From: an uncultured cyanobacterium
GTDB taxonomy: Bacteria; Cyanobacteriota; Cyanobacteriia; Pseudanabaenales; Pseudanabaenaceae
DNA length: 64,000 nucleotides
Assembly (NCBI GenBank): GCA_963703315.1
Contig: OY969811.1
Coordinates: 1,984,001-2,048,000 of the forward strand
Direction of reading: 5' to 3'
Both the position numbers and the translations under genes were made by a program. How positions within the stretch are numbered: position 1 is the stretch's first letter; each line of letters begins with the position of its first letter. Of this stretch, positions 1-64,000 are shown in pieces. The notes under the pieces are model-generated. The model saw nothing but the letters and a program-made list of their open reading frames with translations, had not been told where the DNA came from and did no database searches.

Positions 1-1
1 T

Positions 2-190
2 TTATTTGCTTGCATTCTCTTTCATACTTTTTTGAATGTAGGAAGACCTTTGTTTCCAAGGGATAGAATACATAATCCATTGGTTGATTATCCAGAAGTT
101 CACTATTCAATAATGGCAATTACTGCTGTTATTGTTGTCTTTCTATGGGGATCAAATACATTAGCTCGATACAGGTATTCTCTCCGATAA
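2..190 (+). CDS. 3' end of a CPBP/CAAX (Abi) family intramembrane metalloprotease (5'-partial)
   Basis: Manual translation LFACILFHTFLNVGRPLFP...AITAVIVVFLWGSNTLARYRYSLR* aligns with the C-terminus of the 3408..4226 protein (VFAIILFHTMINISPYLFP...AITAIAITWLWGTETLGKYRF). Confidence 0.7.
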   Translation, partial: LFACILFHTFLNVGRPLFPRDRIHNPLVDYPEVHYSIMAITAVIVVFLWGSNTLARYRYSLR

Positions 191-230
191 AATTTGAATT
201 TAGTTATATTTTGTATCATAATTAATTAAT

Positions 231-273
231 TCAATCAACTTATTCATGAAGTCATGCGATCGCCTGTCACAAT
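231..273 (+). promoter_or_regulatory. Island promoter motif, copy upstream of the 343/507 unit
   Basis: TCAATCAACTTATTCATGAAGTCATGCGATCGCCTGTCACAAT; near-identical to 4725..4767 and 7005..7047; ends in an extended -10-like TG-T-CACAAT. Confidence 0.7.
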
Positions 274-342
274 CAAAATTTTACATAGGAAAATCTATAA
301 TATTTAGAAAGTTAATTCAGACAATATTCTAGAGTTTGCTAT

Positions 343-510
343 ATGGAAAGTGAAACCAAATTAACACTAATTAAAATTATTCAAACGACAATTTGGATAT
401 TCTTTGATTTTGTGATTTTCTATATGCTTTATGCAGCGATCACAAGTAAATTTGATATCTGGCTCTGGAATTATTTCGGATTACTATATTTTAAAATCAC
501 AAAAACATGA
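343..510 (+). CDS. Small hydrophobic protein (55 aa), possibly a truncated membrane-protein gene
   Basis: Manual ORF MESETKLTLIKIIQTTIWIFFDFVIFYMLYAAITSKFDIWLWNYFGLLYFKITKT*; its stop overlaps the next start (ATGA); lies directly after the promoter motif. Confidence 0.45.
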   Translation: MESETKLTLIKIIQTTIWIFFDFVIFYMLYAAITSKFDIWLWNYFGLLYFKITKT

Positions 511-1148
511 ATAAAACAGTACATAAAGTTGGGTTTTGGTCAGGACTTACTGCATTTATTTCAACACTTGCATTTACTGTTGTTCAGATGCTACAGCTTT
601 TTGGTGTTCTCAATTATCCATTGGATGAAATTTTAATTTATGGATTCTCTCTTTGCATAGTAATACCTTTCTTGCTAGAAATGCTTGCCCTTCACTATGT
701 AGCTCCAACCGAAAAAAAGTTTTGGAGTCATGCAGCTCTTATTTTTACAGTCTTGTATGTGGCATTCGTTACGGCTAATTATGTCGTTCAACTAGCAACG
801 GTAATTCCGATGACACTGCAAGGAACTTCAGACGAGATTCTGATTCTAAAACAAACTCCGCACTCTCTCTTTTGGGACTTTGATGCGATCGGATATATAT
901 TTATGGGATTCGCAACCTTATTTGCTGTTCCTATATTTGAGAAGCAGGGATTTCAAAGGTGGGTTAGATACTCTTTCTTGGTTCATAGTCTGGTTACACC
1001 TTTGATTGTATTTGTCTACTTCTATCCAAACTTTTCGGAGAAGCTACTTCTTATTGGAATTCCTTGGGGAATTACAGCGCCTTTGTCAATGTTGCTACTT
1101 GCCGTAATGTTCAAGAAAGATTCTGAAGTAAGCACTCAAACAATATGA
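507..1148 (+). CDS. Multi-pass membrane protein, function unknown
   Basis: 213-aa ORF with ~6 hydrophobic segments; ATGA overlap with the next ORF. Confidence 0.75.
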   Translation: MNKTVHKVGFWSGLTAFISTLAFTVVQMLQLFGVLNYPLDEILIYGFSLCIVIPFLLEMLALHYVAPTEKKFWSHAALIFTVLYVAFVTANYVVQLATVIPMTLQGTSDEILILKQTPHSLFWDFDAIGYIFMGFATLFAVPIFEKQGFQRWVRYSFLVHSLVTPLIVFVYFYPNFSEKLLLIGIPWGITAPLSMLLLAVMFKKDSEVSTQTI

Positions 1149-2044
1149 AAACTTCAAATCTGGTTATCTGGCTGTCATCTCTAATTGTCGTATTAGCATT
1201 AATCGCCGCTAGTCTCGGCTTGTTCTGGCAAGATGGGGGCAATTCGTTCTCTTTTACCACGCTCCGAGGAGACACTGTATCGATCGCTGGAAGAGGCTTT
1301 TACAAATACGATACGACGCTAATGGCGATGGGTTTTAAAGCAGGTGATGCGGTAACGCTGATTTTGGGTATCCCCGCGCTGATCTTCTCTCTTTTACGCT
1401 ATCAGCGTGAATCTGTGCGAGGTGGTTTGTTGTTGGCGGGTACGCTAAATTATTTTCTTTACAACTATGGCTCAATGGCGTTTGGCGCAGCTTACAACCA
1501 TCTATTTCTCATCTATGTCGCACTGATGTCGGTCAGTTTGTTTGCGCTAATCCAGACGTTAATGTCCTTTGATTTGGCGATATTACCTGTCCACTTTTCT
1601 GCTCACCTGCCGCGCCGCAATATTGGAATTTACTTGATTCTGTCTGGAGTGGCGCTGCTGTTAATCTGGCTAATTTTAAGCATTATCCCCGCACTAATCG
1701 AGGGCAAAGCACCGATGGAAGTGTGGAGCTATACCACCGTAATTACCTATGCGATCGATATGGGTATTGTTGCACCTGCGCTAATTGTCACTGGGATAAT
1801 GTTACTACGCCGCAACCCTCTGGGATACTTGCTTACAGCCACGCTGCTAGTGTTTACAGTGATTCTCGGAACCAATCTGCTGACTGCTGGTACGTTCCAA
1901 GTGTTAGCAGGCTTAATCGACATTCGACAGTTTATCGGATTCGTGGCTTCCTTCGCGATCCTGACACTGTATGCAATCTGGTTTACATTGGCATTTTTCC
2001 GTAACCTTTCAGAGCGAATCTCTCCACAAACTGCTCATCTTTAA
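1145..2044 (+). CDS. Multi-pass membrane protein, function unknown
   Basis: 299-aa ORF with ~8 TM segments; translationally coupled to the previous ORF. Confidence 0.75.
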   Translation: MKTSNLVIWLSSLIVVLALIAASLGLFWQDGGNSFSFTTLRGDTVSIAGRGFYKYDTTLMAMGFKAGDAVTLILGIPALIFSLLRYQRESVRGGLLLAGTLNYFLYNYGSMAFGAAYNHLFLIYVALMSVSLFALIQTLMSFDLAILPVHFSAHLPRRNIGIYLILSGVALLLIWLILSIIPALIEGKAPMEVWSYTTVITYAIDMGIVAPALIVTGIMLLRRNPLGYLLTATLLVFTVILGTNLLTAGTFQVLAGLIDIRQFIGFVASFAILTLYAIWFTLAFFRNLSERISPQTAHL

Positions 2045-2076
2045 AGAACTTTAGAATCTAATTGAGGCAACACTCC

Positions 2077-2565
2077 ATGAAAAAAGTACCTTTCTTCAAG
2101 CACCGTTTATTTCTATTAGGAGTATCTTTATCGCTATATATGATGGGACTAATTCTCCCAGCACTTGCTTTTGAGATCGTCAATTTCAAGACAATACACT
2201 CAGGAATCATCATTGATATGAAGGGAATAGAAGTGACAGCTTGGGGAGTACTCGGATTATTATTTCTGCAAATACCCGCGATCGGCTGGTTAGCAAATCC
2301 ACTTTATTGGCTTTCCTGTGTATTTTTTGTAAAGAAGAAATATCAGTTCTCTATAGCTTTTACTATTACCGCAATTATTGTTGGATTTCTAGGAACAATA
2401 TCCGCATATTGGTTTGCTTTGCCAAATGGCAGTAGTCCTGATAGTCAAATTCTATTAACTAAATTATTACTTGGTTTTTGGTTGTGGCTTGCTGCTCCTA
2501 CATTTCTGATGATTGTTGATTTTGTCTATTTACAATATAGGAGCCAAACCAATGCCCATGAATAA
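2077..2565 (+). CDS. Hypothetical membrane protein
   Basis: ORF 2062..2565, ATG at 2077 preferred; 4 hydrophobic segments, WLANP motif. Confidence 0.65.
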   Translation: MKKVPFFKHRLFLLGVSLSLYMMGLILPALAFEIVNFKTIHSGIIIDMKGIEVTAWGVLGLLFLQIPAIGWLANPLYWLSCVFFVKKKYQFSIAFTITAIIVGFLGTISAYWFALPNGSSPDSQILLTKLLLGFWLWLAAPTFLMIVDFVYLQYRSQTNAHE

Positions 2566-3175
2566 AAAATGGAGAATCATAAAACTAAATTTATATAAAC
2601 TGCCAATTTTGTTGGTAGCAATTATTTTCTCTGTACTTAATTTTGAAGATAAGGCGATCGCGCAAGAGGCTGATGTGCCGAAACCTAATGGTAACGGAGA
2701 CTTTAGCAGCATATTTCTACAAGGAAACCGTGGCTTTTATGCTGTTCAAAAGTGGTTAATTATTCAGTCTGTAGAATCAGAAGCGAATGGAGGTACTGTA
2801 AATTGTCGATACACCCCGAATGGAGAGATAAGATCGCGCATTCAGAGAGGTGCTATTCTTACGGCTGTTTTTAACAAAACTGCGATGGGTCGAGTCCCCA
2901 ATCCCCATACCTCAGCTGATGATGCGATCGTTTTAGACAGTAGTGGCTCCCCTTGGTTGCGGGTAATCGGCACAAGAGAGGAGTTAGCTTATCCCGTCAG
3001 ACCTCTGACTTTTTATGACTTAGGAGAATGCTATGTGAGGGCTAATTTAAAATATATTGCTCCCATTAATCCTGATGCAATCAATTTTTACGATCAAAAA
3101 ACATCTTTTTCTTACTGTGCTGTTAAGCCTTTGTATTGCTTACCTATTATCGCTCAATGGCTATCACTAAGATAG
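2558..3175 (+). CDS. Hypothetical exported protein
   Basis: ORF 2513..3175; signal-peptide-like N-terminus ending AIA-Q; start uncertain. Confidence 0.6.
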   Translation: MNKKWRIIKLNLYKLPILLVAIIFSVLNFEDKAIAQEADVPKPNGNGDFSSIFLQGNRGFYAVQKWLIIQSVESEANGGTVNCRYTPNGEIRSRIQRGAILTAVFNKTAMGRVPNPHTSADDAIVLDSSGSPWLRVIGTREELAYPVRPLTFYDLGECYVRANLKYIAPINPDAINFYDQKTSFSYCAVKPLYCLPIIAQWLSLR

Positions 3176-3177
3176 TT

Positions 3178-3299
3178 ATACAGCGCTTTGCGCTTACTCA
3201 AAACCCAGAGAATTTTTTGAAAGGAGCGCGGAGCGCTCCTTTCAAAAAATTCTCTGTACTGAATAAAGACTCAATAGGCTGTATTCAGTACAGAGAATT
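3178..3299. mobile_element. TA-flanked MITE-like element (ATACAGC...GCTGTAT) with an internal 51-bp palindrome (loop CGGAG) and a second overlapping inverted repeat
   Basis: Palindrome 3206..3256 CAGAGAATTTTTTGAAAGGAGCG-CGGAG-CGCTCCTTTCAAAAAATTCTCTG; related sequences at ~6869, ~33800 and 41857. Confidence 0.65.
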
Positions 3300-3407
3300 A
3301 ACGGCACTGCTTTAGTCTGCCTAGATTTGGGAGTCTTGATAAGCAAGGGATATAGTATCTCATATTTAATATTTCACATTTAATGGATAAGAAAAAGGAT
3401 AAAAATA

Positions 3408-4226
3408 ATGGATGACAGCATATTCAAAAAACACTCACCTATCAAATTCTTTTTGTTGGTTTTGTTACTGTCAATTCCATTCTGGATATTGGCTACTATG
3501 ACTAGAGATTTAACTGAAGTACTTCCGATAAAGCTGCCAATAAGCGCATTAATGACTTTCTGTCCTTTATTAGCAGCAGCAATTCTTGTTTATAAAGAAC
3601 AGAAGATTCATGGTGTTAAAGAACTCTTAAAACTATCTTTTGACTTTCAAAAAATCAAAGACAAAAAATGGTACATACCTATTGTTCTTCTCATGCCCAC
3701 CATAGCAGCACTTTCTTATCTATACTTGAAGATGACAGGAACCATACTACCCGAACCTCCAATCCCTTTTATATCTGTTATCATTTTTTTCTTTGTGTAT
3801 TTTATAGGTGCGATCGGCGAAGAAGTGGGTTGGAGTGGTTATGTTACCGAGCCTTTGCAAAACCAGTATGGGGCTTTTAAAGCAAGTATCATCATCGGTT
3901 TTATTTGGGCAATATGGCATATTATTCCCTATAGCCAAGCCCATCAAACGCCAATATGGATATTTTGGCAATGTATCGGTATGGTCTTTTTGCGGACAAT
4001 TATGGTTTGGATTTTTAACAATACTCATAAAAGTGTTTTTGCAATAATTCTCTTTCATACCATGATTAATATAAGTCCGTATCTATTCCCAAGTAATGGT
4101 TCTCACTATGACCCATTTATTTTTGCCGTTTTATTAGCGATTACGGCGATCGCCATAACTTGGCTATGGGGAACGGAAACTCTGGGTAAATATCGTTTTT
4201 TAGTCCCAATCAGCATCGAAAGGTGA
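3408..4226 (+). CDS. CPBP family (CAAX/Abi) intramembrane glutamic metalloprotease
   Basis: GEEVGWSG, IWAIWH and ILFHTMIN motifs; multi-TM. Confidence 0.85.
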   Translation: MDDSIFKKHSPIKFFLLVLLLSIPFWILATMTRDLTEVLPIKLPISALMTFCPLLAAAILVYKEQKIHGVKELLKLSFDFQKIKDKKWYIPIVLLMPTIAALSYLYLKMTGTILPEPPIPFISVIIFFFVYFIGAIGEEVGWSGYVTEPLQNQYGAFKASIIIGFIWAIWHIIPYSQAHQTPIWIFWQCIGMVFLRTIMVWIFNNTHKSVFAIILFHTMINISPYLFPSNGSHYDPFIFAVLLAITAIAITWLWGTETLGKYRFLVPISIER

Positions 4227-4229
4227 GGT

Positions 4230-4610
4230 ATGACCAACTCTAAGCGTATAGGAGAACTGCTGGGACCAACCCTGATGGTAATGGTTGCTTCGGAGTTTCC
4301 GCTTATTCAACCGCATCTCTACGACGAACAGATACCACCAGTCGTCTACCTCTCTGGAGTTCTCATGTTCATTGCAGGTTTAGCAATTGTGCGATCGCAT
4401 AACCTATGGCAACGTGACTGGACTCTGTTGATTACACTCTGTGGCTGGTTCTTGCTAGCTCTCGGACTGTTCCGAATGTTCGCTGCTAGTTTCTACCGAC
4501 TTGCCTCTGGCAACACAAATTCACTCTTCTTGATGATTGTCGAAGGTATTCTATTTGCAATTGGTTCTTTGATAACGTGGAAGGCATATGCGCGTGACGC
4601 AAAATCATAA
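4230..4610 (+). CDS. Small 4-TM membrane protein
   Basis: 126-aa hydrophobic ORF; GAGG RBS. Confidence 0.7.
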   Translation: MTNSKRIGELLGPTLMVMVASEFPLIQPHLYDEQIPPVVYLSGVLMFIAGLAIVRSHNLWQRDWTLLITLCGWFLLALGLFRMFAASFYRLASGNTNSLFLMIVEGILFAIGSLITWKAYARDAKS

Positions 4611-4724
4611 GGAAGTATTGCAATCCTTTTTGATCGCCTATAGTTTAATAGAATAAATTAACAGAACAAATTGACGAGTTATTTAATTTCAGTGATATTT
4701 ATTCAGTTACATTTTGTCGCGTAA

Positions 4725-4767
4725 TCAATCAATTCATTCACGAAATCAAGCGATCGCCTGTCACAAT
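4725..4767 (+). promoter_or_regulatory. Island promoter motif copy
   Basis: TCAATCAATTCATTCACGAAATCAAGCGATCGCCTGTCACAAT. Confidence 0.7.
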
Positions 4768-4844
4768 CATACATGGAAGAACTACAAGCAAGTTAATCCA
4801 GTCGATATTCCTAAAATCTACAGTAACCAATATAGGTAAGCGTC

Positions 4845-5288
4845 ATGTGGATTGAATGGATTGCAATTATTAGCAGTTTAATCATAGTTAGCTTTGGAAT
4901 CGCTGTCATTTATGCTAGCGATCGCTGGCGGTCTGAGACTGATAAATTACGAGTCAAAATGACAAATGGACAACAACCGATTCAGCCTAAAAACTATGAT
5001 CCAAAAGAGATTGTAGACTTACCAGAGCCTGTACAAAGATATTTTAGGGCTGTACTTCAGGATGGACAGGCGCTCATCTCAAAAGTTGAACTCTCTCAGA
5101 CAGGACAGTTTCACATGAATGAAACAGAGCATAAATGGCATAAGTTTACCGCTACGCAACTTGTGATTACACAAAGGCTAGGCTTTGACTGGGATGCAAA
5201 AATCCAGATATTTCCCTTCATAAATGTATTTGTCCATGATACATATCTGCTTAGTTCCTCGACCCATCGCGACACCCAAAGAACATGA
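4845..5288 (+). pseudogene. C-terminally truncated paralog of the 7067..8005 (DUF6920/DUF6544-like) gene
   Basis: High similarity to 7067..8005 from DRWxSETDKLRVK to VFVHDTYLL, then abrupt divergence at ~5253 and a stop after 11 unrelated codons. Confidence 0.75.
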
Positions 5289-5328
5289 ATCGACTTGATC
5301 AATAGATTGAAAAAGTAAGGAGATCGAA

Positions 5329-6669
5329 ATGCAAAGATTGTTAACTAAAAGTCCAGTCGCAGTGGCTGCTTTCTGGATCACTGTTTATCTGGCGATCGCT
5401 CTGCTACCTCTTTTTGTCTTACTTCTATACCCTCCTGCTTCGGCTGGACGGGGTGGGTGGACGGAGTTTTCAGTTTCTCTCGGATTTGTGGGATTGGCAA
5501 TGTTAGCGCTTCAGTTTGCCATCACCGCCCGACTCCATCAAATTGAGGCATCCTACGGAGTTGATATCATCCTGCAATTCCATCGCTATATCTCTCTAGT
5601 GGCTTTCGCCCTGATCCTGATTCATCCCCTAATTCTCTTTATTAATCAACCCGAAACGTTAGAGTTACTGAATATATTCAAAGCTCCGTGGCGAGCCAAA
5701 TTCGCCGTGACTGGCACTCTGGCACTGATAGTACTGGTTATCACCTCAATTTGGCGGCAGCGCCTCAGCATTCCCTATGAGCTATGGCGTGAAAGTCACA
5801 GCATTCTAGCTGTGGTGGCAGTGACCTTGGGTTTAGCCCATGGACTGGGAGTCAGCTATTATCTGGGACTGTTCTGGAAACAGCTGTTGTGGAGTGTGAT
5901 CGCCCTAAGCGCTTTATGGTTGCTGATTTACGTCCGCATCGTCAAACCTTGGATAATGACCAAACACCCCTACTTCGTAGAAGAGGTCATTCCTCAAAGA
6001 GGAAATGTGTGGACTTTAGCTATTCGTCCGAGAGGACACAAGGGATTTCGATTTCAACCTGGACAATTTGCTTGGATCACCCTCGAAATTTCGCCCTTTC
6101 GGATGCGCGAACATCCCTTTTCCATGTCTTCGAGTGGCGACCACCCTGAACGATTGGAATTTAGCATCAAAGCTCTAGGAGACTTTACCCAAACTATTAA
6201 GGATATTAAGTCAGGGACTAAGGCTTATCTTGATGGTCCTTACGGCGTGTTTACGAGCGATCGCTACTGGGATGCTGCTGGATTTGTACTCATTGCAGGT
6301 GGGATAGGCATCACCCCAATGATGAGTATGCTGGTTACTGCCATTGAGCGGAGAGATGATCGACCGTACTTACTCATTTATGCCAACAAAAGCTGGGAAG
6401 ATATGACTTTCCGCGAGGAATTAGATGGTCTCATTGACTCGATAGATCTCATGATCATTTATGTGTTGCGTCAGCCTTCCGAAGACTGGACAGGTGAAAC
6501 TGGCTATGTCGATAAAGACCTGTTACAAAAATACATTCCCATCCATCGCGGTAGCCGACAATATTTTATCTGTGCCGCTCCAGTTATGATGGAGCAAGTT
6601 GAAGAAGCGCTTCTTGATTTAGAGGTGCCTGCAACCAATATCCAAATGGAACACTTCAATCTAGTTTAG
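5329..6669 (+). CDS. Ferric-reductase-like transmembrane domain plus FAD/NAD(P)-binding oxidoreductase
   Basis: Heme-type His motifs (FHRY..IHP, ESH..AHG), PGQF, EHPFS, DGPYG, AGGIGITP and C-terminal EHF; AGGAG RBS. Confidence 0.9.
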   Translation: MQRLLTKSPVAVAAFWITVYLAIALLPLFVLLLYPPASAGRGGWTEFSVSLGFVGLAMLALQFAITARLHQIEASYGVDIILQFHRYISLVAFALILIHPLILFINQPETLELLNIFKAPWRAKFAVTGTLALIVLVITSIWRQRLSIPYELWRESHSILAVVAVTLGLAHGLGVSYYLGLFWKQLLWSVIALSALWLLIYVRIVKPWIMTKHPYFVEEVIPQRGNVWTLAIRPRGHKGFRFQPGQFAWITLEISPFRMREHPFSMSSSGDHPERLEFSIKALGDFTQTIKDIKSGTKAYLDGPYGVFTSDRYWDAAGFVLIAGGIGITPMMSMLVTAIERRDDRPYLLIYANKSWEDMTFREELDGLIDSIDLMIIYVLRQPSEDWTGETGYVDKDLLQKYIPIHRGSRQYFICAAPVMMEQVEEALLDLEVPATNIQMEHFNLV

Positions 6670-6689
6670 TTCTTAACTATGGAAGACTT

Positions 6690-6830
6690 ATGCGATACGT
6701 CATTATGATTCAAATCGTTAGTATTATGGCTTTGATTTTACTTGGATCTGCCGCAATGTTTGCGTGGTTGCAAAATCGATCTTTCCAAGAACCTCCAGAG
6801 TTAGAAAAGACTTCTTTATTAAGTAATTGA
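6690..6830 (+). CDS. Small single-TM protein (46 aa)
   Basis: Manual ORF MRYVIMIQIVSIMALILLGSAAMFAWLQNRSFQEPPELEKTSLLSN*, 20 nt after the reductase stop. Confidence 0.45.
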   Translation: MRYVIMIQIVSIMALILLGSAAMFAWLQNRSFQEPPELEKTSLLSN

Positions 6831-7004
6831 TTTCACCTATCAAATATATAACTGTCTACGAAGTTGAATACAGAGCTTTACGCTGACTTAAAATCCAGAA
6901 AGATTTTTGAGTGTCAATAATTGTTTGCTTTTGCGATCGCTTAGAACTCACGACTCATAGTAATAGCGATCGCCATAACTTAGCTATTACATTTTGTAGT
7001 GTAT

Positions 7005-7047
7005 TCAATCAACTCATGCACGAAGTCAAGCGATCGCCTGTCATAGT
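7005..7047 (+). promoter_or_regulatory. Island promoter motif copy
   Basis: TCAATCAACTCATGCACGAAGTCAAGCGATCGCCTGTCATAGT. Confidence 0.7.
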
Positions 7048-7066
7048 TAAAACTTTACATAAGAGA

Positions 7067-8005
7067 ATGATATTCATCCAAACATGGCGATTTATAGTAT
7101 TGATATTAGCTGTATTTGGCTTAGGTTTATCTATGAACTATTTGCTGAAGTTACCGCCAATTGCCATGATCAGCATTCTGATCGTAGCCATATTAGTAAT
7201 TATCGTCATTTATGCTCGCGATCGCTGGCAGTCTGAGACTGACAAATTACGAGTAAAATTGACAAACGGACAACAACCAATTCAACCTAAAACCTATGAT
7301 GCTCAAGAGATTGTAGATTTACCAGAGCCTGTACAGCGATATTTTAAGGCTGTGCTTCAGGATGGACAGGCGATCGCTACCGAGGTAGAACTCTCTCAGC
7401 ATGGACAGTTTCACATGAATGAAACCGAGACTAAATGGCATAAGTTTACTGCTACGCAACTTGTAGTTACCCAAAGGCTAGGTTTTGATTGGGATGCCAA
7501 AATTGAGATGATTCCCTTTGTAAATGTATTTGTCCATGATACCTATCTTCTAGGAGAAGGAACTCTACAAGCTTCCATACTTAGTCTTTTCACGGTTGCC
7601 AAAATGCACAATACGCCCGAATTAAATCAGGGTGAATTATTACGATTCCTTGCGGAAACGGTTTGGTATCCGACAGCATTGTTACCTAGTCAGGGTGTGG
7701 TCTGGGAAGCGATCGATCAGCATTCTAGCCGCGCCACTTTGACCGATGGCAAAACCACTGCCTCGGTTGTGTTTCAGTTTGATGCTGAAGGATTAATTAC
7801 CAGTATGCGTGCCGATGCTCGTTGTTATCGCGTAGTTGGTGATAAATCGATGTTTATGCCTTGGGTCGGTAATTTTCGAGAATATGCAATTTGTAATGGA
7901 ATGCGAATTCCCTTAGAAGGTGAAGTGGGTTGGGAACATCCAGAAGGGCTTCGACTTTATTTTAAAGGAAAGATTACAGAGATTAGTTATAAGTTCGCAT
8001 TGTAA
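7067..8005 (+). CDS. Membrane-anchored DUF6920/DUF6544-like protein with a chimeric DUF1772-like N-terminus
   Basis: LPEPVQRYF, GELLRFLAETVWYPTALLP and GMRIPLEGEVGW motifs; ATG 7067 is in frame with ORF 6911..8005 and lies downstream of the promoter motif. Confidence 0.75.
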   Translation: MIFIQTWRFIVLILAVFGLGLSMNYLLKLPPIAMISILIVAILVIIVIYARDRWQSETDKLRVKLTNGQQPIQPKTYDAQEIVDLPEPVQRYFKAVLQDGQAIATEVELSQHGQFHMNETETKWHKFTATQLVVTQRLGFDWDAKIEMIPFVNVFVHDTYLLGEGTLQASILSLFTVAKMHNTPELNQGELLRFLAETVWYPTALLPSQGVVWEAIDQHSSRATLTDGKTTASVVFQFDAEGLITSMRADARCYRVVGDKSMFMPWVGNFREYAICNGMRIPLEGEVGWEHPEGLRLYFKGKITEISYKFAL

Positions 8006-8083
8006 GTACACTTTACCCAATGGGATTAGTCCTGATCATCAACTTCATATCCAATTCACAATATCAGTAATAGTAATAATAAT

Positions 8084-10357
8084 ATGTCTAACATAAATGA
8101 CCTCAATCTAATTGAACCCGTTGCGATTGAAGTCGGGGGTAGGACTTTTATTCCTGTTGATCAAAATCAAATTTCACCTTGGGTTTGCCTCATTAGTGAA
8201 CATCCCATCTCAACACTGACCCTCAAAGATGATGATTTATTCTTGATTACCGATACTTTGGGCAATATTTCTGACCTTAGCTGCCGCATTGGTGGTATTG
8301 AGGACAGTATGGGCTTATTTTGTCGGGATACGCGATTTCTAAGTCGTCTAGAGTTACAAATTGATCGGCGATCGCCAATTTCGTTTAGTAGCACTGCCCA
8401 TAAAGGTTTTGCGATGACAGTTTTATGTTCTAATCCAGAGATTAATGATCAAGATGGTAAACAAATCAAATCGGAAACCATTGGCATCCATCGCGAAATT
8501 TTGATCAAGGGTGGATTGTTTGAAGAGATGCAAGTCACTAATTACAATACGCATCCTATTAGTTTTACGCTGAGTCTGAGTTTTGATGCGGATTTTTTAG
8601 ATGTATTTGAAGTACGAGGATCTAAGCGCGAAAAAAGAGGGATTTTATTAAGTTACCTACCTGAACCAGCCAAAAATTCGGCGGAACTTTTATTTAAAGA
8701 AATAGTGCTTGCCTATGAGGGATTAGATGGAGCTTTAATGGAGTCACGGATTCAATTTAATGCCCGTCAACCCGATGAAATTCTTGGCTATACCGCAGTT
8801 TGGCAACTGAATTTAGCAGCCCATGAAGCGATCGCTTTAGGATATCGGATTCATTTGTTTACAGATAACCATCCTACTTCTGTCGTTAGTGTTCCCGATA
8901 CATTTTCTCAGGCAAAAGCAGAAGAGTTATTGGAAGAGAAGCTATGGATGGATCAAATCACGAGGATTCAGACGGATAATAAATCTCTAAATGAGGTGAT
9001 TGATCGCGCTGTACAGGATATTTATTTGCTACGGCAGACATCAGAAAAGAATAACTTCCTTTCGGCAGGAGTACCTTGGTTTTCGACTTTGTTTGGTCGA
9101 GATTCAATTATTTCGGCTTCTCAAACTCTCGTTTTAGATCCGATGATTGCCCGTGATACGCTGCTGATTTTGGCACATTTTCAAGGAAAGGTAGATAACG
9201 AATGGCGCGATGAGCAGAAAGGCAAAATCCTCCATGAAATTAGGCTTGGTGAAATGGCACGATGTCATGAAGTTCCTCATGATCCTTACTATGGAACCGT
9301 TGATGCAACACCACTTTGGTTAATGCTCTACGCCGAATATTTTGCATGGACGGCTGACCAAACAACGCTAGATCAGCTATGGGCAAATGCCATCTCAGCG
9401 ATGTCTTGGATCGATCGCAACTCCAAGGAAACTGGCTATCTAAGCTATCAAAGAACTTCAGCGAAAGGTTTGGTTAATCAGGGATGGAAGGATTCTGATA
9501 ATTGTATTGTGAATCGCAATGGTGAACTAGCGAAAGGTGCTATTTCTTTATGCGAAGTGCAAGGCTATGTCTATGCTGCCAAAATTCGCATGAGTGAGTT
9601 AGCCGAGAGAAAGCAGTTGTTTGACCTTGCCGAACTTTGGCGATCGCAGGCAAAAGATTTAAAAACTCGCTTTAATCAAGATTTTTGGCTTCCTGATCAA
9701 GACTTTTGCGCTCTGGCTCTGGATGGCGATGGTAAACCCGTTGACAGTATTACTTCTAACCCTGGACATTGTTTGCACCTCGGCATTTTTGATCATGAAA
9801 AGGTTCTCAGTGTATCGGCCCGTTTAAATGAGCCTGATATGTTTAATGGCTGGGGAGTACGGACACTCAGCAATCTCTCTCCTGCCTATAATCCGATGGG
9901 CTATCACATTGGTTCCGTTTGGCCTCATGATAATAGTCTGATTGCCTTGGGTATGCGATCGCAAAGTCTGGTTAAGCAATCATTGCGAATTGCTCAAGGC
10001 TTGATTGATATGACAATCTCCCAGCCATATCATCGACCACCTGAACTATTTTGCGGCTATGAGCATGATGGATTTACTTCGCCAGTCCAATATCCTGTCG
10101 CCTGTTCTCCGCAAGCTTGGGCAACGGGAACGATCTTCCAATTAATTTCGATTATGGTTAATTTTGTGCCTGATGCTAACAATAACCAACTTCACATTAT
10201 CGATCCCTGTTTACTAAATTCTATTAATCGTCTCTCGATTCAGAATTTGCGAATTGGACAGACATTGCTAGATTTGGAGTTTGAACGCTATGGCGACACT
10301 ACCGCCTGTCGAGTCAACAAAAAACGTGGCAATCTCCGCGTGATTATTGAGGCATAA
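8084..10357 (+). CDS. Amylo-alpha-1,6-glucosidase (glycogen debranching enzyme family)
   Basis: AGVPWFSTLFGRDS, GKILHEIR, YYGTVDATPLW, NQGWKDS, YHIGSVWPHDN and ACSPQAWA motifs. Confidence 0.9.
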   Translation: MSNINDLNLIEPVAIEVGGRTFIPVDQNQISPWVCLISEHPISTLTLKDDDLFLITDTLGNISDLSCRIGGIEDSMGLFCRDTRFLSRLELQIDRRSPISFSSTAHKGFAMTVLCSNPEINDQDGKQIKSETIGIHREILIKGGLFEEMQVTNYNTHPISFTLSLSFDADFLDVFEVRGSKREKRGILLSYLPEPAKNSAELLFKEIVLAYEGLDGALMESRIQFNARQPDEILGYTAVWQLNLAAHEAIALGYRIHLFTDNHPTSVVSVPDTFSQAKAEELLEEKLWMDQITRIQTDNKSLNEVIDRAVQDIYLLRQTSEKNNFLSAGVPWFSTLFGRDSIISASQTLVLDPMIARDTLLILAHFQGKVDNEWRDEQKGKILHEIRLGEMARCHEVPHDPYYGTVDATPLWLMLYAEYFAWTADQTTLDQLWANAISAMSWIDRNSKETGYLSYQRTSAKGLVNQGWKDSDNCIVNRNGELAKGAISLCEVQGYVYAAKIRMSELAERKQLFDLAELWRSQAKDLKTRFNQDFWLPDQDFCALALDGDGKPVDSITSNPGHCLHLGIFDHEKVLSVSARLNEPDMFNGWGVRTLSNLSPAYNPMGYHIGSVWPHDNSLIALGMRSQSLVKQSLRIAQGLIDMTISQPYHRPPELFCGYEHDGFTSPVQYPVACSPQAWATGTIFQLISIMVNFVPDANNNQLHIIDPCLLNSINRLSIQNLRIGQTLLDLEFERYGDTTACRVNKKRGNLRVIIEA

Positions 10358-10369
10358 AATAAGTGCCGC

Positions 10370-10402
10370 AAATAAGTGCCGCGCACTGCGCGGCACTTAT
10401 TT
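10370..10402. terminator. Palindrome between convergent genes (probable bidirectional terminator; REP-like family)
   Basis: AAATAAGTGCCGCG-CACTG-CGCGGCACTTATTT; left arm duplicated in tandem at 10357..10369; right arm overlaps the TMEM175 stop codon. Confidence 0.6.
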
Positions 10403-11104
10403 TCTGATAATTACCTCTGGCTGATTAAATTCGTGGGATTGATGAAAGATCGCGTTCATTCTTAATGCACCTGCGAGAGTCGCTGAACCATAGATGACAA
10501 TACTCACAGGAATGTTATAGAACGAAGCTTCAATCCCGATCCCATAGCTTAGCGCTACCAATAAAAATGTTTTTTGGATAGAGCGGACTAATTTTCGATT
10601 AATTTTTTCATCAATTAAGCGATTCTTCCGAGTTATATATTCCCAGTCCAGATATTGAATTACGCCTGTGACTAATAGATTGACACCATAAAAAGTCGTA
10701 GCAGAACGATGGGAAAGATTTTCTCCTAACAATGATGCTGAAAAAGGAATTAAGGAAATAGACATCAAAAATAGAAGGTTCAGCCAAATATGAGTGCGAT
10801 CGCAGCGAGAAACGTAATGAGACACCATTTGATGCTGAAACCACAGTAGCCCAAGAATTGTAAAACTCAGAAAGTAAGTAAAAAACTTAGGGAGTAGTGT
10901 AATCAGGTGCTGCGTCAGTTCGACATCTGACTGCACATGAAATGTCTTAATATCCAGTACTAATAGGGTTAATGCGATCGCGAAAAATGCATCGACTAGA
11001 GCATCGATACGATGGTTGCTGATATCCGCATTTCCAGATCCTGAAGAAATTATATTTCTTGTGCCTCTAAATAAACTTACCAAACGGAATGAGGGAAAAC
11101 GCAT
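10397..11104 (-). CDS. TMEM175 family (DUF1211) putative K+ channel
   Basis: RIDALVDAFFAIALTLLVLDIK, YFLSFTILGLLW and NLLFLMSISLIPFS motifs. Confidence 0.85.
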   Translation of the reverse strand: MRFPSFRLVSLFRGTRNIISSGSGNADISNHRIDALVDAFFAIALTLLVLDIKTFHVQSDVELTQHLITLLPKFFTYFLSFTILGLLWFQHQMVSHYVSRCDRTHIWLNLLFLMSISLIPFSASLLGENLSHRSATTFYGVNLLVTGVIQYLDWEYITRKNRLIDEKINRKLVRSIQKTFLLVALSYGIGIEASFYNIPVSIVIYGSATLAGALRMNAIFHQSHEFNQPEVIIRK

Positions 11105-11117
11105 TTTCTATCACTGG

Positions 11118-11627
11118 TTATTTGCGACTAAACCATTTAGCAGCGATCGCTCCCAAAGCGGCTCCTACAATAGGATTACTCAGAAATTTTACAAGTGCTG
11201 GTTGAATGGCTAAAACTTCTTGAAAAATATCAGGATGCGTGTGGTAAGCAAAACTAGCCAGCTTCGCCACATCTTCGGGAGTCATGCGGCTAGGATTATG
11301 GCTAGACAATCCTAATTGCCGTTCGAGATCTCGCTCACTCAGACCGCGCTTTTTCAGATGTTTGAAGAATTCTCTAGCTACATCATCTCGCTGGTTAGGT
11401 TGAATACCTGCAACCGCTTTTTGTAATTCTGGTTCCATTTCGGCTGGAGTAATGCGATCGGATTGAAAGAAGTTACTAAATAAATTACGACGCTCTTCGC
11501 GAGTCGATCTTTGAGCAAAATCATCAAAGTTCTGATAATCTTCGGTCTCATCGGGTAGGGTTTCTTTGTTCCCACCTGCCAAATCTTTCATGATTTGACG
11601 CTTATATTCATCGCTAGAATTTGGCAT
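11118..11627 (-). CDS. Conserved cyanobacterial-type hypothetical protein
   Basis: 169-aa ORF, co-oriented within the operon-like run. Confidence 0.7.
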   Translation of the reverse strand: MPNSSDEYKRQIMKDLAGGNKETLPDETEDYQNFDDFAQRSTREERRNLFSNFFQSDRITPAEMEPELQKAVAGIQPNQRDDVAREFFKHLKKRGLSERDLERQLGLSSHNPSRMTPEDVAKLASFAYHTHPDIFQEVLAIQPALVKFLSNPIVGAALGAIAAKWFSRK

Positions 11628-11661
11628 GGTTGTTATGTTAGTTTAGATATTAATGCTAAAT

Positions 11662-11758
11662 TTGATTTGGGATAGGCGGCGCTTTGCGCCGCCTATCCCA
11701 AATCAATAGATTTTTAAAAGTGTTGCTTTGCGACACTTTTAAAAATCTATTGATTTGG
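11662..11758. repeat. Two overlapping palindromes, both with CTTTG (CAAAG) loops
   Basis: TTGATTTGGGATAGGCGGCG-CTTTG-CGCCGCCTATCCCAAATCAA and CCAAATCAATAGATTTTTAAAAGTGTTG-CTTTG-CGACACTTTTAAAAATCTATTGATTTGG. Confidence 0.85.
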
Positions 11759-11783
11759 ATTGGAAAGAATGAGACTGTGAGTT

Positions 11784-12080
11784 TCAAGTAGTTCCTGCTT
11801 TATCCCAAGCATCTCGAACTGCGTCTATAACCTTATTCCAAGCTAATCCAGTCGCACCCTTCTGGGCTAAAATCGCCTCATAATCTAGTTTGAGTTCAGC
11901 TTCTGCTTCATCAAAACTTTTGCCAAGATAGCGATCGTAGCCTTCATGTCCCGTTTGATAAGCAGGTTGATAGTCTACATAGGGAGTCTCTTTTTCGATG
12001 TAAGGACGAGAACCATAATTCTCCTGCCAATAAGCATCATAAGAATCTTTAGGGTTAACAGTTGTGGTTTGATTATTCAT
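11784..12080 (-). CDS. Small stress-associated hypothetical protein (paralog of the 35107..35610 C-terminal domain)
   Basis: YxDYQPAYxTGxEGYDRY...AVRDAWDKA motif shared with 35107..35610; ATG 12080 preferred. Confidence 0.75.
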   Translation of the reverse strand: MNNQTTTVNPKDSYDAYWQENYGSRPYIEKETPYVDYQPAYQTGHEGYDRYLGKSFDEAEAELKLDYEAILAQKGATGLAWNKVIDAVRDAWDKAGTT

Positions 12081-12156
12081 TATCATCTCAAGTAAAGTAT
12101 CAAGCAAAATCAATCAGTGAGCAAAGCACCGCTCACTAACTACTCTTACAAATTGT

Positions 12157-12594
12157 TTAGCTTGCTTGTTGATATTCAATTTGCTGGGACTGACTATCAT
12201 ATCGAGCGGTTAAAATCAGCTTTTTGTCAGGGGCATAGACAAAAACTGTTAAGTCTTGATTGGGAAAATTGTGCCTAAAGCCTTGAGTCAAAGATTGAGC
12301 TAAAGTTTTCACTTCTGTCGGTCGAACTTCAGATGAAATCACGACTCCTAACTTGTTGCGATCGCGCATATAAGCATCCTTAATCAAACCTTTACTAGTT
12401 TTAAGCACCCAATTACTAAAATCTTGCTCTGTGGAAGAGTTACCTTGAGCTAACTGACTGTATTCTGAACCTTGATTGGTTTTTACTAGATTAGAAGATT
12501 GAGTTTGCGAAGATTCACAAGCAGTTGTAAAGGTCAAAATTAGCATCAGAGCCAACATTCCTAAAATCTTCCGAGCTTGGTAAAACATATTCAT
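12157..12594 (-). CDS. Putative lipoprotein
   Basis: Signal peptide with a TTAC lipobox-like site. Confidence 0.75.
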   Translation of the reverse strand: MNMFYQARKILGMLALMLILTFTTACESSQTQSSNLVKTNQGSEYSQLAQGNSSTEQDFSNWVLKTSKGLIKDAYMRDRNKLGVVISSEVRPTEVKTLAQSLTQGFRHNFPNQDLTVFVYAPDKKLILTARYDSQSQQIEYQQAS

Positions 12595-12649
12595 ATAGCT
12601 TCCTGACTAAATAATAGAGATTCACATGACTATACATTTTGTCTTCTAT

Positions 12650-13003
12650 CTATCCAATGTTTTTCTCAGCAAAGTACTTATTCAAGAAAGTACTGACAAA
12701 AGATAGAACGATGGGAGCTAGAATCAAGGCTAGTATGCCATTCATGGTAAATCCAGGAACGATAACTGAAGCCAGCCAAAGTAATATTCCATTTACAACA
12801 AATGAAAACAAACCTAAAGTAATGAAAGTAAGTGGTAGGGATAAAAATTTAACAATCGGTGCAATGAAAGCATTTACAAATCCAATCACGACCGCAGCTA
12901 TTAACGCCGCAGGGAAGTTCGCAATGTCCACGCCTGGGACGACCATATCAACCACAAGAAGTCCTAAAGCGGTTGCCAGTATTGTGACAAGGTATCCAAT
13001 CAT
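12650..13003 (-). CDS. 4-TM phage-holin-like family (YvlD/DUF360) membrane protein
   Basis: AALIAAVVIGFVNAFIAPIVKFLSLPLTFITLGLFSFVVNG signature. Confidence 0.85.
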   Translation of the reverse strand: MIGYLVTILATALGLLVVDMVVPGVDIANFPAALIAAVVIGFVNAFIAPIVKFLSLPLTFITLGLFSFVVNGILLWLASVIVPGFTMNGILALILAPIVLSFVSTFLNKYFAEKNIG

Positions 13004-13060
13004 ATTTTTCCTAAGTGTAATATTTGTAGCTAGAGTGTGGATAATACTTTGTGAAATAAT

Positions 13061-13228
13061 CTATTGATCTTGTTGTTTAGAAATCGCCCAGAGAGCGTGA
13101 ATAACACCAGGAATCCAACCTAATAGAGTTAGTCCAATATTGATCAAGAACGTAGCACTAAAACCGTAAGTCATAAAGACACCAAGTGGTGGGAGTATAA
13201 TCCCTAGAATAATTTGAATTGGTTTCAT
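13061..13228 (-). CDS. YqaE/Pmp3 family proteolipid
   Basis: ILGIILPPLGVF...LTLLGWIPGVIHALW; ATG at 13228. Confidence 0.9.
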   Translation of the reverse strand: MKPIQIILGIILPPLGVFMTYGFSATFLINIGLTLLGWIPGVIHALWAISKQQDQ

Positions 13229-13323
13229 AGTTGAGAACTCTATAAATGAACTGACAATTTGATGCGGGATTGTTTCTCTGCCAAAGGCAGAGAAACAATC
13301 CCGTGTTTGAAATGAGCTATAAA

Positions 13324-14094
13324 TCAAGACTTATTAACAACACCTTTGTTTTTCCAAAGTTCTTGCAAATTTTGCTTGATTTCCTGCTCTTTACGGGCAA
13401 CTACTGAGCCAAGTTCACCTAGATTGTGTTCAATTTCTACTTGCTTCTGCTGTAAAGGCAATATAGTTCCATTAGCTTCGGCTTCAGTTTTTTTCTGGTC
13501 GTACCAAGTTTTAGCTTTTTCCCATTGCTGCTTGACCTCGTTGTAGCGATCGCCATAACGAAGTGCCAACTTCTTGTCTAAGATGGCAAGCTGAGTCTTG
13601 AGCTTGAGATATTGCTCTTGCAAAATGCCAGATTCTTGACTCTCCTGCACATTACTGACTGCTAAATTCATTACTTTTAAATTGGGATCTATAGAATCAG
13701 TTGATTCCACTACTTGAAGGTCAATTAAGATCTCACTGATTTCCCGATCTAATTGTTCTTGCTGCTCATCTAACTGGGCTTGGATTTCTAGGAGTTTGGT
13801 GCGGCGTTGGGCGATCGCCTGTTGTCGCTGATTAGTACTTCCTGCGATCGCTCCTTCAATAGAAGCCGTAATTCTTTCGGTATTTTCTTTCCCACTTCCT
13901 TTCAAGTCCGCCATTACAATAGAAATTGCATCTTTGACAATTAGACGAATTTCACCTGTGCCTTCTTTTAATTCGGCAACTGTCTGCTCAACAGCATCTT
14001 TGACAATCTCGCGAATATGCTCAGCCCGAATCTTTCCTTCTGCTTTCGCTCTATCGAGATTAGTTGTGATTTTTTCTTTAACTGGATTAGGCAT
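13324..14094 (-). CDS. Coiled-coil hypothetical protein
   Basis: ORF 13324..14133, ATG 14094 preferred; helical and E/Q/K-rich. Confidence 0.75.
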   Translation of the reverse strand: MPNPVKEKITTNLDRAKAEGKIRAEHIREIVKDAVEQTVAELKEGTGEIRLIVKDAISIVMADLKGSGKENTERITASIEGAIAGSTNQRQQAIAQRRTKLLEIQAQLDEQQEQLDREISEILIDLQVVESTDSIDPNLKVMNLAVSNVQESQESGILQEQYLKLKTQLAILDKKLALRYGDRYNEVKQQWEKAKTWYDQKKTEAEANGTILPLQQKQVEIEHNLGELGSVVARKEQEIKQNLQELWKNKGVVNKS

Positions 14095-14141
14095 AGTTAA
14101 TGTTTCCAAATCTTCAGTATAGAATTTATGCATTTAATCGC

Positions 14142-14184
14142 ATTCTGACAGATAGATGTTTGAAATCATGTATATCGAGATATT
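14142..14184 (-). promoter_or_regulatory. Island promoter motif copy heading the 14094->10397 gene run
   Basis: Minus strand ...CATGATTTCAAACATCTATCTGTCAGAAT; a TCAATCAAT box lies further upstream (~14198-14206). Confidence 0.55.
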
Positions 14185-14413
14185 GAAGAATGTCTTTATT
14201 GATTGACTTGTATGGGAATGTCGTAAATCTTTATCATGTCGTCAGTCTTTCTAAAACACGGGGTTGCGGCGCGAAGCGTTGCAAACCGCTTCTTCGGTTT
14301 TATACAAATGCCAACATCTATAGAATTAGAAACATCAATGTTTAGCAAAGGATTACAATAAAAGCAATTGCTGCTAAGTACCTCAGCGATGGGGTTTTAT
14401 TTTGACAATCGAA

Positions 14414-15730
14414 ATGTATGCTGAAGAAGAAATAGATCGAGAACTTAGAGTGTCCGTTCGGACTAGTCTCACAGCATCGACTATCGATGGTGGTTTATCG
14501 ACGGTTTTTAGTAATATTACTGGAGGAGTCTTACTCAGTAGTTTCTTGTTGAATTTGGGAGCGAGTCCCTTTGAGATTGGCATGGTGGCTTCGCTGCCAA
14601 TGCTTGCGAATCTTTTACAACCCCTTGGAGCATTATTATCCAATCGTACCAACAGTCGTCATGACTATGGCATCTGGACATTTCTGCCCGCTCGACTGCT
14701 CTGGCTAGTTCTGCTCATTGGCATTATTTTTAGAGGAACGCATACCGACTTCTCACCACAACTAGTGTATTTGACATTGATTTTAGTTATAGCTTCCAAT
14801 ATCTTAGCGGCGCTAGGTAGTGCTTCTTGGATGAGTTGGCTAGCTGCATTGGTTCCACCAAAACTACGCGGTCGTTACTACAGCGTTCGCAATATTGTTA
14901 GTAATCTCGCAGGTTTACTCTGTTTACCGATCGCAAGTTTTATTATTTCCCATTGGCAAGAAGGGGCGATCGCGGGTTATGGGATTGTTTTGAGTATCAG
15001 CATTCTAGCGGGTGTCGCGAGTTTGAGTTGTCAACACTTTATGGTGGATATCAATCCTCAAAAATATCAAACCGTCTGTCAATTAGAAAATCAAGCTGAA
15101 AATCAGCCAGACCAACATCACTCAAATCTATTTAATAGTCTAATCGTTCCATTTAAAGATCACAATCTTCTTGTCTTTCTTAGTTATTTTGGACTTTGGG
15201 GATTTGCCGTTAATCTCAGCACACCCTTTTTTAATCTCTATATGTTAGATAATCTCAGTGTCGATATCACTTGGGTAACGCTATTTAACAGTCTCTCTAA
15301 TGGTGCAAATATGTTGATGCTAATAGTCTGGGGAAGATTAAGCGATCGCGTAGGTAACCGACCTTTATTAATATTTGCAGGCTTAGCGATCGCGGTTACA
15401 CCTTTATTTTGGTTGCTCACAGGTATAGCCCAAGTTCAATCCCAATTATGGATCTATCTAATCCTCTTCCATCTCTTTTTGGGCGGAACTTGGGCAGCAA
15501 TTGATTTAGGAAGCAACAATATTCAGATTGCGATCGCGCCAATCCAACATCATGCGACTTTCTTTGCGATCGCCTCTGCCGTTGCGGGTATAGGCAGTGC
15601 TTTAGGCACAACCACAGGTGGAATTTTAGCGCAGTACGCTCATTATCAAGGAATTTTTGGAGTATTTTTTCTATCTGCGATTTTGCGGTTAGTGGCACTA
15701 ATCCCTTTGTGGTTCATCCATGAAAATTGA
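14414..15730 (+). CDS. MFS transporter
   Basis: 12-TM pattern with WGRLSDRVGNRP motif A; ORF 14402..15730. Confidence 0.85.
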   Translation: MYAEEEIDRELRVSVRTSLTASTIDGGLSTVFSNITGGVLLSSFLLNLGASPFEIGMVASLPMLANLLQPLGALLSNRTNSRHDYGIWTFLPARLLWLVLLIGIIFRGTHTDFSPQLVYLTLILVIASNILAALGSASWMSWLAALVPPKLRGRYYSVRNIVSNLAGLLCLPIASFIISHWQEGAIAGYGIVLSISILAGVASLSCQHFMVDINPQKYQTVCQLENQAENQPDQHHSNLFNSLIVPFKDHNLLVFLSYFGLWGFAVNLSTPFFNLYMLDNLSVDITWVTLFNSLSNGANMLMLIVWGRLSDRVGNRPLLIFAGLAIAVTPLFWLLTGIAQVQSQLWIYLILFHLFLGGTWAAIDLGSNNIQIAIAPIQHHATFFAIASAVAGIGSALGTTTGGILAQYAHYQGIFGVFFLSAILRLVALIPLWFIHEN

Positions 15731-15783
15731 AAAGTGGCAACGCTTTGCGTCGCCACTCTAAATTATCTAAATCGAATTTGATA

Positions 15784-16086
15784 TTAGGCAGGTTGAATAT
15801 CCCACCCAGTTAATTCATCCACTGAAAAAATCTGACCAACTATAATCGCTTGGGTTCCTCTTTCACGAATATGATCAATTTGCTTATTGCCGTGATCATT
15901 GACTTCAGTAATTCTAAAAACTATTTTCTGCCCATTTTCGATCACAATTCCTTCAAAAGAAATGTCTGTTGATAGATTGCCAATTGGCTCTGGATGATCG
16001 GGAGACTGAGGAAATTCAGACCCTTTGGAAATCTTTCCAGTTACTTTACCATCTAACTCAAATGCTCTTTGGGTACTTGTTTTCAT
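15784..16086 (-). CDS. Hypothetical protein
   Basis: 100-aa ORF with an ATG start, co-oriented with its neighbours. Confidence 0.55.
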   Translation of the reverse strand: MKTSTQRAFELDGKVTGKISKGSEFPQSPDHPEPIGNLSTDISFEGIVIENGQKIVFRITEVNDHGNKQIDHIRERGTQAIIVGQIFSVDELTGWDIQPA

Positions 16087-16134
16087 ATCTTTTAATAATG
16101 CTGAATGTAAATCGTTGATTTTGAGGGATAGATA

Positions 16135-16236
16135 AATATCTCGGCATAATTAAAAACCAGAGTTAAAGCCTGTAGTACACGCGTAGTATGTGCCACAGGC
16201 TTTAGGGTTTTATATTTAATTAAGCCTAATTACTTA
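16135..16236. mobile_element. Degenerate AAGTAGCT-family MITE
   Basis: GGCATAATTAAAAACCAGAG...CCTGTAGTACACG-CGTAG-TATGTGCCACAGG...GGTTTTATATTTAATT...TACTTA resembles 51041..51142 in reverse orientation. Confidence 0.55.
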
Positions 16237-16241
16237 TTTGG

Positions 16242-16394
16242 TTAGATGCGTTGTCCTACAAATAGGTTATAAACAATCCCAATAACTGCTAAAACCAAAA
16301 GTATATGGATTAAACCACCACCAATATTAATTGAAAATCCTAATAACCAGAGAATTAGGAGTACACCAATACCAGTCCAGATTAGATTTAACAT
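16242..16394 (-). CDS. lmo0937-family (DUF5670) small membrane protein, 50 aa
   Basis: Manual ORF MLNLIWTGIGVLLILWLLGFSINIGGGLIHILLVLAVIGIVYNLFVGQRI* (below the ORF-track cutoff). Confidence 0.85.
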   Translation of the reverse strand: MLNLIWTGIGVLLILWLLGFSINIGGGLIHILLVLAVIGIVYNLFVGQRI

Positions 16395-16438
16395 AGTTTT
16401 CTTTTCTATTTAGATGAAATTGATTAACATTCTGTGAT

Positions 16439-16720
16439 CTACAAATCATTAATTTTTTTAGCTAACTCAATATCAAGATTACTGATGCCATCTACATCAT
16501 GAGTAGCTAGATCAATCACGACACGATTATAGACATTAAAAAATTCGGGATGGTGATCCATTTTCTCAGCGACAAAAGCAACCTTAGTCATAAAGGTAAA
16601 AGCATCAACAAAGCTATTAAACTTAAAAGCTCGATTTAACTTCTCATTGGCTAATTTCCATTCAGGTAATTTAGCGATCTCTAAGGTAACTTCTTTGTCT
16701 GTCAATTTTGTCTTAGGCAT
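16439..16720 (-). CDS. phhB: Pterin-4-alpha-carbinolamine dehydratase
   Basis: [32 protein letters not shown] signature. Confidence 0.9.
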
Positions 16721-16844
16721 AAAAAAGTATTGTGTAGTAGTTTCTCAATTGAGTTAAATAAGAATATGCCCCTGTCAAATACAGGGACATATTCTTATAC
16801 TAAAAAGTAGCGATCACCCTGCGGCAGGCTAGGGTGAAAAACTA

Positions 16845-17027
16845 CTAATCAATAACTTTTTTGACTTCATCTTTGACATCTTCAGCAGCGTGGCGTACTT
16901 TAGCTTCAGCTTGTTTTGCCTTGCCTTCTACCTGATTTTTAGTGTCACCAGTCACATCTCCGACAGCTTCTTGCACTTTGCCTTCAACATTTTTAGCAGT
17001 TGCCTTAGCTCTATTTTCTAAACTCAT
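16845..17027 (-). CDS. csbD: CsbD family general stress protein
   Basis: EGKVQEAVGDVTGD...EGKAKQAEAK; AAGGAG RBS. Confidence 0.9.
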   Translation of the reverse strand: MSLENRAKATAKNVEGKVQEAVGDVTGDTKNQVEGKAKQAEAKVRHAAEDVKDEVKKVID

Positions 17028-17095
17028 AATAAGCTCCTTCCATAATTTGAGAATTATTTACTAGAGTCGAATTAACAACTCTGGTCTCTGAAACT

Positions 17096-17148
17096 ACGAT
17101 GACAGGCAAACATTTGATTTCTTGAATGAATTGTTTAAATTGATTGAA
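17096..17148 (-). promoter_or_regulatory. Island promoter motif copy upstream of csbD
   Basis: Minus strand TTCAATCAATTTAAACAATTCATTCAAGAAATCAAATGTTTGCCTGTCATCGT. Confidence 0.7.
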
Positions 17149-17270
17149 TACAATACAAATCGTAATTAAACAAATATGCCAAATCCTCCACAAAACCCGT
17201 TAACCTGTGGCGCACGCCACAGGTTAACGGGTTTTAGCTACTTACCGATAGCACCGCAAGTTGAATCCTC

Positions 17271-17531
17271 CTAATTATTAGTCCAGTGCCAAGCATCAAC
17301 AGACTTACGGGCGCTATCTGCAAAATCGTTAGCATCGTGACGGACTGGCACTCTAGGATCGCGATCGCTACCATTAGACCAGTACCAAGCATCGATAGAA
17401 TTATGAACGCTATTTGTAAAATCGTCAGTATCATGACGAATTGGCATTCTAGGATCACCAGTTGGATTCCTGACTGATTCTTGAATTTGACCTTTGATAT
17501 CTTTTTCCTTGTCGCTATTTTCTAAACTCAT
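17271..17531 (-). CDS. Diverged CsbD paralog with an internal tandem repeat
   Basis: MSLEN..K..GQIQESV..PTGD N-terminus resembles csbD; two copies of DPRxPxRHDxxDFxxSxxxSxDAWxWxN. Confidence 0.65.
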   Translation of the reverse strand: MSLENSDKEKDIKGQIQESVRNPTGDPRMPIRHDTDDFTNSVHNSIDAWYWSNGSDRDPRVPVRHDANDFADSARKSVDAWHWTNN

Positions 17532-17666
17532 GATGGAATATTTACTAGGATAGAATTTACAACTTTGGACTTATAGGTCACCATTCCATTAAGACAAATA
17601 AAAACTCAATAAGTTCCCCTACTCGTCTTTTAGTTTTGTGTTCTAAAAAGAATTGGCGACAGTTAT

Positions 17667-17723
17667 ACTGTGACAAGCGAATATTTCATTTCCTGATTGA
17701 ATTGATTGAATTGATTGAATGAA
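17667..17723 (-). promoter_or_regulatory. Island promoter motif copy with an expanded 9-bp TCAATCAAT array
   Basis: Minus strand TCATTCAATCAATTCAATCAATTCAATCAGGAAATGAAATATTCGCTTGTCACAGT. Confidence 0.7.
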
Positions 17724-17755
17724 ATACAAATCTTAATTAATGCCAAATCCAATTT

Positions 17756-17931
17756 AAGTAGCTGGGCGCAATTAAATATAAAACCAGAGCAAAACCTATG
17801 GCGCACGCTGCGCGTGCGCCATAGGTTTTTGCTCTGGTTTTTAGATAGTTAAGATTGGCGACGCTTTGCGCCACCAATCTCATAAAAACAAATGAAGGCG
17901 GTGCTTTGCACCACTTTCATTTGTTTGGGTT
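17756..17931. mobile_element. AAGTAGCT-family MITE left end and palindrome, followed by two CTTTG-loop hairpins
   Basis: AAGTAGCTGGGCGCAATTAAATATAAAACC is identical to 51041; palindrome core GGCGCACG-CTGCG-CGTGCGCC. Confidence 0.7.
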
Positions 17932-17953
17932 TGCAAAACTTGAATTGCTATAA

Positions 17954-18727
17954 TTAATTAAGATCAATTTTATTCATGCGATGTTCATTCAAGCTCTTTG
18001 CAAAATTTAGATCTTCAGTACCAAGTAATTTATCCCAGAATGTGAAATAAAGACCATAATGCCGATTGTACTTAAGATGATGAATGGAATGATGGGCAGG
18101 ACCAATAAACCACCTCACTAACCAATGGTGCGGAAATGATAAGGGAAACCGATCAATCCCTAGATGGTTTAACACTGCCCAGATCGTCATTGTCGTTAGG
18201 ATGGCTATTAAAGTAATAAAATGCAATGGAATAATAAAAACAATACCAATCAAAAAGAGAGAACTAACGATCGCTTCTAATGGATCAAAAGCAAAGGAAG
18301 TCCAAGGCGTAGGATAGCGCGATCGATGATGCCCTTGATGCAACCAATGAAAAAGAGAAGGATGATGAAATAAGCGATGGGTAAAGTAAAAATAGGCATC
18401 TTGCAAAATTAACACTGCTCCATAACTTACGCCTAAGTACCACAGTCCATATTCTCTAGGATTACTGTAAAGGCGCGTAAAGTTAGCATTATAGAGCGAT
18501 ACGATTAATGCTGAGGCGATCGCAAATACTGCTGCCGAAAGTACAGAAAGTTGAATGTCCCGTTGGATTGATTCCCAAGATGGATTCTGTGGTTGATTTT
18601 GTCCGCCTAAAGAATGACGTAAAGGCGAATAAAAGAATAAATATGTCCCTCCCGCAACCAAAAAGTATCGGACAAGAATAATTCCAAAAAAGGCAATACC
18701 ATAGAATCCGAATGATTGATCTAGCAA
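17954..18727 (-). CDS. Sterol desaturase / fatty-acid hydroxylase family protein
   Basis: His boxes HRLFH, HQGHH, NHLG and HHSIHH. Confidence 0.9.
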   Translation of the reverse strand: MLDQSFGFYGIAFFGIILVRYFLVAGGTYLFFYSPLRHSLGGQNQPQNPSWESIQRDIQLSVLSAAVFAIASALIVSLYNANFTRLYSNPREYGLWYLGVSYGAVLILQDAYFYFTHRLFHHPSLFHWLHQGHHRSRYPTPWTSFAFDPLEAIVSSLFLIGIVFIIPLHFITLIAILTTMTIWAVLNHLGIDRFPLSFPHHWLVRWFIGPAHHSIHHLKYNRHYGLYFTFWDKLLGTEDLNFAKSLNEHRMNKIDLN

Positions 18728-18728
18728 T

Positions 18729-19145
18729 TTAAACTCTGTTATAAAAAATAAATCTGACTAATGAAATCAAAAGATAGCTTAAAAGCGCGTAGGCAATAAT
18801 TGCAATGACAATATTTACATCAAAGATATTTGCGCCGCCATCAGAAGTAGGACTGATGAATAAAGTAGAAAATGGGGCAATAAAGGGGGCAGATAGATTA
18901 TTGATAAATCGTGCGAATTCATTTTGGGTATTAGCACCAAATAAACGTAATATGAACCTTAAAATTAATAATATTTCAATAATTCCTCCTAGCCAATAAA
19001 TACTATTAACGATCCAATAATAAGTATTAGTGCGCTGAGCTACTCCTAGACGATTTTCTTCTTGCCGAAGTCGAAATTGTTCTTCATCTTGTCGTAGGTC
19101 TTGTCGTCTTTCAAGATTACTTTCATCACGTTGATTATCATTCAT
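18729..19145 (-). CDS. YggT family membrane protein
   Basis: LILRFILRLFGAN..FARFINNLSAPFIAPF. Confidence 0.8.
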   Translation of the reverse strand: MNDNQRDESNLERRQDLRQDEEQFRLRQEENRLGVAQRTNTYYWIVNSIYWLGGIIEILLILRFILRLFGANTQNEFARFINNLSAPFIAPFSTLFISPTSDGGANIFDVNIVIAIIAYALLSYLLISLVRFIFYNRV

Positions 19146-19180
19146 TTTGCAACCATTACATTTTATGTGGGCGTAAAGCT

Positions 19181-19273
19181 TATAGCATTTTCATCTAGTG
19201 ACGTATAGGTTGGTTTCCCCGCCTTCGGCGGGGAAACCAACCTATGTAACGCGCTTGCTTGAAAAGCGCTATA
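19181..19273. mobile_element. TATAGC...GCTATA MITE-like element with an internal CCG-CCTTCGG-CGG hairpin
   Basis: Terminal TATAGCATTTTCA / TGAAAAGCGCTATA; internal palindrome ATAGGTTGGTTTCCCCGC-CTTCG-GCGGGGAAACCAACCTAT; relatives at 30550, 32795 and 41111. Confidence 0.65.
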
Positions 19274-19287
19274 TCGCTTTTAGCTGT

Positions 19288-19330
19288 ATATTTACAGATA
19301 GCTGTATGATTTTGTGTATAAGTTGATGGA
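19288..19330 (-). promoter_or_regulatory. Island promoter motif copy upstream of the yggT-like gene
   Basis: Minus strand TCCATCAACTTATACACAAAATCATACAGCTATCTGTAAATAT. Confidence 0.6.
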
Positions 19331-19409
19331 ATAATATATGAATCTTTATCTTATCCAATTGTAAAAACCTTAGTTATAGATGGTGCAACGTACCATCTAT
19401 AACTAAGGT

Positions 19410-20120
19410 TTACTGAATTAAGCCTGCAATAATATTGATACTCATAGCAACGATCGCGGTATTAAAGAAAAAAGAGAGAATGCTATGGAATAAAGATAAA
19501 CGTCTTAGCGATCGCGAAGTAATCTCTACATCTGAAACTTGGCTCGTCATGCCAATCACAAACGAGAAATATAAAAAATCCCAATAGTCTGGCTCAATAT
19601 CTTCAGGAAAATCTAGTCCGCCCGCTTTGCAATCACTCTGCGTCTGGTGATCTTGATAATATTCATGAGCATAGTGCATTGTAAAAATCGTGTGAACGAG
19701 CAACCATGAACCAACAATTGTAACTATCGCAAGCATTACATGAGGAATTATGATATTTATTTCTTTTCCTTTTGCTTCTCTCAAGATAAAGGCGATCGCT
19801 AAGATACTGGCACAGGCAGCAGCAGTAACGATACTCAAGATTACTAGTCGCCCCTCATCCTGACTTTGAGCATTACGGCGCATTGTTGTTGGCTTTGCTT
19901 GCACCATTAGCACCCAAGTTGCTACTAAAAAACTGATCATCCCTGTATTCCATATACAGAGAATCTTTGTGGATAAACTAAACCAATCTGGAAGCAAAAA
20001 CGATACGATGAAAGAAAATATAATAGATAAGATCAGACGCGAGCGAACTCTCCATCGATGAGACAGTTGCGCTTTGACTGAATTTTGCGTAGGTTTTTGA
20101 GGTAAGGTCATGGGCGGCAC
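19410..20120 (-). CDS. DUF1345 family membrane protein
   Basis: HYAHEYY, GGLDFP..EPDYWDFLYFSFVIGMTSQVSDV signature. Confidence 0.9.
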   Translation of the reverse strand: MPPMTLPQKPTQNSVKAQLSHRWRVRSRLILSIIFSFIVSFLLPDWFSLSTKILCIWNTGMISFLVATWVLMVQAKPTTMRRNAQSQDEGRLVILSIVTAAACASILAIAFILREAKGKEINIIIPHVMLAIVTIVGSWLLVHTIFTMHYAHEYYQDHQTQSDCKAGGLDFPEDIEPDYWDFLYFSFVIGMTSQVSDVEITSRSLRRLSLFHSILSFFFNTAIVAMSINIIAGLIQ

Positions 20121-20229
20121 TATGCTATGCCAAGCATTCAGATGAAATCTTATTTAACGGCAGGACTATCTAAAATAGCTTTAATAGCTTTGCCAAATAG
20201 TGTAACTCTTTTGTTTAGGCATATGATTT

Positions 20230-21138
20230 CTACACATGATTTTCTGGCTCTAGATGGCATGGGTAGTCGGGATCGCCAGATTCAATTTGTAGGGTTGAGT
20301 GGTCAATGCCAAAGTGAGTATGCAGATCTTTGCAAGTATCAGTTAAAAAGCGATCGCCTTCATGTCCTGCTGGCATCACCAAATGCGCGGTGAGAGCGAT
20401 CTCGGTGGTACTGATTGCCCAGATATGGAGATCATGAACTTGGGTGACACCTTGCAGATTTTGTAAAAAAGTCCGTACGGCGATCGGTTCTATCTGTTTA
20501 GGAACTCCATCAAGGATTAGTTCCAAAGCATCTTTAAATAAATTCCAAGTTCCCACGACGATGACGGCAACGATCGCCAAACTAATCACAGGATCGAGCC
20601 AAAACCAACCTGTGAGCAAAATCGAAATTCCTGCTAGTACCACGCCCACCGACACTAATGCATCGGCTGCCATGTGCAGAAATGCGCCCCGAATGTTCAT
20701 ATCCTTGTCGCGTTCTGACAAAAACAAGAGTGCAGTGATGGTGTTAATCACTACCCCGATTCCTGCGACTAAAATTACTGTGCCACCAGCGATCGCTGTA
20801 GGTTCTTGCAAGCGGCGAATCGCTTCCCAAGTAATCCCACCCATCGTTAGCAATAACAGAATTGCATTAACTAAAGCTGCCAATATCGAAGAGCGCCGCA
20901 GTCCATATGTGTATTTGTGATTGGGAGGACGCTGTACGAGATAACTAGCTCCCCATGCTAACAATAGTCCTAACACATCGCTGAGATTATGCCCTGCGTC
21001 TGCCAATAATGCTAATGAGTGGGTAATCAGCCCGAACCAAGCCTCCACTAAAACAAAGCCAATATTTAGGCAAGTGCCAATCAGAAAGGCGCGGTTATAG
21101 TTTTTAGGCGCATGACTATGTTCGTGATGATGAGCCAT
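20230..21138 (-). CDS. Cation diffusion facilitator (CzcD/ZitB-like Zn/Co/Cd exporter)
   Basis: His-rich N-terminus; SLALLADAGHNLSD, HMAADA and HDLHIW motifs. Confidence 0.9.
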   Translation of the reverse strand: MAHHHEHSHAPKNYNRAFLIGTCLNIGFVLVEAWFGLITHSLALLADAGHNLSDVLGLLLAWGASYLVQRPPNHKYTYGLRRSSILAALVNAILLLLTMGGITWEAIRRLQEPTAIAGGTVILVAGIGVVINTITALLFLSERDKDMNIRGAFLHMAADALVSVGVVLAGISILLTGWFWLDPVISLAIVAVIVVGTWNLFKDALELILDGVPKQIEPIAVRTFLQNLQGVTQVHDLHIWAISTTEIALTAHLVMPAGHEGDRFLTDTCKDLHTHFGIDHSTLQIESGDPDYPCHLEPENHV

Positions 21139-21298
21139 AGGAATAACCTCATTAAATAGGCATCAATAAACTGGCGATTGCAAAACTGGCGATCGCATTC
21201 AGCACAAATATGATTCAGAATTTGATATGCCTTGATAATGAGGATAGCCCAAAAACAGATGAATATTGTTTTGATTAATGAGACGATCGCTATTACGA

Positions 21299-21571
21299 TT
21301 ACTGAATTTTCGACAGGATCAAGCTGACAAGGACAATAAGTCCTAATGCTCTCCGAAAGTAATTAACCCCTTGAAATAATTCTTCCCAAGCCCAAGTAAA
21401 CAAAGATCCGAAAGCGATCGCGTCTAATCCGATAGAAATTTTACCTGTTGTAAAAAACAGCTTTAACAAACTAGCTACAATCCAGACAATCAGAGGTAAG
21501 TTCGGCATCTGGGCGAGAACAATGTCACCTTCGCGATCGCGAAACACTTTATCGAATAACGTATTTTCCAT
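21299..21571 (-). CDS. Small membrane protein
   Basis: QMPNLPL...WAWEELFQGVNYFRRALG; TAATG overlap with the upstream gene. Confidence 0.75.
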   Translation of the reverse strand: MENTLFDKVFRDREGDIVLAQMPNLPLIVWIVASLLKLFFTTGKISIGLDAIAFGSLFTWAWEELFQGVNYFRRALGLIVLVSLILSKIQ

Positions 21572-22056
21572 TAAATCACTCTTTTTTCTGGTATTTCTAC
21601 AAGTATAGAGATCACAAGTAAACTTAGTCCCATAATTTTAACGAGGGCATTTGCTGTGTGGGCATATTCCCATTGATCACGATACTGCATCCAGTTTAAT
21701 GGAATGGGAGTCGTTAACCATTTAGCGAATTCAGCATTCATTGGCGCGATAAGTACAATCCAACTCACAAATGCGATCGCTAAGAGTATCGCTCCGCCCA
21801 ATGTCCAGTAAAACGTTGAACCATGTTTGCGAACTAGAAATACGAGAATAATTGCAGTTAAAATAGCGGCAATTTCAAAGAATGCACCGACTGTACCAAA
21901 CAACCGATAAATATTTTCAATAACTGTCACTCTGATCCAAAGTTGTTGGTCAAACTGCATTCTTTGCGGTAACTCTAGCAAATGTGTCATCGACAAACTA
22001 AGACTAAACGCAGCCAGCATCAGCGTAATAAATCGCCAAACTCGGATGAATATCAT
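21571..22056 (-). CDS. DUF1772 (anthrone-oxygenase-like) membrane protein
   Basis: 4 TM segments; PMN...W...P.NW..YRDQWEYAH motif. Confidence 0.75.
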   Translation of the reverse strand: MIFIRVWRFITLMLAAFSLSLSMTHLLELPQRMQFDQQLWIRVTVIENIYRLFGTVGAFFEIAAILTAIILVFLVRKHGSTFYWTLGGAILLAIAFVSWIVLIAPMNAEFAKWLTTPIPLNWMQYRDQWEYAHTANALVKIMGLSLLVISILVEIPEKRVI

Positions 22057-22108
22057 TTTGTTTTGTCTGATATAAATTAAATAAAGCCGAAACTACGTTT
22101 AACCTGAA

Positions 22109-22369
22109 TTAATGATCGACAGCCGATGCAGAATCTAATTCCCAGCGATCGCGATCACGCTTTAGGAGCATTTCTTCGGTATCAATGGGAGTATGATCAT
22201 CTACCACAATCCCCATCGCCACCGCCAATTCTTCTGTGTCATTTTGACTGGGAACTGCGGTGCTACCGCCAACGGCTTCATCACCATTTACTTCTGCTCG
22301 ATAGGCATCATTCTCAGCGTCGTCGGCTGAATCTGCACCTGTTAGCAAATTTGGTTGTGGGTTTGTCAT
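22109..22369 (-). CDS. DUF6335-like acidic protein
   Basis: LTGAD...GDEAVGGSTAVPSQND.EEL..AMG...RDRDRWELD. Confidence 0.7.
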   Translation of the reverse strand: MTNPQPNLLTGADSADDAENDAYRAEVNGDEAVGGSTAVPSQNDTEELAVAMGIVVDDHTPIDTEEMLLKRDRDRWELDSASAVDH

Positions 22370-22402
22370 ACATTTTTTCCTGTAAGTTCTTCTTATCTCT
22401 TC

Positions 22403-22445
22403 ACGATCGCAGAAGCATGATTGATCTAAGATGTGAATTGGTTAA
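22403..22445 (-). promoter_or_regulatory. Island promoter motif copy heading the 22369->19410 gene run
   Basis: Minus strand TTAACCAATTCACATCTTAGATCAATCATGCTTCTGCGATCGT. Confidence 0.55.
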
Positions 22446-22529
22446 ATACAGTACAAAACTTATCTATCCTTCTTCTTCATTAAGAGAGCTATCATTTAGG
22501 TAATGAATGACAAGTAATGGTAAAAAATA

Positions 22530-23228
22530 ATGGCTCAACTTATCTTGGTTCGGCATGGACAGAGCCTTTGGAATGCCCTCAATAAATTCACGGGATGGGT
22601 AGATGTCCCATTAAGTGAACGTGGACGAGCAGAAGCAACGATCGCCTCTTGTCGGCTCAGTGGTTATCGCGTAAATGTCTGTTTTACTAGCAAATTAATT
22701 CGGGCGATCGAGACAGCGACAATTTGCCTAACAGAACGCGATGATATCTGTGGTGGCAAAATTCCGATTATTAAGCACGAACAATCCGACCAAGACTGGA
22801 ATGGCTGGGATCGTTACGATGGGAACCCAGATGAAGAGTTACCTATTTTTACAAATGCTGCCCTTGATGAGCGGTTTTATGGTGAATTGCAGGGCTTAAA
22901 TAAAGCCGAAACCGCGATCAAGTATGGCGATGAAAAGGTGCATGAATGGCGGAGGTCTTTCAGCGTTCGACCACCTGGAGGAGAGAGTTTAGAGGATACC
23001 CAAAAGCGAGTGATTGCTTATTTTAAAATCCGCATTTTGCCGCATTTACTTCAAGGCGAAAACGTTCTCATTGCTGCTCATGGGAACTCATTACGTTCCA
23101 TTATTATGATGCTCGATCGCCTGAGTCCACAGGAAGTAACAGCACTAGAATTAGCCACGGGTGTGCCGATTGTGTATGACCTTGATGTCTCTGGAGATGC
23201 GATCGGCAAAAAGATTCTAAATGATTGA
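22530..23228 (+). CDS. gpmA: 2,3-bisphosphoglycerate-dependent phosphoglycerate mutase
   Basis: LVRHGQS.WN..NKFTGWVDVPL, ERFYGELQGLNK, PPGGESL and AAHGNSLR motifs. Confidence 0.9.
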   Translation: MAQLILVRHGQSLWNALNKFTGWVDVPLSERGRAEATIASCRLSGYRVNVCFTSKLIRAIETATICLTERDDICGGKIPIIKHEQSDQDWNGWDRYDGNPDEELPIFTNAALDERFYGELQGLNKAETAIKYGDEKVHEWRRSFSVRPPGGESLEDTQKRVIAYFKIRILPHLLQGENVLIAAHGNSLRSIIMMLDRLSPQEVTALELATGVPIVYDLDVSGDAIGKKILND

Positions 23229-23241
23229 CATCAATTAATAC

Positions 23242-23913
23242 TCAACTCAAAAGATCGTATGTACCACCGCGCTCTAATGCTTTTTTGTATGCAGGACGGC
23301 TGTGGATGCGATTCAAGAATGCCATAAGTTTTGGACGACTTGAGTTCAGTCCACCCCTTGCCAATGCTGCCTCTAGAGGGAAACTGATTTGGATATCGGC
23401 TGCGGTAAATTCGTTGCCCGCAAACCATGTGCTTTTACTAATCTCTGCCTCCATATAGTCTAGATGCAGAGCGAGCTGAGGATCAATAAATAAACTTTTA
23501 ACGCGATTTGTGATTGATTTAGCGATCGGACGCACAAAAAAGAGCATGGGACTCTTTTCAATTTGGTCGAAGATCAGCTTAAGTAATAACGGAGGCATCG
23601 CAGAACCTTCGGCATAGTGCAACCAATAGGTGTAGCGCAAATGTTCTGGCGTGCCTAGCGCAGGTTTTAAGCGTCCGTTGCCATAGCGATCGACTAAGTA
23701 CTCGACAATGGCTCCAGATTCCGCCAAGGTCAGATCACCATCAGTAATCACAGGCGATTTACCGAGGGGATGTACTTTTTGTAAAGATGGGGGAGCCAAC
23801 ATAGTTTTCGGGTCACGTTCATAGCGCTTGATTTCGTAGGGGAGTTCCAGTTCCTCTAGTAGCCAAAGTACCCGTTGGGAGCGAGAGTTATTTAAATGGT
23901 GAACGGTGATCAT
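23242..23913 (-). CDS. Glutathione S-transferase (GTT1-like)
   Basis: NSRSQRVLWLLEEL, HPLGKSPV, LAESGAI and FTAADI motifs. Confidence 0.9.
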   Translation of the reverse strand: MITVHHLNNSRSQRVLWLLEELELPYEIKRYERDPKTMLAPPSLQKVHPLGKSPVITDGDLTLAESGAIVEYLVDRYGNGRLKPALGTPEHLRYTYWLHYAEGSAMPPLLLKLIFDQIEKSPMLFFVRPIAKSITNRVKSLFIDPQLALHLDYMEAEISKSTWFAGNEFTAADIQISFPLEAALARGGLNSSRPKLMAFLNRIHSRPAYKKALERGGTYDLLS

Positions 23914-23924
23914 AAAACTTTCTC

Positions 23925-24278
23925 TCATTTTGTTGAAGCAGGTTGACAGGTCACAACTCCTTCTTTTTGAGTGTTTGCATCAGGGTTGCTACCCATCGCC
24001 CGAACCTTCATACTCGGCTGATAGTTTGGATAGCAACGCACTAAAACCGTATCACCATCACGAGTTATATATAGAACACTAATGGGTTTCCCCCCCAGAA
24101 TAGCGGTTTCGAGATAAGGGGGTGTAGCGGCAGTTGCAATCAATTCAGGTTGAGGAGTAGTATTCACTGAATCGGACAGAATAGCCTTTGCGCCTAGAGG
24201 TTGTAAATAGAGCAGTAAAAATGTTGTCGCGATCGCTAATATTGCCACAAACAACTTAGAAGATAGTTTAAACATCAC
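23925..24278 (-). CDS. Hypothetical exported protein
   Basis: Signal-peptide-like N-terminus; two Cys residues. Confidence 0.65.
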   Translation of the reverse strand: MMFKLSSKLFVAILAIATTFLLLYLQPLGAKAILSDSVNTTPQPELIATAATPPYLETAILGGKPISVLYITRDGDTVLVRCYPNYQPSMKVRAMGSNPDANTQKEGVVTCQPASTK

Positions 24279-24338
24279 CTGACCTTTTCCTTATAAATCA
24301 ACAAAATAGAGAAGTGGCGCAAAGCGCCACTTCTCTAT

Positions 24339-24875
24339 TTAAACTCCCACAGTTTTTTTATTCATCTCTGGTTTTGAGCCATTGGATTCCACAGCTTCAC
24401 CTTCAATGAAAGAACGTAGCATCCATGCAATCTCTTCATGCTGTTCCATCAAACCTGTGAGAAAGTCGGCGGTTCCATCATCTTTAAACTTGTCGCCACA
24501 TTTATCAATGTCTCCTCGCAAATTTCGCACTACTTTTTCGTGATCTTCTAGCAATTGCGATACCATGCCTGTTGCGGTCGGAACCTTTCCAGCATTTTCC
24601 TTGAGTGAGCAGATTTTCAGAAATCCTTCCATTGTGCCGACAGGATAGCCTCCGAGCATTCTGATTCGCTCAGCGATCGCATCGACATTGAGGGTGAGAG
24701 CTTCATAATGTGCTTGCCAGAGTTTATGCAAGGTCATAAATTGAGGACCAACGACATCCCAATGATATTTTTTGGTTTTGACTAGCAGCAAATAGCTGTC
24801 TGCTAGGTCGTTGTTGAGGATGTCGATTACGCCTTGTCGTTGGGTATCGGTTAGTCCAATATTGATTGTCTTCAT
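24339..24875 (-). CDS. dps: Dps family ferritin-like DNA protection protein
   Basis: HWDVVGPQFMTLHKLW, VDAIAERIRMLG and WMLRS motifs. Confidence 0.92.
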   Translation of the reverse strand: MKTINIGLTDTQRQGVIDILNNDLADSYLLLVKTKKYHWDVVGPQFMTLHKLWQAHYEALTLNVDAIAERIRMLGGYPVGTMEGFLKICSLKENAGKVPTATGMVSQLLEDHEKVVRNLRGDIDKCGDKFKDDGTADFLTGLMEQHEEIAWMLRSFIEGEAVESNGSKPEMNKKTVGV

Positions 24876-24923
24876 AATAAATTTCCTTGGATTAATGAAT
24901 GGTGTTGGTTAAAAACTCTAAGA

Positions 24924-24993
24924 GATCCCCCTCAATCCCCCTTAAAAAGGGGGAAGAATTAATTCTCTTTTTAAGGGGGGGTGGGGGGATCTA
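24924..24993. repeat. C-rich/G-rich cyanobacterial dispersed repeat
   Basis: GATCCCCCTCAATCCCCCTTAAAAAGGGGGAAGAAT...TTTTTAAGGGGGGGTGGGGGGATC; nearly identical to 54205..54289. Confidence 0.8.
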
Positions 24994-25014
24994 GAGCAAT
25001 TCTTAAATCGGTTC

Positions 25015-25212
25015 TTAGACTGGTTCCATTAATGGAACATCTGTTGCAGGTGCATCTTCTGGCTCAAAATCAGCCTTGGGAGTTCCACATTTGGGACAAA
25101 CCCAATCATCGGGCAAAGCTCCAAAGGGAGTACCAGGTTCAATACCTGAGTCTGGATCGCCGATCGCGGGATCGTAGACATATCCACAGGTTTTACAGAT
25201 ATATTTTTGCAT
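25015..25212 (-). CDS. Rubredoxin
   Basis: [32 protein letters not shown]; start at ATG 25212 (65 aa). Confidence 0.92.
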
Positions 25213-25321
25213 TTTTGACTCTAAGTTCCTAAATATAAAAATGGTTTTAGAAGAGCATAATAAGCGGCGCAAAGCGCCGCCCATTATGCTCACTACATAA
25301 TGGATGTAGCGATCGCAAAAG

Positions 25322-26056
25322 CTAAAAGTTATAGCCAATCCCAACCAAAATACCCAGATCAGTAGTGCGTAAAAAAGCTAAATTTGCCGCTACATTGATT
25401 GTAAAGTTAGATGATAGAGGGACATCAATCCCTGCGGTAAGCATAGGACCAACGCTACTATTAGAACCAGTATTAATCGCAATTCCACCACCTAGATAGG
25501 GAGAGAACCGCAAATCTCCAAAAGACTGTTGAGGTGCAAGATCATAGGTTACAGGAAGTAAAATAGTTGCAAAATCTCTTAGTATAAGCACACTAGGACG
25601 AACTGATATAACTTCAGTTAATCCAAGTTTACTGATAATTGCAAAGCTTGTCCCGCCTAAATCACTGCCACCAGTTAACCCAAAATTAGCCCCAACTCCT
25701 AAATAACTTGGTCCCGATCGCGTAGATCTAAATATGAGGTTGCCGTTGCTATCAGTTGGCGGCACGATCTGAGAAATGGTGTTTGTCGAACTTTTGAGGC
25801 TAATTGCATTACCTTGGGAACTCTCAGTTAAAGTTGCTACTGTTGATATTTTCCCTTCTGGTAATTGAATAGTCTTTTCAATTTGCTCTAATTTTAGTGA
25901 GGGTGTTACAGATTTAGGAACTTCGTTTTTATTAACTGCGATCGCACAATCTTTTACCCATCCACAATTAGAAGAATTAATTGTTTCTGCTTTTAGTTCA
26001 GGCACAAAGCTGCCCAACATTAATAGAGTTAGTCCAGCTAGAAGATTAAGTTTCAT
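25322..26056 (-). CDS. Exported protein with an outer-membrane beta-barrel-like C-terminus
   Basis: Signal peptide; alternating beta-strand pattern; PYLGGG; terminal GIGYNF. Confidence 0.7.
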
Positions 26057-26096
26057 CGACTGTTCATTTATGAATTATTTCAGTTGTATATTGCCT

Positions 26097-26139
26097 AATT
26101 TGACATGACAATGATTGACTTCATGAATGAATTGATTGA
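26097..26139 (-). promoter_or_regulatory. Island promoter motif copy heading the barrel-rubredoxin-dps-GST run
   Basis: Minus strand TCAATCAATTCATTCATGAAGTCAATCATTGTCATGTCAAATT. Confidence 0.7.
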
Positions 26140-26248
26140 GTCTACATAAGCTTAATAGCAGCTTAAGGATTGAGAAGTATCAAATATTTGTGTTCAAACC
26201 TAAAAGCTTGTGCCACCCACTAAGCGGGTGACACAAGCTTCTATCTAC

Positions 26249-27970
26249 TTAAGCAGGTAAGGTGTAACGTTTTTCGATCGCGGTTTTAATGCGATCGCGA
26301 CTATCGTTAGGGGACAGATCTGGAGATGTTTCGATCTCGCTGACTTCAGCCGCTAAGGATTTATCCTTAATCGAGTTTTGCAACCACTTTGAGTAATCTT
26401 GCAGATGTAAATGATGTAGCCAAGTGCGATCATCTACGCCTTCAGCAAGTTGCATAAACATGATCAGGTTTTGCGCTTTAAGATTTAATTGGTTATCTTC
26501 ACCTCTAAAAAAGAAACAGCGATCGCTACCCAAGTTTCCTTCAGCATAGTTCCGCATATGCCGTTGGCGTTCTTGCAGAGGACGGATTACTTCAAATTGA
26601 AATGGCTGATCTTCAGTTTTGATAAACCAAGCCACTCCCGATCCTGAAGCCAGTTCTAAAGGAAGTGGCTCCTTAGGTATCTGATGTCCTACCGTGTTGC
26701 AAAAATCTGTAAAAGTCTGCATTGGTGACTTCACAGCAATCAATGTGTCAATCAAAGATAAAGCAGAGGTGGCTACGTGTTCAGGATGAACCGTTACCAT
26801 GAGAACACCATTGACTGATTGTGGCAAAGTTACCGATGCGTCCCAAGAAGATGGGAACATATGATGCACTTCATCAATGACAATCCAATGTGGTCGCCCA
26901 GTCCGCACCCGCATTTCTAATAGAGAAGGTAGTAGTTGCGCGAGAAATAACGGGCGATCATCAATTTTCACTCCCATTAAATTGACGATCAGATTTTGCT
27001 CTGGCTTACTTAAAACCGTTAACACTTCTGCGGAACTAGGAATCTGTTGAGCATTTCCTAAAATCACAGTCCGATCAAAGCTTTGATAATCTCCTTCGGG
27101 ATCAATAATACAAACCTGATAGCCCTTATCGATAAATCTTTCGATTAATCCTGTCGCTAAAGTTGATTTACCACCACCAGAGATTCCCGCCAGCAAAATA
27201 TTGCGGTTAAGGGGCTGAATATAGGTTTCGCGATCGCCTTCGAGATTACCCAAGACAATGCGATGTCGATCTGGCAAAATGGAAGACTCGCGCAGATCTT
27301 CGGTCAAATCTAGGGTTAACAATCTCTCAATTAATTCGATTACGCCATCACCGCGACTTGCTTCAGTCACCCAATCCACTTCACTCTTGACCGATGGTAG
27401 GGCGTTGGCAACGGCAACAGAAAACTCACATAGTTTTAGAAAAGCTAGATCATTCTCGGCATCACCGACTGCTACCGTATTACGGACAGATAAGCCCATT
27501 TTGTCGAGGGCTGCGCTTAGCCCTGAAGCCTTGTTAACTCCTGCGGGCAGAACCATTACCGCGCCTTTGTTAAAGATCACCTGTAGATCTAATCCCAGTT
27601 CTCTAATTACGGTAAGTACTTGGGTTTCGTTGGGTTCCCATGTTGCCACGATTACTTTACCGACCGAGAGGGGATCGATACTACGCGATCGCAAAGCATT
27701 GATAAATTTCTCAGGGGGTAACTCACCGAGCAGTAATTCTTCGCGAGTGGTAGGAAAGTAAATTACGGCTCCATTTTCAGCAACAACGCAATCGAATAGG
27801 CTAGTCTCAGGAAAGACTGCGATCAGATCTTCAAGTTGTCTACCTGTCACTAAGATCAGCTTGCGTCCTGATTTTTGGAGTCGCTTGAGAGCATCGAGAG
27901 TTGCCTCTGATACCTTTCCATCCTTCGCTAAGGTTCCATCGTAATCCGTGGCTAATATGAGATAATGCAT
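26249..27970 (-). CDS. HAD-IIB (Cof-like) phosphatase fused to a P-loop ATPase (DUF87/HerA-like)
   Basis: DYDGT, VTGR and GDAEND HAD motifs; Walker A GISGGGKST, IIDPEGDY, Walker B VIDEVHH. Confidence 0.85.
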   Translation of the reverse strand: MHYLILATDYDGTLAKDGKVSEATLDALKRLQKSGRKLILVTGRQLEDLIAVFPETSLFDCVVAENGAVIYFPTTREELLLGELPPEKFINALRSRSIDPLSVGKVIVATWEPNETQVLTVIRELGLDLQVIFNKGAVMVLPAGVNKASGLSAALDKMGLSVRNTVAVGDAENDLAFLKLCEFSVAVANALPSVKSEVDWVTEASRGDGVIELIERLLTLDLTEDLRESSILPDRHRIVLGNLEGDRETYIQPLNRNILLAGISGGGKSTLATGLIERFIDKGYQVCIIDPEGDYQSFDRTVILGNAQQIPSSAEVLTVLSKPEQNLIVNLMGVKIDDRPLFLAQLLPSLLEMRVRTGRPHWIVIDEVHHMFPSSWDASVTLPQSVNGVLMVTVHPEHVATSALSLIDTLIAVKSPMQTFTDFCNTVGHQIPKEPLPLELASGSGVAWFIKTEDQPFQFEVIRPLQERQRHMRNYAEGNLGSDRCFFFRGEDNQLNLKAQNLIMFMQLAEGVDDRTWLHHLHLQDYSKWLQNSIKDKSLAAEVSEIETSPDLSPNDSRDRIKTAIEKRYTLPA

Positions 27971-27979
27971 GAATTTAAA

Positions 27980-29386
27980 TTAATTTAAGGCAGCTTTGCC
28001 AGATTCAGGAGCGCGTAAATCATCTAGAGATAGGTTTGGAGTTTCTGTATAAACTGAGTCAAGTAAGACTTCTAAGACATCAGCATCACGGGAAATGGCG
28101 ATCGCCTGATGCGTGATTAATTCGCCAACATTGAGAATCACCTCATCATTGCGATCGAGGATAACGCGAGTGACAGGACGACCTAAAGCACCCTTAATTC
28201 TTCGATCTTCAATTGCTTGAGTGCCATGATCTTGGAGATTACTAGCAGTTTCCTTAACCTGCTCCCATAATCCTTTAGCACCGTCCTTAACCTGTTGCCC
28301 AACATTGGAACCAGTAACTCTCAAAGCATCACCTGTAGTTAGACCCACTGCTTCTAATAAAGCTTGTTCTTGATGATGAGTTTTTGCTCTTTCAAGTACT
28401 TTTGGAGTCACAATTTGACCTTCTACTGCCACAACTGAACCTTCAGGTGTGAAAATCATCTTGTTCACTCGCCGACCTTGCGCTTGCTCAAGTCCAATAT
28501 TTGCACCCATACCTGTCACCGCCCCTGTCAATTTTTCTCCTAACTTAGCAGTGGCACTTCCTCCTGCTGCATGATAGAGATCATTGGTCATATTCAGGTT
28601 CCGAGCTGCCAAGATATGTGATGAATTCACAACCTTTCCTTCCTGAATTAAAGTTATGCCATCGGTAGTTTCTACAGTTTTTTGAGCAACTTTTCCTAAT
28701 ACAAAAGTCTCTTGTTCTTCAGGATCAACAACCGCATTAGTAAAGCTAGTACCTGCAAATGTCGTCGCTTCTTGAAACTTATCGCCTGTGAATTGGGCAG
28801 CTTCTTGAGCTTTCTCACCTGTAAACTGAGCCATTTCCTGCACTTTGCCACCTGCCGTTTGCATAGCTCCTCTAATGCCACCAACTTGTTCTTGCATCAA
28901 GTCAGCAGTTTCCGAAGGCACAAAGGCAATATCTTCACCAATCTTCAGGGTGTCAGGAGCAGGCACAAAGGAACGCCCAGAATAAGCATCGGCAAAGATG
29001 CCGCCCGATACTTCATACCCTTCGATCGCACCAGTAGTGTCATCAAAATAAAGGTCAAGCATTGTTCCCAAATCACGACCATCAAGGGTCATAATTCTTG
29101 TGCCTTTCAAGATATTATCTCTTTCTAAAATACTTTGCATTGCAGGAAATTCTTGAGCCGAGGCGATCGCCTCTCTAGAAGCGACAATGACGGCATCAGC
29201 ACCGATCGCCTGAATATTTGTTAAAGGCAGTACCAATGCATTACTAAACCAACCACCTTCATCCACAAGAAAGCCTAATAATTGATTACTCTCTTGATCA
29301 AAAATCAAGTCTACAATTGTTCTAAATTCTTCCCCAGAGTCATAAGCAACTATAGGTTTCCCAATCATCCCTTTACCGTTACGCAT
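27980..29386 (-). CDS. PRC-barrel domain protein
   Basis: Two PRC-barrel-like repeats (IGKPIV..GE...IVDLIFD; KGTRIMTLDGRDLGTMLDLYFD); GGAG RBS. Confidence 0.85.
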   Translation of the reverse strand: MRNGKGMIGKPIVAYDSGEEFRTIVDLIFDQESNQLLGFLVDEGGWFSNALVLPLTNIQAIGADAVIVASREAIASAQEFPAMQSILERDNILKGTRIMTLDGRDLGTMLDLYFDDTTGAIEGYEVSGGIFADAYSGRSFVPAPDTLKIGEDIAFVPSETADLMQEQVGGIRGAMQTAGGKVQEMAQFTGEKAQEAAQFTGDKFQEATTFAGTSFTNAVVDPEEQETFVLGKVAQKTVETTDGITLIQEGKVVNSSHILAARNLNMTNDLYHAAGGSATAKLGEKLTGAVTGMGANIGLEQAQGRRVNKMIFTPEGSVVAVEGQIVTPKVLERAKTHHQEQALLEAVGLTTGDALRVTGSNVGQQVKDGAKGLWEQVKETASNLQDHGTQAIEDRRIKGALGRPVTRVILDRNDEVILNVGELITHQAIAISRDADVLEVLLDSVYTETPNLSLDDLRAPESGKAALN

Positions 29387-29417
29387 TTCATTCTCCTAAA
29401 TTTGGTGAAAGTCAACC

Positions 29418-29612
29418 TTAATTGACTGCTTTGTTATTAGTTTTTACAGGTTGGCTAGTAGAGGTATTTCTTACTTCAGTCTCTTTGCCAAAATTAGGAA
29501 CAAGATCAATTACTCCAAAGTATTCCAATGCGACGAATCCAGCCGCAGCTACCAACATAGCCACGCCAGTATATAAAGCCGAATTACTTTTCTTTCCTAC
29601 AAGTCTGGGCAT
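29418..29612 (-). CDS. Small single-TM protein (paralog of 30345..30512)
   Basis: MPRLVGKKSNS...ALEYFGVIDLVPNFG. Confidence 0.75.
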   Translation of the reverse strand: MPRLVGKKSNSALYTGVAMLVAAAGFVALEYFGVIDLVPNFGKETEVRNTSTSQPVKTNNKAVN

Positions 29613-29670
29613 ATATTTTTCCTCGCAAGTTATTGTCACATAGAGAAATTCCAAACTTCTCTATGTCCAT

Positions 29671-29722
29671 ACCATTACAGAAGAGTGTTTAGTTTTTTGA
29701 GTGATTTGATTGAATTGATTTA
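29671..29722 (-). promoter_or_regulatory. Island promoter motif copy
   Basis: Minus strand TAAATCAATTCAATCAAATCACTCAAAAAACTAAACACTCTTCTGTAATGGT. Confidence 0.6.
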
Positions 29723-29819
29723 CTATGCAATAAAGTGTTACAAAACTTACTTCTATTCATACCCAAGAACAGATGAGGTGCTTTGCACCTCATCTGTTCT
29801 TGGGCTTCACTATCTATGA

Positions 29820-30305
29820 TTACGGTGTTGTTAGAACGGCTTGTAGTTTTGCCTCATCTTCATTAGATAAAGAAGTTTTCAGGACTTTGCCCTTAAATCT
29901 ACTGAGATCTTCTAATACTTTGTCAGGAGTAGCTCTTCTCACCAGTACAAAAATAGCCGAGGTGTTAGGTTCAATCGTACTGCCCACTTCGCGGATAAAG
30001 TTATCATCGATTCCAATATCTGACAATGCTCCAGAAATCCCGCCCGCGATCGCGCCAACTGCCCAACCCAAAAGAGGATTAAAAAAGATGAAACCAAATA
30101 GTAAACCCCAAAAACCTCCACTTAAGGCTCCAGCAGTGGTCAGTTCCTGAGTCTGTTTAATCTTTACTTTTCCGTCCTTATCTCTAATCACGACGGCGGC
30201 ATCTTCTAAATCAATTAGATGCTCTTTTTGAAGCTTTCGGAGTTCCAGTAAAACTGCGTCAGCAGTGAATTCATCTTTAAAGCCAACAGCAATTAGACTA
30301 CTCAT
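29820..30305 (-). CDS. DUF1269 family membrane protein
   Basis: LIDLEDAAVV..DKDGKVKIKQ...GALSGGFWG...DIGIDDNFI...TSLS. Confidence 0.9.
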   Translation of the reverse strand: MSSLIAVGFKDEFTADAVLLELRKLQKEHLIDLEDAAVVIRDKDGKVKIKQTQELTTAGALSGGFWGLLFGFIFFNPLLGWAVGAIAGGISGALSDIGIDDNFIREVGSTIEPNTSAIFVLVRRATPDKVLEDLSRFKGKVLKTSLSNEDEAKLQAVLTTP

Positions 30306-30344
30306 TCATTTCTCCAGTTATAACTTTTTAATTGATTAGATTGG

Positions 30345-30512
30345 TTATTTTCGATAGGTTTGGCTAGTAGAAACTTCAGGTTTCTGTCCAAAATCATAAA
30401 TCAAGTCAACCACTCCAAAATACTCCAAGGCTATAGCTCCAGCCGCAGCTATAAGCAAACTAAAGCCAAGATATACAGTAGAATTGTTTCTCTTTCCGAC
30501 AAGTCTAGACAT
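30345..30512 (-). CDS. Small single-TM protein (paralog of 29418..29612)
   Basis: MSRLVGKRNNS...ALEYFGVVDLIYDFG. Confidence 0.75.
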   Translation of the reverse strand: MSRLVGKRNNSTVYLGFSLLIAAAGAIALEYFGVVDLIYDFGQKPEVSTSQTYRK

Positions 30513-30638
30513 TATGTTTCCTTGCAATCAATACTTGCCTGAAGAACTCTATAGCTTTCGCCATTTGTATTAGGAAAAATCAAAATCCTAGAAGAGAGTG
30601 GCAGCGCTTCGCGCTGCCACTCTCTTCTGGTTTTATAT

Positions 30639-31115
30639 TTAGGATTTAACTTTGTTTTTGATGGATTTAGCAGTGTCAGATGCTTTATCAGTTAAAGATT
30701 TAAGAGCATCGCCAGCCTTGTCTTTTACATAATTAGCTGCATCACCAGCCTTGTCTAAAGTGTCATCTTTAGCAGAGTTCATCTTGTCACTAGCTTTATC
30801 AAAAGCTTTTTCTACCTGCTTCACAACAGGTGGTGTATCTTCATTAGAACTTCGCTTCATTTTGTCAAAATCAGAGGTTCCTTGAATCTCATTTAGACCT
30901 TGATTTGATACATCATCAGACGTATATTCCTGATTTGTATCGTAAGTACTGCCCTTTACTGCATCTTCAGCTTTTTTCTGAATGTTAGGCATAGTCAGGT
31001 TGTCAATGATTTGATTGTCCTGAGATGCGATCGCTGGAGCAATGTTAGCAAAAGCAATTAACCCACAGACAACAATCATGACTACAAATCGCTTCAGAAA
31101 TTGAGTAAGCTTCAT
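30639..31115 (-). CDS. Exported LEA-like / low-temperature-induced-type protein
   Basis: Signal peptide; GLNEIQG..D.DKM motif; 11-mer K/D/A-rich repeats; GGAGG RBS before ATG 31115. Confidence 0.75.
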   Translation of the reverse strand: MKLTQFLKRFVVMIVVCGLIAFANIAPAIASQDNQIIDNLTMPNIQKKAEDAVKGSTYDTNQEYTSDDVSNQGLNEIQGTSDFDKMKRSSNEDTPPVVKQVEKAFDKASDKMNSAKDDTLDKAGDAANYVKDKAGDALKSLTDKASDTAKSIKNKVKS

Positions 31116-31164
31116 AGAATTTCCTCCTAATTTAATTAATAATTGGAAATTGTTTCCTACAAAC

Positions 31165-31207
31165 ACAATTGCAAATCAATGTTTGATTTTGAGAATGAGT
31201 TGATTGA
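31165..31207 (-). promoter_or_regulatory. Island promoter motif copy
   Basis: Minus strand TCAATCAACTCATTCTCAAAATCAAACATTGATTTGCAATTGT. Confidence 0.65.
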
Positions 31208-31291
31208 TTACGAAATAAACTGTAATAGCAACTTTGGAGTTTGTGAGGGCGCAGCTTCGCCGCGCCCTCACTCAAAGACCTAATGGCAAGT

Positions 31292-31498
31292 TTATGAAAC
31301 TGGAACTACACCTGAGGCAATAATGCCCCAAAAATGTAGAACACCTTGATGCGTAAATAATTCGATCGCGATCGCTGAGACAAATCCAATCATCGCGAGA
31401 CGACCGTTCCAGAGTTCAGCTTGGGGTGTAAATCCTCTAATCCAAGCATTGCGCTGCATAACCTTTGCAGCTTCAGCTTGAGGGGTATTGGTTTGCAT
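31292..31498 (-). CDS. hli: High-light-inducible protein (HLIP / CAB-like)
   Basis: GFTPQAELWNGRLAMIGF chlorophyll-binding motif; GGAG RBS before ATG 31498. Confidence 0.9.
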   Translation of the reverse strand: MQTNTPQAEAAKVMQRNAWIRGFTPQAELWNGRLAMIGFVSAIAIELFTHQGVLHFWGIIASGVVPVS

Positions 31499-31580
31499 AG
31501 TAGTTCTCCAAAAAATTGTTGTGCAAAGTGAATAATTAGCCATGAAGTGCGGCGAAGTCGCACTTCATGGCTAATGGGAT

Positions 31581-32042
31581 CTATTGAGAGGCAACTGTTG
31601 CTTTAATCGTGACGGTTTTAACACCCTTGATTTCCATTGCCAAACTTTTGATTTTAGTAAGATCATTTAGTAAAGGAACGGTTCCTGACACAACAACATT
31701 TGCATCTTTAGACTCTATGGTGAGATTGCCTTTGGGGATATTCGCTTCCAACTTGCTCCGAACTTCACTAGCCAGATCAGTATCGGGGCGTTTGGTTTTG
31801 TCACCCATTGCATCATTGCGTTGTTCACGGGCGCGAATATCTGATTCCAATTGTTTTTTACGAGTTTCACTTTGAGCGTCATCTATAGCCGCTTGAGTGT
31901 TTTGAGGGGAGGTCGTCGGGCTGCTAGTGCTATAGGTTGCATTAGGTGCAGGAGCTTCTGCGGTAGTTCTGGCATCGGTGCAAGATACTAATGTGACTAA
32001 AATAAAACTAGTTGCTAGAAGTGATGTAATTTTTGTATTCAT
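31581..32042 (-). CDS. BON-domain lipoprotein
   Basis: LVSC lipobox; D.DLASEVRSKL...VVVSGTVP...EIKGVKTV. Confidence 0.85.
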   Translation of the reverse strand: MNTKITSLLATSFILVTLVSCTDARTTAEAPAPNATYSTSSPTTSPQNTQAAIDDAQSETRKKQLESDIRAREQRNDAMGDKTKRPDTDLASEVRSKLEANIPKGNLTIESKDANVVVSGTVPLLNDLTKIKSLAMEIKGVKTVTIKATVASQ

Positions 32043-32075
32043 GGAAGAAATTCCTCAATTTATGAAAGTCATCAA

Positions 32076-32175
32076 AGTAGAAGCAATAGGCATAAGTACA
32101 CTAAAACCCTAGAAACTTGTTCCGCCCGCGTAGCGGGCGGAACAAGTTTCTAGGGTTTTGAGTTTGGGCTACTTA
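32076..32175. mobile_element. AAGTAG-family MITE with a CCCG-CGTAG-CGGG hairpin
   Basis: AAGTAG...AAAACCCTAGAAACTTGTTCCGCCCG-CGTAG-CGGGCGGAACAAGTTTCTAGGGTTTT...GCTACTTA; related to 35777..35878 and 26195..26251. Confidence 0.7.
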
Positions 32176-32760
32176 TCGCAAAGAGGCTGTGCTTGTTCTA
32201 CTAGAAGTATTTTTAGAATCGTAAATACCCCATTCATTGATGCCGTGACGTTGGAAAATCACCTCAGCTTGGCGAATCTCTTGATCAGAACCATCAACCA
32301 TCACTAAATAATCTCCCTGCTCTACGCGATCGCTATAGACTGCGGCACGGTCTTTGGGAATACCCAAACCAACTAAGCCACCAATGAGAGTACCTGCGGC
32401 TGCACCGATCGCTCCACCAGTGAGAGTTGTCGCTAAAGCCGTAGCCGCCGCACCAGCGAACATGATAGGACCAACCCCTGGGATTGCCACTAGCCCCAAA
32501 CCCACCAACAAGCCAGTTAGTCCACCAACTGCACCACCAGAAGCCGCACCTGTAGCCGCACCTTCACCAGCTTTATTATCCAGATCATTGAGGTGTTTGC
32601 CCTGTTGTGCGCCAGCCATATCAGAATTTCGATTAACATGATTACCGATGATCGAAATTTGATCCATATTAAATCCGCTATCTCTTAACTCATTGAGGCT
32701 AAGTTTAGCTTCTTCATGATTAGAGAATGTCCCTGTAGCACGCTTATTTTGTCCACTCAT
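32173..32760 (-). CDS. General stress protein (YflT/17M-like domain with a glycine zipper)
   Basis: GTFSN..EA...L...GF...QISII; GAATGAASGG...AIPGVGP...GLGIP..RA..Y...V..G.YLV.V. Confidence 0.85.
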   Translation of the reverse strand: MSGQNKRATGTFSNHEEAKLSLNELRDSGFNMDQISIIGNHVNRNSDMAGAQQGKHLNDLDNKAGEGAATGAASGGAVGGLTGLLVGLGLVAIPGVGPIMFAGAAATALATTLTGGAIGAAAGTLIGGLVGLGIPKDRAAVYSDRVEQGDYLVMVDGSDQEIRQAEVIFQRHGINEWGIYDSKNTSSRTSTASLR

Positions 32761-32884
32761 AATCTTTTACTCCGTAAATAAATTGATGTTTTTTAGCGCT
32801 TTTAAACAAGCGAGGTATAGAGGAGTGTTTCTCCACTTTCTGAAGAGAAACACTCCTCTATAAATTACTTCTGGGTAACAGGAG

Positions 32885-33592
32885 TTACTTAGAAGCTGAT
32901 TTAGATGAATGATTTAGTGGATCTGCAATGTACTCAAAGTCAGGCTCTGAATTCCAAGAACCTCTTTCGTCTTTACCACTGCCGTCAGTTGATAGGTTGT
33001 AGTAAAGCTTCACAGTTTCGTCAGGTTGAATATTCCCAAAGAAAGGATCAGTTAACTTGTCGAGAGAATCCAAAGCTTTCATGAACATCTGCGTATGAGA
33101 AATCTCTCTAGTCAGCAGGTGATGTAATGTTTTTAAAGTCCCATCATCTGTTGCGAGTTTAATCAGAGATTCGTAGGTTTGCCGAGCGCCAGCCTCAGCA
33201 GCAATGTTGGCTCTGAGGTCACGCACTACATCACCACCTTCATTTAGGTAGTTGGCAGACCAAGCACTCCCTTGACTATCAAGAAAGTGTGGTCCCATAC
33301 CTTTTACTGCAAAAAGAGTACTTTTATAGGCTTCAGTTTGATCAACATCCTTAGTATGGATTTCAATCAGCTTGCCTACCATTTCTAAGTGACCAAACTC
33401 TTCAATAGCAATGTCTTGTAACATATCTTTGATGCCTGGCAGCTCAATATGAAATGACTGCACCCAGTATTGTAAAGCTGCGGAAAGCTCTCCTGTTGCT
33501 CCACCAAATTGTTCTAGTAAGAGTTGGGCAAAACGAGGATCAGCCTTATCAACTTGAACAGTGTGAATGGGATCTTTCTTATGAAAAAACAT
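32885..33592 (-). CDS. katB: Manganese catalase (KatB-type)
   Basis: LLLEQFGGATGELSAALQY, DIAIEEFGHLE, NIAAEAGAR and REISH motifs; resembles Anabaena KatB as I recall it. Confidence 0.9.
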   Translation of the reverse strand: MFFHKKDPIHTVQVDKADPRFAQLLLEQFGGATGELSAALQYWVQSFHIELPGIKDMLQDIAIEEFGHLEMVGKLIEIHTKDVDQTEAYKSTLFAVKGMGPHFLDSQGSAWSANYLNEGGDVVRDLRANIAAEAGARQTYESLIKLATDDGTLKTLHHLLTREISHTQMFMKALDSLDKLTDPFFGNIQPDETVKLYYNLSTDGSGKDERGSWNSEPDFEYIADPLNHSSKSASK

Positions 33593-33683
33593 AATTTAAC
33601 ACTCAATTATTTTTGTGTAATTTATGTGGAATATCAATTAGCAATTTACTCACTGCAACTACCTTTACACTTGAATGTCATAA

Positions 33684-33726
33684 ATCATGTATAGGCAAAT
33701 ATAAAAAACTGAATGAATTGTGTGAA
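33684..33726 (-). promoter_or_regulatory. Island promoter motif copy (spacing off by 1) upstream of katB
   Basis: Minus strand TTCACACAATTCATTCAGTTTTTTATATTTGCCTATACATGAT. Confidence 0.45.
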
Positions 33727-34015
33727 ATGGGTTAAAAGTATTTAAATTGTTACAGTAAACACTTTTATAGCCTATTGATATTTTATGTTGTATGAAAAGA
33801 TTTTAAATGTGGGGCGAAGTGTCACTTCTAAAAGCTTTCTGGGTTTCAAGTCAATGCAAATTTCTGCCTTCTCTAAAGGTATTTAGATACCTCTTTAGAG
33901 ATAGTTGTCACAAATATAATTAGAAAATAAAATAAATACAATAAACATTTTTTAATCTGGTCACAGTTTTAAAAGCTTGAAGATTTTATAGTAAAGATTT
34001 ATTTACTTTTAGCGC

Positions 34016-34072
34016 AATTCAATCAAGTTATACACTGCTTAAACACGAGATCAAACAATTGACTGTTAGATT
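34016..34072 (+). promoter_or_regulatory. Island promoter motif copy upstream of the LEA-like gene
   Basis: AATTCAATCAAG...CACGAGATCAAACAATTGACTGTTAGATT. Confidence 0.55.
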
Positions 34073-34116
34073 TGATTTTGACTGATGAACTGCATACCAA
34101 ATGTTAGGTGAAACAA

Positions 34117-34692
34117 ATGACTAAGATATTAGACAAGAAAAATGATCATAATTTCAATAGTCCTGTTACTGCGCTACTAAATGGCGTTAAGAAAGGACTT
34201 CTTTTCGCTATTGGATTCGCTGTGGTTTTGATGTTGCAAGTTAACTTTTTTAGTTCTGGAGCAAGCGCATCGCCTTTGGCTGGAATGTTCGGTAATAAAG
34301 TTGACGAGATGACCCAAGGTGTCAAAACAGACATGGCGATCGACAAAGCCGCAGGTATCACCAAGGAAATCGGTCGCGATCTTCGTGATGGTAGAACTGA
34401 CAAGGTAATTGATAAACTCGCGGACACCTCCAAAGACTTTGCCAAGGAAGCAGGAAATCGCGCTAAGGAATTAGCCAAAAATGTCAAGGAAGGTACTAAG
34501 GAAAATCTTGGCAAAGCGAAGGAAGTCGCTAAGGAGGCCAAAGCCAAAATCGGTGATGGTGTAGACAGTGCTAAGGAAATGGCAGGCGATCGCACCAATG
34601 AACTTAAAGATGGAGCCAAAGACTTACCTGAAAAAGCTGGTAACAAAGTCGATGAAGCGATCGATTCTGTCAAAAACTTCTTAGGACAGTAG
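34117..34692 (+). CDS. LEA-like (late embryogenesis abundant) repeat protein
   Basis: Signal/TM segment followed by 11-mer A/K/E/D-rich amphipathic repeats. Confidence 0.75.
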   Translation: MTKILDKKNDHNFNSPVTALLNGVKKGLLFAIGFAVVLMLQVNFFSSGASASPLAGMFGNKVDEMTQGVKTDMAIDKAAGITKEIGRDLRDGRTDKVIDKLADTSKDFAKEAGNRAKELAKNVKEGTKENLGKAKEVAKEAKAKIGDGVDSAKEMAGDRTNELKDGAKDLPEKAGNKVDEAIDSVKNFLGQ

Positions 34693-34781
34693 ATTCAGTC
34701 GAGATTACAGTCAAGATTTTGATTTTCCATTTTGCCTACAGCAAAATGGAAATCGCTAGATAAATAAATAGAGAGAAATAT

Positions 34782-35030
34782 ATGACATTCATTTGGTTTA
34801 TTCTGATCGGGCTAATTGCAGGTGCTTTAGCTGGACAAATCGTTCGCGGTGGTGGATACGGTATTGTTGGCGATATCGTTGTCGGCGTTATTGGTGCATT
34901 GTTAGGAGGATTCCTATTCAGTACCTTTGGTGTTTCCACAGGTGGAGGCTTGCTAGGTAGCTTGATTGTGGCAACTATTGGCGCAGTGGTTCTACTATAC
35001 GGGATTCGCTTGGTAAACAAAGCTTCCTAA
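34782..35030 (+). CDS. GlsB/YeaQ/YmgE family stress-response membrane protein
   Basis: IGLIAGALAG....GIVGDIVVGVIGALLGG...IVATIGAVVLL. Confidence 0.9.
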   Translation: MTFIWFILIGLIAGALAGQIVRGGGYGIVGDIVVGVIGALLGGFLFSTFGVSTGGGLLGSLIVATIGAVVLLYGIRLVNKAS

Positions 35031-35106
35031 TTTAAATGTCAGGATATACGTTACTTTGCAACGTATATCCTGAATCAATTATCAAGTATTTAAAGGATAG
35101 AAGATC

Positions 35107-35610
35107 ATGAATAACAGAAAAAATATGAACCCCGACAATCAAACTGATGCAAATCTTGATCCAATTTCTGGAGAAACTGGATCGCATCCTGTCGGTACAG
35201 GTGTAGGAGCCGCAGGTGCTGGTACTGTCGCCACAGTCATCGGTGGTGCTGTTGGTGGTCCCGTTGGCGCGGTAGTTGGTGCAGTAATTGGCTCCGTAGT
35301 TGGCGGTTTGGCTGGTAAGGATGTGGCTGAGCAAGTTAATCCTAGCTTTGAAGAAAACAATTGGCAGGAGACCTATACTTCTAGCACTTATGTTGATTCA
35401 GACAAAACCTACGAAGACTATCAACCTGCCTATCGCACTGGCTATGAAGGCTACGATCGCTATGGTCATAGTGGGCGCACTTACAGTGAAGTTGAGACAG
35501 ATTTACAGCGTGATTATCAAACAAATCAGACTGGAAGTTTACCTTGGGAACAAGCTAAACACGCAGTAAAAGATGCATGGGATCGCGCTGCTACCGCAAT
35601 TCGACGCTAA
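35107..35610 (+). CDS. Glycine-zipper protein with a YxDYQPAY stress domain
   Basis: HPVGTGVGAAG..GGAVGGPVGAVVGAVIG zipper; C-terminal domain paralogous to 11784..12080. Confidence 0.8.
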   Translation: MNNRKNMNPDNQTDANLDPISGETGSHPVGTGVGAAGAGTVATVIGGAVGGPVGAVVGAVIGSVVGGLAGKDVAEQVNPSFEENNWQETYTSSTYVDSDKTYEDYQPAYRTGYEGYDRYGHSGRTYSEVETDLQRDYQTNQTGSLPWEQAKHAVKDAWDRAATAIRR

Positions 35611-35703
35611 GAACAAATTTTGAAAGCGCGGCGAAGCCGCGCTTTCAAAATTTGTATTAGAAACAAAGTGTAATAGAACTTATGTTCTATTACACTTTGT
35701 TTC
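35607..35703. repeat. Two tandem palindromes (CGAAG loop; TTAT loop) starting at the stop codon
   Basis: ACAAATTTTGAAAGCGCGG-CGAAG-CCGCGCTTTCAAAATTTGT; GAAACAAAGTGTAATAGAAC-TTAT-GTTCTATTACACTTTGTTTC. Confidence 0.8.
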
Positions 35704-35716
35704 GTAGTAAAGCAAG

Positions 35717-35759
35717 TTCATCATGTCACTCAGGTAGTTGGACACGCCAATGTCATGAT
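35717..35759 (+). promoter_or_regulatory. Island promoter motif copy upstream of the hemerythrin gene
   Basis: TTCATCATGTCACTCAGGTAGTTGGACACGCCAATGTCATGAT. Confidence 0.45.
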
Positions 35760-35776
35760 TTTTACTATAGAGAAGT

Positions 35777-35878
35777 AAGTAGCTAGGCATAAGTAAACTT
35801 AAAACCTAGAAGCTTGTGCCGCCCGTGTAGCGGGCGGCACAAGCTCTGGTTTTGGCTTTTAACTATGTTGATCTACTT
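35777..35878. mobile_element. AAGTAGCT-family MITE
   Basis: T|AAGTAGCTAGGCATAAGT...GCTTGTGCCGCCCG-TGTAG-CGGGCGGCACAAGC...ATCTACTT|A. Confidence 0.7.
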
Positions 35879-35916
35879 AATTATCTCTTAAAACTACACA
35901 TCAGGATCAATCACCA

Positions 35917-36954
35917 ATGTCAGTAACACTTGAAGATACCAAACGCACTGCGATCGCCGTCAAATTAGCAGACATGAAGGCAACTCAAAACTTGTTGATT
36001 GCCAATGAAAAGAGTTTAATTGCTGCCTGTCCAGATCGAGAAATCACCAATCGCTTAGAAGGCTTTCTCAGAGATGATCAGAAGAACTTGGGCATTATCG
36101 ATACTGTAATTGTGCAGTATGGTATTAAAGCTGAACCAAAATCGACAATGCAGCAAGAGTTTGAAGAAGTCGGACAAATGATGCAAGACTCCGATCTCTC
36201 GTTGTTTGATAAAGTGGCAAAGCATGAACTTCTCAAACACACTCAAGCAATGGCAGGAGTTCTCGTTCACAAGGCTGGTCAAGTGGTGGGAGCCGATATT
36301 GCTGTAGCGATCGCTCCTCTCAATGTGGTTAACTTTGAAAATCGTGGACATGAGGAGCAACTCAAAGGGATTATGGAATCTCTAAGTACGATGGAACTCA
36401 CAGGCAAGCCTTCTGATAGTGGTCTGTGGTCAAGAGTACAGGATACCATCGCTGCCCTAAGTGGTATTGCTGGCAGTCTCATTAGTCGTACCGACCATGA
36501 GATCACCATCTGTGATCTGATTCGACTCGATCATACTAAGGTCTTTGCTCTGTTTTCTCAGATTAAAGCCACTGATGATCCTCAAAAGCTAGAGGAGTAT
36601 TTTGGGCAGGTCTACCAAGACTTGAGCGCTCACGCTGTCGCCGAGGAGGAAGTCATCTATCCAGTTGTACGTCCTTACTACAACGACATTCAGAGCCTGT
36701 ATGACGAGCAAGCCAAAATGAAGCAAGCGTTGGAACAGATTAAAGGCATGAACTGTGAAGATACGGTGGCTTTTAAAGCTGCGGTAGAGCTTTTGGCGGC
36801 AGATGTCAATGCTCATATCAAAGAAGAGGAAGATGAAATGTTTCCTCGTATTAATGGCAGTTTTGGTGACGAACAACAGAAACAACTCGCGACAGATTTT
36901 AAGACTGCCAAAAGCAAGATTCAAGATCAGCGACTAGTATCTGCTTCTCGCTAG
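35917..36954 (+). CDS. Ferritin-like plus hemerythrin (HHE) domain protein (Alr3199-like)
   Basis: C-terminal LIRLDH...AHAVAEEEVIYP...HIKEEEDEMFP; N-terminal HELLKH..NFENRGHEEQLKG. Confidence 0.85.
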   Translation: MSVTLEDTKRTAIAVKLADMKATQNLLIANEKSLIAACPDREITNRLEGFLRDDQKNLGIIDTVIVQYGIKAEPKSTMQQEFEEVGQMMQDSDLSLFDKVAKHELLKHTQAMAGVLVHKAGQVVGADIAVAIAPLNVVNFENRGHEEQLKGIMESLSTMELTGKPSDSGLWSRVQDTIAALSGIAGSLISRTDHEITICDLIRLDHTKVFALFSQIKATDDPQKLEEYFGQVYQDLSAHAVAEEEVIYPVVRPYYNDIQSLYDEQAKMKQALEQIKGMNCEDTVAFKAAVELLAADVNAHIKEEEDEMFPRINGSFGDEQQKQLATDFKTAKSKIQDQRLVSASR

Positions 36955-36968
36955 AGTGGCTTTTAAAA

Positions 36969-37162
36969 TCTAGAAGGATGATAAGCACTTTGCGCTTATC
37001 ATCCTTAGGACTTACGCAGAATTTTCTAAGACCCTCACCCCTAGCCCCTCTCTCAAAAAGGGAGAGGGGAACAAGAAAAATCTCTTACTCCCCTTCTCCC
37101 GTTCTGGGAGAAGGGGTTGGGGGATGAGGGCAATTTAGATTTTGCCCTTATCATCTTTCTAG
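36969..37162. mobile_element. Nested composite: a CTTTG-loop palindrome interrupted by a TAGGACTTACGCA end and a C/G-rich double hairpin
   Basis: TCTAGAAGGATGATAAG...CTTATCATCCTT|AGGACTTACGCA...GGGGATGAGGG...|CTTATCATCTTTCTAGA. Confidence 0.65.
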
Positions 37163-37204
37163 ATCCAAGAAAATCTCTTCTTACTATCATTAGGAGCGAA
37201 AATC

Positions 37205-37375
37205 ATGATTGATTCTGACCGACCTTGGGAGACTTCTATAGAACAGCAAGTTATTAATGTTGGAGAATTCAACGATCGCGTCCATTGGGGTGCTTTTTTA
37301 GGATTATCGGCTTCAACATTTTGTGTTAATAGAGGCATTAACAATATACATACGCGCCACGTAAATTTTATATAA
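37205..37375 (+). pseudogene. Short ORF (56 aa), possibly the 5' remnant of a membrane-protein gene
   Basis: Manual ORF MIDSDRPWETSIEQQVINVGEFNDRVHWGAFLGLS...*; AGGAG RBS; DRVxWG resembles the N-terminus of a cyanobacterial membrane family (recollection only). Confidence 0.3.
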
Positions 37376-37492
37376 CTTATGCAGTAGATCTGCCATCTCT
37401 TGCAAATATTTTACTCAGACTTAAACTGTTCAATGCCCCTCTCACTATACATTCTCGTAGAATGAACTCTAATCAAACATAAGTAGATAACC

Positions 37493-38377
37493 ATGTCTAA
37501 TTTAGAATACAATTCCGAGCGATTTTCGGTGTTGCCACTCGCTTATCAAAATGGCATCAGCCACATCTCTAAGACTGAAACAATGCCGACAATTCAAGCT
37601 TTTCGAGGTGAATCAAGAATTCTAGAAAACATCAAATTGCGTCAAGAAAAAGGATATACATCTATTCCTAAGTCTCAGAAAGAGCCTGAAGACGACTGTG
37701 CCACCTTTAAAGGTAATCCAGAGCGTCTAGTAGAATGCCATGAGAAGTTGGCACAACATTTACAAGAAGTTGCTCAGTTGGAACAAGAAATTACAAAACA
37801 TAAGAAGATTGAGCAAGAGCTTAGACAATCAGAGGCGGAATTAATCAAGGTAAATCAGGAACTTGAATATCTGGTCATGGTTGATGCCTTGACTCAAGTT
37901 GCTAACCGTCGTTGCTTTGATGATTCGCTCCATCGGGAATGGCAGCGATCGCTACGGGAGCAACAACCCTTATCTTTAATTCTTTTGGATATCGATTACT
38001 TTAAGGGCTATAACGACCTGTATGGACATCCCGCAGGCGATTGTTGCCTAACAAATTTAGCACAGGCTGTCAAACAATCTTTGCAACGCTCCACAGATTT
38101 AATTGCTCGCTATGGTGGGGAAGAATTTGCGATCATTTTGCCTAACACTACTACTCAAGGGGCAATTATTGTTACCGAATTAATTCAACAGACAATTTTT
38201 GATCTTTCGACTGTGCATGAGAATTCTGACGTGAGCAATATTGTGACAACTAGTTTAGGAATTGCCACAATTATTCCGATGGAAACACAAAAACCGAGCA
38301 TTTTAATTGATCAAGCCGATCAGGCTCTCTACAAAGCTAAGCAACAGGGACGTAATCGATATTCTGTCTATGTCTAA
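37493..38377 (+). CDS. Diguanylate cyclase (coiled-coil plus GGDEF)
   Basis: DALTQVANRR, DIDYFKGYND.YGH..GD, RSTD I-site, RYGGEEF and ADQALYKAK motifs. Confidence 0.9.
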   Translation: MSNLEYNSERFSVLPLAYQNGISHISKTETMPTIQAFRGESRILENIKLRQEKGYTSIPKSQKEPEDDCATFKGNPERLVECHEKLAQHLQEVAQLEQEITKHKKIEQELRQSEAELIKVNQELEYLVMVDALTQVANRRCFDDSLHREWQRSLREQQPLSLILLDIDYFKGYNDLYGHPAGDCCLTNLAQAVKQSLQRSTDLIARYGGEEFAIILPNTTTQGAIIVTELIQQTIFDLSTVHENSDVSNIVTTSLGIATIIPMETQKPSILIDQADQALYKAKQQGRNRYSVYV

Positions 38378-38389
38378 GTCATCAAAAAC

Positions 38390-38438
38390 TGGCTAATAAC
38401 GAAGTGCCGCGCGGAGCGCGGCACTTCGTTATTAGCCA
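38390..38438. terminator. Perfect palindrome with a CGGAG loop after the GGDEF gene
   Basis: TGGCTAATAACGAAGTGCCGCG-CGGAG-CGCGGCACTTCGTTATTAGCCA. Confidence 0.65.
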
Positions 38439-38559
38439 ATTGTGAATATATAGTTATGTTTAAGTAGTTAATCTTGATCTATGTGGTTATATCAAGAATA
38501 AGTAAGTTATACAAATATTTAATTAAGCTTGCTTAACTAAATATAAAACCCTAAAAATA

Positions 38560-38693
38560 TGTTTGAGAAGTTTTTTGCCTATTATAAATTTCATTTTTAC
38601 TCCCCTTAACCTCTCTTTGTAAACCTACGATATACACACAAGTTGTTAGCTATATCGGGAGGGGAGTTAAAAAGTGTAAAAACTTCTCAAACA
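38560..38693. mobile_element. MITE-like element with TGTTTGAGAAGTTTTT / AAAAACTTCTCAAACA termini (IS5/IS1031-like ends)
   Basis: 16-bp terminal inverted repeat plus inner complementary blocks (TTTTTACTCCCCT/AGGGGAGTTAAAAA, CGATATA/TATATCG). Confidence 0.55.
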
Positions 38694-38794
38694 CTATCAC
38701 TATCTCAAAGTGGTGGCGATTGTTGTGCGCCACCACTTTGAGATCTGGTTATTAACTTATGTCAAAACATCAACATCTATGAGCTAACCGACCT

Positions 38795-41110
38795 ATGGCA
38801 AAGCGATCTCTACAAGCATCACCATCTGGAGTCAAAAAGGCTAAACAGCAATTTACCTCTAAAGGCTGGACACAGGAGTATCTAGCCCATGAAGTCGGGA
38901 TCAAAACCCGACAACCAATTTGGCGATTTTTTGCAGGGCAAGCGATCGAACGATATACGTTTTTTGAGATCTGTACAAGATTGGATTTAGACTGGCGAGA
39001 AATTGCGCTCAATCCGCCTCTAGACTATATCGAGCCAATTACCGATGAATCAAATATCGAAACGCTAGCACTTGATGATTTAGTGGAAATGGTGCGATCG
39101 CGCCACCGCGAAAAACTTAATCATCAATGCGGTATCTTGCAGTTATTAGATATCAATCATCCTGTTGCCCTTGAACAAATCTACATTGATGTCAATATTC
39201 TTGAACAGATCGCTAGTCAGCAATGGCTAGATATTTCTGAGCTTGGGAGCATTACACCTGAAGACGTGGATCGCTTTGGTCTAGGCAGGATTGAAGAAAG
39301 CCAAATTCCGGGGATGCAAGCGGTCGAAAGATATCACAAACTCCGAGTATTGGGTAGACCCGGTTGTGGTAAATCCACATTTCTCAAATATCTAGCTAGT
39401 CAATGCAACCATGCTCACTTTGCAGCAAAGCAAGTACCCATCTTCATTAAGTTGCGTGATTTTGCCGCCAGTTTACAAGATCACAATCCCGCTAATTTAT
39501 TGGAATTTATTCATCAAGAATTTCTCTCTTCCGATATTTCCCAACTATCAATTATCAAAAGGCTGCTGCAAGAGGGAAGAATATTACTCCTACTTGATGG
39601 CATGGATGAAGTTTCCAACGAAGAAGAGATAATTGTTCTCAATGAGATTCGTCGCTTTTTTGATAAATATCATAAAAACCAGTTCATCGCCTCCTGCCGT
39701 GTCGCATCTCAGAAGCTAGCATTAACAGGATTCACTGATGTCGAAATTGCTCCTTTTACAGAAGAACAAGTCAAAATTTTTGTGCGTAAATGGTTTGTCG
39801 AATTGAGTGGGACTAATGCTACAGGCGCATTAGCAAGTGCATCTCAGTTTATGGATAAATTAGAACTGCCCGAAAACTGGCGATTTCGGCGACTGGTGAC
39901 CACACCTCTGTTTTTGCACCTTGCCTGTTCTATATTTCACCGCGAAAAGAAGTTTCCCAACAAACAGGCAGAATTTTATAAACAAGCGATGGATCTGCTT
40001 CTCGGTAAATGGGATGAATCAAGGGGCATTGAACGCGATCAAATATATCAAGGATTTTTATTGCCGCAAAAACTTAAGCTATTGAGTCAGATTGCCTCCG
40101 CAACCTTTGAACAAAATCAATACTTCTTTGCCCAAGGTGTGGTTGAGAGACATATCAGTGATTATATGGAAGATCTTCCAGAAGCAAGCCTTGATCCCGA
40201 AGAAATTAGTCATATCAGTGAGTCAATACTCAAGGCGATCGAGTCCCAACATGGAGTTTTAGCCGAACGCGCACGTGGTATCTTCTCTTTTTCCTATGTA
40301 GCCCTACAGGAATATTTCACCGCCCGAAAAATTGTCGCTAGTCATAACCTCCAAGCCTTGGGATCATCGCTCAGTGGACTGGTAGACCATATTACTGATC
40401 CTTACTGGCGAGAAATCTTTTTGCTAACCGCAAGTATGCTCCGTAGTGCCGATAGCCTGATGCAATTGATGAAACAGGAAATTGATGCTCTAGTTTCTCA
40501 AGACCCTTATTTGCAAGAGTTTTTAGATTGGGCAAGCAAAAAATCAGAGACCAATCCAGCCGCCAATAGACCTGCGACAGGACGCGCTTTTTATCTGGCG
40601 CTGACTCGCGCACCGCATCTTGTCCCCCATTTCGCTTTGGCTTGCACTCTAGATCAAGGAGCCTTTCTGGATGCTGCCCTCGATGACTTATTGCAGAAAT
40701 GTATGCTAAGGGAAAGCCACAACTTTGCCTATGTCCATTCCTGTGCGAAGGCTCTCAGCAATATTTTAGGGATTGTGGTGGATCTAGGCTTTCATAAGTC
40801 TTTGCAAAAACTCAGTGATCAGTTACCAAATGGCGATCACACAAAGGCAAGCTTTGAGAGATGGTGTCATAAAAACTATGCAGCTTGGGTGATTGAGTTA
40901 CAGAAAGAGATCTCTACCCATCGTGATGTTAGTAATCAATGGGAGTTTGATGCTAGTCAACAGAAAGTCTTAGACAAATATTATGTTGCTAACCAACTGC
41001 TACTTGACTGTCTCAATAGTAATTGTGAAGTCACGACTAGCATTAGAGAAGAGATAGAAGCAACTTTATTAATGCCCCAAAAACAACTCGAACAACGCGA
41101 ATGGGCATAA
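38795..41110 (+). CDS. NACHT-family STAND NTPase with an N-terminal HTH
   Basis: N-terminal GWTQEYLAHEVGI.TRQPIWRFF (XRE-like HTH); Walker A GRPGCGKST, VPIFIKLR, Walker B LLLLDGMDE, SCR, TPLFL and FS...QEYFTA; helical C-terminus. Confidence 0.9.
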   Translation: MAKRSLQASPSGVKKAKQQFTSKGWTQEYLAHEVGIKTRQPIWRFFAGQAIERYTFFEICTRLDLDWREIALNPPLDYIEPITDESNIETLALDDLVEMVRSRHREKLNHQCGILQLLDINHPVALEQIYIDVNILEQIASQQWLDISELGSITPEDVDRFGLGRIEESQIPGMQAVERYHKLRVLGRPGCGKSTFLKYLASQCNHAHFAAKQVPIFIKLRDFAASLQDHNPANLLEFIHQEFLSSDISQLSIIKRLLQEGRILLLLDGMDEVSNEEEIIVLNEIRRFFDKYHKNQFIASCRVASQKLALTGFTDVEIAPFTEEQVKIFVRKWFVELSGTNATGALASASQFMDKLELPENWRFRRLVTTPLFLHLACSIFHREKKFPNKQAEFYKQAMDLLLGKWDESRGIERDQIYQGFLLPQKLKLLSQIASATFEQNQYFFAQGVVERHISDYMEDLPEASLDPEEISHISESILKAIESQHGVLAERARGIFSFSYVALQEYFTARKIVASHNLQALGSSLSGLVDHITDPYWREIFLLTASMLRSADSLMQLMKQEIDALVSQDPYLQEFLDWASKKSETNPAANRPATGRAFYLALTRAPHLVPHFALACTLDQGAFLDAALDDLLQKCMLRESHNFAYVHSCAKALSNILGIVVDLGFHKSLQKLSDQLPNGDHTKASFERWCHKNYAAWVIELQKEISTHRDVSNQWEFDASQQKVLDKYYVANQLLLDCLNSNCEVTTSIREEIEATLLMPQKQLEQREWA

Positions 41111-41167
41111 TATAGCGTTTTTCAAACAAGTAAGGTAAATAGGTTTGTTTGAAAAACGCTATAACTA

Positions 41168-41319
41168 TTAGGACTTACGCAACCCAACCAAGAACTCAAG
41201 TTCTTGGCTCAAAGCTAAAGTCAGCTAAAGCAGACTAAAAAATTCTTTAAACGAACCCGTTTCAACGGGTTTAAGCTTTCAGCCCGTAATTTATTACAGG
41301 GCTATTGCGTAAGTCCTAA
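41168..41319. mobile_element. Complete MITE with TA|GGACTTACGCA ... TGCGTAAGTCC|TA termini
   Basis: 14-bp perfect terminal inverted repeat including the flanking TA; internal hairpins (CCAAGAAC/GTTCTTGG, AACCCGTT/AACGGGTT); preceded by the TATAGCG...CGCTATA element at 41111..41163. Confidence 0.8.
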
Positions 41320-41652
41320 CTAGTTATTATGCTCTGAGAAGAGGGTATCGGCACGGCTCTTATCGTTGATATAGTTTTCTGCTAGATAGCAGATGAGGCT
41401 ATACTGTACCTCTACAGCTAGAGATTCTAGATATTCTCTCAATCTTCCCATTTGCCACTGGTGAGATAGTGTACTGAAAGACTCTGATACTAGATTATGG
41501 TTTGCTTTTTTAAAATCTCTGTAGTGATTTTTATATTTCAGAGCTTGATTCACCTTGTCATGCCCAAACTCGCTGCACAAGATATCAATTACTAAGCAGT
41601 TATTTGGACTTGCTACTACACTTTCATTAGTCCCCATTTGGTCTCCTCGCAT
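41320..41652 (-). CDS. Hypothetical protein
   Basis: 110-aa ORF with no recognised motif. Confidence 0.45.
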   Translation of the reverse strand: MRGDQMGTNESVVASPNNCLVIDILCSEFGHDKVNQALKYKNHYRDFKKANHNLVSESFSTLSHQWQMGRLREYLESLAVEVQYSLICYLAENYINDKSRADTLFSEHNN

Positions 41653-41856
41653 TCTTTCATAACTTAGGTATTGGGTTAATCTAGGAATAAACGTAAATAC
41701 TAAAAGTTATACTTAGAGCTATTTCAACAAACACAATCGTGTTGGATTAACTTAGCTATATCTTAGCTATATCAATGATTACACAAGTATTATTATTTTT
41801 ATAGAAGCAGTTAATTACTAATTTGTCTGTGCTTTAGATTACACAAAGTTGTGATC

Positions 41857-41991
41857 CAGCGCAAAGCGCTGAATTACTCCCAGAGAAACTTTTGAAAGCG
41901 CGGCTTCGCCGCACTTTCAAAAGTAAAGAACCAATTTTTTGTGACGCGGCGAAGCCGCGCTTTCAAAAAATTGCTTCTTTATTAAGCTATA
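41857..41991. repeat. Cluster of three REP-like hairpins (CAAAG, CTTCG and CGAAG loops)
   Basis: CAGCG-CAAAG-CGCTG; TTTTGAAAGCGCGG-CTTCG-CCGCACTTTCAAAA; CGCGG-CGAAG-CCGCG. Confidence 0.75.
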
Positions 41992-42071
41992 ACAGAGCCG
42001 TGATTAATTTGGCTCTAGATTGTCTCTCTTCCTTTGGATGGGGATAATCCTTAATTAAGTTTTACAACAAA

Positions 42072-42124
42072 CTCAATCAAGTAAGTGATCCCACTTCTCA
42101 AGTCAATCATTGCCCTGAGAAAGT
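42072..42124 (+). promoter_or_regulatory. Island promoter motif copy upstream of 42355
   Basis: CTCAATCAAG...CTCAAGTCAATCATTGCCCTGAGAAAGT. Confidence 0.5.
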
Positions 42125-42354
42125 GATGAGATAGAAATTATAGCTGTCGTTCTTTGCATTAGAACAAATCAAAAAATAAGAAGTGAGTGCAACTTATCTT
42201 CTGTTTTTGTGTTCTAACAAGAATAGCAAGAGCTATAGAACCGACTAGTGAAGTATGGGATGGGTTTCTCGCCGAAGGTGGAAAACAATTTTCTGTGCCT
42301 CGCTCTTTTGAAAAGCACTATATCTAGATAAATAGATATTTGGGAGAAAATTTT

Positions 42355-42843
42355 ATGTCTATAACAACTGAACAAGAGATCTTGCTTGTTGATCAAATCA
42401 ATCAGTCAAATGGTCATACAGTCGATACTGAAGGCTTACTCAATAACTATGCGATCGAGCCAGAGATGTATGAAGAAGATGGTGGTGCGGTATCAGAAGT
42501 AGCTAGTGATAGGGTCACTGTTGTCGATATTTTTGATTCTGAGACAGAAGCAAAGAACGCCATTCTGGAAATGGAACAGAAAGGTTTGCGTTCTAATCAG
42601 ATTTCTATAATTGCCAAAGATTATGAGAATTCTGAAAGCTCAATGAGTTGGCAGAAGATCTCAGTAGGTGGTGGATTGACAAAGGTTTTACAAGAATTAG
42701 GGATTAGCGATCGCGCCATATCCCAATTTGAAGAAGCGATCGCTGAGGGCAAGTTTTTAGTGATTGAGATTGGTAGCGATCGCGAAGCTAGTCAGGCACA
42801 GCACGTTTTAGAGAAATCTGGACATTCCTTGCAAGAAGTCTAA
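42355..42843 (+). CDS. General-stress (YflT-like) domain protein with a Psb34/HliA-like N-terminal motif
   Basis: VDTEGLLNNYAIEPEMY, then VVDIFDSETEAKNAILEMEQKGL...ISIIAKD; GGAG RBS. Confidence 0.75.
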   Translation: MSITTEQEILLVDQINQSNGHTVDTEGLLNNYAIEPEMYEEDGGAVSEVASDRVTVVDIFDSETEAKNAILEMEQKGLRSNQISIIAKDYENSESSMSWQKISVGGGLTKVLQELGISDRAISQFEEAIAEGKFLVIEIGSDREASQAQHVLEKSGHSLQEV

Positions 42844-42939
42844 AAGTTGTGGCGCACGCTGCGCGTGCGCCACAACTTTATAAATCTGGTTTTTAATTCA
42901 CAAAAGTGTGACCACACTTTTGTGAATTGCTATTAATTA

Positions 42940-43090
42940 CTAATGTTACGTGGAATGAATATCGCCCTCACCCCCCCAGCCCCCTCTCCCATTAAGGGAG
43001 AGGGGGAGCAAGACTAGTTTCTTGTTCCCCTCTCCCCTTTTGGGAGAGGGGCTAGGGGTGAGGGTCTTGTAAGCTTCCACGTAACATCAG
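42940..43090. mobile_element. MITE with CTAATGTTACGTGGAA / TTCCACGTAACATCAG termini enclosing a C/G-rich double hairpin
   Basis: 16-bp near-perfect TIR; inner CCCTCACCCCCCAGCCCCCTCTCCC...GGGAGAGGGGCTAGGGGTGAGGG resembles 37031..37131. Confidence 0.75.
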
Positions 43091-43129
43091 TTAATTATTT
43101 AAAAAAGAAGTATTTAAAAATAAAAAATT

Positions 43130-43627
43130 ATGATGATTAGAACCGAGTATACGACTGTTGAGTTTGATAGTGTCAGTACAGTCTCAACACAGCATTTAGA
43201 CACAGAATATCAGTCTAAACCGCTAAAACGTGATGCGATCGCCCCACCCCCCCATTTAGCAGGTGGGAAGGTGATCTCTGAAGTGATTGGTTTGTTTACT
43301 ATTGTAGCTATATTTCCAAACAAGGCAGAAGCTAAAAATGCCATCTTGGAAATGAAAAGTCAAGGTTTAAGTTCTTCGCAGATTTTGATGATTGCGAAGG
43401 AGTATCAAGCCCACGAAAACTCGATAAATTGGGAATATATTGCTGCGGATGGCGGCTTGGTAATATTTTTAACACAGTTGGGCATTGGTGTTCACGATAC
43501 CTTTGAGTTTGTCAATGCCGTTGATAGTTGCCAGTTTTTAGTGGTAGCAATCATTACCGATCGCTCTGCAAGTCAAGCCCAACATATCTTAGAAGGCATT
43601 GGACGTAAAGTTGTCTCTGTTTATTAA
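43130..43627 (+). CDS. Paralog of the 42355..42843 C-terminal stress domain
   Basis: IF.NKAEAKNAILEM...GL...IAK.Y...DR.ASQAQH.LE..G. Confidence 0.75.
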   Translation: MMIRTEYTTVEFDSVSTVSTQHLDTEYQSKPLKRDAIAPPPHLAGGKVISEVIGLFTIVAIFPNKAEAKNAILEMKSQGLSSSQILMIAKEYQAHENSINWEYIAADGGLVIFLTQLGIGVHDTFEFVNAVDSCQFLVVAIITDRSASQAQHILEGIGRKVVSVY

Positions 43628-43900
43628 TCTGTTTATTAAAAGGAGCGTGACAGCGCCCCTCGCCGCTACTCTCTTTGGGATTTTTCCTAATATCATGGTT
43701 TTAAAAGCTAAAAATGGCGTTGCCATTTTTAGCTTTTGTATTATTGCGTGAGAAAAGAGTATATTTTTTCAAAACAAACAAAAATAGCGGGTATTGCTAA
43801 TTATTAGTCAGCAATCCGCGCTATAGAGGAATTATCCGAGACATGGAACTACACTAGCGACAAACAACTCTGCCAACATCAGCTAAATTACTTAACTTTT

Positions 43901-44130
43901 ACCCCCTTTATTTCTTCCTTGCAAAGTGGGAAGACTAGAAATCTTGTTCCCTCCCCTTTGCAAGGGCTACTGTGTACACACAAACCATAAAACCCCCTTT
44001 AGTTCCCCCTTGCAAAGGGGGAAGATTAGAAATCTTGTTCCCTCCCCTTTGTAAGGGGAGGGCTAGGGAGGGGTTATTAATGAGATTTTAATCGCCTTGT
44101 AGCATAAGAACAAGGGGCTTAAGCCCCTTG
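43901..44130. repeat. Tandemly duplicated C/G-rich repeat joined by CTACTGTGTACACACAA, followed by a CAAGGGGCTTAAGCCCCTTG hairpin
   Basis: Units 43901..43966 and 43992..44075 share ACCCCCTTTA...TTGCAAAG.GGGAAGA.TAGAAATCTTGTTCCCTCCCCTTTG.AAGGG. Confidence 0.75.
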
Positions 44131-44206
44131 CCTGTCATCACAAAAGTGGCGATCGCTTTTGATCTGATAAAGTGAGGAATAATTTCGATGACAGTTGATA
44201 CGACTA

Positions 44207-46363
44207 ATGCAGAATCTTGAACAACTCATTGCCCAAGAACTTTCCCTACGTCCTGAACAAGTTAAAAATGCCTTAGAGCTATTTGCTGAAGGAGCTACGG
44301 TTCCCTTTGTGGCTCGCTATCGCAAAGAGCGGACAGGAGAAATGAACGAGATTCAACTTAGGGATTTGCAAGATCGTTATACTTATTTGACGGAGTTACG
44401 CGATCGCCAAGCGGTCATTTTGCAAGCGATCGCTGAACAAGGCAAACTCACCGATGAACTGAAAGCCAAAATCGAAGCTTGTCTGCAAAAGACAGAATTA
44501 GAAGACCTCTATTTGCCCTATCGTCCTAAGCGCAGAACTAGAGCCGCGATCGCTAGGGAAAAAGGACTAGAGCCGCTTGCTGAAGCCATCAAAGGATTTA
44601 ATCGTCCCAATATTAATACCAATATTAATACAGCATCATTAACTCAGGAAGCTGCTAAATATTTATCGGAACCAGTCAAAACCGTTGAAGAAGCTCTCAA
44701 AGGTGCATCGGATATTCTCGCTGAAGAAGTTGCCGAAAATGCGGAATATCGTGCCTATATTCGGGACTATTTGATGCATTCGGGTTTGTTTGTCTCGCAC
44801 ATTAAAGCGGCTCACCCTGTTGGTACAACTAAGTTTGAGATGTATCGTGACTATCAAATTAAAGTCAAAGCGATCGCTCCTCACAATTTGCTTGCCCTGC
44901 TGCGAGGAGAAACGGAAGAAATTCTCACGCTTACTCTCGATTTTGATGAAGAATATGTACTAACTTATCTGGAGTCACAACAAATTCGGGCAAAAAACCC
45001 AGCGATTAGAGTTTTTTATCAAGATATGCTCAAGGATGCTTTTAATCGTTTGATGAAGACTTCGGCGATCGCTTCTGTCATTTCTGAGAAGAAAGCTTGG
45101 GCAGATGGTGAGTCGATCAAAACCTTTGAAGCGAACTTGCGCGACTTGTTACTAGCGGCTCCCGCAGGGATGAAACCAACCCTCGCGATCGACCCCGGAT
45201 TTCGGACAGGATGCAAAACAGCCGTAATCAGTGAGACGGGCAAGTTTCTCGAATATCAAACCATCTTTCCGCATCAAGCAGTCGCCCAAAGAGAACAGTC
45301 AGCGCGAACCTTGAGAAGTCTGATTGAGAAATATCAAATCCAATTAATTGCGATCGGCAATGGTACGGCGGGGCGGGAAACGGATGCTTTTGTAATGGAA
45401 GTAATCCAAGGACTCGCCAAACCACCGATCAAAGTCATGGTTAACGAATCGGGAGCATCAATTTATTCCGCTAGTTCTGTGGCGATCGCCGAATTTCCTG
45501 ATTTAGATTTGACTGTACGCGGCGCGATCAGCATCGGGCGACGACTCCAAGATCCCCTTGCGGAATTGGTCAAAATCGATCCTAAGTCCATCGGTGTGGG
45601 ACAGTATCAGCATGATGTCGATCAGAAATTGCTGAAAAAGAAGCTAGAAGAAACCGTTGAAAGTTGCGTGAATTTTGTCGGTGTAGACCTAAATACAGCC
45701 TCTAAAGAATTACTCACTTTTGTCTCAGGACTTAGCCCCACTGTGGCGAATAACATCATCACCTATCGTAATCAAAATGGAACTTTTCGCGATCGCCGCC
45801 ATCTGCTAAAAGTCCCAAAATTAGGCGCAAAAGCCTTTGAACAAGCGGCAGGTTTTTTGCGAATTCGCGGCGGTGACAATCCCTTAGACAATACGGCGGT
45901 ACATCCAGAAAGTTACAAGGTTGTAGAGGCGATCGCCCGTGACTTAAATGTGCCATTATCGGAAATCTCCCAAGCCTCTGACCAGCTAAAAACGGTCAAC
46001 TTGCAGAAATATGTGACCGAAGCGATCGGTGAACTCACTTTGCGGGATATCTTGCGAGAATTAGAAAAACCAGGACGTGACCCCCGCGCCGAATTTAAAT
46101 ACGCTAATTTTAGCGATGCCATTCAAAAAATCTCTGATTTACAAGTGGGCATGGAGGTAGAGGGTATAATTACGAATGTAGCTAATTTTGGCGCATTTGT
46201 TGATATTGGAGTACATCAAGATGGATTAATCCATATTTCACAATTAGCTAATCGCTTCGTTAGCGATCCTAAGCAAATCGTCAAAGTCGGACAGGTGGTA
46301 AAAGTACGAGTTTTAGAAGTGAATGAAGCTCTAAAACGAATTAGTTTATCAATGAGGCTATAG
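44207..46363 (+). CDS. tex: Tex family RNA-binding transcriptional accessory protein
   Basis: GATVPFVARYRKERTG, DPGFRTGCK, VNESGASIYSAS, KIDPKSIGVGQYQHDV and a C-terminal S1 domain. Confidence 0.95.
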   Translation: MQNLEQLIAQELSLRPEQVKNALELFAEGATVPFVARYRKERTGEMNEIQLRDLQDRYTYLTELRDRQAVILQAIAEQGKLTDELKAKIEACLQKTELEDLYLPYRPKRRTRAAIAREKGLEPLAEAIKGFNRPNINTNINTASLTQEAAKYLSEPVKTVEEALKGASDILAEEVAENAEYRAYIRDYLMHSGLFVSHIKAAHPVGTTKFEMYRDYQIKVKAIAPHNLLALLRGETEEILTLTLDFDEEYVLTYLESQQIRAKNPAIRVFYQDMLKDAFNRLMKTSAIASVISEKKAWADGESIKTFEANLRDLLLAAPAGMKPTLAIDPGFRTGCKTAVISETGKFLEYQTIFPHQAVAQREQSARTLRSLIEKYQIQLIAIGNGTAGRETDAFVMEVIQGLAKPPIKVMVNESGASIYSASSVAIAEFPDLDLTVRGAISIGRRLQDPLAELVKIDPKSIGVGQYQHDVDQKLLKKKLEETVESCVNFVGVDLNTASKELLTFVSGLSPTVANNIITYRNQNGTFRDRRHLLKVPKLGAKAFEQAAGFLRIRGGDNPLDNTAVHPESYKVVEAIARDLNVPLSEISQASDQLKTVNLQKYVTEAIGELTLRDILRELEKPGRDPRAEFKYANFSDAIQKISDLQVGMEVEGIITNVANFGAFVDIGVHQDGLIHISQLANRFVSDPKQIVKVGQVVKVRVLEVNEALKRISLSMRL

Positions 46364-46420
46364 GTTTGAGGAATTTGCTGGCTATGTAAGTTTCATTTAT
46401 TCTTGTTCTGGTTTAAGTTT

Positions 46421-49400
46421 ATGCAGAAACCTCAAATACCATCAAATGAAAGCGATCGCCAAGCGGCTCTTGATCGCTATAACGTTCTCGATACATTACC
46501 AGAGCAGGAATACGATGACTTGACTCAGCTAGCCGCCAGTATCTGTGGTACACCGATCGCTTTGATATCGTTAATTGATCGCGATCGGCAGTGGTTTAAG
46601 TCAAAGGTCGGCATTGACGCAGCAGAGACACCCCGCGATATTTCATTTTGTGGTCATGCAGTTGCCGAAGATGCATTGTTAAATGTCCCCGACGCGCTTC
46701 AAGATCCGCGTTTTGCTGACAATCCCTTAGTAGTTAACGATCCTAAGATTCGTTTCTATGCGGGTGTGCCTTTAATGACATCAGATAATTTTGCCTTAGG
46801 CACTTTATGTGTCATTGATAGCCAGCCACGGGACTTGACTCCTGCTCAGATTCAACAACTTGAATCCCTGAGTCGTCTGGTAATCAGCCAGTTAGAATTA
46901 CGGCGTAACAATAAAGCAGCGAATCTTCTTGTGTCCGTTCTTGAATCATCCAAGAAAGTATCGATACTGCAACAAGCAATCTTAGATAGCGTTAATTTGG
47001 GGATTATTGCTACTGACGTGCAAGGTATAATTCAATCCTTCAACTCAGGCGCAGAAGCAATGTTGGGGTATGAGGCATCGGAAGTCATTGGTCACAATCC
47101 TGCCATTTTCCATGATATTAATGAAATCGTTGAGAGTTCCATTCAATTATCAGCCGAATTAAACCAAACTATTGAAGCTGGTTTTGAGGTGTTTGTCGCT
47201 AAGGCAAAGTTAGGACAAGTATTTGAAAGAGAATGGACTTACATTTGTAAAAATGGCGATCGCATTCCTGTTTTGCTATCAGTTACAGCTATTCGTAATG
47301 AGCATAAAGAGATTACAGGATTTCTAGGAGTCGCCAAAGATATTACTTCGCAAAAGGAGGCTGAACGCGATCGCCTACGCCGTCGCCAGACCGACAAATT
47401 AGTAACTGCCCAAAATCAAATCGCACTAGTTCTTGCGGAATCATCGAGCTTTAGTAGTGCAGCCATTAGGATTTTACGCACACTATGTGAACAGTTGTCT
47501 TGGGATATTGCCGAACTATGGCTGACCAGTAGTTATCCTCGCAACTTAACGCTCATGACCAGTTATGCTAAACCCATAATTGATGCAGTAGAGCTAATTC
47601 AGACTCATCAAATCATGTCCATTGAATATGGTTCTGGTTTGATTGGCTCCGTGTGGTCAGAGGGAAGCGCTAAATATGTGGAGATTGACCAATATCCTAA
47701 TTTTTATAAATCGGAAGTTGTCAAAAAAGTAGGAATCAACTATGCGTTAAGTTTCCCTGTATATGGGGAAAACGAGGCGATTTTGGCAGTGATTACGATG
47801 TTTAGTCGTCAGTACCATAACTCTAGTCCTGAACTACTCAGTGTGGTGTCAGCGATCGGTCGGCAGATCGGACAGTTCATGGAAAAGCGCAAAATCGAAA
47901 GAGATCTGCACAAACAAAATTGGCGATCGCTTTTGCTTTCTGACATCGCCCTGCGGATTCGCCAGTCTCTCAATCTCACCGAAATCCTCAATACATCCGT
48001 GAATGAAATTCGCAAATTTATTAGAGCCGATCGCGTTCTCATTTACCGATTTCATCCCGACTGGACTGGAGCGGTAGAAGTAGAATCGATTAATTCTAAA
48101 TGGCGTTCCACTCTAAATACGGACATTCAAGATAATTGTTTTCAATCAGAATATTGGCAAGTCTATCAAAAAGGACGAAAACTAACAATCGATAATGTTG
48201 CTGAGTCTAATCTTAGTGAATGTCATAAAAAACTTTTGACGAGTTTCCAAGTCCAAGCAAATCTCGTTGTTCCCATCCTCGAAAATGAGCAGCTATGGGG
48301 ATTATTAATCGCTCACCAATGTTCAGCGCCCAGACATTGGGAATCCTTTGAAGTTAATCTGTTGAGTCAACTTGCTGACCAAATTGGCATCGCGATCGCC
48401 CAGTCACGATTGCTTGCCCAAGAAAAAGAACAACTCAAACTTTTACAAGAACAAAATGTAGCTTTAGAGATTGCTCGTGCGGAGGCAGAACAAGCAGCGA
48501 TCGCTAAGAGTTCTTTCCTAGCAATGATGAGCCATGAAATTCGCACGCCGATGAATGCCGTGATTGGGATGACAGGATTGTTATTAGACACAACTTTAAA
48601 TGATCAACAAAAGGACTTTGCTCAAACTATCCGCAGTAGTGGCGACCATTTGCTAAATCTCATTAACGAAATTCTCGATTTCTCCAAATTAGAAGCAGGG
48701 GAAATGTTGTTGGAGAATCTAGAATTTGATTTAGAAGTGAGCATCGAAGAAGTCGCCGAAATTTTAGCTGCAACTGCCCAAACCAAAGGGCTAGAGCTAA
48801 TTACATTTATTCATGATGATGTTCCTAAGGGTCTACAGGGAGATATCGGTCGCCTGCGTCAGGTTCTCTTAAATTTAGTCAATAACGCGATCAAATTTAC
48901 AGCGACAGGGGAAGTAACTATCGAAGTTAGTCTAGTCTCAGAAGATGCGATCGCCGCAGTGCTACGTTTTTCTGTAATCGATACAGGTATAGGTGTTCCC
49001 GAAGCAGCGCAGTCAAAATTATTTCAGCCTTTCACCCAAGTTGACGCTTCGACTACACGTAAATATGGGGGGACAGGTTTGGGACTAGCGATCTGTAAGC
49101 AAATTGTGGAGTTAATGGGTGGCAAAATCTATTTAGAAAGCAAAGAAAATCATGGATCAACCTTTTGGTTTGAACTTCCCTTTGAAAAACAATCTCATTC
49201 TCCCACTCATAACATTGGTGTTGATACGTTACGAGGAGTTAGGGTTCTAGTTGTAGATGATAGTACGACTAACTGTCGGATTCTCGAGCATCAACTCGGT
49301 GCTTGGGAAATGCGAGTTGATACCGTTGAACATTCTCTTGATGCAATGTCTTACCTCTATCGAGCCATTGAAATGGGAGATCCCTATCAACTGGCAGTGC

Positions 49401-50566
49401 TAGATATGCAAATGCCCGATCTTGACGGCGAGAGCTTGGGCAAACAAATTAAAGAATCCCCAATCCTCCAGAATACGCATCTAATTATGTTGACTTCGCT
49501 CGACCAAAACGGTGCAGCGCAACGGATGCTGGAAATTGGTTTTACCTACTACCTGCGAAAACCAGTAAGGAAAATGCGTCTGTTAAGCTGTATCATTGAC
49601 GCGCTCACAGGCATTCGTCAAAATCTATTTGGGAATAAGAAAAAGCAAGATGCGTCAGTAGATTTACCTTCTCTTGTACCATCGAAGCTAAAAATCTTGT
49701 TGGCAGAAGATAGTCCCATCAATCAAAAAGTAGCACTCAATCAACTAGCCAATTTGGGCTATCATGGCGATGTAGCAGGGAATGGTAAAGAAGTTCTAGA
49801 AATGCTTGTCCAGATTCCCTATGACATTATTTTGATGGATTGCCAGATGCCAATCTTAGATGGCTATGAAACTAGTCGCCGTATTCGGTCTTTGGAGACA
49901 GAAACTAAAAAAGCTGGTTCTGCACAGGTGATTATCATTGCGCTCACTGCCAATGCGATGAAAGAAGACCGCGATCGCTGTTTGGCTTCAGGGATGGATG
50001 ACTATCTCAGTAAACCAATTCGGAAAGAAGATTTAGGAAATAAACTTGCCTATTGGTATGAAATTCTAGCCGCGCGAGAACAGCAACAACAGCAGGAGCA
50101 TAAATTACAATCTGATGCGACTATCAGCGATTCCTTGTCTTCTGAAGTAATCGCTGGAGTTTCAATAGATGATTCTGGAAAATCCAATCAAAAATCTGGA
50201 GATGAATCTGAGTATCAAGATATTAGCGAACTGGAAATTGACTGGCAATATTTAGAAGAAATGTCGAGCGGTAATGCTGAATTTAAGCAAGAACTATTAG
50301 GAGCATTTTTAGAATCATTGCCTGAACATATAGAAACTCTCAAAATTGCCGTTTCTCAACAGATGTACATTGACGTAGAACGTGAGGCACATTTTATTAA
50401 GGGATCGAGCGCAACGATTGGGATTGTCGGAATTGCCAAAATTGCTGATCTGTTAGAGAGTCAGGTCAGAAACAAACAATTACCCGCAAATGCTTCAGTT
50501 CTGATTCAGAAAATAAGTAATGGTGTAGAGCATATTCAAGGCTTGATTCAAGCTATAGGATCATAA
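46421..50566 (+). CDS. Hybrid sensor histidine kinase: GAF-PAS-GAF-CBCR GAF(DXCF)-HisKA-HATPase-REC-REC-Hpt
   Basis: [22 protein letters not shown] and GGTGLGL motifs; two REC domains (LDMQMP, MDCQMP); Hpt [11 protein letters not shown] containing DNCF and ECH. Confidence 0.92.
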
Positions 50567-50967
50567 TGCTTGATGATTAACATACAATTGCGATCGCCTA
50601 TACGTTCATAACTAAATACATCAACAATTTGATGGATCAAGTCTAAACCTCGTCCCCCCAATGCATTAATATCGATATCATCAAGACTAGAGAGTTTACT
50701 GGATAAATCAAATCCAGATCCAAAATCAAAGACTTTCACTTCTAGAGTATTTTCAGTTAATGTTGCCTCAAGATTAATGACAGTTTCCTGCGGCATATCT
50801 TTATGGGCATGGCGAACCGCGTTTGTAAAAACTTCAGCCAAAGCAGTTTTGCAACCCAACCAATCACTCTTAGACATTGTATCGTGGTGAATCTGCTCAA
50901 ACCAATCTAATACTGTGGTGAGTTCATTCAGATCAGTATTAACTTGTATCGCGATCGCTTGAACCAC
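50548..50967 (-). CDS. RsbW-like anti-sigma factor / ATP-binding protein
   Basis: [20 protein letters not shown] and GGRGL motifs. Confidence 0.85.
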
Positions 50968-51040
50968 AGGAAACCTGCCAAAATATATACTAGTTGATGC
51001 AAATTATATAACTCTTCACGATCTTAATTTCTTGAAAACT

Positions 51041-51142
51041 AAGTAGCTGGGCGCAATTAAATATAAAACCCTAAAAACTGTGGCGCACGCGCAGCGTGCG
51101 CTACAGTTTTTTGCGCTGGTTTTTAATTATGTCCAGCTACTT
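51041..51142. mobile_element. Complete AAGTAGCT-family MITE
   Basis: T|AAGTAGCTGGGCGCAATTAAA...GCGCACG-CGCAG-CGTGCGC...TTTAATTATGTCCAGCTACTT|A. Confidence 0.8.
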
Positions 51143-51269
51143 ATAGCAATAATTGAGTGAATTAGGAAAAGATTGACGAAGCGCTGCTATCAATCTTTTG
51201 GGTTAAGAAAAAGCTTTTACCTAAAGTATTTTTACAAGCGATACCGCATTCCTAATATGCTTTTGGGAA

Positions 51270-52181
51270 CTAAGGATTGCAATAGGAGCAGTACATAGGA
51301 TCGGCTTGCATTCCATTTGGGAATAGTTGCTCCTGCCGAAACTTACAGCGATCGCAACCATATACATGAATGCGACTAAATTGGGTAGGAAGCCCACACA
51401 GGTTACAAGGCAAACCTTTAATTTTTTCTATTACGTCGAAATTGACAAAATTACAATTTGGGCAGAGTTGTTGCAATTTACGAACTAAATCTTCGGTAGC
51501 TTTAACAATATTTTTCATGCGCGTGGGATTGTAGAGCGCTCGCATATCTGTCTCGATCTGGATTTGAGGCGATCGCTGCAACATTTCATAGACAGATTCT
51601 TTGAGCAAACTTTCTGAAGTGATACCTTTATAAATGGTCTCCTTTGCTGAGATTTGAGCGTCTTGCCTCAGCACGATCGCATGATCAGGAAAGCCCACTT
51701 TCAGTGCAAATTCATAGGCTTGCTCATAGCTAGAAATGATCTGATGGCGAAAGTTCGTATCAGGAGAAAGAGATTCTCCGTAAACAGTGAAATTATGTTT
51801 TTGATCTAGTAATAATACAATTTCGCGATTGAAAGGAATACCTAACATCGGATGTGGGAAAAAGCTACCTTCACTAGCGATCGCTAAATCAGCATCGGCT
51901 AGACTCAAAGCATTCTCTGCCTTGAGCCTAGCCGTATCAATCTGATTAGCAGGGCGCTCAATGTCGCGGGTAAATGTGCCAAAGCGATCGCTATCAAAAT
52001 CTTGAGGTACGGTAACTCTCATGCCCAATGATGTTTGTAAGACTGGCGCGATCGCTAATTCCTTGCGATGCATGGTCGCGATTACCACTAGGCGATCGCT
52101 AAACTCGACAAGGTTATCTTGCCCTCTCATTTCATTAATAGAAGATTTCTGAAAGGCGACTTTTTGATCTTTAATAGACAT
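51270..52181 (-). CDS. DUF6671-like protein with a Cys-rich C-terminus
   Basis: ATMHRKE, D.FGTFT, ASEGSF.PHP and ETDMRA..NPTRM motifs; four CxxC; the start may be ATG 52130. Confidence 0.75.
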   Translation of the reverse strand: MSIKDQKVAFQKSSINEMRGQDNLVEFSDRLVVIATMHRKELAIAPVLQTSLGMRVTVPQDFDSDRFGTFTRDIERPANQIDTARLKAENALSLADADLAIASEGSFFPHPMLGIPFNREIVLLLDQKHNFTVYGESLSPDTNFRHQIISSYEQAYEFALKVGFPDHAIVLRQDAQISAKETIYKGITSESLLKESVYEMLQRSPQIQIETDMRALYNPTRMKNIVKATEDLVRKLQQLCPNCNFVNFDVIEKIKGLPCNLCGLPTQFSRIHVYGCDRCKFRQEQLFPNGMQADPMYCSYCNP

Positions 52182-53049
52182 TTAGATTATAAATACGCTG
52201 TTTGCCAGATGGTGATTCAACAACTACCTGAATTTCACTTCTGTAGATTGAATTAGTTATTAGTTCTAATCTAAATTGACCATTGCGATCAACATTTTGT
52301 TCGACTCCATCAACTGATACTGTATTTGCAAAATCAACTTTGCCTACCAAAACCACTTGACGACCATTGTATTCAAAGAGTTTTAAAAATTCGTAATCTA
52401 ATTCACCATTATCTTTAATTGGGACAGGTTGTGAAGGCGGTTCACCTAAAATTGTCTGATTTTGGAATCCTTTTTCAACCAATACTCCAACATTTTGTGC
52501 TTCTGTCTGTACTGCTCCATCAAATGTAGCAACTACGGATCGACTATCATTTTTGACAGAGACAATGTAATCTGTACCACGAACCCCTGCAACAACGCCT
52601 GGAGTTACAACATTAAAAATTGAACTAGGATTGCTAAACTTTCTAACTTGTAAGCGTACTTTCCCTTTCGGTATCAGTAAACTGGTAACTCTTCCATTAC
52701 TGCTAGTAACTTGTAAAGAATTAATACGGACAACTGTGTTCTCCGAAACACTTACAGAGCCAATACCTGTATCGATGTTGAGCAAGGCTGTCGATCCTTT
52801 ACCTGTAACGATCTCATCACCAACATTTGATATGATATCCCCTCTTTTAGCAGATCTATTTGCATTTTGAGAATTAATAGATACGTTGCCAGTCACTCGT
52901 TCGACTTGCAAGTAGCGGCTTTTTGTTATTTGTAGTTGTGATTGAGCATTGCTCAATTCAGCTTTTCCAAATATTAACAATAGACTCCCCAGACTAGCAC
53001 GCCAAAACAAACGAAAAAGATATTTCCCAGAAAAAAATTGATACATCAT
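52171..53049 (-). CDS. Exported FecR-domain protein
   Basis: GDEIVTG..S.A.L...G...VSENT and VVTPGVVAGVRGTDY motifs. Confidence 0.8.
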   Translation of the reverse strand: MMYQFFSGKYLFRLFWRASLGSLLLIFGKAELSNAQSQLQITKSRYLQVERVTGNVSINSQNANRSAKRGDIISNVGDEIVTGKGSTALLNIDTGIGSVSVSENTVVRINSLQVTSSNGRVTSLLIPKGKVRLQVRKFSNPSSIFNVVTPGVVAGVRGTDYIVSVKNDSRSVVATFDGAVQTEAQNVGVLVEKGFQNQTILGEPPSQPVPIKDNGELDYEFLKLFEYNGRQVVLVGKVDFANTVSVDGVEQNVDRNGQFRLELITNSIYRSEIQVVVESPSGKQRIYNLNVY

Positions 53050-53254
53050 ACTAGTTATTATTTAGGCTCAAACCCCGATCTTAATACATCTAGACCTACC
53101 CATGTCGATCTACCACCCAGTAAAACTGTAGTATATCTTGAGAATACCGTTAATCTGTGCTTTTGTCTTTAAGTCATTCTGCTTGTTAATCCAATTTTGA
53201 TTAAGATTGTCGATAGCTTAGATAATTATCGTAATTTCAATAGGGTAATTTTCA

Positions 53255-53313
53255 AACTCAAATAGAAGCTCCTAACTCTTTCACTGAAAGAATTAGGAGC
53301 TTCTATTTGAGTT
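53255..53313. terminator. Long hairpin downstream of cmpD
   Basis: AACTCAAATAGAAGCTCCTAA.TCTTTC-ACT-GAAAGA.TTAGGAGCTTCTATTTGAGTT. Confidence 0.65.
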
Positions 53314-53327
53314 AGGAGAAGAAATTC

Positions 53328-54164
53328 CTATTCATCATGAGCAAAGCGATTATATAGGAAGTCTAAAGCCGTATTTCTCAGATCATAGTATAGAGGATCT
53401 TCCATAATTTGAGCGCGATCGCGGGGACGAGCAAAGGGAATCGTTAAAACTTCACCGATACTTGCGGCGGGACCATTGGTCATCATCACAAGGCGATCGG
53501 CTAGGAATAAAGCTTCATCAATATCGTGGGTGATCATCAATACTGTGCAGCGATGTTCTGTCCAGATTTGCAAGAGTTCTTCTTGCAGTTCTTCTTTGGT
53601 GATTGCATCCAAAGCGCCAAAGGGTTCATCAAGGATGAGAACTTCGGGACGGATCGATAAGGCTCTAGCGATCGATACACGCTGTTTCATGCCTCCTGAA
53701 ATTTGGGTTGGCTTTTTCTCAGCCGATTCACTCAAACCCACCATTGCTAAATGATGGCGGACGATATCATTTTTCTCGCTTTTCGACATATTGGGATTAA
53801 CCGAGTCTACCGCCAGCATGACATTTTCGTATACTGTGAGCCAAGGCAAGAGGGCATAACCTTGGAAAACAACCATGCGATCGGGACCTGGTTTGGTAAT
53901 CAGTTTGCCATTAACTAAGACTTCGCCGATCGATGGTTTTGAGAAGCCGCCAACCATGTTTAAGAGTGTTGATTTACCACAGCCAGAGTGACCGATTAGG
54001 CAAATAAATTCACCTTCTTGGACATGAAGATTTACATCTTCTAGAACTACATATTGACCGTTATTAGGTGTGGGATAAATTTTGGAAACATTTTCAATGC
54101 GAAGGAAGGATTCTTGAGGCGGAATAGTGGCAGATGTTGTGGGATTAATGGTAGTTTGGGTCAT
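53328..54164 (-). CDS. cmpD: Bicarbonate ABC transporter ATP-binding subunit
   Basis: GHSGCGKST, ISGGMKQR and LDEPFGALD motifs; last gene of the operon headed by CmpA. Confidence 0.88.
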   Translation of the reverse strand: MTQTTINPTTSATIPPQESFLRIENVSKIYPTPNNGQYVVLEDVNLHVQEGEFICLIGHSGCGKSTLLNMVGGFSKPSIGEVLVNGKLITKPGPDRMVVFQGYALLPWLTVYENVMLAVDSVNPNMSKSEKNDIVRHHLAMVGLSESAEKKPTQISGGMKQRVSIARALSIRPEVLILDEPFGALDAITKEELQEELLQIWTEHRCTVLMITHDIDEALFLADRLVMMTNGPAASIGEVLTIPFARPRDRAQIMEDPLYYDLRNTALDFLYNRFAHDE

Positions 54165-54204
54165 TTTCTTTTTAACTTTTTAATTTTGTTCTTAAAGTTT
54201 GAGA

Positions 54205-54289
54205 TCTAGATCCCCCTCAATCCCCCTTAAAAAGGGGGAAGAATAAAAGATTAATTCTCACCCCTTTTTAAGGGGGGCTGGGGGGGATC
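54205..54289. repeat. C-rich/G-rich dispersed repeat between cmpC and cmpD
   Basis: Same family as 24924..24993. Confidence 0.8.
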
Positions 54290-54293
54290 GAAT

Positions 54294-56291
54294 TTAAGCA
54301 ACCATTCGCATAGAATCCATGCCAATCTCTGCCATCGTTATATTGCGCTTAATCTCTAGATGATTGAGATAATCAATGGGATCTTCGGCATTAAAGGGAA
54401 TGTCGTCAAAAAGTTGAATCGCATTGCGGCTGTAAGTGATATCGGTCAAACCAAGCTCCCGCGCTGCGGTACTGAAGACTCCAACCCGACAGCTTTTTTC
54501 GAGAACTTCTACCCAGTTGCGAGGGAAGGGAACATCGCCCCAACGAGCCATCTGGGTAATGTGCCAGAGATGCTCGGAACGGCTAGGGCGGTTGACACCA
54601 GCACCATAGAACTGGTGGTGAGCAGGTTCGCGCATCGGGGAATCGATCGCACAGGTGACATCATCAGGATTACCTAAATGGATGTAATTAACATTCGTGC
54701 TGACATAGGCGCGGCGCGACAAGATCTGGCGAATCTCCTCTGAATTATTGGGATCGGCGCAATACATACAGGCTTCTAGTAAAGCTTTGACGAGAGCGAT
54801 GTGGGTATTGGGATAGGCATTAGCCCAATCTTCGCGCACACCGAGAACTTTGCCAGGGTGTCCTTGCCAAATTTCCAAATCAGTTGCCACAGTGAAGCCA
54901 ATATTTTCCATCGCGGCGCGGAAGTTCCAAGGCTCGCCAACACAGAATCCATCGATGCTACCTGCTTTGAGGTCAACTACCATTTGGGCAGGGGGAATGG
55001 TTTTTAGCTCGACATCGCGATCAGGGTCGATGCCTCCTGCGGCTAACCAGTAGCGCAGTAGCAGATTATGCATTGAAGATGGATGAACTACACCCATACG
55101 GTGAGAGCGATCGCGTGTATCTTGGAGTAAATTTTTGAAATCGCTAAGGGTATGAATACCGCGATCGTAAAAGCGGCGATCGAGACTAATCGCGTTACCA
55201 TTACGGGTCATGGTTAGCGCCGTTACAATGGGTTTGCAAGCACCAGCACCGCCGAGGGTCATCCACATCGGTAAACCTGAAGGCATTTGCGCTGCGTCGA
55301 GATAGCCACCTGCAATACCATCGACAATGCCGCGCCAACTGGTTTCGCGCACTAGCGAGACTTCATCAAGTCCATGCTTTTGAAAGAAGCCTTTCTCTTT
55401 TGCGACAGCGATCGGCGCACAGGCAGTTAAGGGAACGAAGCCGATCTCTAGATTGACCTTTTCTAGACCATGACGAGCCACTGTGGTTACGGTACGCGCA
55501 TTTAGCTTTTTAACACGCTTCTGTTGGTTTAAGAAATAGATGATTTCGCTGCGTAAGCTGTAGTAGCTGGGATGCTTAACCGCTTCTAGTCTTTGACGAG
55601 GACGAGGAATATCTACTTCCAAAATGCCGCCAATTTTCGAGGCGGGACCATTGGTGAGCATGACAATGCGATCGCTTAGCAAGACAGCTTCATCAACATC
55701 ATGTGTGACCATTACTGCCGTAATTTGGTCTTCGTTACAAATCTGCATTAATTTCTCTTGCAGATTACCGCGAGTCAGCGCATCCAAGGCTCCAAAGGGT
55801 TCATCAAGTAATAGAAGTTTTGGACGCACTGCCAAGGCACGGGCGATCGCAACCCTCTGGCGCATACCGCCTGATAGCTGTGTGGGTGGCTTATCGATCG
55901 CATGGGCAAGCCCCACCATTTTTACATAGCGCTCCACTAAATCATGACGCTCACCCTTGGGTAAATGGGAAAGCACTTCGTCAACTGCCAGAGCTACATT
56001 GTCGCGTACCGATAGCCAAGGCAAAAGCGAATAGTTCTGAAATACCACCATGCGATCGGGACCGGGGCGAGTTACGCGCTCATCTTCGAGCATCACTACG
56101 CCGCCACTGGGTAAGTCCAAACCTGCGATCATGTTCAGTAAGGTTGACTTACCACAACCAGAGTGACCGATTAGAGAGATAAATTCACCTTTTTTTATTT
56201 GGAGGTCAATTCCTTTAAGGGCAATATATTCTTTGCCTCCGCCCAAAGGAAATGTTCTCTCTACCTGATCGACTAAAACAAAATCCTGCAT
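54294..56291 (-). CDS. cmpC: Bicarbonate ABC transporter ATPase with a C-terminal NrtA/CmpA-like regulatory domain
   Basis: ABC motifs plus a GFVPLTACAP...FCVGEPWN domain; 665 aa. Confidence 0.88.
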   Translation of the reverse strand: MQDFVLVDQVERTFPLGGGKEYIALKGIDLQIKKGEFISLIGHSGCGKSTLLNMIAGLDLPSGGVVMLEDERVTRPGPDRMVVFQNYSLLPWLSVRDNVALAVDEVLSHLPKGERHDLVERYVKMVGLAHAIDKPPTQLSGGMRQRVAIARALAVRPKLLLLDEPFGALDALTRGNLQEKLMQICNEDQITAVMVTHDVDEAVLLSDRIVMLTNGPASKIGGILEVDIPRPRQRLEAVKHPSYYSLRSEIIYFLNQQKRVKKLNARTVTTVARHGLEKVNLEIGFVPLTACAPIAVAKEKGFFQKHGLDEVSLVRETSWRGIVDGIAGGYLDAAQMPSGLPMWMTLGGAGACKPIVTALTMTRNGNAISLDRRFYDRGIHTLSDFKNLLQDTRDRSHRMGVVHPSSMHNLLLRYWLAAGGIDPDRDVELKTIPPAQMVVDLKAGSIDGFCVGEPWNFRAAMENIGFTVATDLEIWQGHPGKVLGVREDWANAYPNTHIALVKALLEACMYCADPNNSEEIRQILSRRAYVSTNVNYIHLGNPDDVTCAIDSPMREPAHHQFYGAGVNRPSRSEHLWHITQMARWGDVPFPRNWVEVLEKSCRVGVFSTAARELGLTDITYSRNAIQLFDDIPFNAEDPIDYLNHLEIKRNITMAEIGMDSMRMVA

Positions 56292-56326
56292 TTTAAAATT
56301 CTCCTTCGTTTTATAAAACTGTTTTT

Positions 56327-56408
56327 AACCCCTCCCTAACCCTCCCCTTGAAAGGGGAGGGAATTCAAATTCTTGTCTCCCCCCTTTCAAGGGGGGACTA
56401 AGGGGGGT
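56327..56408. repeat. C-rich/G-rich dispersed repeat between cmpB and cmpC
   Basis: AACCCCTCCCTAACCCTCCCCTTGAAAGGGGAGGG...CCCCCTTTCAAGGGGGACTAAGGGGGGT. Confidence 0.8.
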
Positions 56409-56409
56409 A

Positions 56410-57246
56410 TTACTTCTGTTCTTCAGGCAAAATCAAATTTTGAAGCCAGCCGATCCCACGGTCAAGAATCAAGCCGACAGCACCGATATAAACTAGAGCG
56501 AGAATAACTTCACCGACCTTATCGTTAGTGTAAGAATTCCAGATAAAGAAGCCGATACCGACGATACCTGACATGATGATTTCGGCGGCGATAATGGCAA
56601 GCCATGCTAGACCAATGGAAATGCGTAAACCTGTGAAAATATAAGGCAATGCGGAAGGAATCAGAATCTTAAAGAAATACTTTTGCTTAGAGAGTTGTAG
56701 CACTCGCGAAACGTTGCGATAGTCTTGAGGGATTTGCTTAACGCCCACAGCGGTGTTTAACAAGATTGGCCAGACTGCGGTGATGAAAATAACAAACAAG
56801 GCGGCTGGTTCATTTTGACGGAGTGCAGCCAGAGCGATCGGAACCCATGCAAGTGGTGGAACGGTTCGCAAAAACTGGAACAATGGATCGAGCGCTTTGT
56901 CAATAACCGCATTAGTGCCAACCAGAATTCCCACGCCAATACCAACGATCGCTGCGAGTGAGTAACCCTTAGCAACCCGCTCAAAGCTAGCAAGGGTTTG
57001 CCAGAATAGCCCTTTATCCGTACCACCGCGATCAAAAAATGGATAGAGCAGTAGATTGCGAGTAGATTTTTCGTAAAGAATATCCCAAGGACTGGGTAGT
57101 TTAAGGATGCCCGTACCAGAGAGAACTTGCCAAACTAGCAAAAATCCTAAAATACCGATGACGGGAAGTACCCAATTCTGAGCATTTTTCTGCCAAAACT
57201 TCGCGATCGCATTTGATGAATTGCGATTACCAATACTTGCTGCCAT
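56410..57246 (-). CDS. cmpB: Bicarbonate ABC transporter permease
   Basis: PFFDRGGTDKGLFWQ, LRTVPPLAWVP and FTGLRISIGLAWLAIIAAE motifs. Confidence 0.88.
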   Translation of the reverse strand: MAASIGNRNSSNAIAKFWQKNAQNWVLPVIGILGFLLVWQVLSGTGILKLPSPWDILYEKSTRNLLLYPFFDRGGTDKGLFWQTLASFERVAKGYSLAAIVGIGVGILVGTNAVIDKALDPLFQFLRTVPPLAWVPIALAALRQNEPAALFVIFITAVWPILLNTAVGVKQIPQDYRNVSRVLQLSKQKYFFKILIPSALPYIFTGLRISIGLAWLAIIAAEIIMSGIVGIGFFIWNSYTNDKVGEVILALVYIGAVGLILDRGIGWLQNLILPEEQK

Positions 57247-57267
57247 AAACTTGTTACTCCTAAATGA

Positions 57268-57377
57268 ATTAGCTGTTAGCTGTTAGCTGTTGATTAGTTA
57301 AAAATTGATTAGAGAATGCGGAGATTATCGGCTTTAAGCTAAAAGCTAATGGCTAAAAGCTAATAGCCAAAAACTAA
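57268..57377. repeat. Two opposed heptamer (STRR-like) tandem arrays between cmpA and cmpB
   Basis: (TTAGCTG)x3 and (AGCTAAA/AGCTAAT/GGCTAAA)x~6, mutually complementary. Confidence 0.75.
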
Positions 57378-58723
57378 ACCTTCTTAATCTTCAAACTATC
57401 TAGATAAGCCTGTGGATTTTCAGGGTCGAACTTTACACCATCAAAGAATTCTTCAATGCCACGAGATGTGCTAGTCGGAATATCTGCTGTAAATCCTGCT
57501 TCCTTGGCTGCTTCGCGCCAGAGATCTTCACGGTTGACCTTTTTAATCCAATCCTTCGCCTTTGCGAGAGAATCTTTTGGTAAGAAGCCCCAGCGTACAC
57601 TCTCGGTAATGAACCAAAGATCATGACTTTGATAGGGATAGGAAACATTTCCCTTAGCATCTTTCCAATAGAGAGGAGCCATGCTCTTGTCATCGATAAT
57701 GCGCCCATCGCCCATGTCATACTTGCCCATCATCGGTTCTTCAAGGATATTAACGGGTACATCGAAGTAATTTTTACTCGATACAATCTGCACCAATTCC
57801 TTACGGTTATCGAAATTGTCACACCATTGCTGAGCTTCCATAATGGCTTTCAGCATTGACTTGGTTGCTTTAGGATACTTATCCACCCAATCCGATCGCA
57901 TTGCTAGATATTCCTCAGGATGTCCTTTCCACATTTCTGCTGTCAGCGCAGAAAGAAACCCAATTTTCTCTTTGACAATACGGAACGGCCAAGGATCGCC
58001 AGTGCTGAAGGCATCCATTGTTTCCGTTTTCATGTTGGCAACGGTTTGAGCGCTAGGAACTGTTAGCAACTCCGTGTCAGTATCTGGGTCAATGCCATTA
58101 GCGGCTAACCAGTAACGAATCCAAAATTCTTGATTAGCTCTAGGAAAGGTATAGGCAGCTTTAAACCTACTTCCTGCGGATTTCATCTTGTCAAAAGTAG
58201 CTTTAGCATTGTCAATTTTTAGACCCATACCAGTGCCTTTGTGCTTAGCAGAAATTGCGATCGCATTGCCATGGGTATTCAATTGCAGCAATACATACAT
58301 GGGGATTTTTTGATTGTCAGTAATGATGCCCTCAGAAATCAGATAAGGCATCGGCATTTGCCACTGACCGCCATCAATGCCACCAGCAGAAGAGCCAATT
58401 TTGACATTATCTCTAGCGGCTCCCCAGTTGGCTTGCTTCGATAGATTGACTTCCGTCAAACCATATTTGGCGAAATATCCTTTCTCTTTGGCAATGACAA
58501 GAGCAGCAGCTTCGATAATTGGTAGGTAACCGAGTTTAATCTTTGTTGTTTCAGGAACTTGATCAGGAGGAAGATTGATTTTAGTAGCATTAGTAGAACT
58601 TATAGTTGGCGTGTCTTCAGGTGGGTTCCCCAGACATCCTTTAAGAAGCACAGAACTAAGAGCCGTTGCCCCTGCTGTAGCAAGAAAACGTCGCCGTGAA
58701 AAGGTGTTATTCCAATCAGACAT
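57374..58723 (-). CDS. cmpA: Bicarbonate-binding lipoprotein of BCT1
   Basis: Tat RRRFL and LKGC lipobox; CmpA-type (not NrtA-type) motifs [27 protein letters not shown] and HPEEY. Confidence 0.9.
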
Positions 58724-58789
58724 AACTTTTTTAAATGGTTAGTAAAAACGATTGATTTATTTCTATTGATATCTTAGAGTGAAGTGTAA

Positions 58790-58837
58790 GTAGAGTAAAG
58801 TCTATTGTTTTTATAATAAAGATAGATAAAAATCTAT
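58790..58837. promoter_or_regulatory. Two LysR-type (NdhR/CcmR- or CmpR-like) boxes upstream of cmpA
   Basis: GTAG-N8-CTAT at 58790..58805 and ATAG-N8-CTAT at 58822..58837. Confidence 0.5.
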
Positions 58838-59022
58838 GTATTTTTTCTGATAGGGTGATCTTTATATGTATCCATCTTGATCTATATATTGGTCATAATA
58901 ATCCACACAAAATCACGTCCTAATGCTTATCAAGACTGACTTCCAGCAATAATCTGAATGATTAATTAGATAAATAAATCTAATTAATCATTCAGCCATA
59001 CCAATTTCATGAATTAAAAACA

Positions 59023-61788
59023 ATGCTGTCTAACATACCTGAGCAACAAATACGAAAAGTCCGTTGGGTCTTAACCTGTGCTTGGTTACTGCTCATTGCT
59101 TCACTCTTTTATGATCCGATTTCTCCTCTAATTACAACTCCCGATCGCCTTTGGAGTCCTTTTCGCATTAAGCCCGAAGATTGCATCCCTGTACAAAATA
59201 CCTGTTTAGATCTGCAACCCTATCCCCTTGGCGCACCGATATTTTGGGGAATCATTGTCCCTAGTTCAATCTTTATCTTGTTAGTATTTGGACATGAGCT
59301 ATGGCGGCGTATTTGTCCTTTATCCTTCCTATCGCAAATTCCTCGCGCCTTGGGATGGCAAAGACAAATAAAAAGAACTGATAGTAAAACGGGGAAAGTC
59401 CGTTATGAAATTCCGAAAGTTAAGAAAGATTCTTGGCTAGGAAAAAATTATTTATATCTTCAGTTTGGACTATTATTTATCGGTTTATGTAGTCGGATCT
59501 TGTTTATTAATGGCAATGCGATCGCTTTAGGGATTTGGCTATTAATAACAATCGCCGCCGCAATCACAGTCGGCTATCTCTATGGTGGCAAGACTTGGTG
59601 TAATTATTTCTGCCCGATGGCTCCTGTACAGAAAATCTATGCGGAACCATCAGCACTATTGGCAACTAAAGCCCACATGAGTGAAGTCCCAATTACCCAA
59701 TCTATGTGTCGGACAATCACCGATGGTAAGGAGCAAAGCGCCTGTGTCGCTTGCCAAAATCCTTGTATTGACATCGACTCTGAGCGATCGTACTGGGATG
59801 GCATAGAGAAACCAGAATCTAAATTCCTTTACTATTGCTATTTGGGATTAGTAGTTGGTTATTTCTTCTATTACTATCTCTATGCAGGAAGTTGGGACTA
59901 TTACTTCTCTGGCGCTTGGGCGATGGAGGGTAACTCTATCCAGAACCTCTTGTCTGCTGGATTCTATTTGTATGGGCAAGTTATTCCAATCCCTAAATTG
60001 ATCGCTGTTCCCCTTACCTTGTCTCTGTTTACTGGATTAGGATATCTATTGGGGCATCTTTCAGAACGGATCTATCGCTCCTATTTACACTTTTATAAAC
60101 AGAAAGCACCAATCACCCTAATTCGGCATCATTTATTTAGCGTTTGCACCTTTATTGCTTTTAACCTATTCTTCATTTTTGGCGGTCGCCCATTTATCCG
60201 TCTATTGCCTAATTTTTTCCAAGAAACTATTGATGTAGTCATTGTCTTACTCAGCACTTTATGGCTCTATCGCACGATCAAACGCGATCCTGAATTGTAT
60301 GCTAAGGAAGGGCTAGCAGGAAGATTTCGCAAACAGTTAATCAAGATGAATTTTCCTCTGGAACAATATTTTACGGGCAAAGATATTGAACAGCTAAATC
60401 CCCATGAAGTTTATGTCCTAGCAAAAGTTTTACCGGGATTTACGAAACAAAAACGTTACGAAGCTTATAAGGGTGTATTGCGTGAAGCCTTGGAGGAAGG
60501 ATATACCAATTCATCTAGTAGCTTAGAGGTGCTGGGACAGTTACGCACCGAATTAGACATTTCCGATACGGAACACCGTACTCTTTTAGATGAGTTAGGC
60601 GTAGAAGATCCGCAACTCCTCGATCCTAGCCGCCAACGTAATTTGGAAAATTTAGTGCGGATTTCTGGATATCGTAAAGCTATGGAAAGATTGATGTATT
60701 TGCAAAATTTAGATGTAACTACAGCGTCTCAGAAAGTGGCTAAGACCTATAGCATTACGCCTGCGGAAGAGCGCGAGATTATGCAAGATTTTGATCGGGA
60801 GGCTTCTCTCAAACAAAAATCCTATTACTATCTTGAGAGTTTAACGCGACTCTTACGTTTGTATCATAGTCTCAATCAATCTTTTTTACTTGACGAAAGA
60901 GCCATAGTATCACTACTTTTAGAGGCAATTCGCCGCAAGAAGCAGATGTTGGTTTTAGCGATTTTAGAGGCGATCGCGACATTAAATAATGAAGAAGCAA
61001 GAGATATTGCGAGAACTTTAGGGAATCTCTCGCCTATAGTTTTACAGGACATTTTAGATGATGGTGAGTCTGAATGGTATCAGAGACTGGATGCCAGCCT
61101 AATTACAATTTTGAAAAGATCTGGTCAAGATGCGGCTTGTTCGGTCTCACTAGAAATTGCTGAAGTTGCTGATGCTTTAACAACACTTTTGCAAGAGCAA
61201 AATCCCCTGATCCAGTCCGCTAGTTTATATCTCTTACAAAAAATTGATTTCCCTCTAGGTCATTCTCTAGCTGTAGATGTAAATAGTAAGCATCCGTTAG
61301 TAGAAGAAATCATCAATTTTATTACTAAGACTAATCACTCAGTCGCTCTCGCAAATTTTCCAATCTTAGAGCGCGTTGTGTACCTTTTTAATAGTGACTT
61401 TTTCCATTCTCTCGACAATGAAATTTTAATAGAGTTAGGTAATCGCGCCTATGTCAAGTCCTATCAAGAGGAAGAGCATATTAGTGAAGCTGGTGATACT
61501 TGTCGGGAACTGTTGCTATTGATTGAAGGGACTGTGGAAATCAGAGTAAAACGCGCTGACCAAACGGAAATTATTTCCCATCTTTTGCCGGGAAAAGTAC
61601 TGGACGAGTTGGAAGTCCTAACCCATACTAATCAGACAGGAACGATCACCGCAAAAGCGTCTCCCACTAGAGTATTAGCGATTCCTGTCGATACCTTTGA
61701 TGATCTGATGGATCGCGATCGCCATCTTGCCATCAAAGTTTTGGAGCTAGAAAGCCTCCGAATTAAAGGACTTTTAGGGACTGCGTAA
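59023..61788 (+). CDS. Membrane 4Fe-4S-binding (NosR/NapH-like) protein with a C-terminal cyclic-nucleotide-binding domain
   Basis: WRRICPL, WCNYFCPM and CVACQNPCIDID motifs; multiple TM segments; C-terminal cNMP-like EAGD...LLLIEGTVEI...PG...ELEVL. Confidence 0.8.
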   Translation: MLSNIPEQQIRKVRWVLTCAWLLLIASLFYDPISPLITTPDRLWSPFRIKPEDCIPVQNTCLDLQPYPLGAPIFWGIIVPSSIFILLVFGHELWRRICPLSFLSQIPRALGWQRQIKRTDSKTGKVRYEIPKVKKDSWLGKNYLYLQFGLLFIGLCSRILFINGNAIALGIWLLITIAAAITVGYLYGGKTWCNYFCPMAPVQKIYAEPSALLATKAHMSEVPITQSMCRTITDGKEQSACVACQNPCIDIDSERSYWDGIEKPESKFLYYCYLGLVVGYFFYYYLYAGSWDYYFSGAWAMEGNSIQNLLSAGFYLYGQVIPIPKLIAVPLTLSLFTGLGYLLGHLSERIYRSYLHFYKQKAPITLIRHHLFSVCTFIAFNLFFIFGGRPFIRLLPNFFQETIDVVIVLLSTLWLYRTIKRDPELYAKEGLAGRFRKQLIKMNFPLEQYFTGKDIEQLNPHEVYVLAKVLPGFTKQKRYEAYKGVLREALEEGYTNSSSSLEVLGQLRTELDISDTEHRTLLDELGVEDPQLLDPSRQRNLENLVRISGYRKAMERLMYLQNLDVTTASQKVAKTYSITPAEEREIMQDFDREASLKQKSYYYLESLTRLLRLYHSLNQSFLLDERAIVSLLLEAIRRKKQMLVLAILEAIATLNNEEARDIARTLGNLSPIVLQDILDDGESEWYQRLDASLITILKRSGQDAACSVSLEIAEVADALTTLLQEQNPLIQSASLYLLQKIDFPLGHSLAVDVNSKHPLVEEIINFITKTNHSVALANFPILERVVYLFNSDFFHSLDNEILIELGNRAYVKSYQEEEHISEAGDTCRELLLLIEGTVEIRVKRADQTEIISHLLPGKVLDELEVLTHTNQTGTITAKASPTRVLAIPVDTFDDLMDRDRHLAIKVLELESLRIKGLLGTA

Positions 61789-61871
61789 GTGAGCAAAGTC
61801 AAATAATAACCCCGCCGCAAGCGGGGTTATTCATCTAATTATCATTGGGACAGATGACTAGTGCCAATAGT

Positions 61872-62309
61872 TTAGGTAAGCCCTGTACTACCAAAACCAC
61901 CAATACCGCGATCGCTGGTTCCTAGCTCTCCTTCAATATATTGAGCTTGAGTTACTGGTTTTAAAACTAATTGAGCGATTTTTTGACCTTTAGCAAAGGT
62001 ATAAGTTTCTGTTCCAAGGTTAATCACAATTATTTGGATTTCGCCGCGATAGCCAGCATCGACAGTCCCTGGGGAATTAAGAACGGCAATACCATGTTTA
62101 AGGGCAAGTCCACTTTTAGGACGCACTTGAATTTCGTAACCAATGGGAATATCGACAGCTAAACCCGTAGGAATTGCCGCACGATTTAGAGGTTGCAGAG
62201 TGACTTCCGCAACAGAATAGACATCGGCTCCCGCATCACCAACATGGGCATAGCTAGGAACCTGTGCATCGGGATGGAGCTTTTGAAATTTGATTTCTAT
62301 GGTTTGCAT
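61872..62309 (-). CDS. dut: dUTP diphosphatase
   Basis: AGADV, RPKSG, NSPGTVDAGYRGE, KIAQL and RGIGGFGSTG motifs. Confidence 0.95.
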   Translation of the reverse strand: MQTIEIKFQKLHPDAQVPSYAHVGDAGADVYSVAEVTLQPLNRAAIPTGLAVDIPIGYEIQVRPKSGLALKHGIAVLNSPGTVDAGYRGEIQIIVINLGTETYTFAKGQKIAQLVLKPVTQAQYIEGELGTSDRGIGGFGSTGLT

Positions 62310-62325
62310 TAATTAAGGAGATAGA

Positions 62326-63999
62326 TTAAAAACTAGTGGGATTTTTTGGACTGGAAGTGGTTTGGGGTGGCTCAGGGACAGGCTCACTGCTAGGAATGGG
62401 CGACGGCGATCGCGTTGGCTCTGTAGTAGAAATAGGTGTGGGTAAAGAAGTTGGTCGAGATGATTCTGTTGGTTTAGCAGTACTTGAAGGATCAGGCGAT
62501 GGACTAGTTGTTGGCTGCTCCGTAGGTGTAGCAGTGGGCTTAACTGTGGGCGTTGGGGTAAATGTTCTAGTGGGAGTTGGCTGTGGTCTTGGCGGAGCGT
62601 CTAGTTGTACTTCTAATTTATAAGTAGTTTCATTCGTACCAGTGGTTTTGATTTTGATGTAATAAACGCCATCCTTTTTTAACTTCCCTTTCCAATATCC
62701 CAATGCATTATTGATCGCTTTGCTATCTAAGCTAATTTCGTCATCGCTTTGAATTGTCATCTGTAAATCTGCACCAGTGAGGGATACAGTGAGCGAGCTA
62801 TCTTTTTCACCATTAAATCGTACATTTACGACTTGACCAGCCGCAATCTTCTCACTCACAACTCCCCGCTCTTGTCCTTCTCTAGTGGACTTGAGATCAA
62901 TACTGGTATTGATATTGGTGACATTGGCATTGCTGGGTGTGGCACTAGGTGAGGCGATCGCTGTTTCTGTAGGATTAACCGCAAGACGGTTGCGACCAAA
63001 AAAGAAAGAAGTGACTGCCCATGAGCCAATACCTGCAACTAAAATGATCAGAATTCCCACAAACCAGTTCACCCCGCCGCCATTATTACCACTAGGCTGA
63101 TTGGGGTTGCTATTTCCATAGTTTGCAGAAGAACGATTATTTGCACCTGCAACGACAGTCCTTTGAGGAATGCTCGCAGCTACATTCGATGGCACGGCTC
63201 GACCGACGACATAAGTTTTTGCCCCTGAGAAAGAAGCTTGAGCAACTTGAAGAGCTTGAATCACTTCATCGGCTGAACGGTAGCGATTGGTGGGTTTATA
63301 GCTCAACATTTGATTGATCACTCTGGCAAAGGCAGGATTGACATTGGTGAACTGTTGCCAATTCCACGCCAGATTGATGCTATCAAATAGTTCTGATGGT
63401 TCTTTCCCTGTCATCAGCACAATGGAAGTTACTGCCAGAGCATAGAGATCGCTATTAGCATAGGCGCTTCCTGACTGCAATTGCTCTGGTGGTGCATAGC
63501 CCGCTTTCCCCGCTACCGTTGAAGCAGGAATTCCCATTTGCGAATTGAGTTTGGCAGTGGTTTCTTGGACGACACCAAAATCGATGAGTACAGGCAAATT
63601 ATCCTGCGATCGCAACATCAAGTTTTCGGGAGAAATATCACGGTGAATAATATTATGACCATGCAAATAGCTCAGCACGGGCAGAAGCTGCTGCATCAGC
63701 GCAAAAATTTCATTCTCGGAAAAGGTTTGACCAACTTTTAGGCGATCGAGTAGTAAATTTCGATAGTTTTTACCTTCCACATAGTCCTGTACTAAGAGCA
63801 GCCTTCCCTCTGACTCAAAGGTGGCACGAAACTCAGGCACTTGGGGATGGCGAATTTGATATAGCACCGAGGCTTCACGCCGAAATAACTCCTTCGCTTT
63901 TTCGGATACTTCTAGGGAATCTTGCGGAGGGATAAATTCCTTAAGTACACAAGTCTCGTTAAATCGCTCTAGGTCTTGCGCTAAGTAAGTGCGCCCCAT
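62326..63999 (-). CDS. Hanks-type Ser/Thr protein kinase with a TM segment and Pro/Thr-rich tail (5'-partial)
   Basis: CVLKE, HRDISPEN, IDFG, GYAPPEQ and SDLYAL motifs; runs off the window end. Confidence 0.92.
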   Translation of the reverse strand: MGRTYLAQDLERFNETCVLKEFIPPQDSLEVSEKAKELFRREASVLYQIRHPQVPEFRATFESEGRLLLVQDYVEGKNYRNLLLDRLKVGQTFSENEIFALMQQLLPVLSYLHGHNIIHRDISPENLMLRSQDNLPVLIDFGVVQETTAKLNSQMGIPASTVAGKAGYAPPEQLQSGSAYANSDLYALAVTSIVLMTGKEPSELFDSINLAWNWQQFTNVNPAFARVINQMLSYKPTNRYRSADEVIQALQVAQASFSGAKTYVVGRAVPSNVAASIPQRTVVAGANNRSSANYGNSNPNQPSGNNGGGVNWFVGILIILVAGIGSWAVTSFFFGRNRLAVNPTETAIASPSATPSNANVTNINTSIDLKSTREGQERGVVSEKIAAGQVVNVRFNGEKDSSLTVSLTGADLQMTIQSDDEISLDSKAINNALGYWKGKLKKDGVYYIKIKTTGTNETTYKLEVQLDAPPRPQPTPTRTFTPTPTVKPTATPTEQPTTSPSPDPSSTAKPTESSRPTSLPTPISTTEPTRSPSPIPSSEPVPEPPQTTSSPKNPTSF

Positions 64000-64000
64000 A

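Follow-up and report, generated by a model that had tools for sequence, protein, structure and literature searches.

The recurrent promoter motif of the 64,000-nucleotide window (the whole stretch of DNA analysed) most likely marks a new regulon, sister to that of XssQ, which would control general-stress genes; the motif would then be neither an OrrA/Rre1 box nor the promoter of a new sigma factor. From sequence comparison, we consider it probable that an HTH-NACHT protein encoded in the same island switches on the motif promoters as their cognate activator and, jointly and with the same probability, that the element serves a group 1/2 sigma holoenzyme as a promoter dependent on an activator. 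An earlier sequence-only reading, which had proposed an activator or an alternative sigma factor acting at a shared stress promoter, is partly supported: a shared promoter has an array of 9-bp direct boxes, the putative activator site, upstream of its -11A/-7T hexamer, and Pfam bears out the stress-type targets. The alternative sigma factor is not supported because 28 conserved bases lie upstream of the hexamer and box number and spacing vary.

Architecture and distribution of the promoter element

All 15 positions at which the sequence-only reading had placed a copy in the window hold the described sequence, intergenic and sense-oriented:

204..273, plus strand: core 231-273, extra 9-bp unit, upstream 18-mer; before ORFs 343-510, 507-1148 and following
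4707..4767, plus strand: core 4725-4767; before a DUF6920 fragment and a ferric-reductase-like gene
6987..7047, plus strand: core 7005-7047; before a DUF6920 gene (likely start 7067) and amylo-alpha-1,6-glucosidase
14142..14206, minus strand: long variant, block +22 bp; before 13324-14133, Pmp3, a phage-holin-4-2-family gene and further genes; one similar 22-bp variant in L211
17096..17165, minus strand: core 17096-17138, extra unit, near-perfect upstream 18-mer; before csbD, pterin-4a dehydratase and DUF5670
17667..17736, minus strand: core 17667-17709, extra unit; before an 86-aa ORF
19288..19330, minus strand: promoter copy before a YGGT gene and a fatty-acid hydroxylase
22403..22463, minus strand: core 22403-22445; before a DUF6335 gene
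26097..26139, minus strand: promoter copy before a 244-aa secreted protein, rubredoxin, Dps/ferritin-like and GST
29671..29740, minus strand: core 29671-29713, extra unit; before a small ORF, a PRC-barrel protein and a HAD-ATPase
31165..31225, minus strand: core 31165-31207; before a LEA-like secreted protein and DUF1269
33661..33725, minus strand: long variant, 22 bp, hexamer AAAGGT at 33666-33661; before Mn-catalase katB, YflT, BON and HLIP
34019..34072, plus strand: variant displaced 11 bp, exact XssQ-consensus box at 34025 (-54); before LEA-like and transglycosylase-associated genes
35690..35759, plus strand: degenerate copy with upstream 18-mer, extra unit and core 35717-35759; before a hemerythrin-domain gene
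42073..42124, plus strand: degenerate copy with extra unit and core 42082-42124; before two YflT-like genes, 960 bp behind the HTH-NACHT gene

The copies at 231, 4725 and 7005 have a common spacer sequence and precede duplicated genes.

The element consists of 9-bp direct boxes, with the consensus AAnTCAnWC and starts at -52, -43 and -31, and of a weaker upstream part that spans -67 to -50. The boxes stand at a fixed distance from a hexamer that mostly has C at -12 and has a fixed -11A and -7T; a -35 consensus is absent. The fixed architecture of about 43 bp claimed earlier holds for ten of the 15 copies, which fit a rigid 43-bp matrix (leave-one-out 21-49 bits), but five weak copies fail it (-52 to +6 bits) and were retained by footprinting. 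These carry an additional 9-bp unit (35717 and 42082, whose orthologous promoters grade into full-score copies) or an upstream block moved outward, by 11 bp at 34030, as in 9 other distinct promoters, and by 22 bp in the 14142 and katB copies. The length likewise describes the core, while the element extends 18 bp further upstream.

Several details of the hexamer region had to be corrected. The spacer between TCAA and TG, given as N8, really has 9 bases, and the N8 pattern finds 0 sites in its own genome. The bases CATGAT, assigned to the katB hexamer, sit in the proximal box; the hexamer in register, AAAGGT, is preceded by TG and its register holds in 7 of 8 katB promoters. TG is mostly genus-specific, and an extended -10 is not general: TG occupies -15/-14 at 58 of 68 genus-locus sites versus 36 of 77 others, and G is found at -14 in 28% of 25 held-out matches. 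The -11A/-7T pair itself stood up well, with A39 and T43 both present in 24 of the 25 held-out matches to matrices built from positions 1-28 only. Of the 15 window copies, only 9 have a purine at the predicted +1, which lies 7 nt behind the hexamer.

With the ten-copy matrix, 13 sites of the genome score above 25 bits, of which 10 lie in the window and 3 elsewhere, and a matrix trained on 57 sites from other genera only recovers the same 13 above 20 bits. The outside copies are:

G000:1977383, minus strand: intergenic copy
G000:4302999, minus strand: intergenic copy before a second CsbD-domain gene
G000:1807007, minus strand: copy inside an ORF

Nothing above 9 bits was found at 44-64 kb, where the sequence-only reading had also seen no copy. 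The wider scan that it had suggested shows the motif to be near-confined to the island in this genome and to recur in 42 of the genus's 48 genomes and in 72 of the 401 of the class. Its further concern, frequency in random or antisense DNA, was answered by a single match above 20 bits in simulated intergenic DNA (6.0 million positions) and by a sense ORF start within 150 bp of 95 of 132 sites, against 10 in the other direction. Four loci with weak or coding matches (L040, L057, L058, L061) and one shifted duplicate in L146 were dropped from the broad matrix. This matrix includes sites that it later scored; the held-out results are those of the window-only, positions-1-28, other-genera and proximal matrices and of the de novo sampling. 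Motif strings were unmatched in the cyanobacterial full-text literature, and string search of supplementary tables of TSS studies (the Fischerella table being a subset) found no copies.

The islands appear in plasmid records and as an IS-bracketed fragment, and neither end of the present one is marked by a tRNA or a GC step. Putative targets in other lineages include a second apcA, nblA, OCP, ftsH and single-domain receivers.

The island HTH-NACHT protein and its association with the motif

The sequence-only reading overlooked one gene of the island and the likeness of the motif to XssQ promoters:

38795..41110, plus strand: candidate activator gene, 771 aa, XRE-type HTH (aa 1-75), NACHT NTPase and NCH2 helical domain

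Pfam identifies NACHT and NCH2, the HTH profile matches HipB and HTH_3/HTH_31, and the structural model (pLDDT 82) has NLRC4 as its best fold match; atlas matches for the HTH domain stay below 0.9 and serve as a lead only. Walker A, the NACHT Walker B (D-G-h-D-E) and the sensor Arg are all intact. The protein shares 35% identity with XssQ over 793 columns, its full length. In a tree rooted on one paralogue, with FastTree support only, the orthologues (69, support 0.98; five genomes having only 41-42% paralogues were left out of the count) form a sister clade, while XssQ groups with 40%-identity paralogues. The candidate thus lies outside the XssQ clade, and neither XssR/XssS nor sulfotransferase or glycosyltransferase targets were found in its neighbourhood (the window, and families at 50 loci), which speaks against its being XssQ itself. 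The recognition helix, K-T-R-Q-P-I-W-R, is near-invariant in the orthologues and altered in paralogues. An identical helix occurs in an HTH fused to an acetate-kinase half (G000:2853963-2852980). No motif was found in 105 regions upstream of HTH-NACHT homologues, and the gene is therefore not simply a target.

Outside the genus, an orthologue is present in 38 of 44 motif-positive versus 33 of 323 motif-negative genomes, an odds ratio of 56; a cargo gene gives 5.7-10.7 and a core NarL-type regulator 2.0. Because kin are not independent, these ratios are overstated. Within the genus, the cargo gene tracks the motif equally well (25 vs 24 of 33 for the regulator). The motif often follows closely behind the HTH-NACHT gene, and among the 33 genomes whose coordinates are listed it lies within 1.5 kb of that gene in 13; conversely, orthologue pieces were found in 10 of 30 three-kb loci picked by motif alone. 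In a held-out test, a window-only matrix detected the motif at 14 of the 30 orthologue loci taken from strict-pattern-negative genomes, at none of 10 paralogue loci and in none of 60 reversed controls; nothing above 20 bits was found within ~7 kb in 16 of those 30 and in 8 of 20 orthologue loci. With genes masked, de novo sampling of 29 of those orthologue loci recovered the motif in all but one of the 8 best runs; unmasked, only regulator start codons emerged.

XssQ (Slr5058), from the synechan cluster of Synechocystis PCC 6803, is a genetic activator of its targets and binds AAGTTnnAC by EMSA (PMC8205485). Along 122 motif sites, matches to this box peak at starts -31, -43 and -52 (4.5, 4.1 and 3.4 of 7), and exact boxes occur in the window at 34025 and 42057. 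A proximal matrix containing no xss training sequence ranked the xssE and xssL promoters 1st and 2nd of 84,630 positions, and the start sites predicted 7 nt behind their hexamers (44333 and 52510) are identical to the TSSs of the dRNA-seq table, in line with the start geometry first predicted. Four of five XssQ promoters have a box at -31 to -23 and -11A/-7T without -12T; the xssA promoter does not fit the -31 geometry. The full matrix scores the xss promoters below zero because their distal boxes differ.

Other candidate readers of the boxes

It is unlikely that XssQ-family HTH proteins more broadly (paralogues, the acetate-kinase fusion) recognise the boxes, or that a second, core regulator of the RpaB or NarL/OrrA type is required at the 18-mer, with the island protein as one input or a repressor instead of the sole activator. 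Orphan copies, found where no orthologue was detected, point to wider readers, as do the other HTH-NACHT paralogues of several such genomes and the identical helix of the fusion. In G094, G266, G269 and G363 there is one intergenic copy each, scoring 19-33 bits and in three cases accompanied by the upstream element; G051 has 8 copies and G058 has 4, and G003, G006 (closed), G041 and G059 have single strict matches. However, no motif lies near the fusion gene in G003, G041, G006 or G012, and no recurring motif surrounds the 10 paralogue loci. A second regulator would be consistent with the upstream 18-mer, which is quasi-palindromic, averages ~10 of 16 HLR1 matches and sits where RpaB activates from HLR1 (-66 to -45), and with the OrrA-dependent induction of dps, katB and avaK in Anabaena (PMC9804601). 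Against this, the TTAC core of HLR1 (two KTTACAWW halves) occurs in the left half of 39 of 145 sites but in the right half of only 1, none reaches 15/16, there is no covariation for either symmetry, and a matrix of the 18-mer by itself shows no genome-wide enrichment relative to its control. As to a repressor, a weak -10 without a -35 fits activation.

Considerably more doubtful is the idea that a core activator or group 2 sigma (OrrA/Rre1/SigB2) reads the motif and that the HTH-NACHT gene is inherited alongside as cargo or serves in defence. The target families do overlap the OrrA regulon as well as genes that are induced together with sigB2 in Nostoc (PMC7660261); orphan copies exist; and most descriptions of bacterial NACHT proteins cast them as defence sensors (bioRxiv 2022.07.19.500537). 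Yet the motif is near-confined to the island and absent from the closed genomes G002 and G045, both of which have the core NarL-type regulator, present in 33 of 33 genus genomes, motif-free ones included. The likeness to the XssQ box and geometry also speaks against a core reader, and the proposal of OrrA/Rre1 in the sequence-only reading was not supported: by eye against the column profiles, the published Rre1 and NfSrr1 sites (GTNCGGK or ATMAGTAARCYYAAT), which like HLR1 are elements of cyanobacterial stress promoters, do not match, and HLR1 likewise mismatches the core. An OrrA-bound sequence was not found in the OrrA literature examined, and the NarL-type regulator examined may not be OrrA. 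MerR-type dyad, FNR/CRP, LexA, NtcA and ECF sites were dropped by eye against their consensus sequences. An anti-phage NACHT (bNACHT/Avs) was not supported either, with partial, weak PADLOC matches only and with stress and photoprotection genes as neighbours.

A role of the copies as dispersed repeats, recombination sites or RNA elements instead of promoters, at which island mobility and the common spacer of the first three copies might hint, is very improbable given the position-specific conservation with free spacers, the fixed -11A/-7T, the orientation towards ORF starts and the negative searches for a consensus RNA fold and Rfam match.

Proposed regulon and relation to known systems

With the HTH-NACHT protein as cognate activator, this STAND protein would bind the 9-bp boxes and be switched by nucleotide exchange and oligomerisation, as XssQ, MalT and AfsR are. 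The oligomer would load several HTH domains onto the box array, and RNA polymerase would be recruited from the box at -31. About 15 island units (CsbD, Dps, Mn-catalase, LEA-like, YflT, PRC-barrel, Pmp3, HLIP, hemerythrin, glucosidase) and two outlying ones would thereby be turned on, in effect a portable general-stress regulon carrying its own switch, with the target families suggesting which stresses are involved. We lean slightly towards a broader view, in which such a regulon has its dedicated switch in an NLR-like (NACHT) sensor-activator, a sister of XssQ that about a quarter of the sampled cyanobacterial genomes carry; the regulon would move on islands, plasmids and transposons, take on lineage-specific targets and act beside or below OrrA/SigB, and box number and 11/22-bp spacing would tune the threshold of the oligomeric activator.

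Genes induced in cyanobacteria by salt, dehydration and other stresses (csbD, dps, katB, avaK-like, hli) are well catalogued, and a direct promoter element for them was not found in the literature examined. Now that an element with its geometry, a candidate protein and a list of genes have been named, the proposal is directly testable. If true, it would give the HTH-NACHT family, of which XssQ is the only characterised cyanobacterial member found, a second regulon, and part of the large cyanobacterial NACHT expansion would be transcriptional rather than anti-phage; the matrix could serve regulon prediction, and the element could serve as a compact inducible promoter.

The closest known system is that of XssQ, which has in common the N-terminal HTH with NACHT/STAND, 9-bp direct boxes (single or tandem), a regulator located among its targets and plasmid-borne cases. 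The present protein differs in its sister clade and recognition helix, in reading a putative AAnTCAnWC array of 3-5 boxes, and in having general-stress rather than sulfated-EPS genes as targets, with the XssR/XssS pair and the EPS cluster missing alongside. MalT of E. coli and AfsR of Streptomyces are also nucleotide-switched STAND activators on direct repeats, and AfsR binds between -40 and -19 at a promoter with a suboptimal -10, CACTGT (PMC10427625, PMC10936776); both belong to other STAND clades, with LuxR- or SARP-type DNA-binding domains and sugar or antibiotic regulons. The OrrA regulon of Anabaena PCC 7120 and the SigB regulon of Bacillus have overlapping targets (dps, katB, PRC-barrel avaK, hli, csbD), but these depend on a core two-component regulator and an alternative sigma factor, for which no matching motif was found, whereas here the targets lie on a mobile island with a local regulator.

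Promoter element in the window and its genome

All fifteen motif positions listed in a sequence-only reading of the window carry the described sequence, and an ungapped 43-bp alignment fits ten of them with leave-one-out scores of 21-49 bits; among the remaining copies, four scored 10-14 bits and the katB copy -28 bits. The distance from TCAA to TG, given in that reading as eight nucleotides, is 9. Across the 4.57-Mb genome, 13 matches scored above 25 bits with a matrix built from the ten aligned copies; ten of these matches are the training copies, and a matrix trained on 57 sites of other genera recovered the same 13. The motif is not equally frequent in random intergenic DNA (one match above 20 bits per 6.0 million simulated positions), and no position in 44-64 kb exceeds 9 bits with the ten-copy matrix, in agreement with the absence of copies noted there.

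Motif copies and matches outside the window
6.6 kb left of the window: copy from the own-genome scan with the ten-copy matrix
G000 (own genome) 4302999: copy from the same scan, heading a second CsbD-domain operon
G000:C1:1807007 (-), position 5007 of fetched locus L004: match of 27 bits within a 270-aa ORF, not followed by any sense gene

The genes behind the motif copies encode CsbD, Dps/ferritin, Mn-catalase, YflT, BON, PRC-barrel, Pmp3, HLIP, hemerythrin, transglycosylase-associated, GST, glucosidase and DUF proteins. The DUF6920 gene is duplicated (4845-5288 and 6911-8005), the first copy being truncated and the second probably starting at 7067 rather than at the upstream GTG. At 231-273, 4725-4767 and 7005-7047, the spacer that separates the -10 element from the -31 box contains a HIP1 octamer, as it does in 18/68 sites from loci of the genus versus 3/77 others; HIP1 methylation could affect promoters 231, 4725 and 7005.

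For the hexamer, a matrix of motif positions 1-28 only was scanned over 60 loci fetched by gene, and 24 of its 25 matches have A39 and T43, bearing out the fixed -11A/-7T. The TGn read as an extended -10 is common in the genus (58/68 sites) but optional elsewhere (36/77), and the -12 base is mostly C. Among 132 sites in fetched loci, eight fall in open frames of at least 150 codons, and an ORF starts within 150 bp in the sense direction at 95 and in the opposite direction at ten. A pyrimidine-purine step is most frequent 7 nt behind the hexamer (65/145 sites versus 9-46 at other offsets), and nine of the fifteen window copies have a purine at the predicted +1. RNA folding and an Rfam search on the motif sites gave no fold and no match. 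We consider it almost certain that the motif is a real promoter element.

Predicted +1 positions in the window (hexamer end plus 7, give or take 1)
280, 4774, 7054, 34079, 35766, 42131 (+)
14135, 17089, 17660, 19281, 22396, 26090, 29664, 31158, 33654 (-)

To measure spacing variation, we cut the matrix into distal and proximal blocks, whose displacement was 0 in 132 pairs, 9 in 34 and 11 in nine, with single cases at 19-23; reversed controls gave no pairs. Window copy 34030 is an 11-bp variant, and copies 14142 and katB are 22-bp variants. The 22-bp register revises the katB hexamer and its supposed lack of TG, placing the hexamer AAAGGT at 33666-33661 with TG before it, and seven of eight katB promoters share this register. 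The hemerythrin-gene site exceeds 18 bits with unchanged register in 6/32 orthologous upstream regions, and the YflT-gene site exceeds 10 bits in 12/22. An 18-bp element adjoins the motif upstream at offset 0 in 54 of 145 distinct sites and at -9 in 12, which are the sites with an extra unit; any other offset occurs at most twice.

Candidate regulator and distribution

Window 38795-41110 (+) encodes a 771-aa protein with NACHT and NCH2 domains (Pfam) and intact Walker motifs, whose N-terminal domain matches HipB by profile (E 0.003), as well as HTH_31 in 15/28 and HTH_3 in 11/28 members. It has the sole Pfam DNA-binding domain among 70 window proteins, and its confidently predicted structure (pLDDT 82) has NLRC4 as nearest fold. 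When 30 three-kb loci outside the genus were chosen by motif alone, ten contained pieces of an orthologue. Outside the genus, the orthologue is present in 38/44 motif-positive versus 33/323 motif-negative genomes, an odds ratio of 56. The corresponding value is 2.0 for a core NarL-type regulator and 5.7-10.7 for a cargo hydroxylase, and none of these ratios takes kinship into account. Within the genus, the median number of strict matches per genome is 6.5 with the orthologue (n=34) versus 1 without (n=14). The motif lies no more than 1.5 kb from the regulator gene in 13/33 genomes and no more than 10 kb in 16/33, frequently 25-250 bp downstream of the gene's stop codon. A window-only matrix gave matches in 14/30 orthologue loci of genomes negative by the strict pattern and in 12/20 further orthologue loci, and in 0/10 paralogue and 0/60 reversed loci. 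Unsupervised sampling of 29/30 orthologue loci found the motif in seven of the eight best runs. Orthologues share an almost invariant predicted recognition helix, which differs in paralogues. We consider it probable that the island HTH-NACHT protein, a sister of the Synechocystis activator XssQ, reads the motif as an activator.

The corrected pattern is present in 42/48 genomes of the genus and 72/401 of the class (34/167 genera), and a reversed-control pattern had no match in the same genomes. Close named relatives of the protein carry the label Pseudanabaena; orthologues of 55-64% identity occur in Nostoc, Calothrix, Fischerella, Chroococcidiopsis and others, ten of them on plasmid records. 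Motif targets in other families differ (a second apcA, single-domain receivers, csbD), with fasciclin, desaturase, ftsH, nblA, OCP and HLIP genes as neighbours. A single-domain receiver gene, absent from the own genome, is the commonest regulator neighbour outside the genus (about 20/50 loci, including L039, L042, L045, L048, L051-L053 and L148), is often motif-headed, and is a possible feedback partner of the regulator. An orphan second apcA, motif-headed, directly follows the regulator in L048-L055, L059, L060 and L107, and in some of these loci so does a short Cys-rich zinc-ribbon ORF, likewise motif-headed, whose start resembles apcA.

Orphan copies and related proteins

Several observations count against a strict pairing of motif and regulator. 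About half of the orthologue loci have no motif copy nearby. Four genomes (G094, G266, G269, G363) have intergenic copies, in three cases accompanied by the upstream element, and our search found neither an orthologue nor a close HTH in them. Several copies also occur in genomes G058 (4) and G051 (8), where no orthologue was found, with four of the G051 copies on a regulator-free island part (G051:C90:16655-35951; L175, L176) bracketed by two identical integrase-core transposase genes. Orphan copies may be stranded sites, reflect assembly gaps or be served by paralogues.

An HTH-acetate-kinase fusion is encoded in the own genome and in many genomes of the genus. Its HTH, joined to the C-terminal half of acetate kinase, is 65% identical to that of the island protein and has the same recognition helix; a motif beside the gene is absent in four checked genomes and present in three.

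HTH-acetate-kinase fusion loci
G000:C1:2853963-2852980 (-): fusion gene in the own genome
L180-L186, L189: fetched fusion loci

In several genomes a tandem second HTH-NACHT protein of about 710 aa adjoins the orthologue (L088, L089, L166, L172, L097), with 55-62% identity across aa 1-590 and a different C terminus. A distant NACHT paralogue is divergent from a conserved NarL-type response regulator (G000:C1:806604-809853). Just beyond the island, a hybrid GAF histidine kinase gene faces one for an RsbW-like ATPase (window 46403-50967), without the motif. Left of the island, about 5 kb is repetitive with no minus-strand gene called (L002 14400-19000), and a ribonuclease/barstar-like pair lies 16 kb left of the window (L001 3633-4329).

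Proposed mechanism and the XssQ precedent

What the analysis establishes is sequence, geometry, distribution and homology, and the target families of the proposed regulon overlap those of the Bacillus SigB regulon. In the proposed mechanism the island protein would bind the box array, shifts of 11 and 22 bp would preserve the helical face of the boxes, and polymerase would be contacted from the box at -31. STAND proteins are described as activated by an inducer through ADP/ATP exchange and oligomerisation, and AfsR, whose direct repeats span -40 to -19, as acting on a weak -10 (PMC10427625, PMC10936776). In Anabaena, homologous target families are reported to react to salt and drying (PMC9804601), and in Nostoc to alkane stress (PMC7660261). 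Neither the motif nor the clade as a stress regulator was found described in the literature searched, which was mostly open-access text with some of the supplements and included the accessible portions of PMC13131328, PMC11962455, PMC13421787, PMC9586280, bioRxiv 2022.07.19.500537 and the supplements of PMC3610870 and PMC5580265.

XssQ, to which a table in PMC12267927 led us, is an HTH-STAND activator reported to bind single or tandem AAGTTXXAC (PMC8205485), and the xss units are listed as most expressed at 15 C or iron limitation (PMC4195498). It is 35% identical to the island protein over 793 columns and falls in a sister clade, outside that of the island protein. Along the motif sites, likeness to the XssQ consensus peaks at -31, -43 and -52, with a weak peak at -63/-65. 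Scored before we inspected the TSS table, the xssE and xssL promoters were the top two of 84,630 positions with the proximal matrix, and their hexamer ends plus 7 coincide with the TU starts 44333 and 52510, tabulated in the supplement of PMC4195498 (gene names in locus L247 were taken from locus tags, TU coordinates and gene order). The xssN and xssP promoters likewise combine -11A/-7T with a remnant of the box at -31; that of xssA is off by one and without the remnant. In all five xss promoters an AAGTTnnAC box lies at -54/-55 or -65/-66, and the 11-bp variant at 34030 has an exact AAGTTnnAC at -54.
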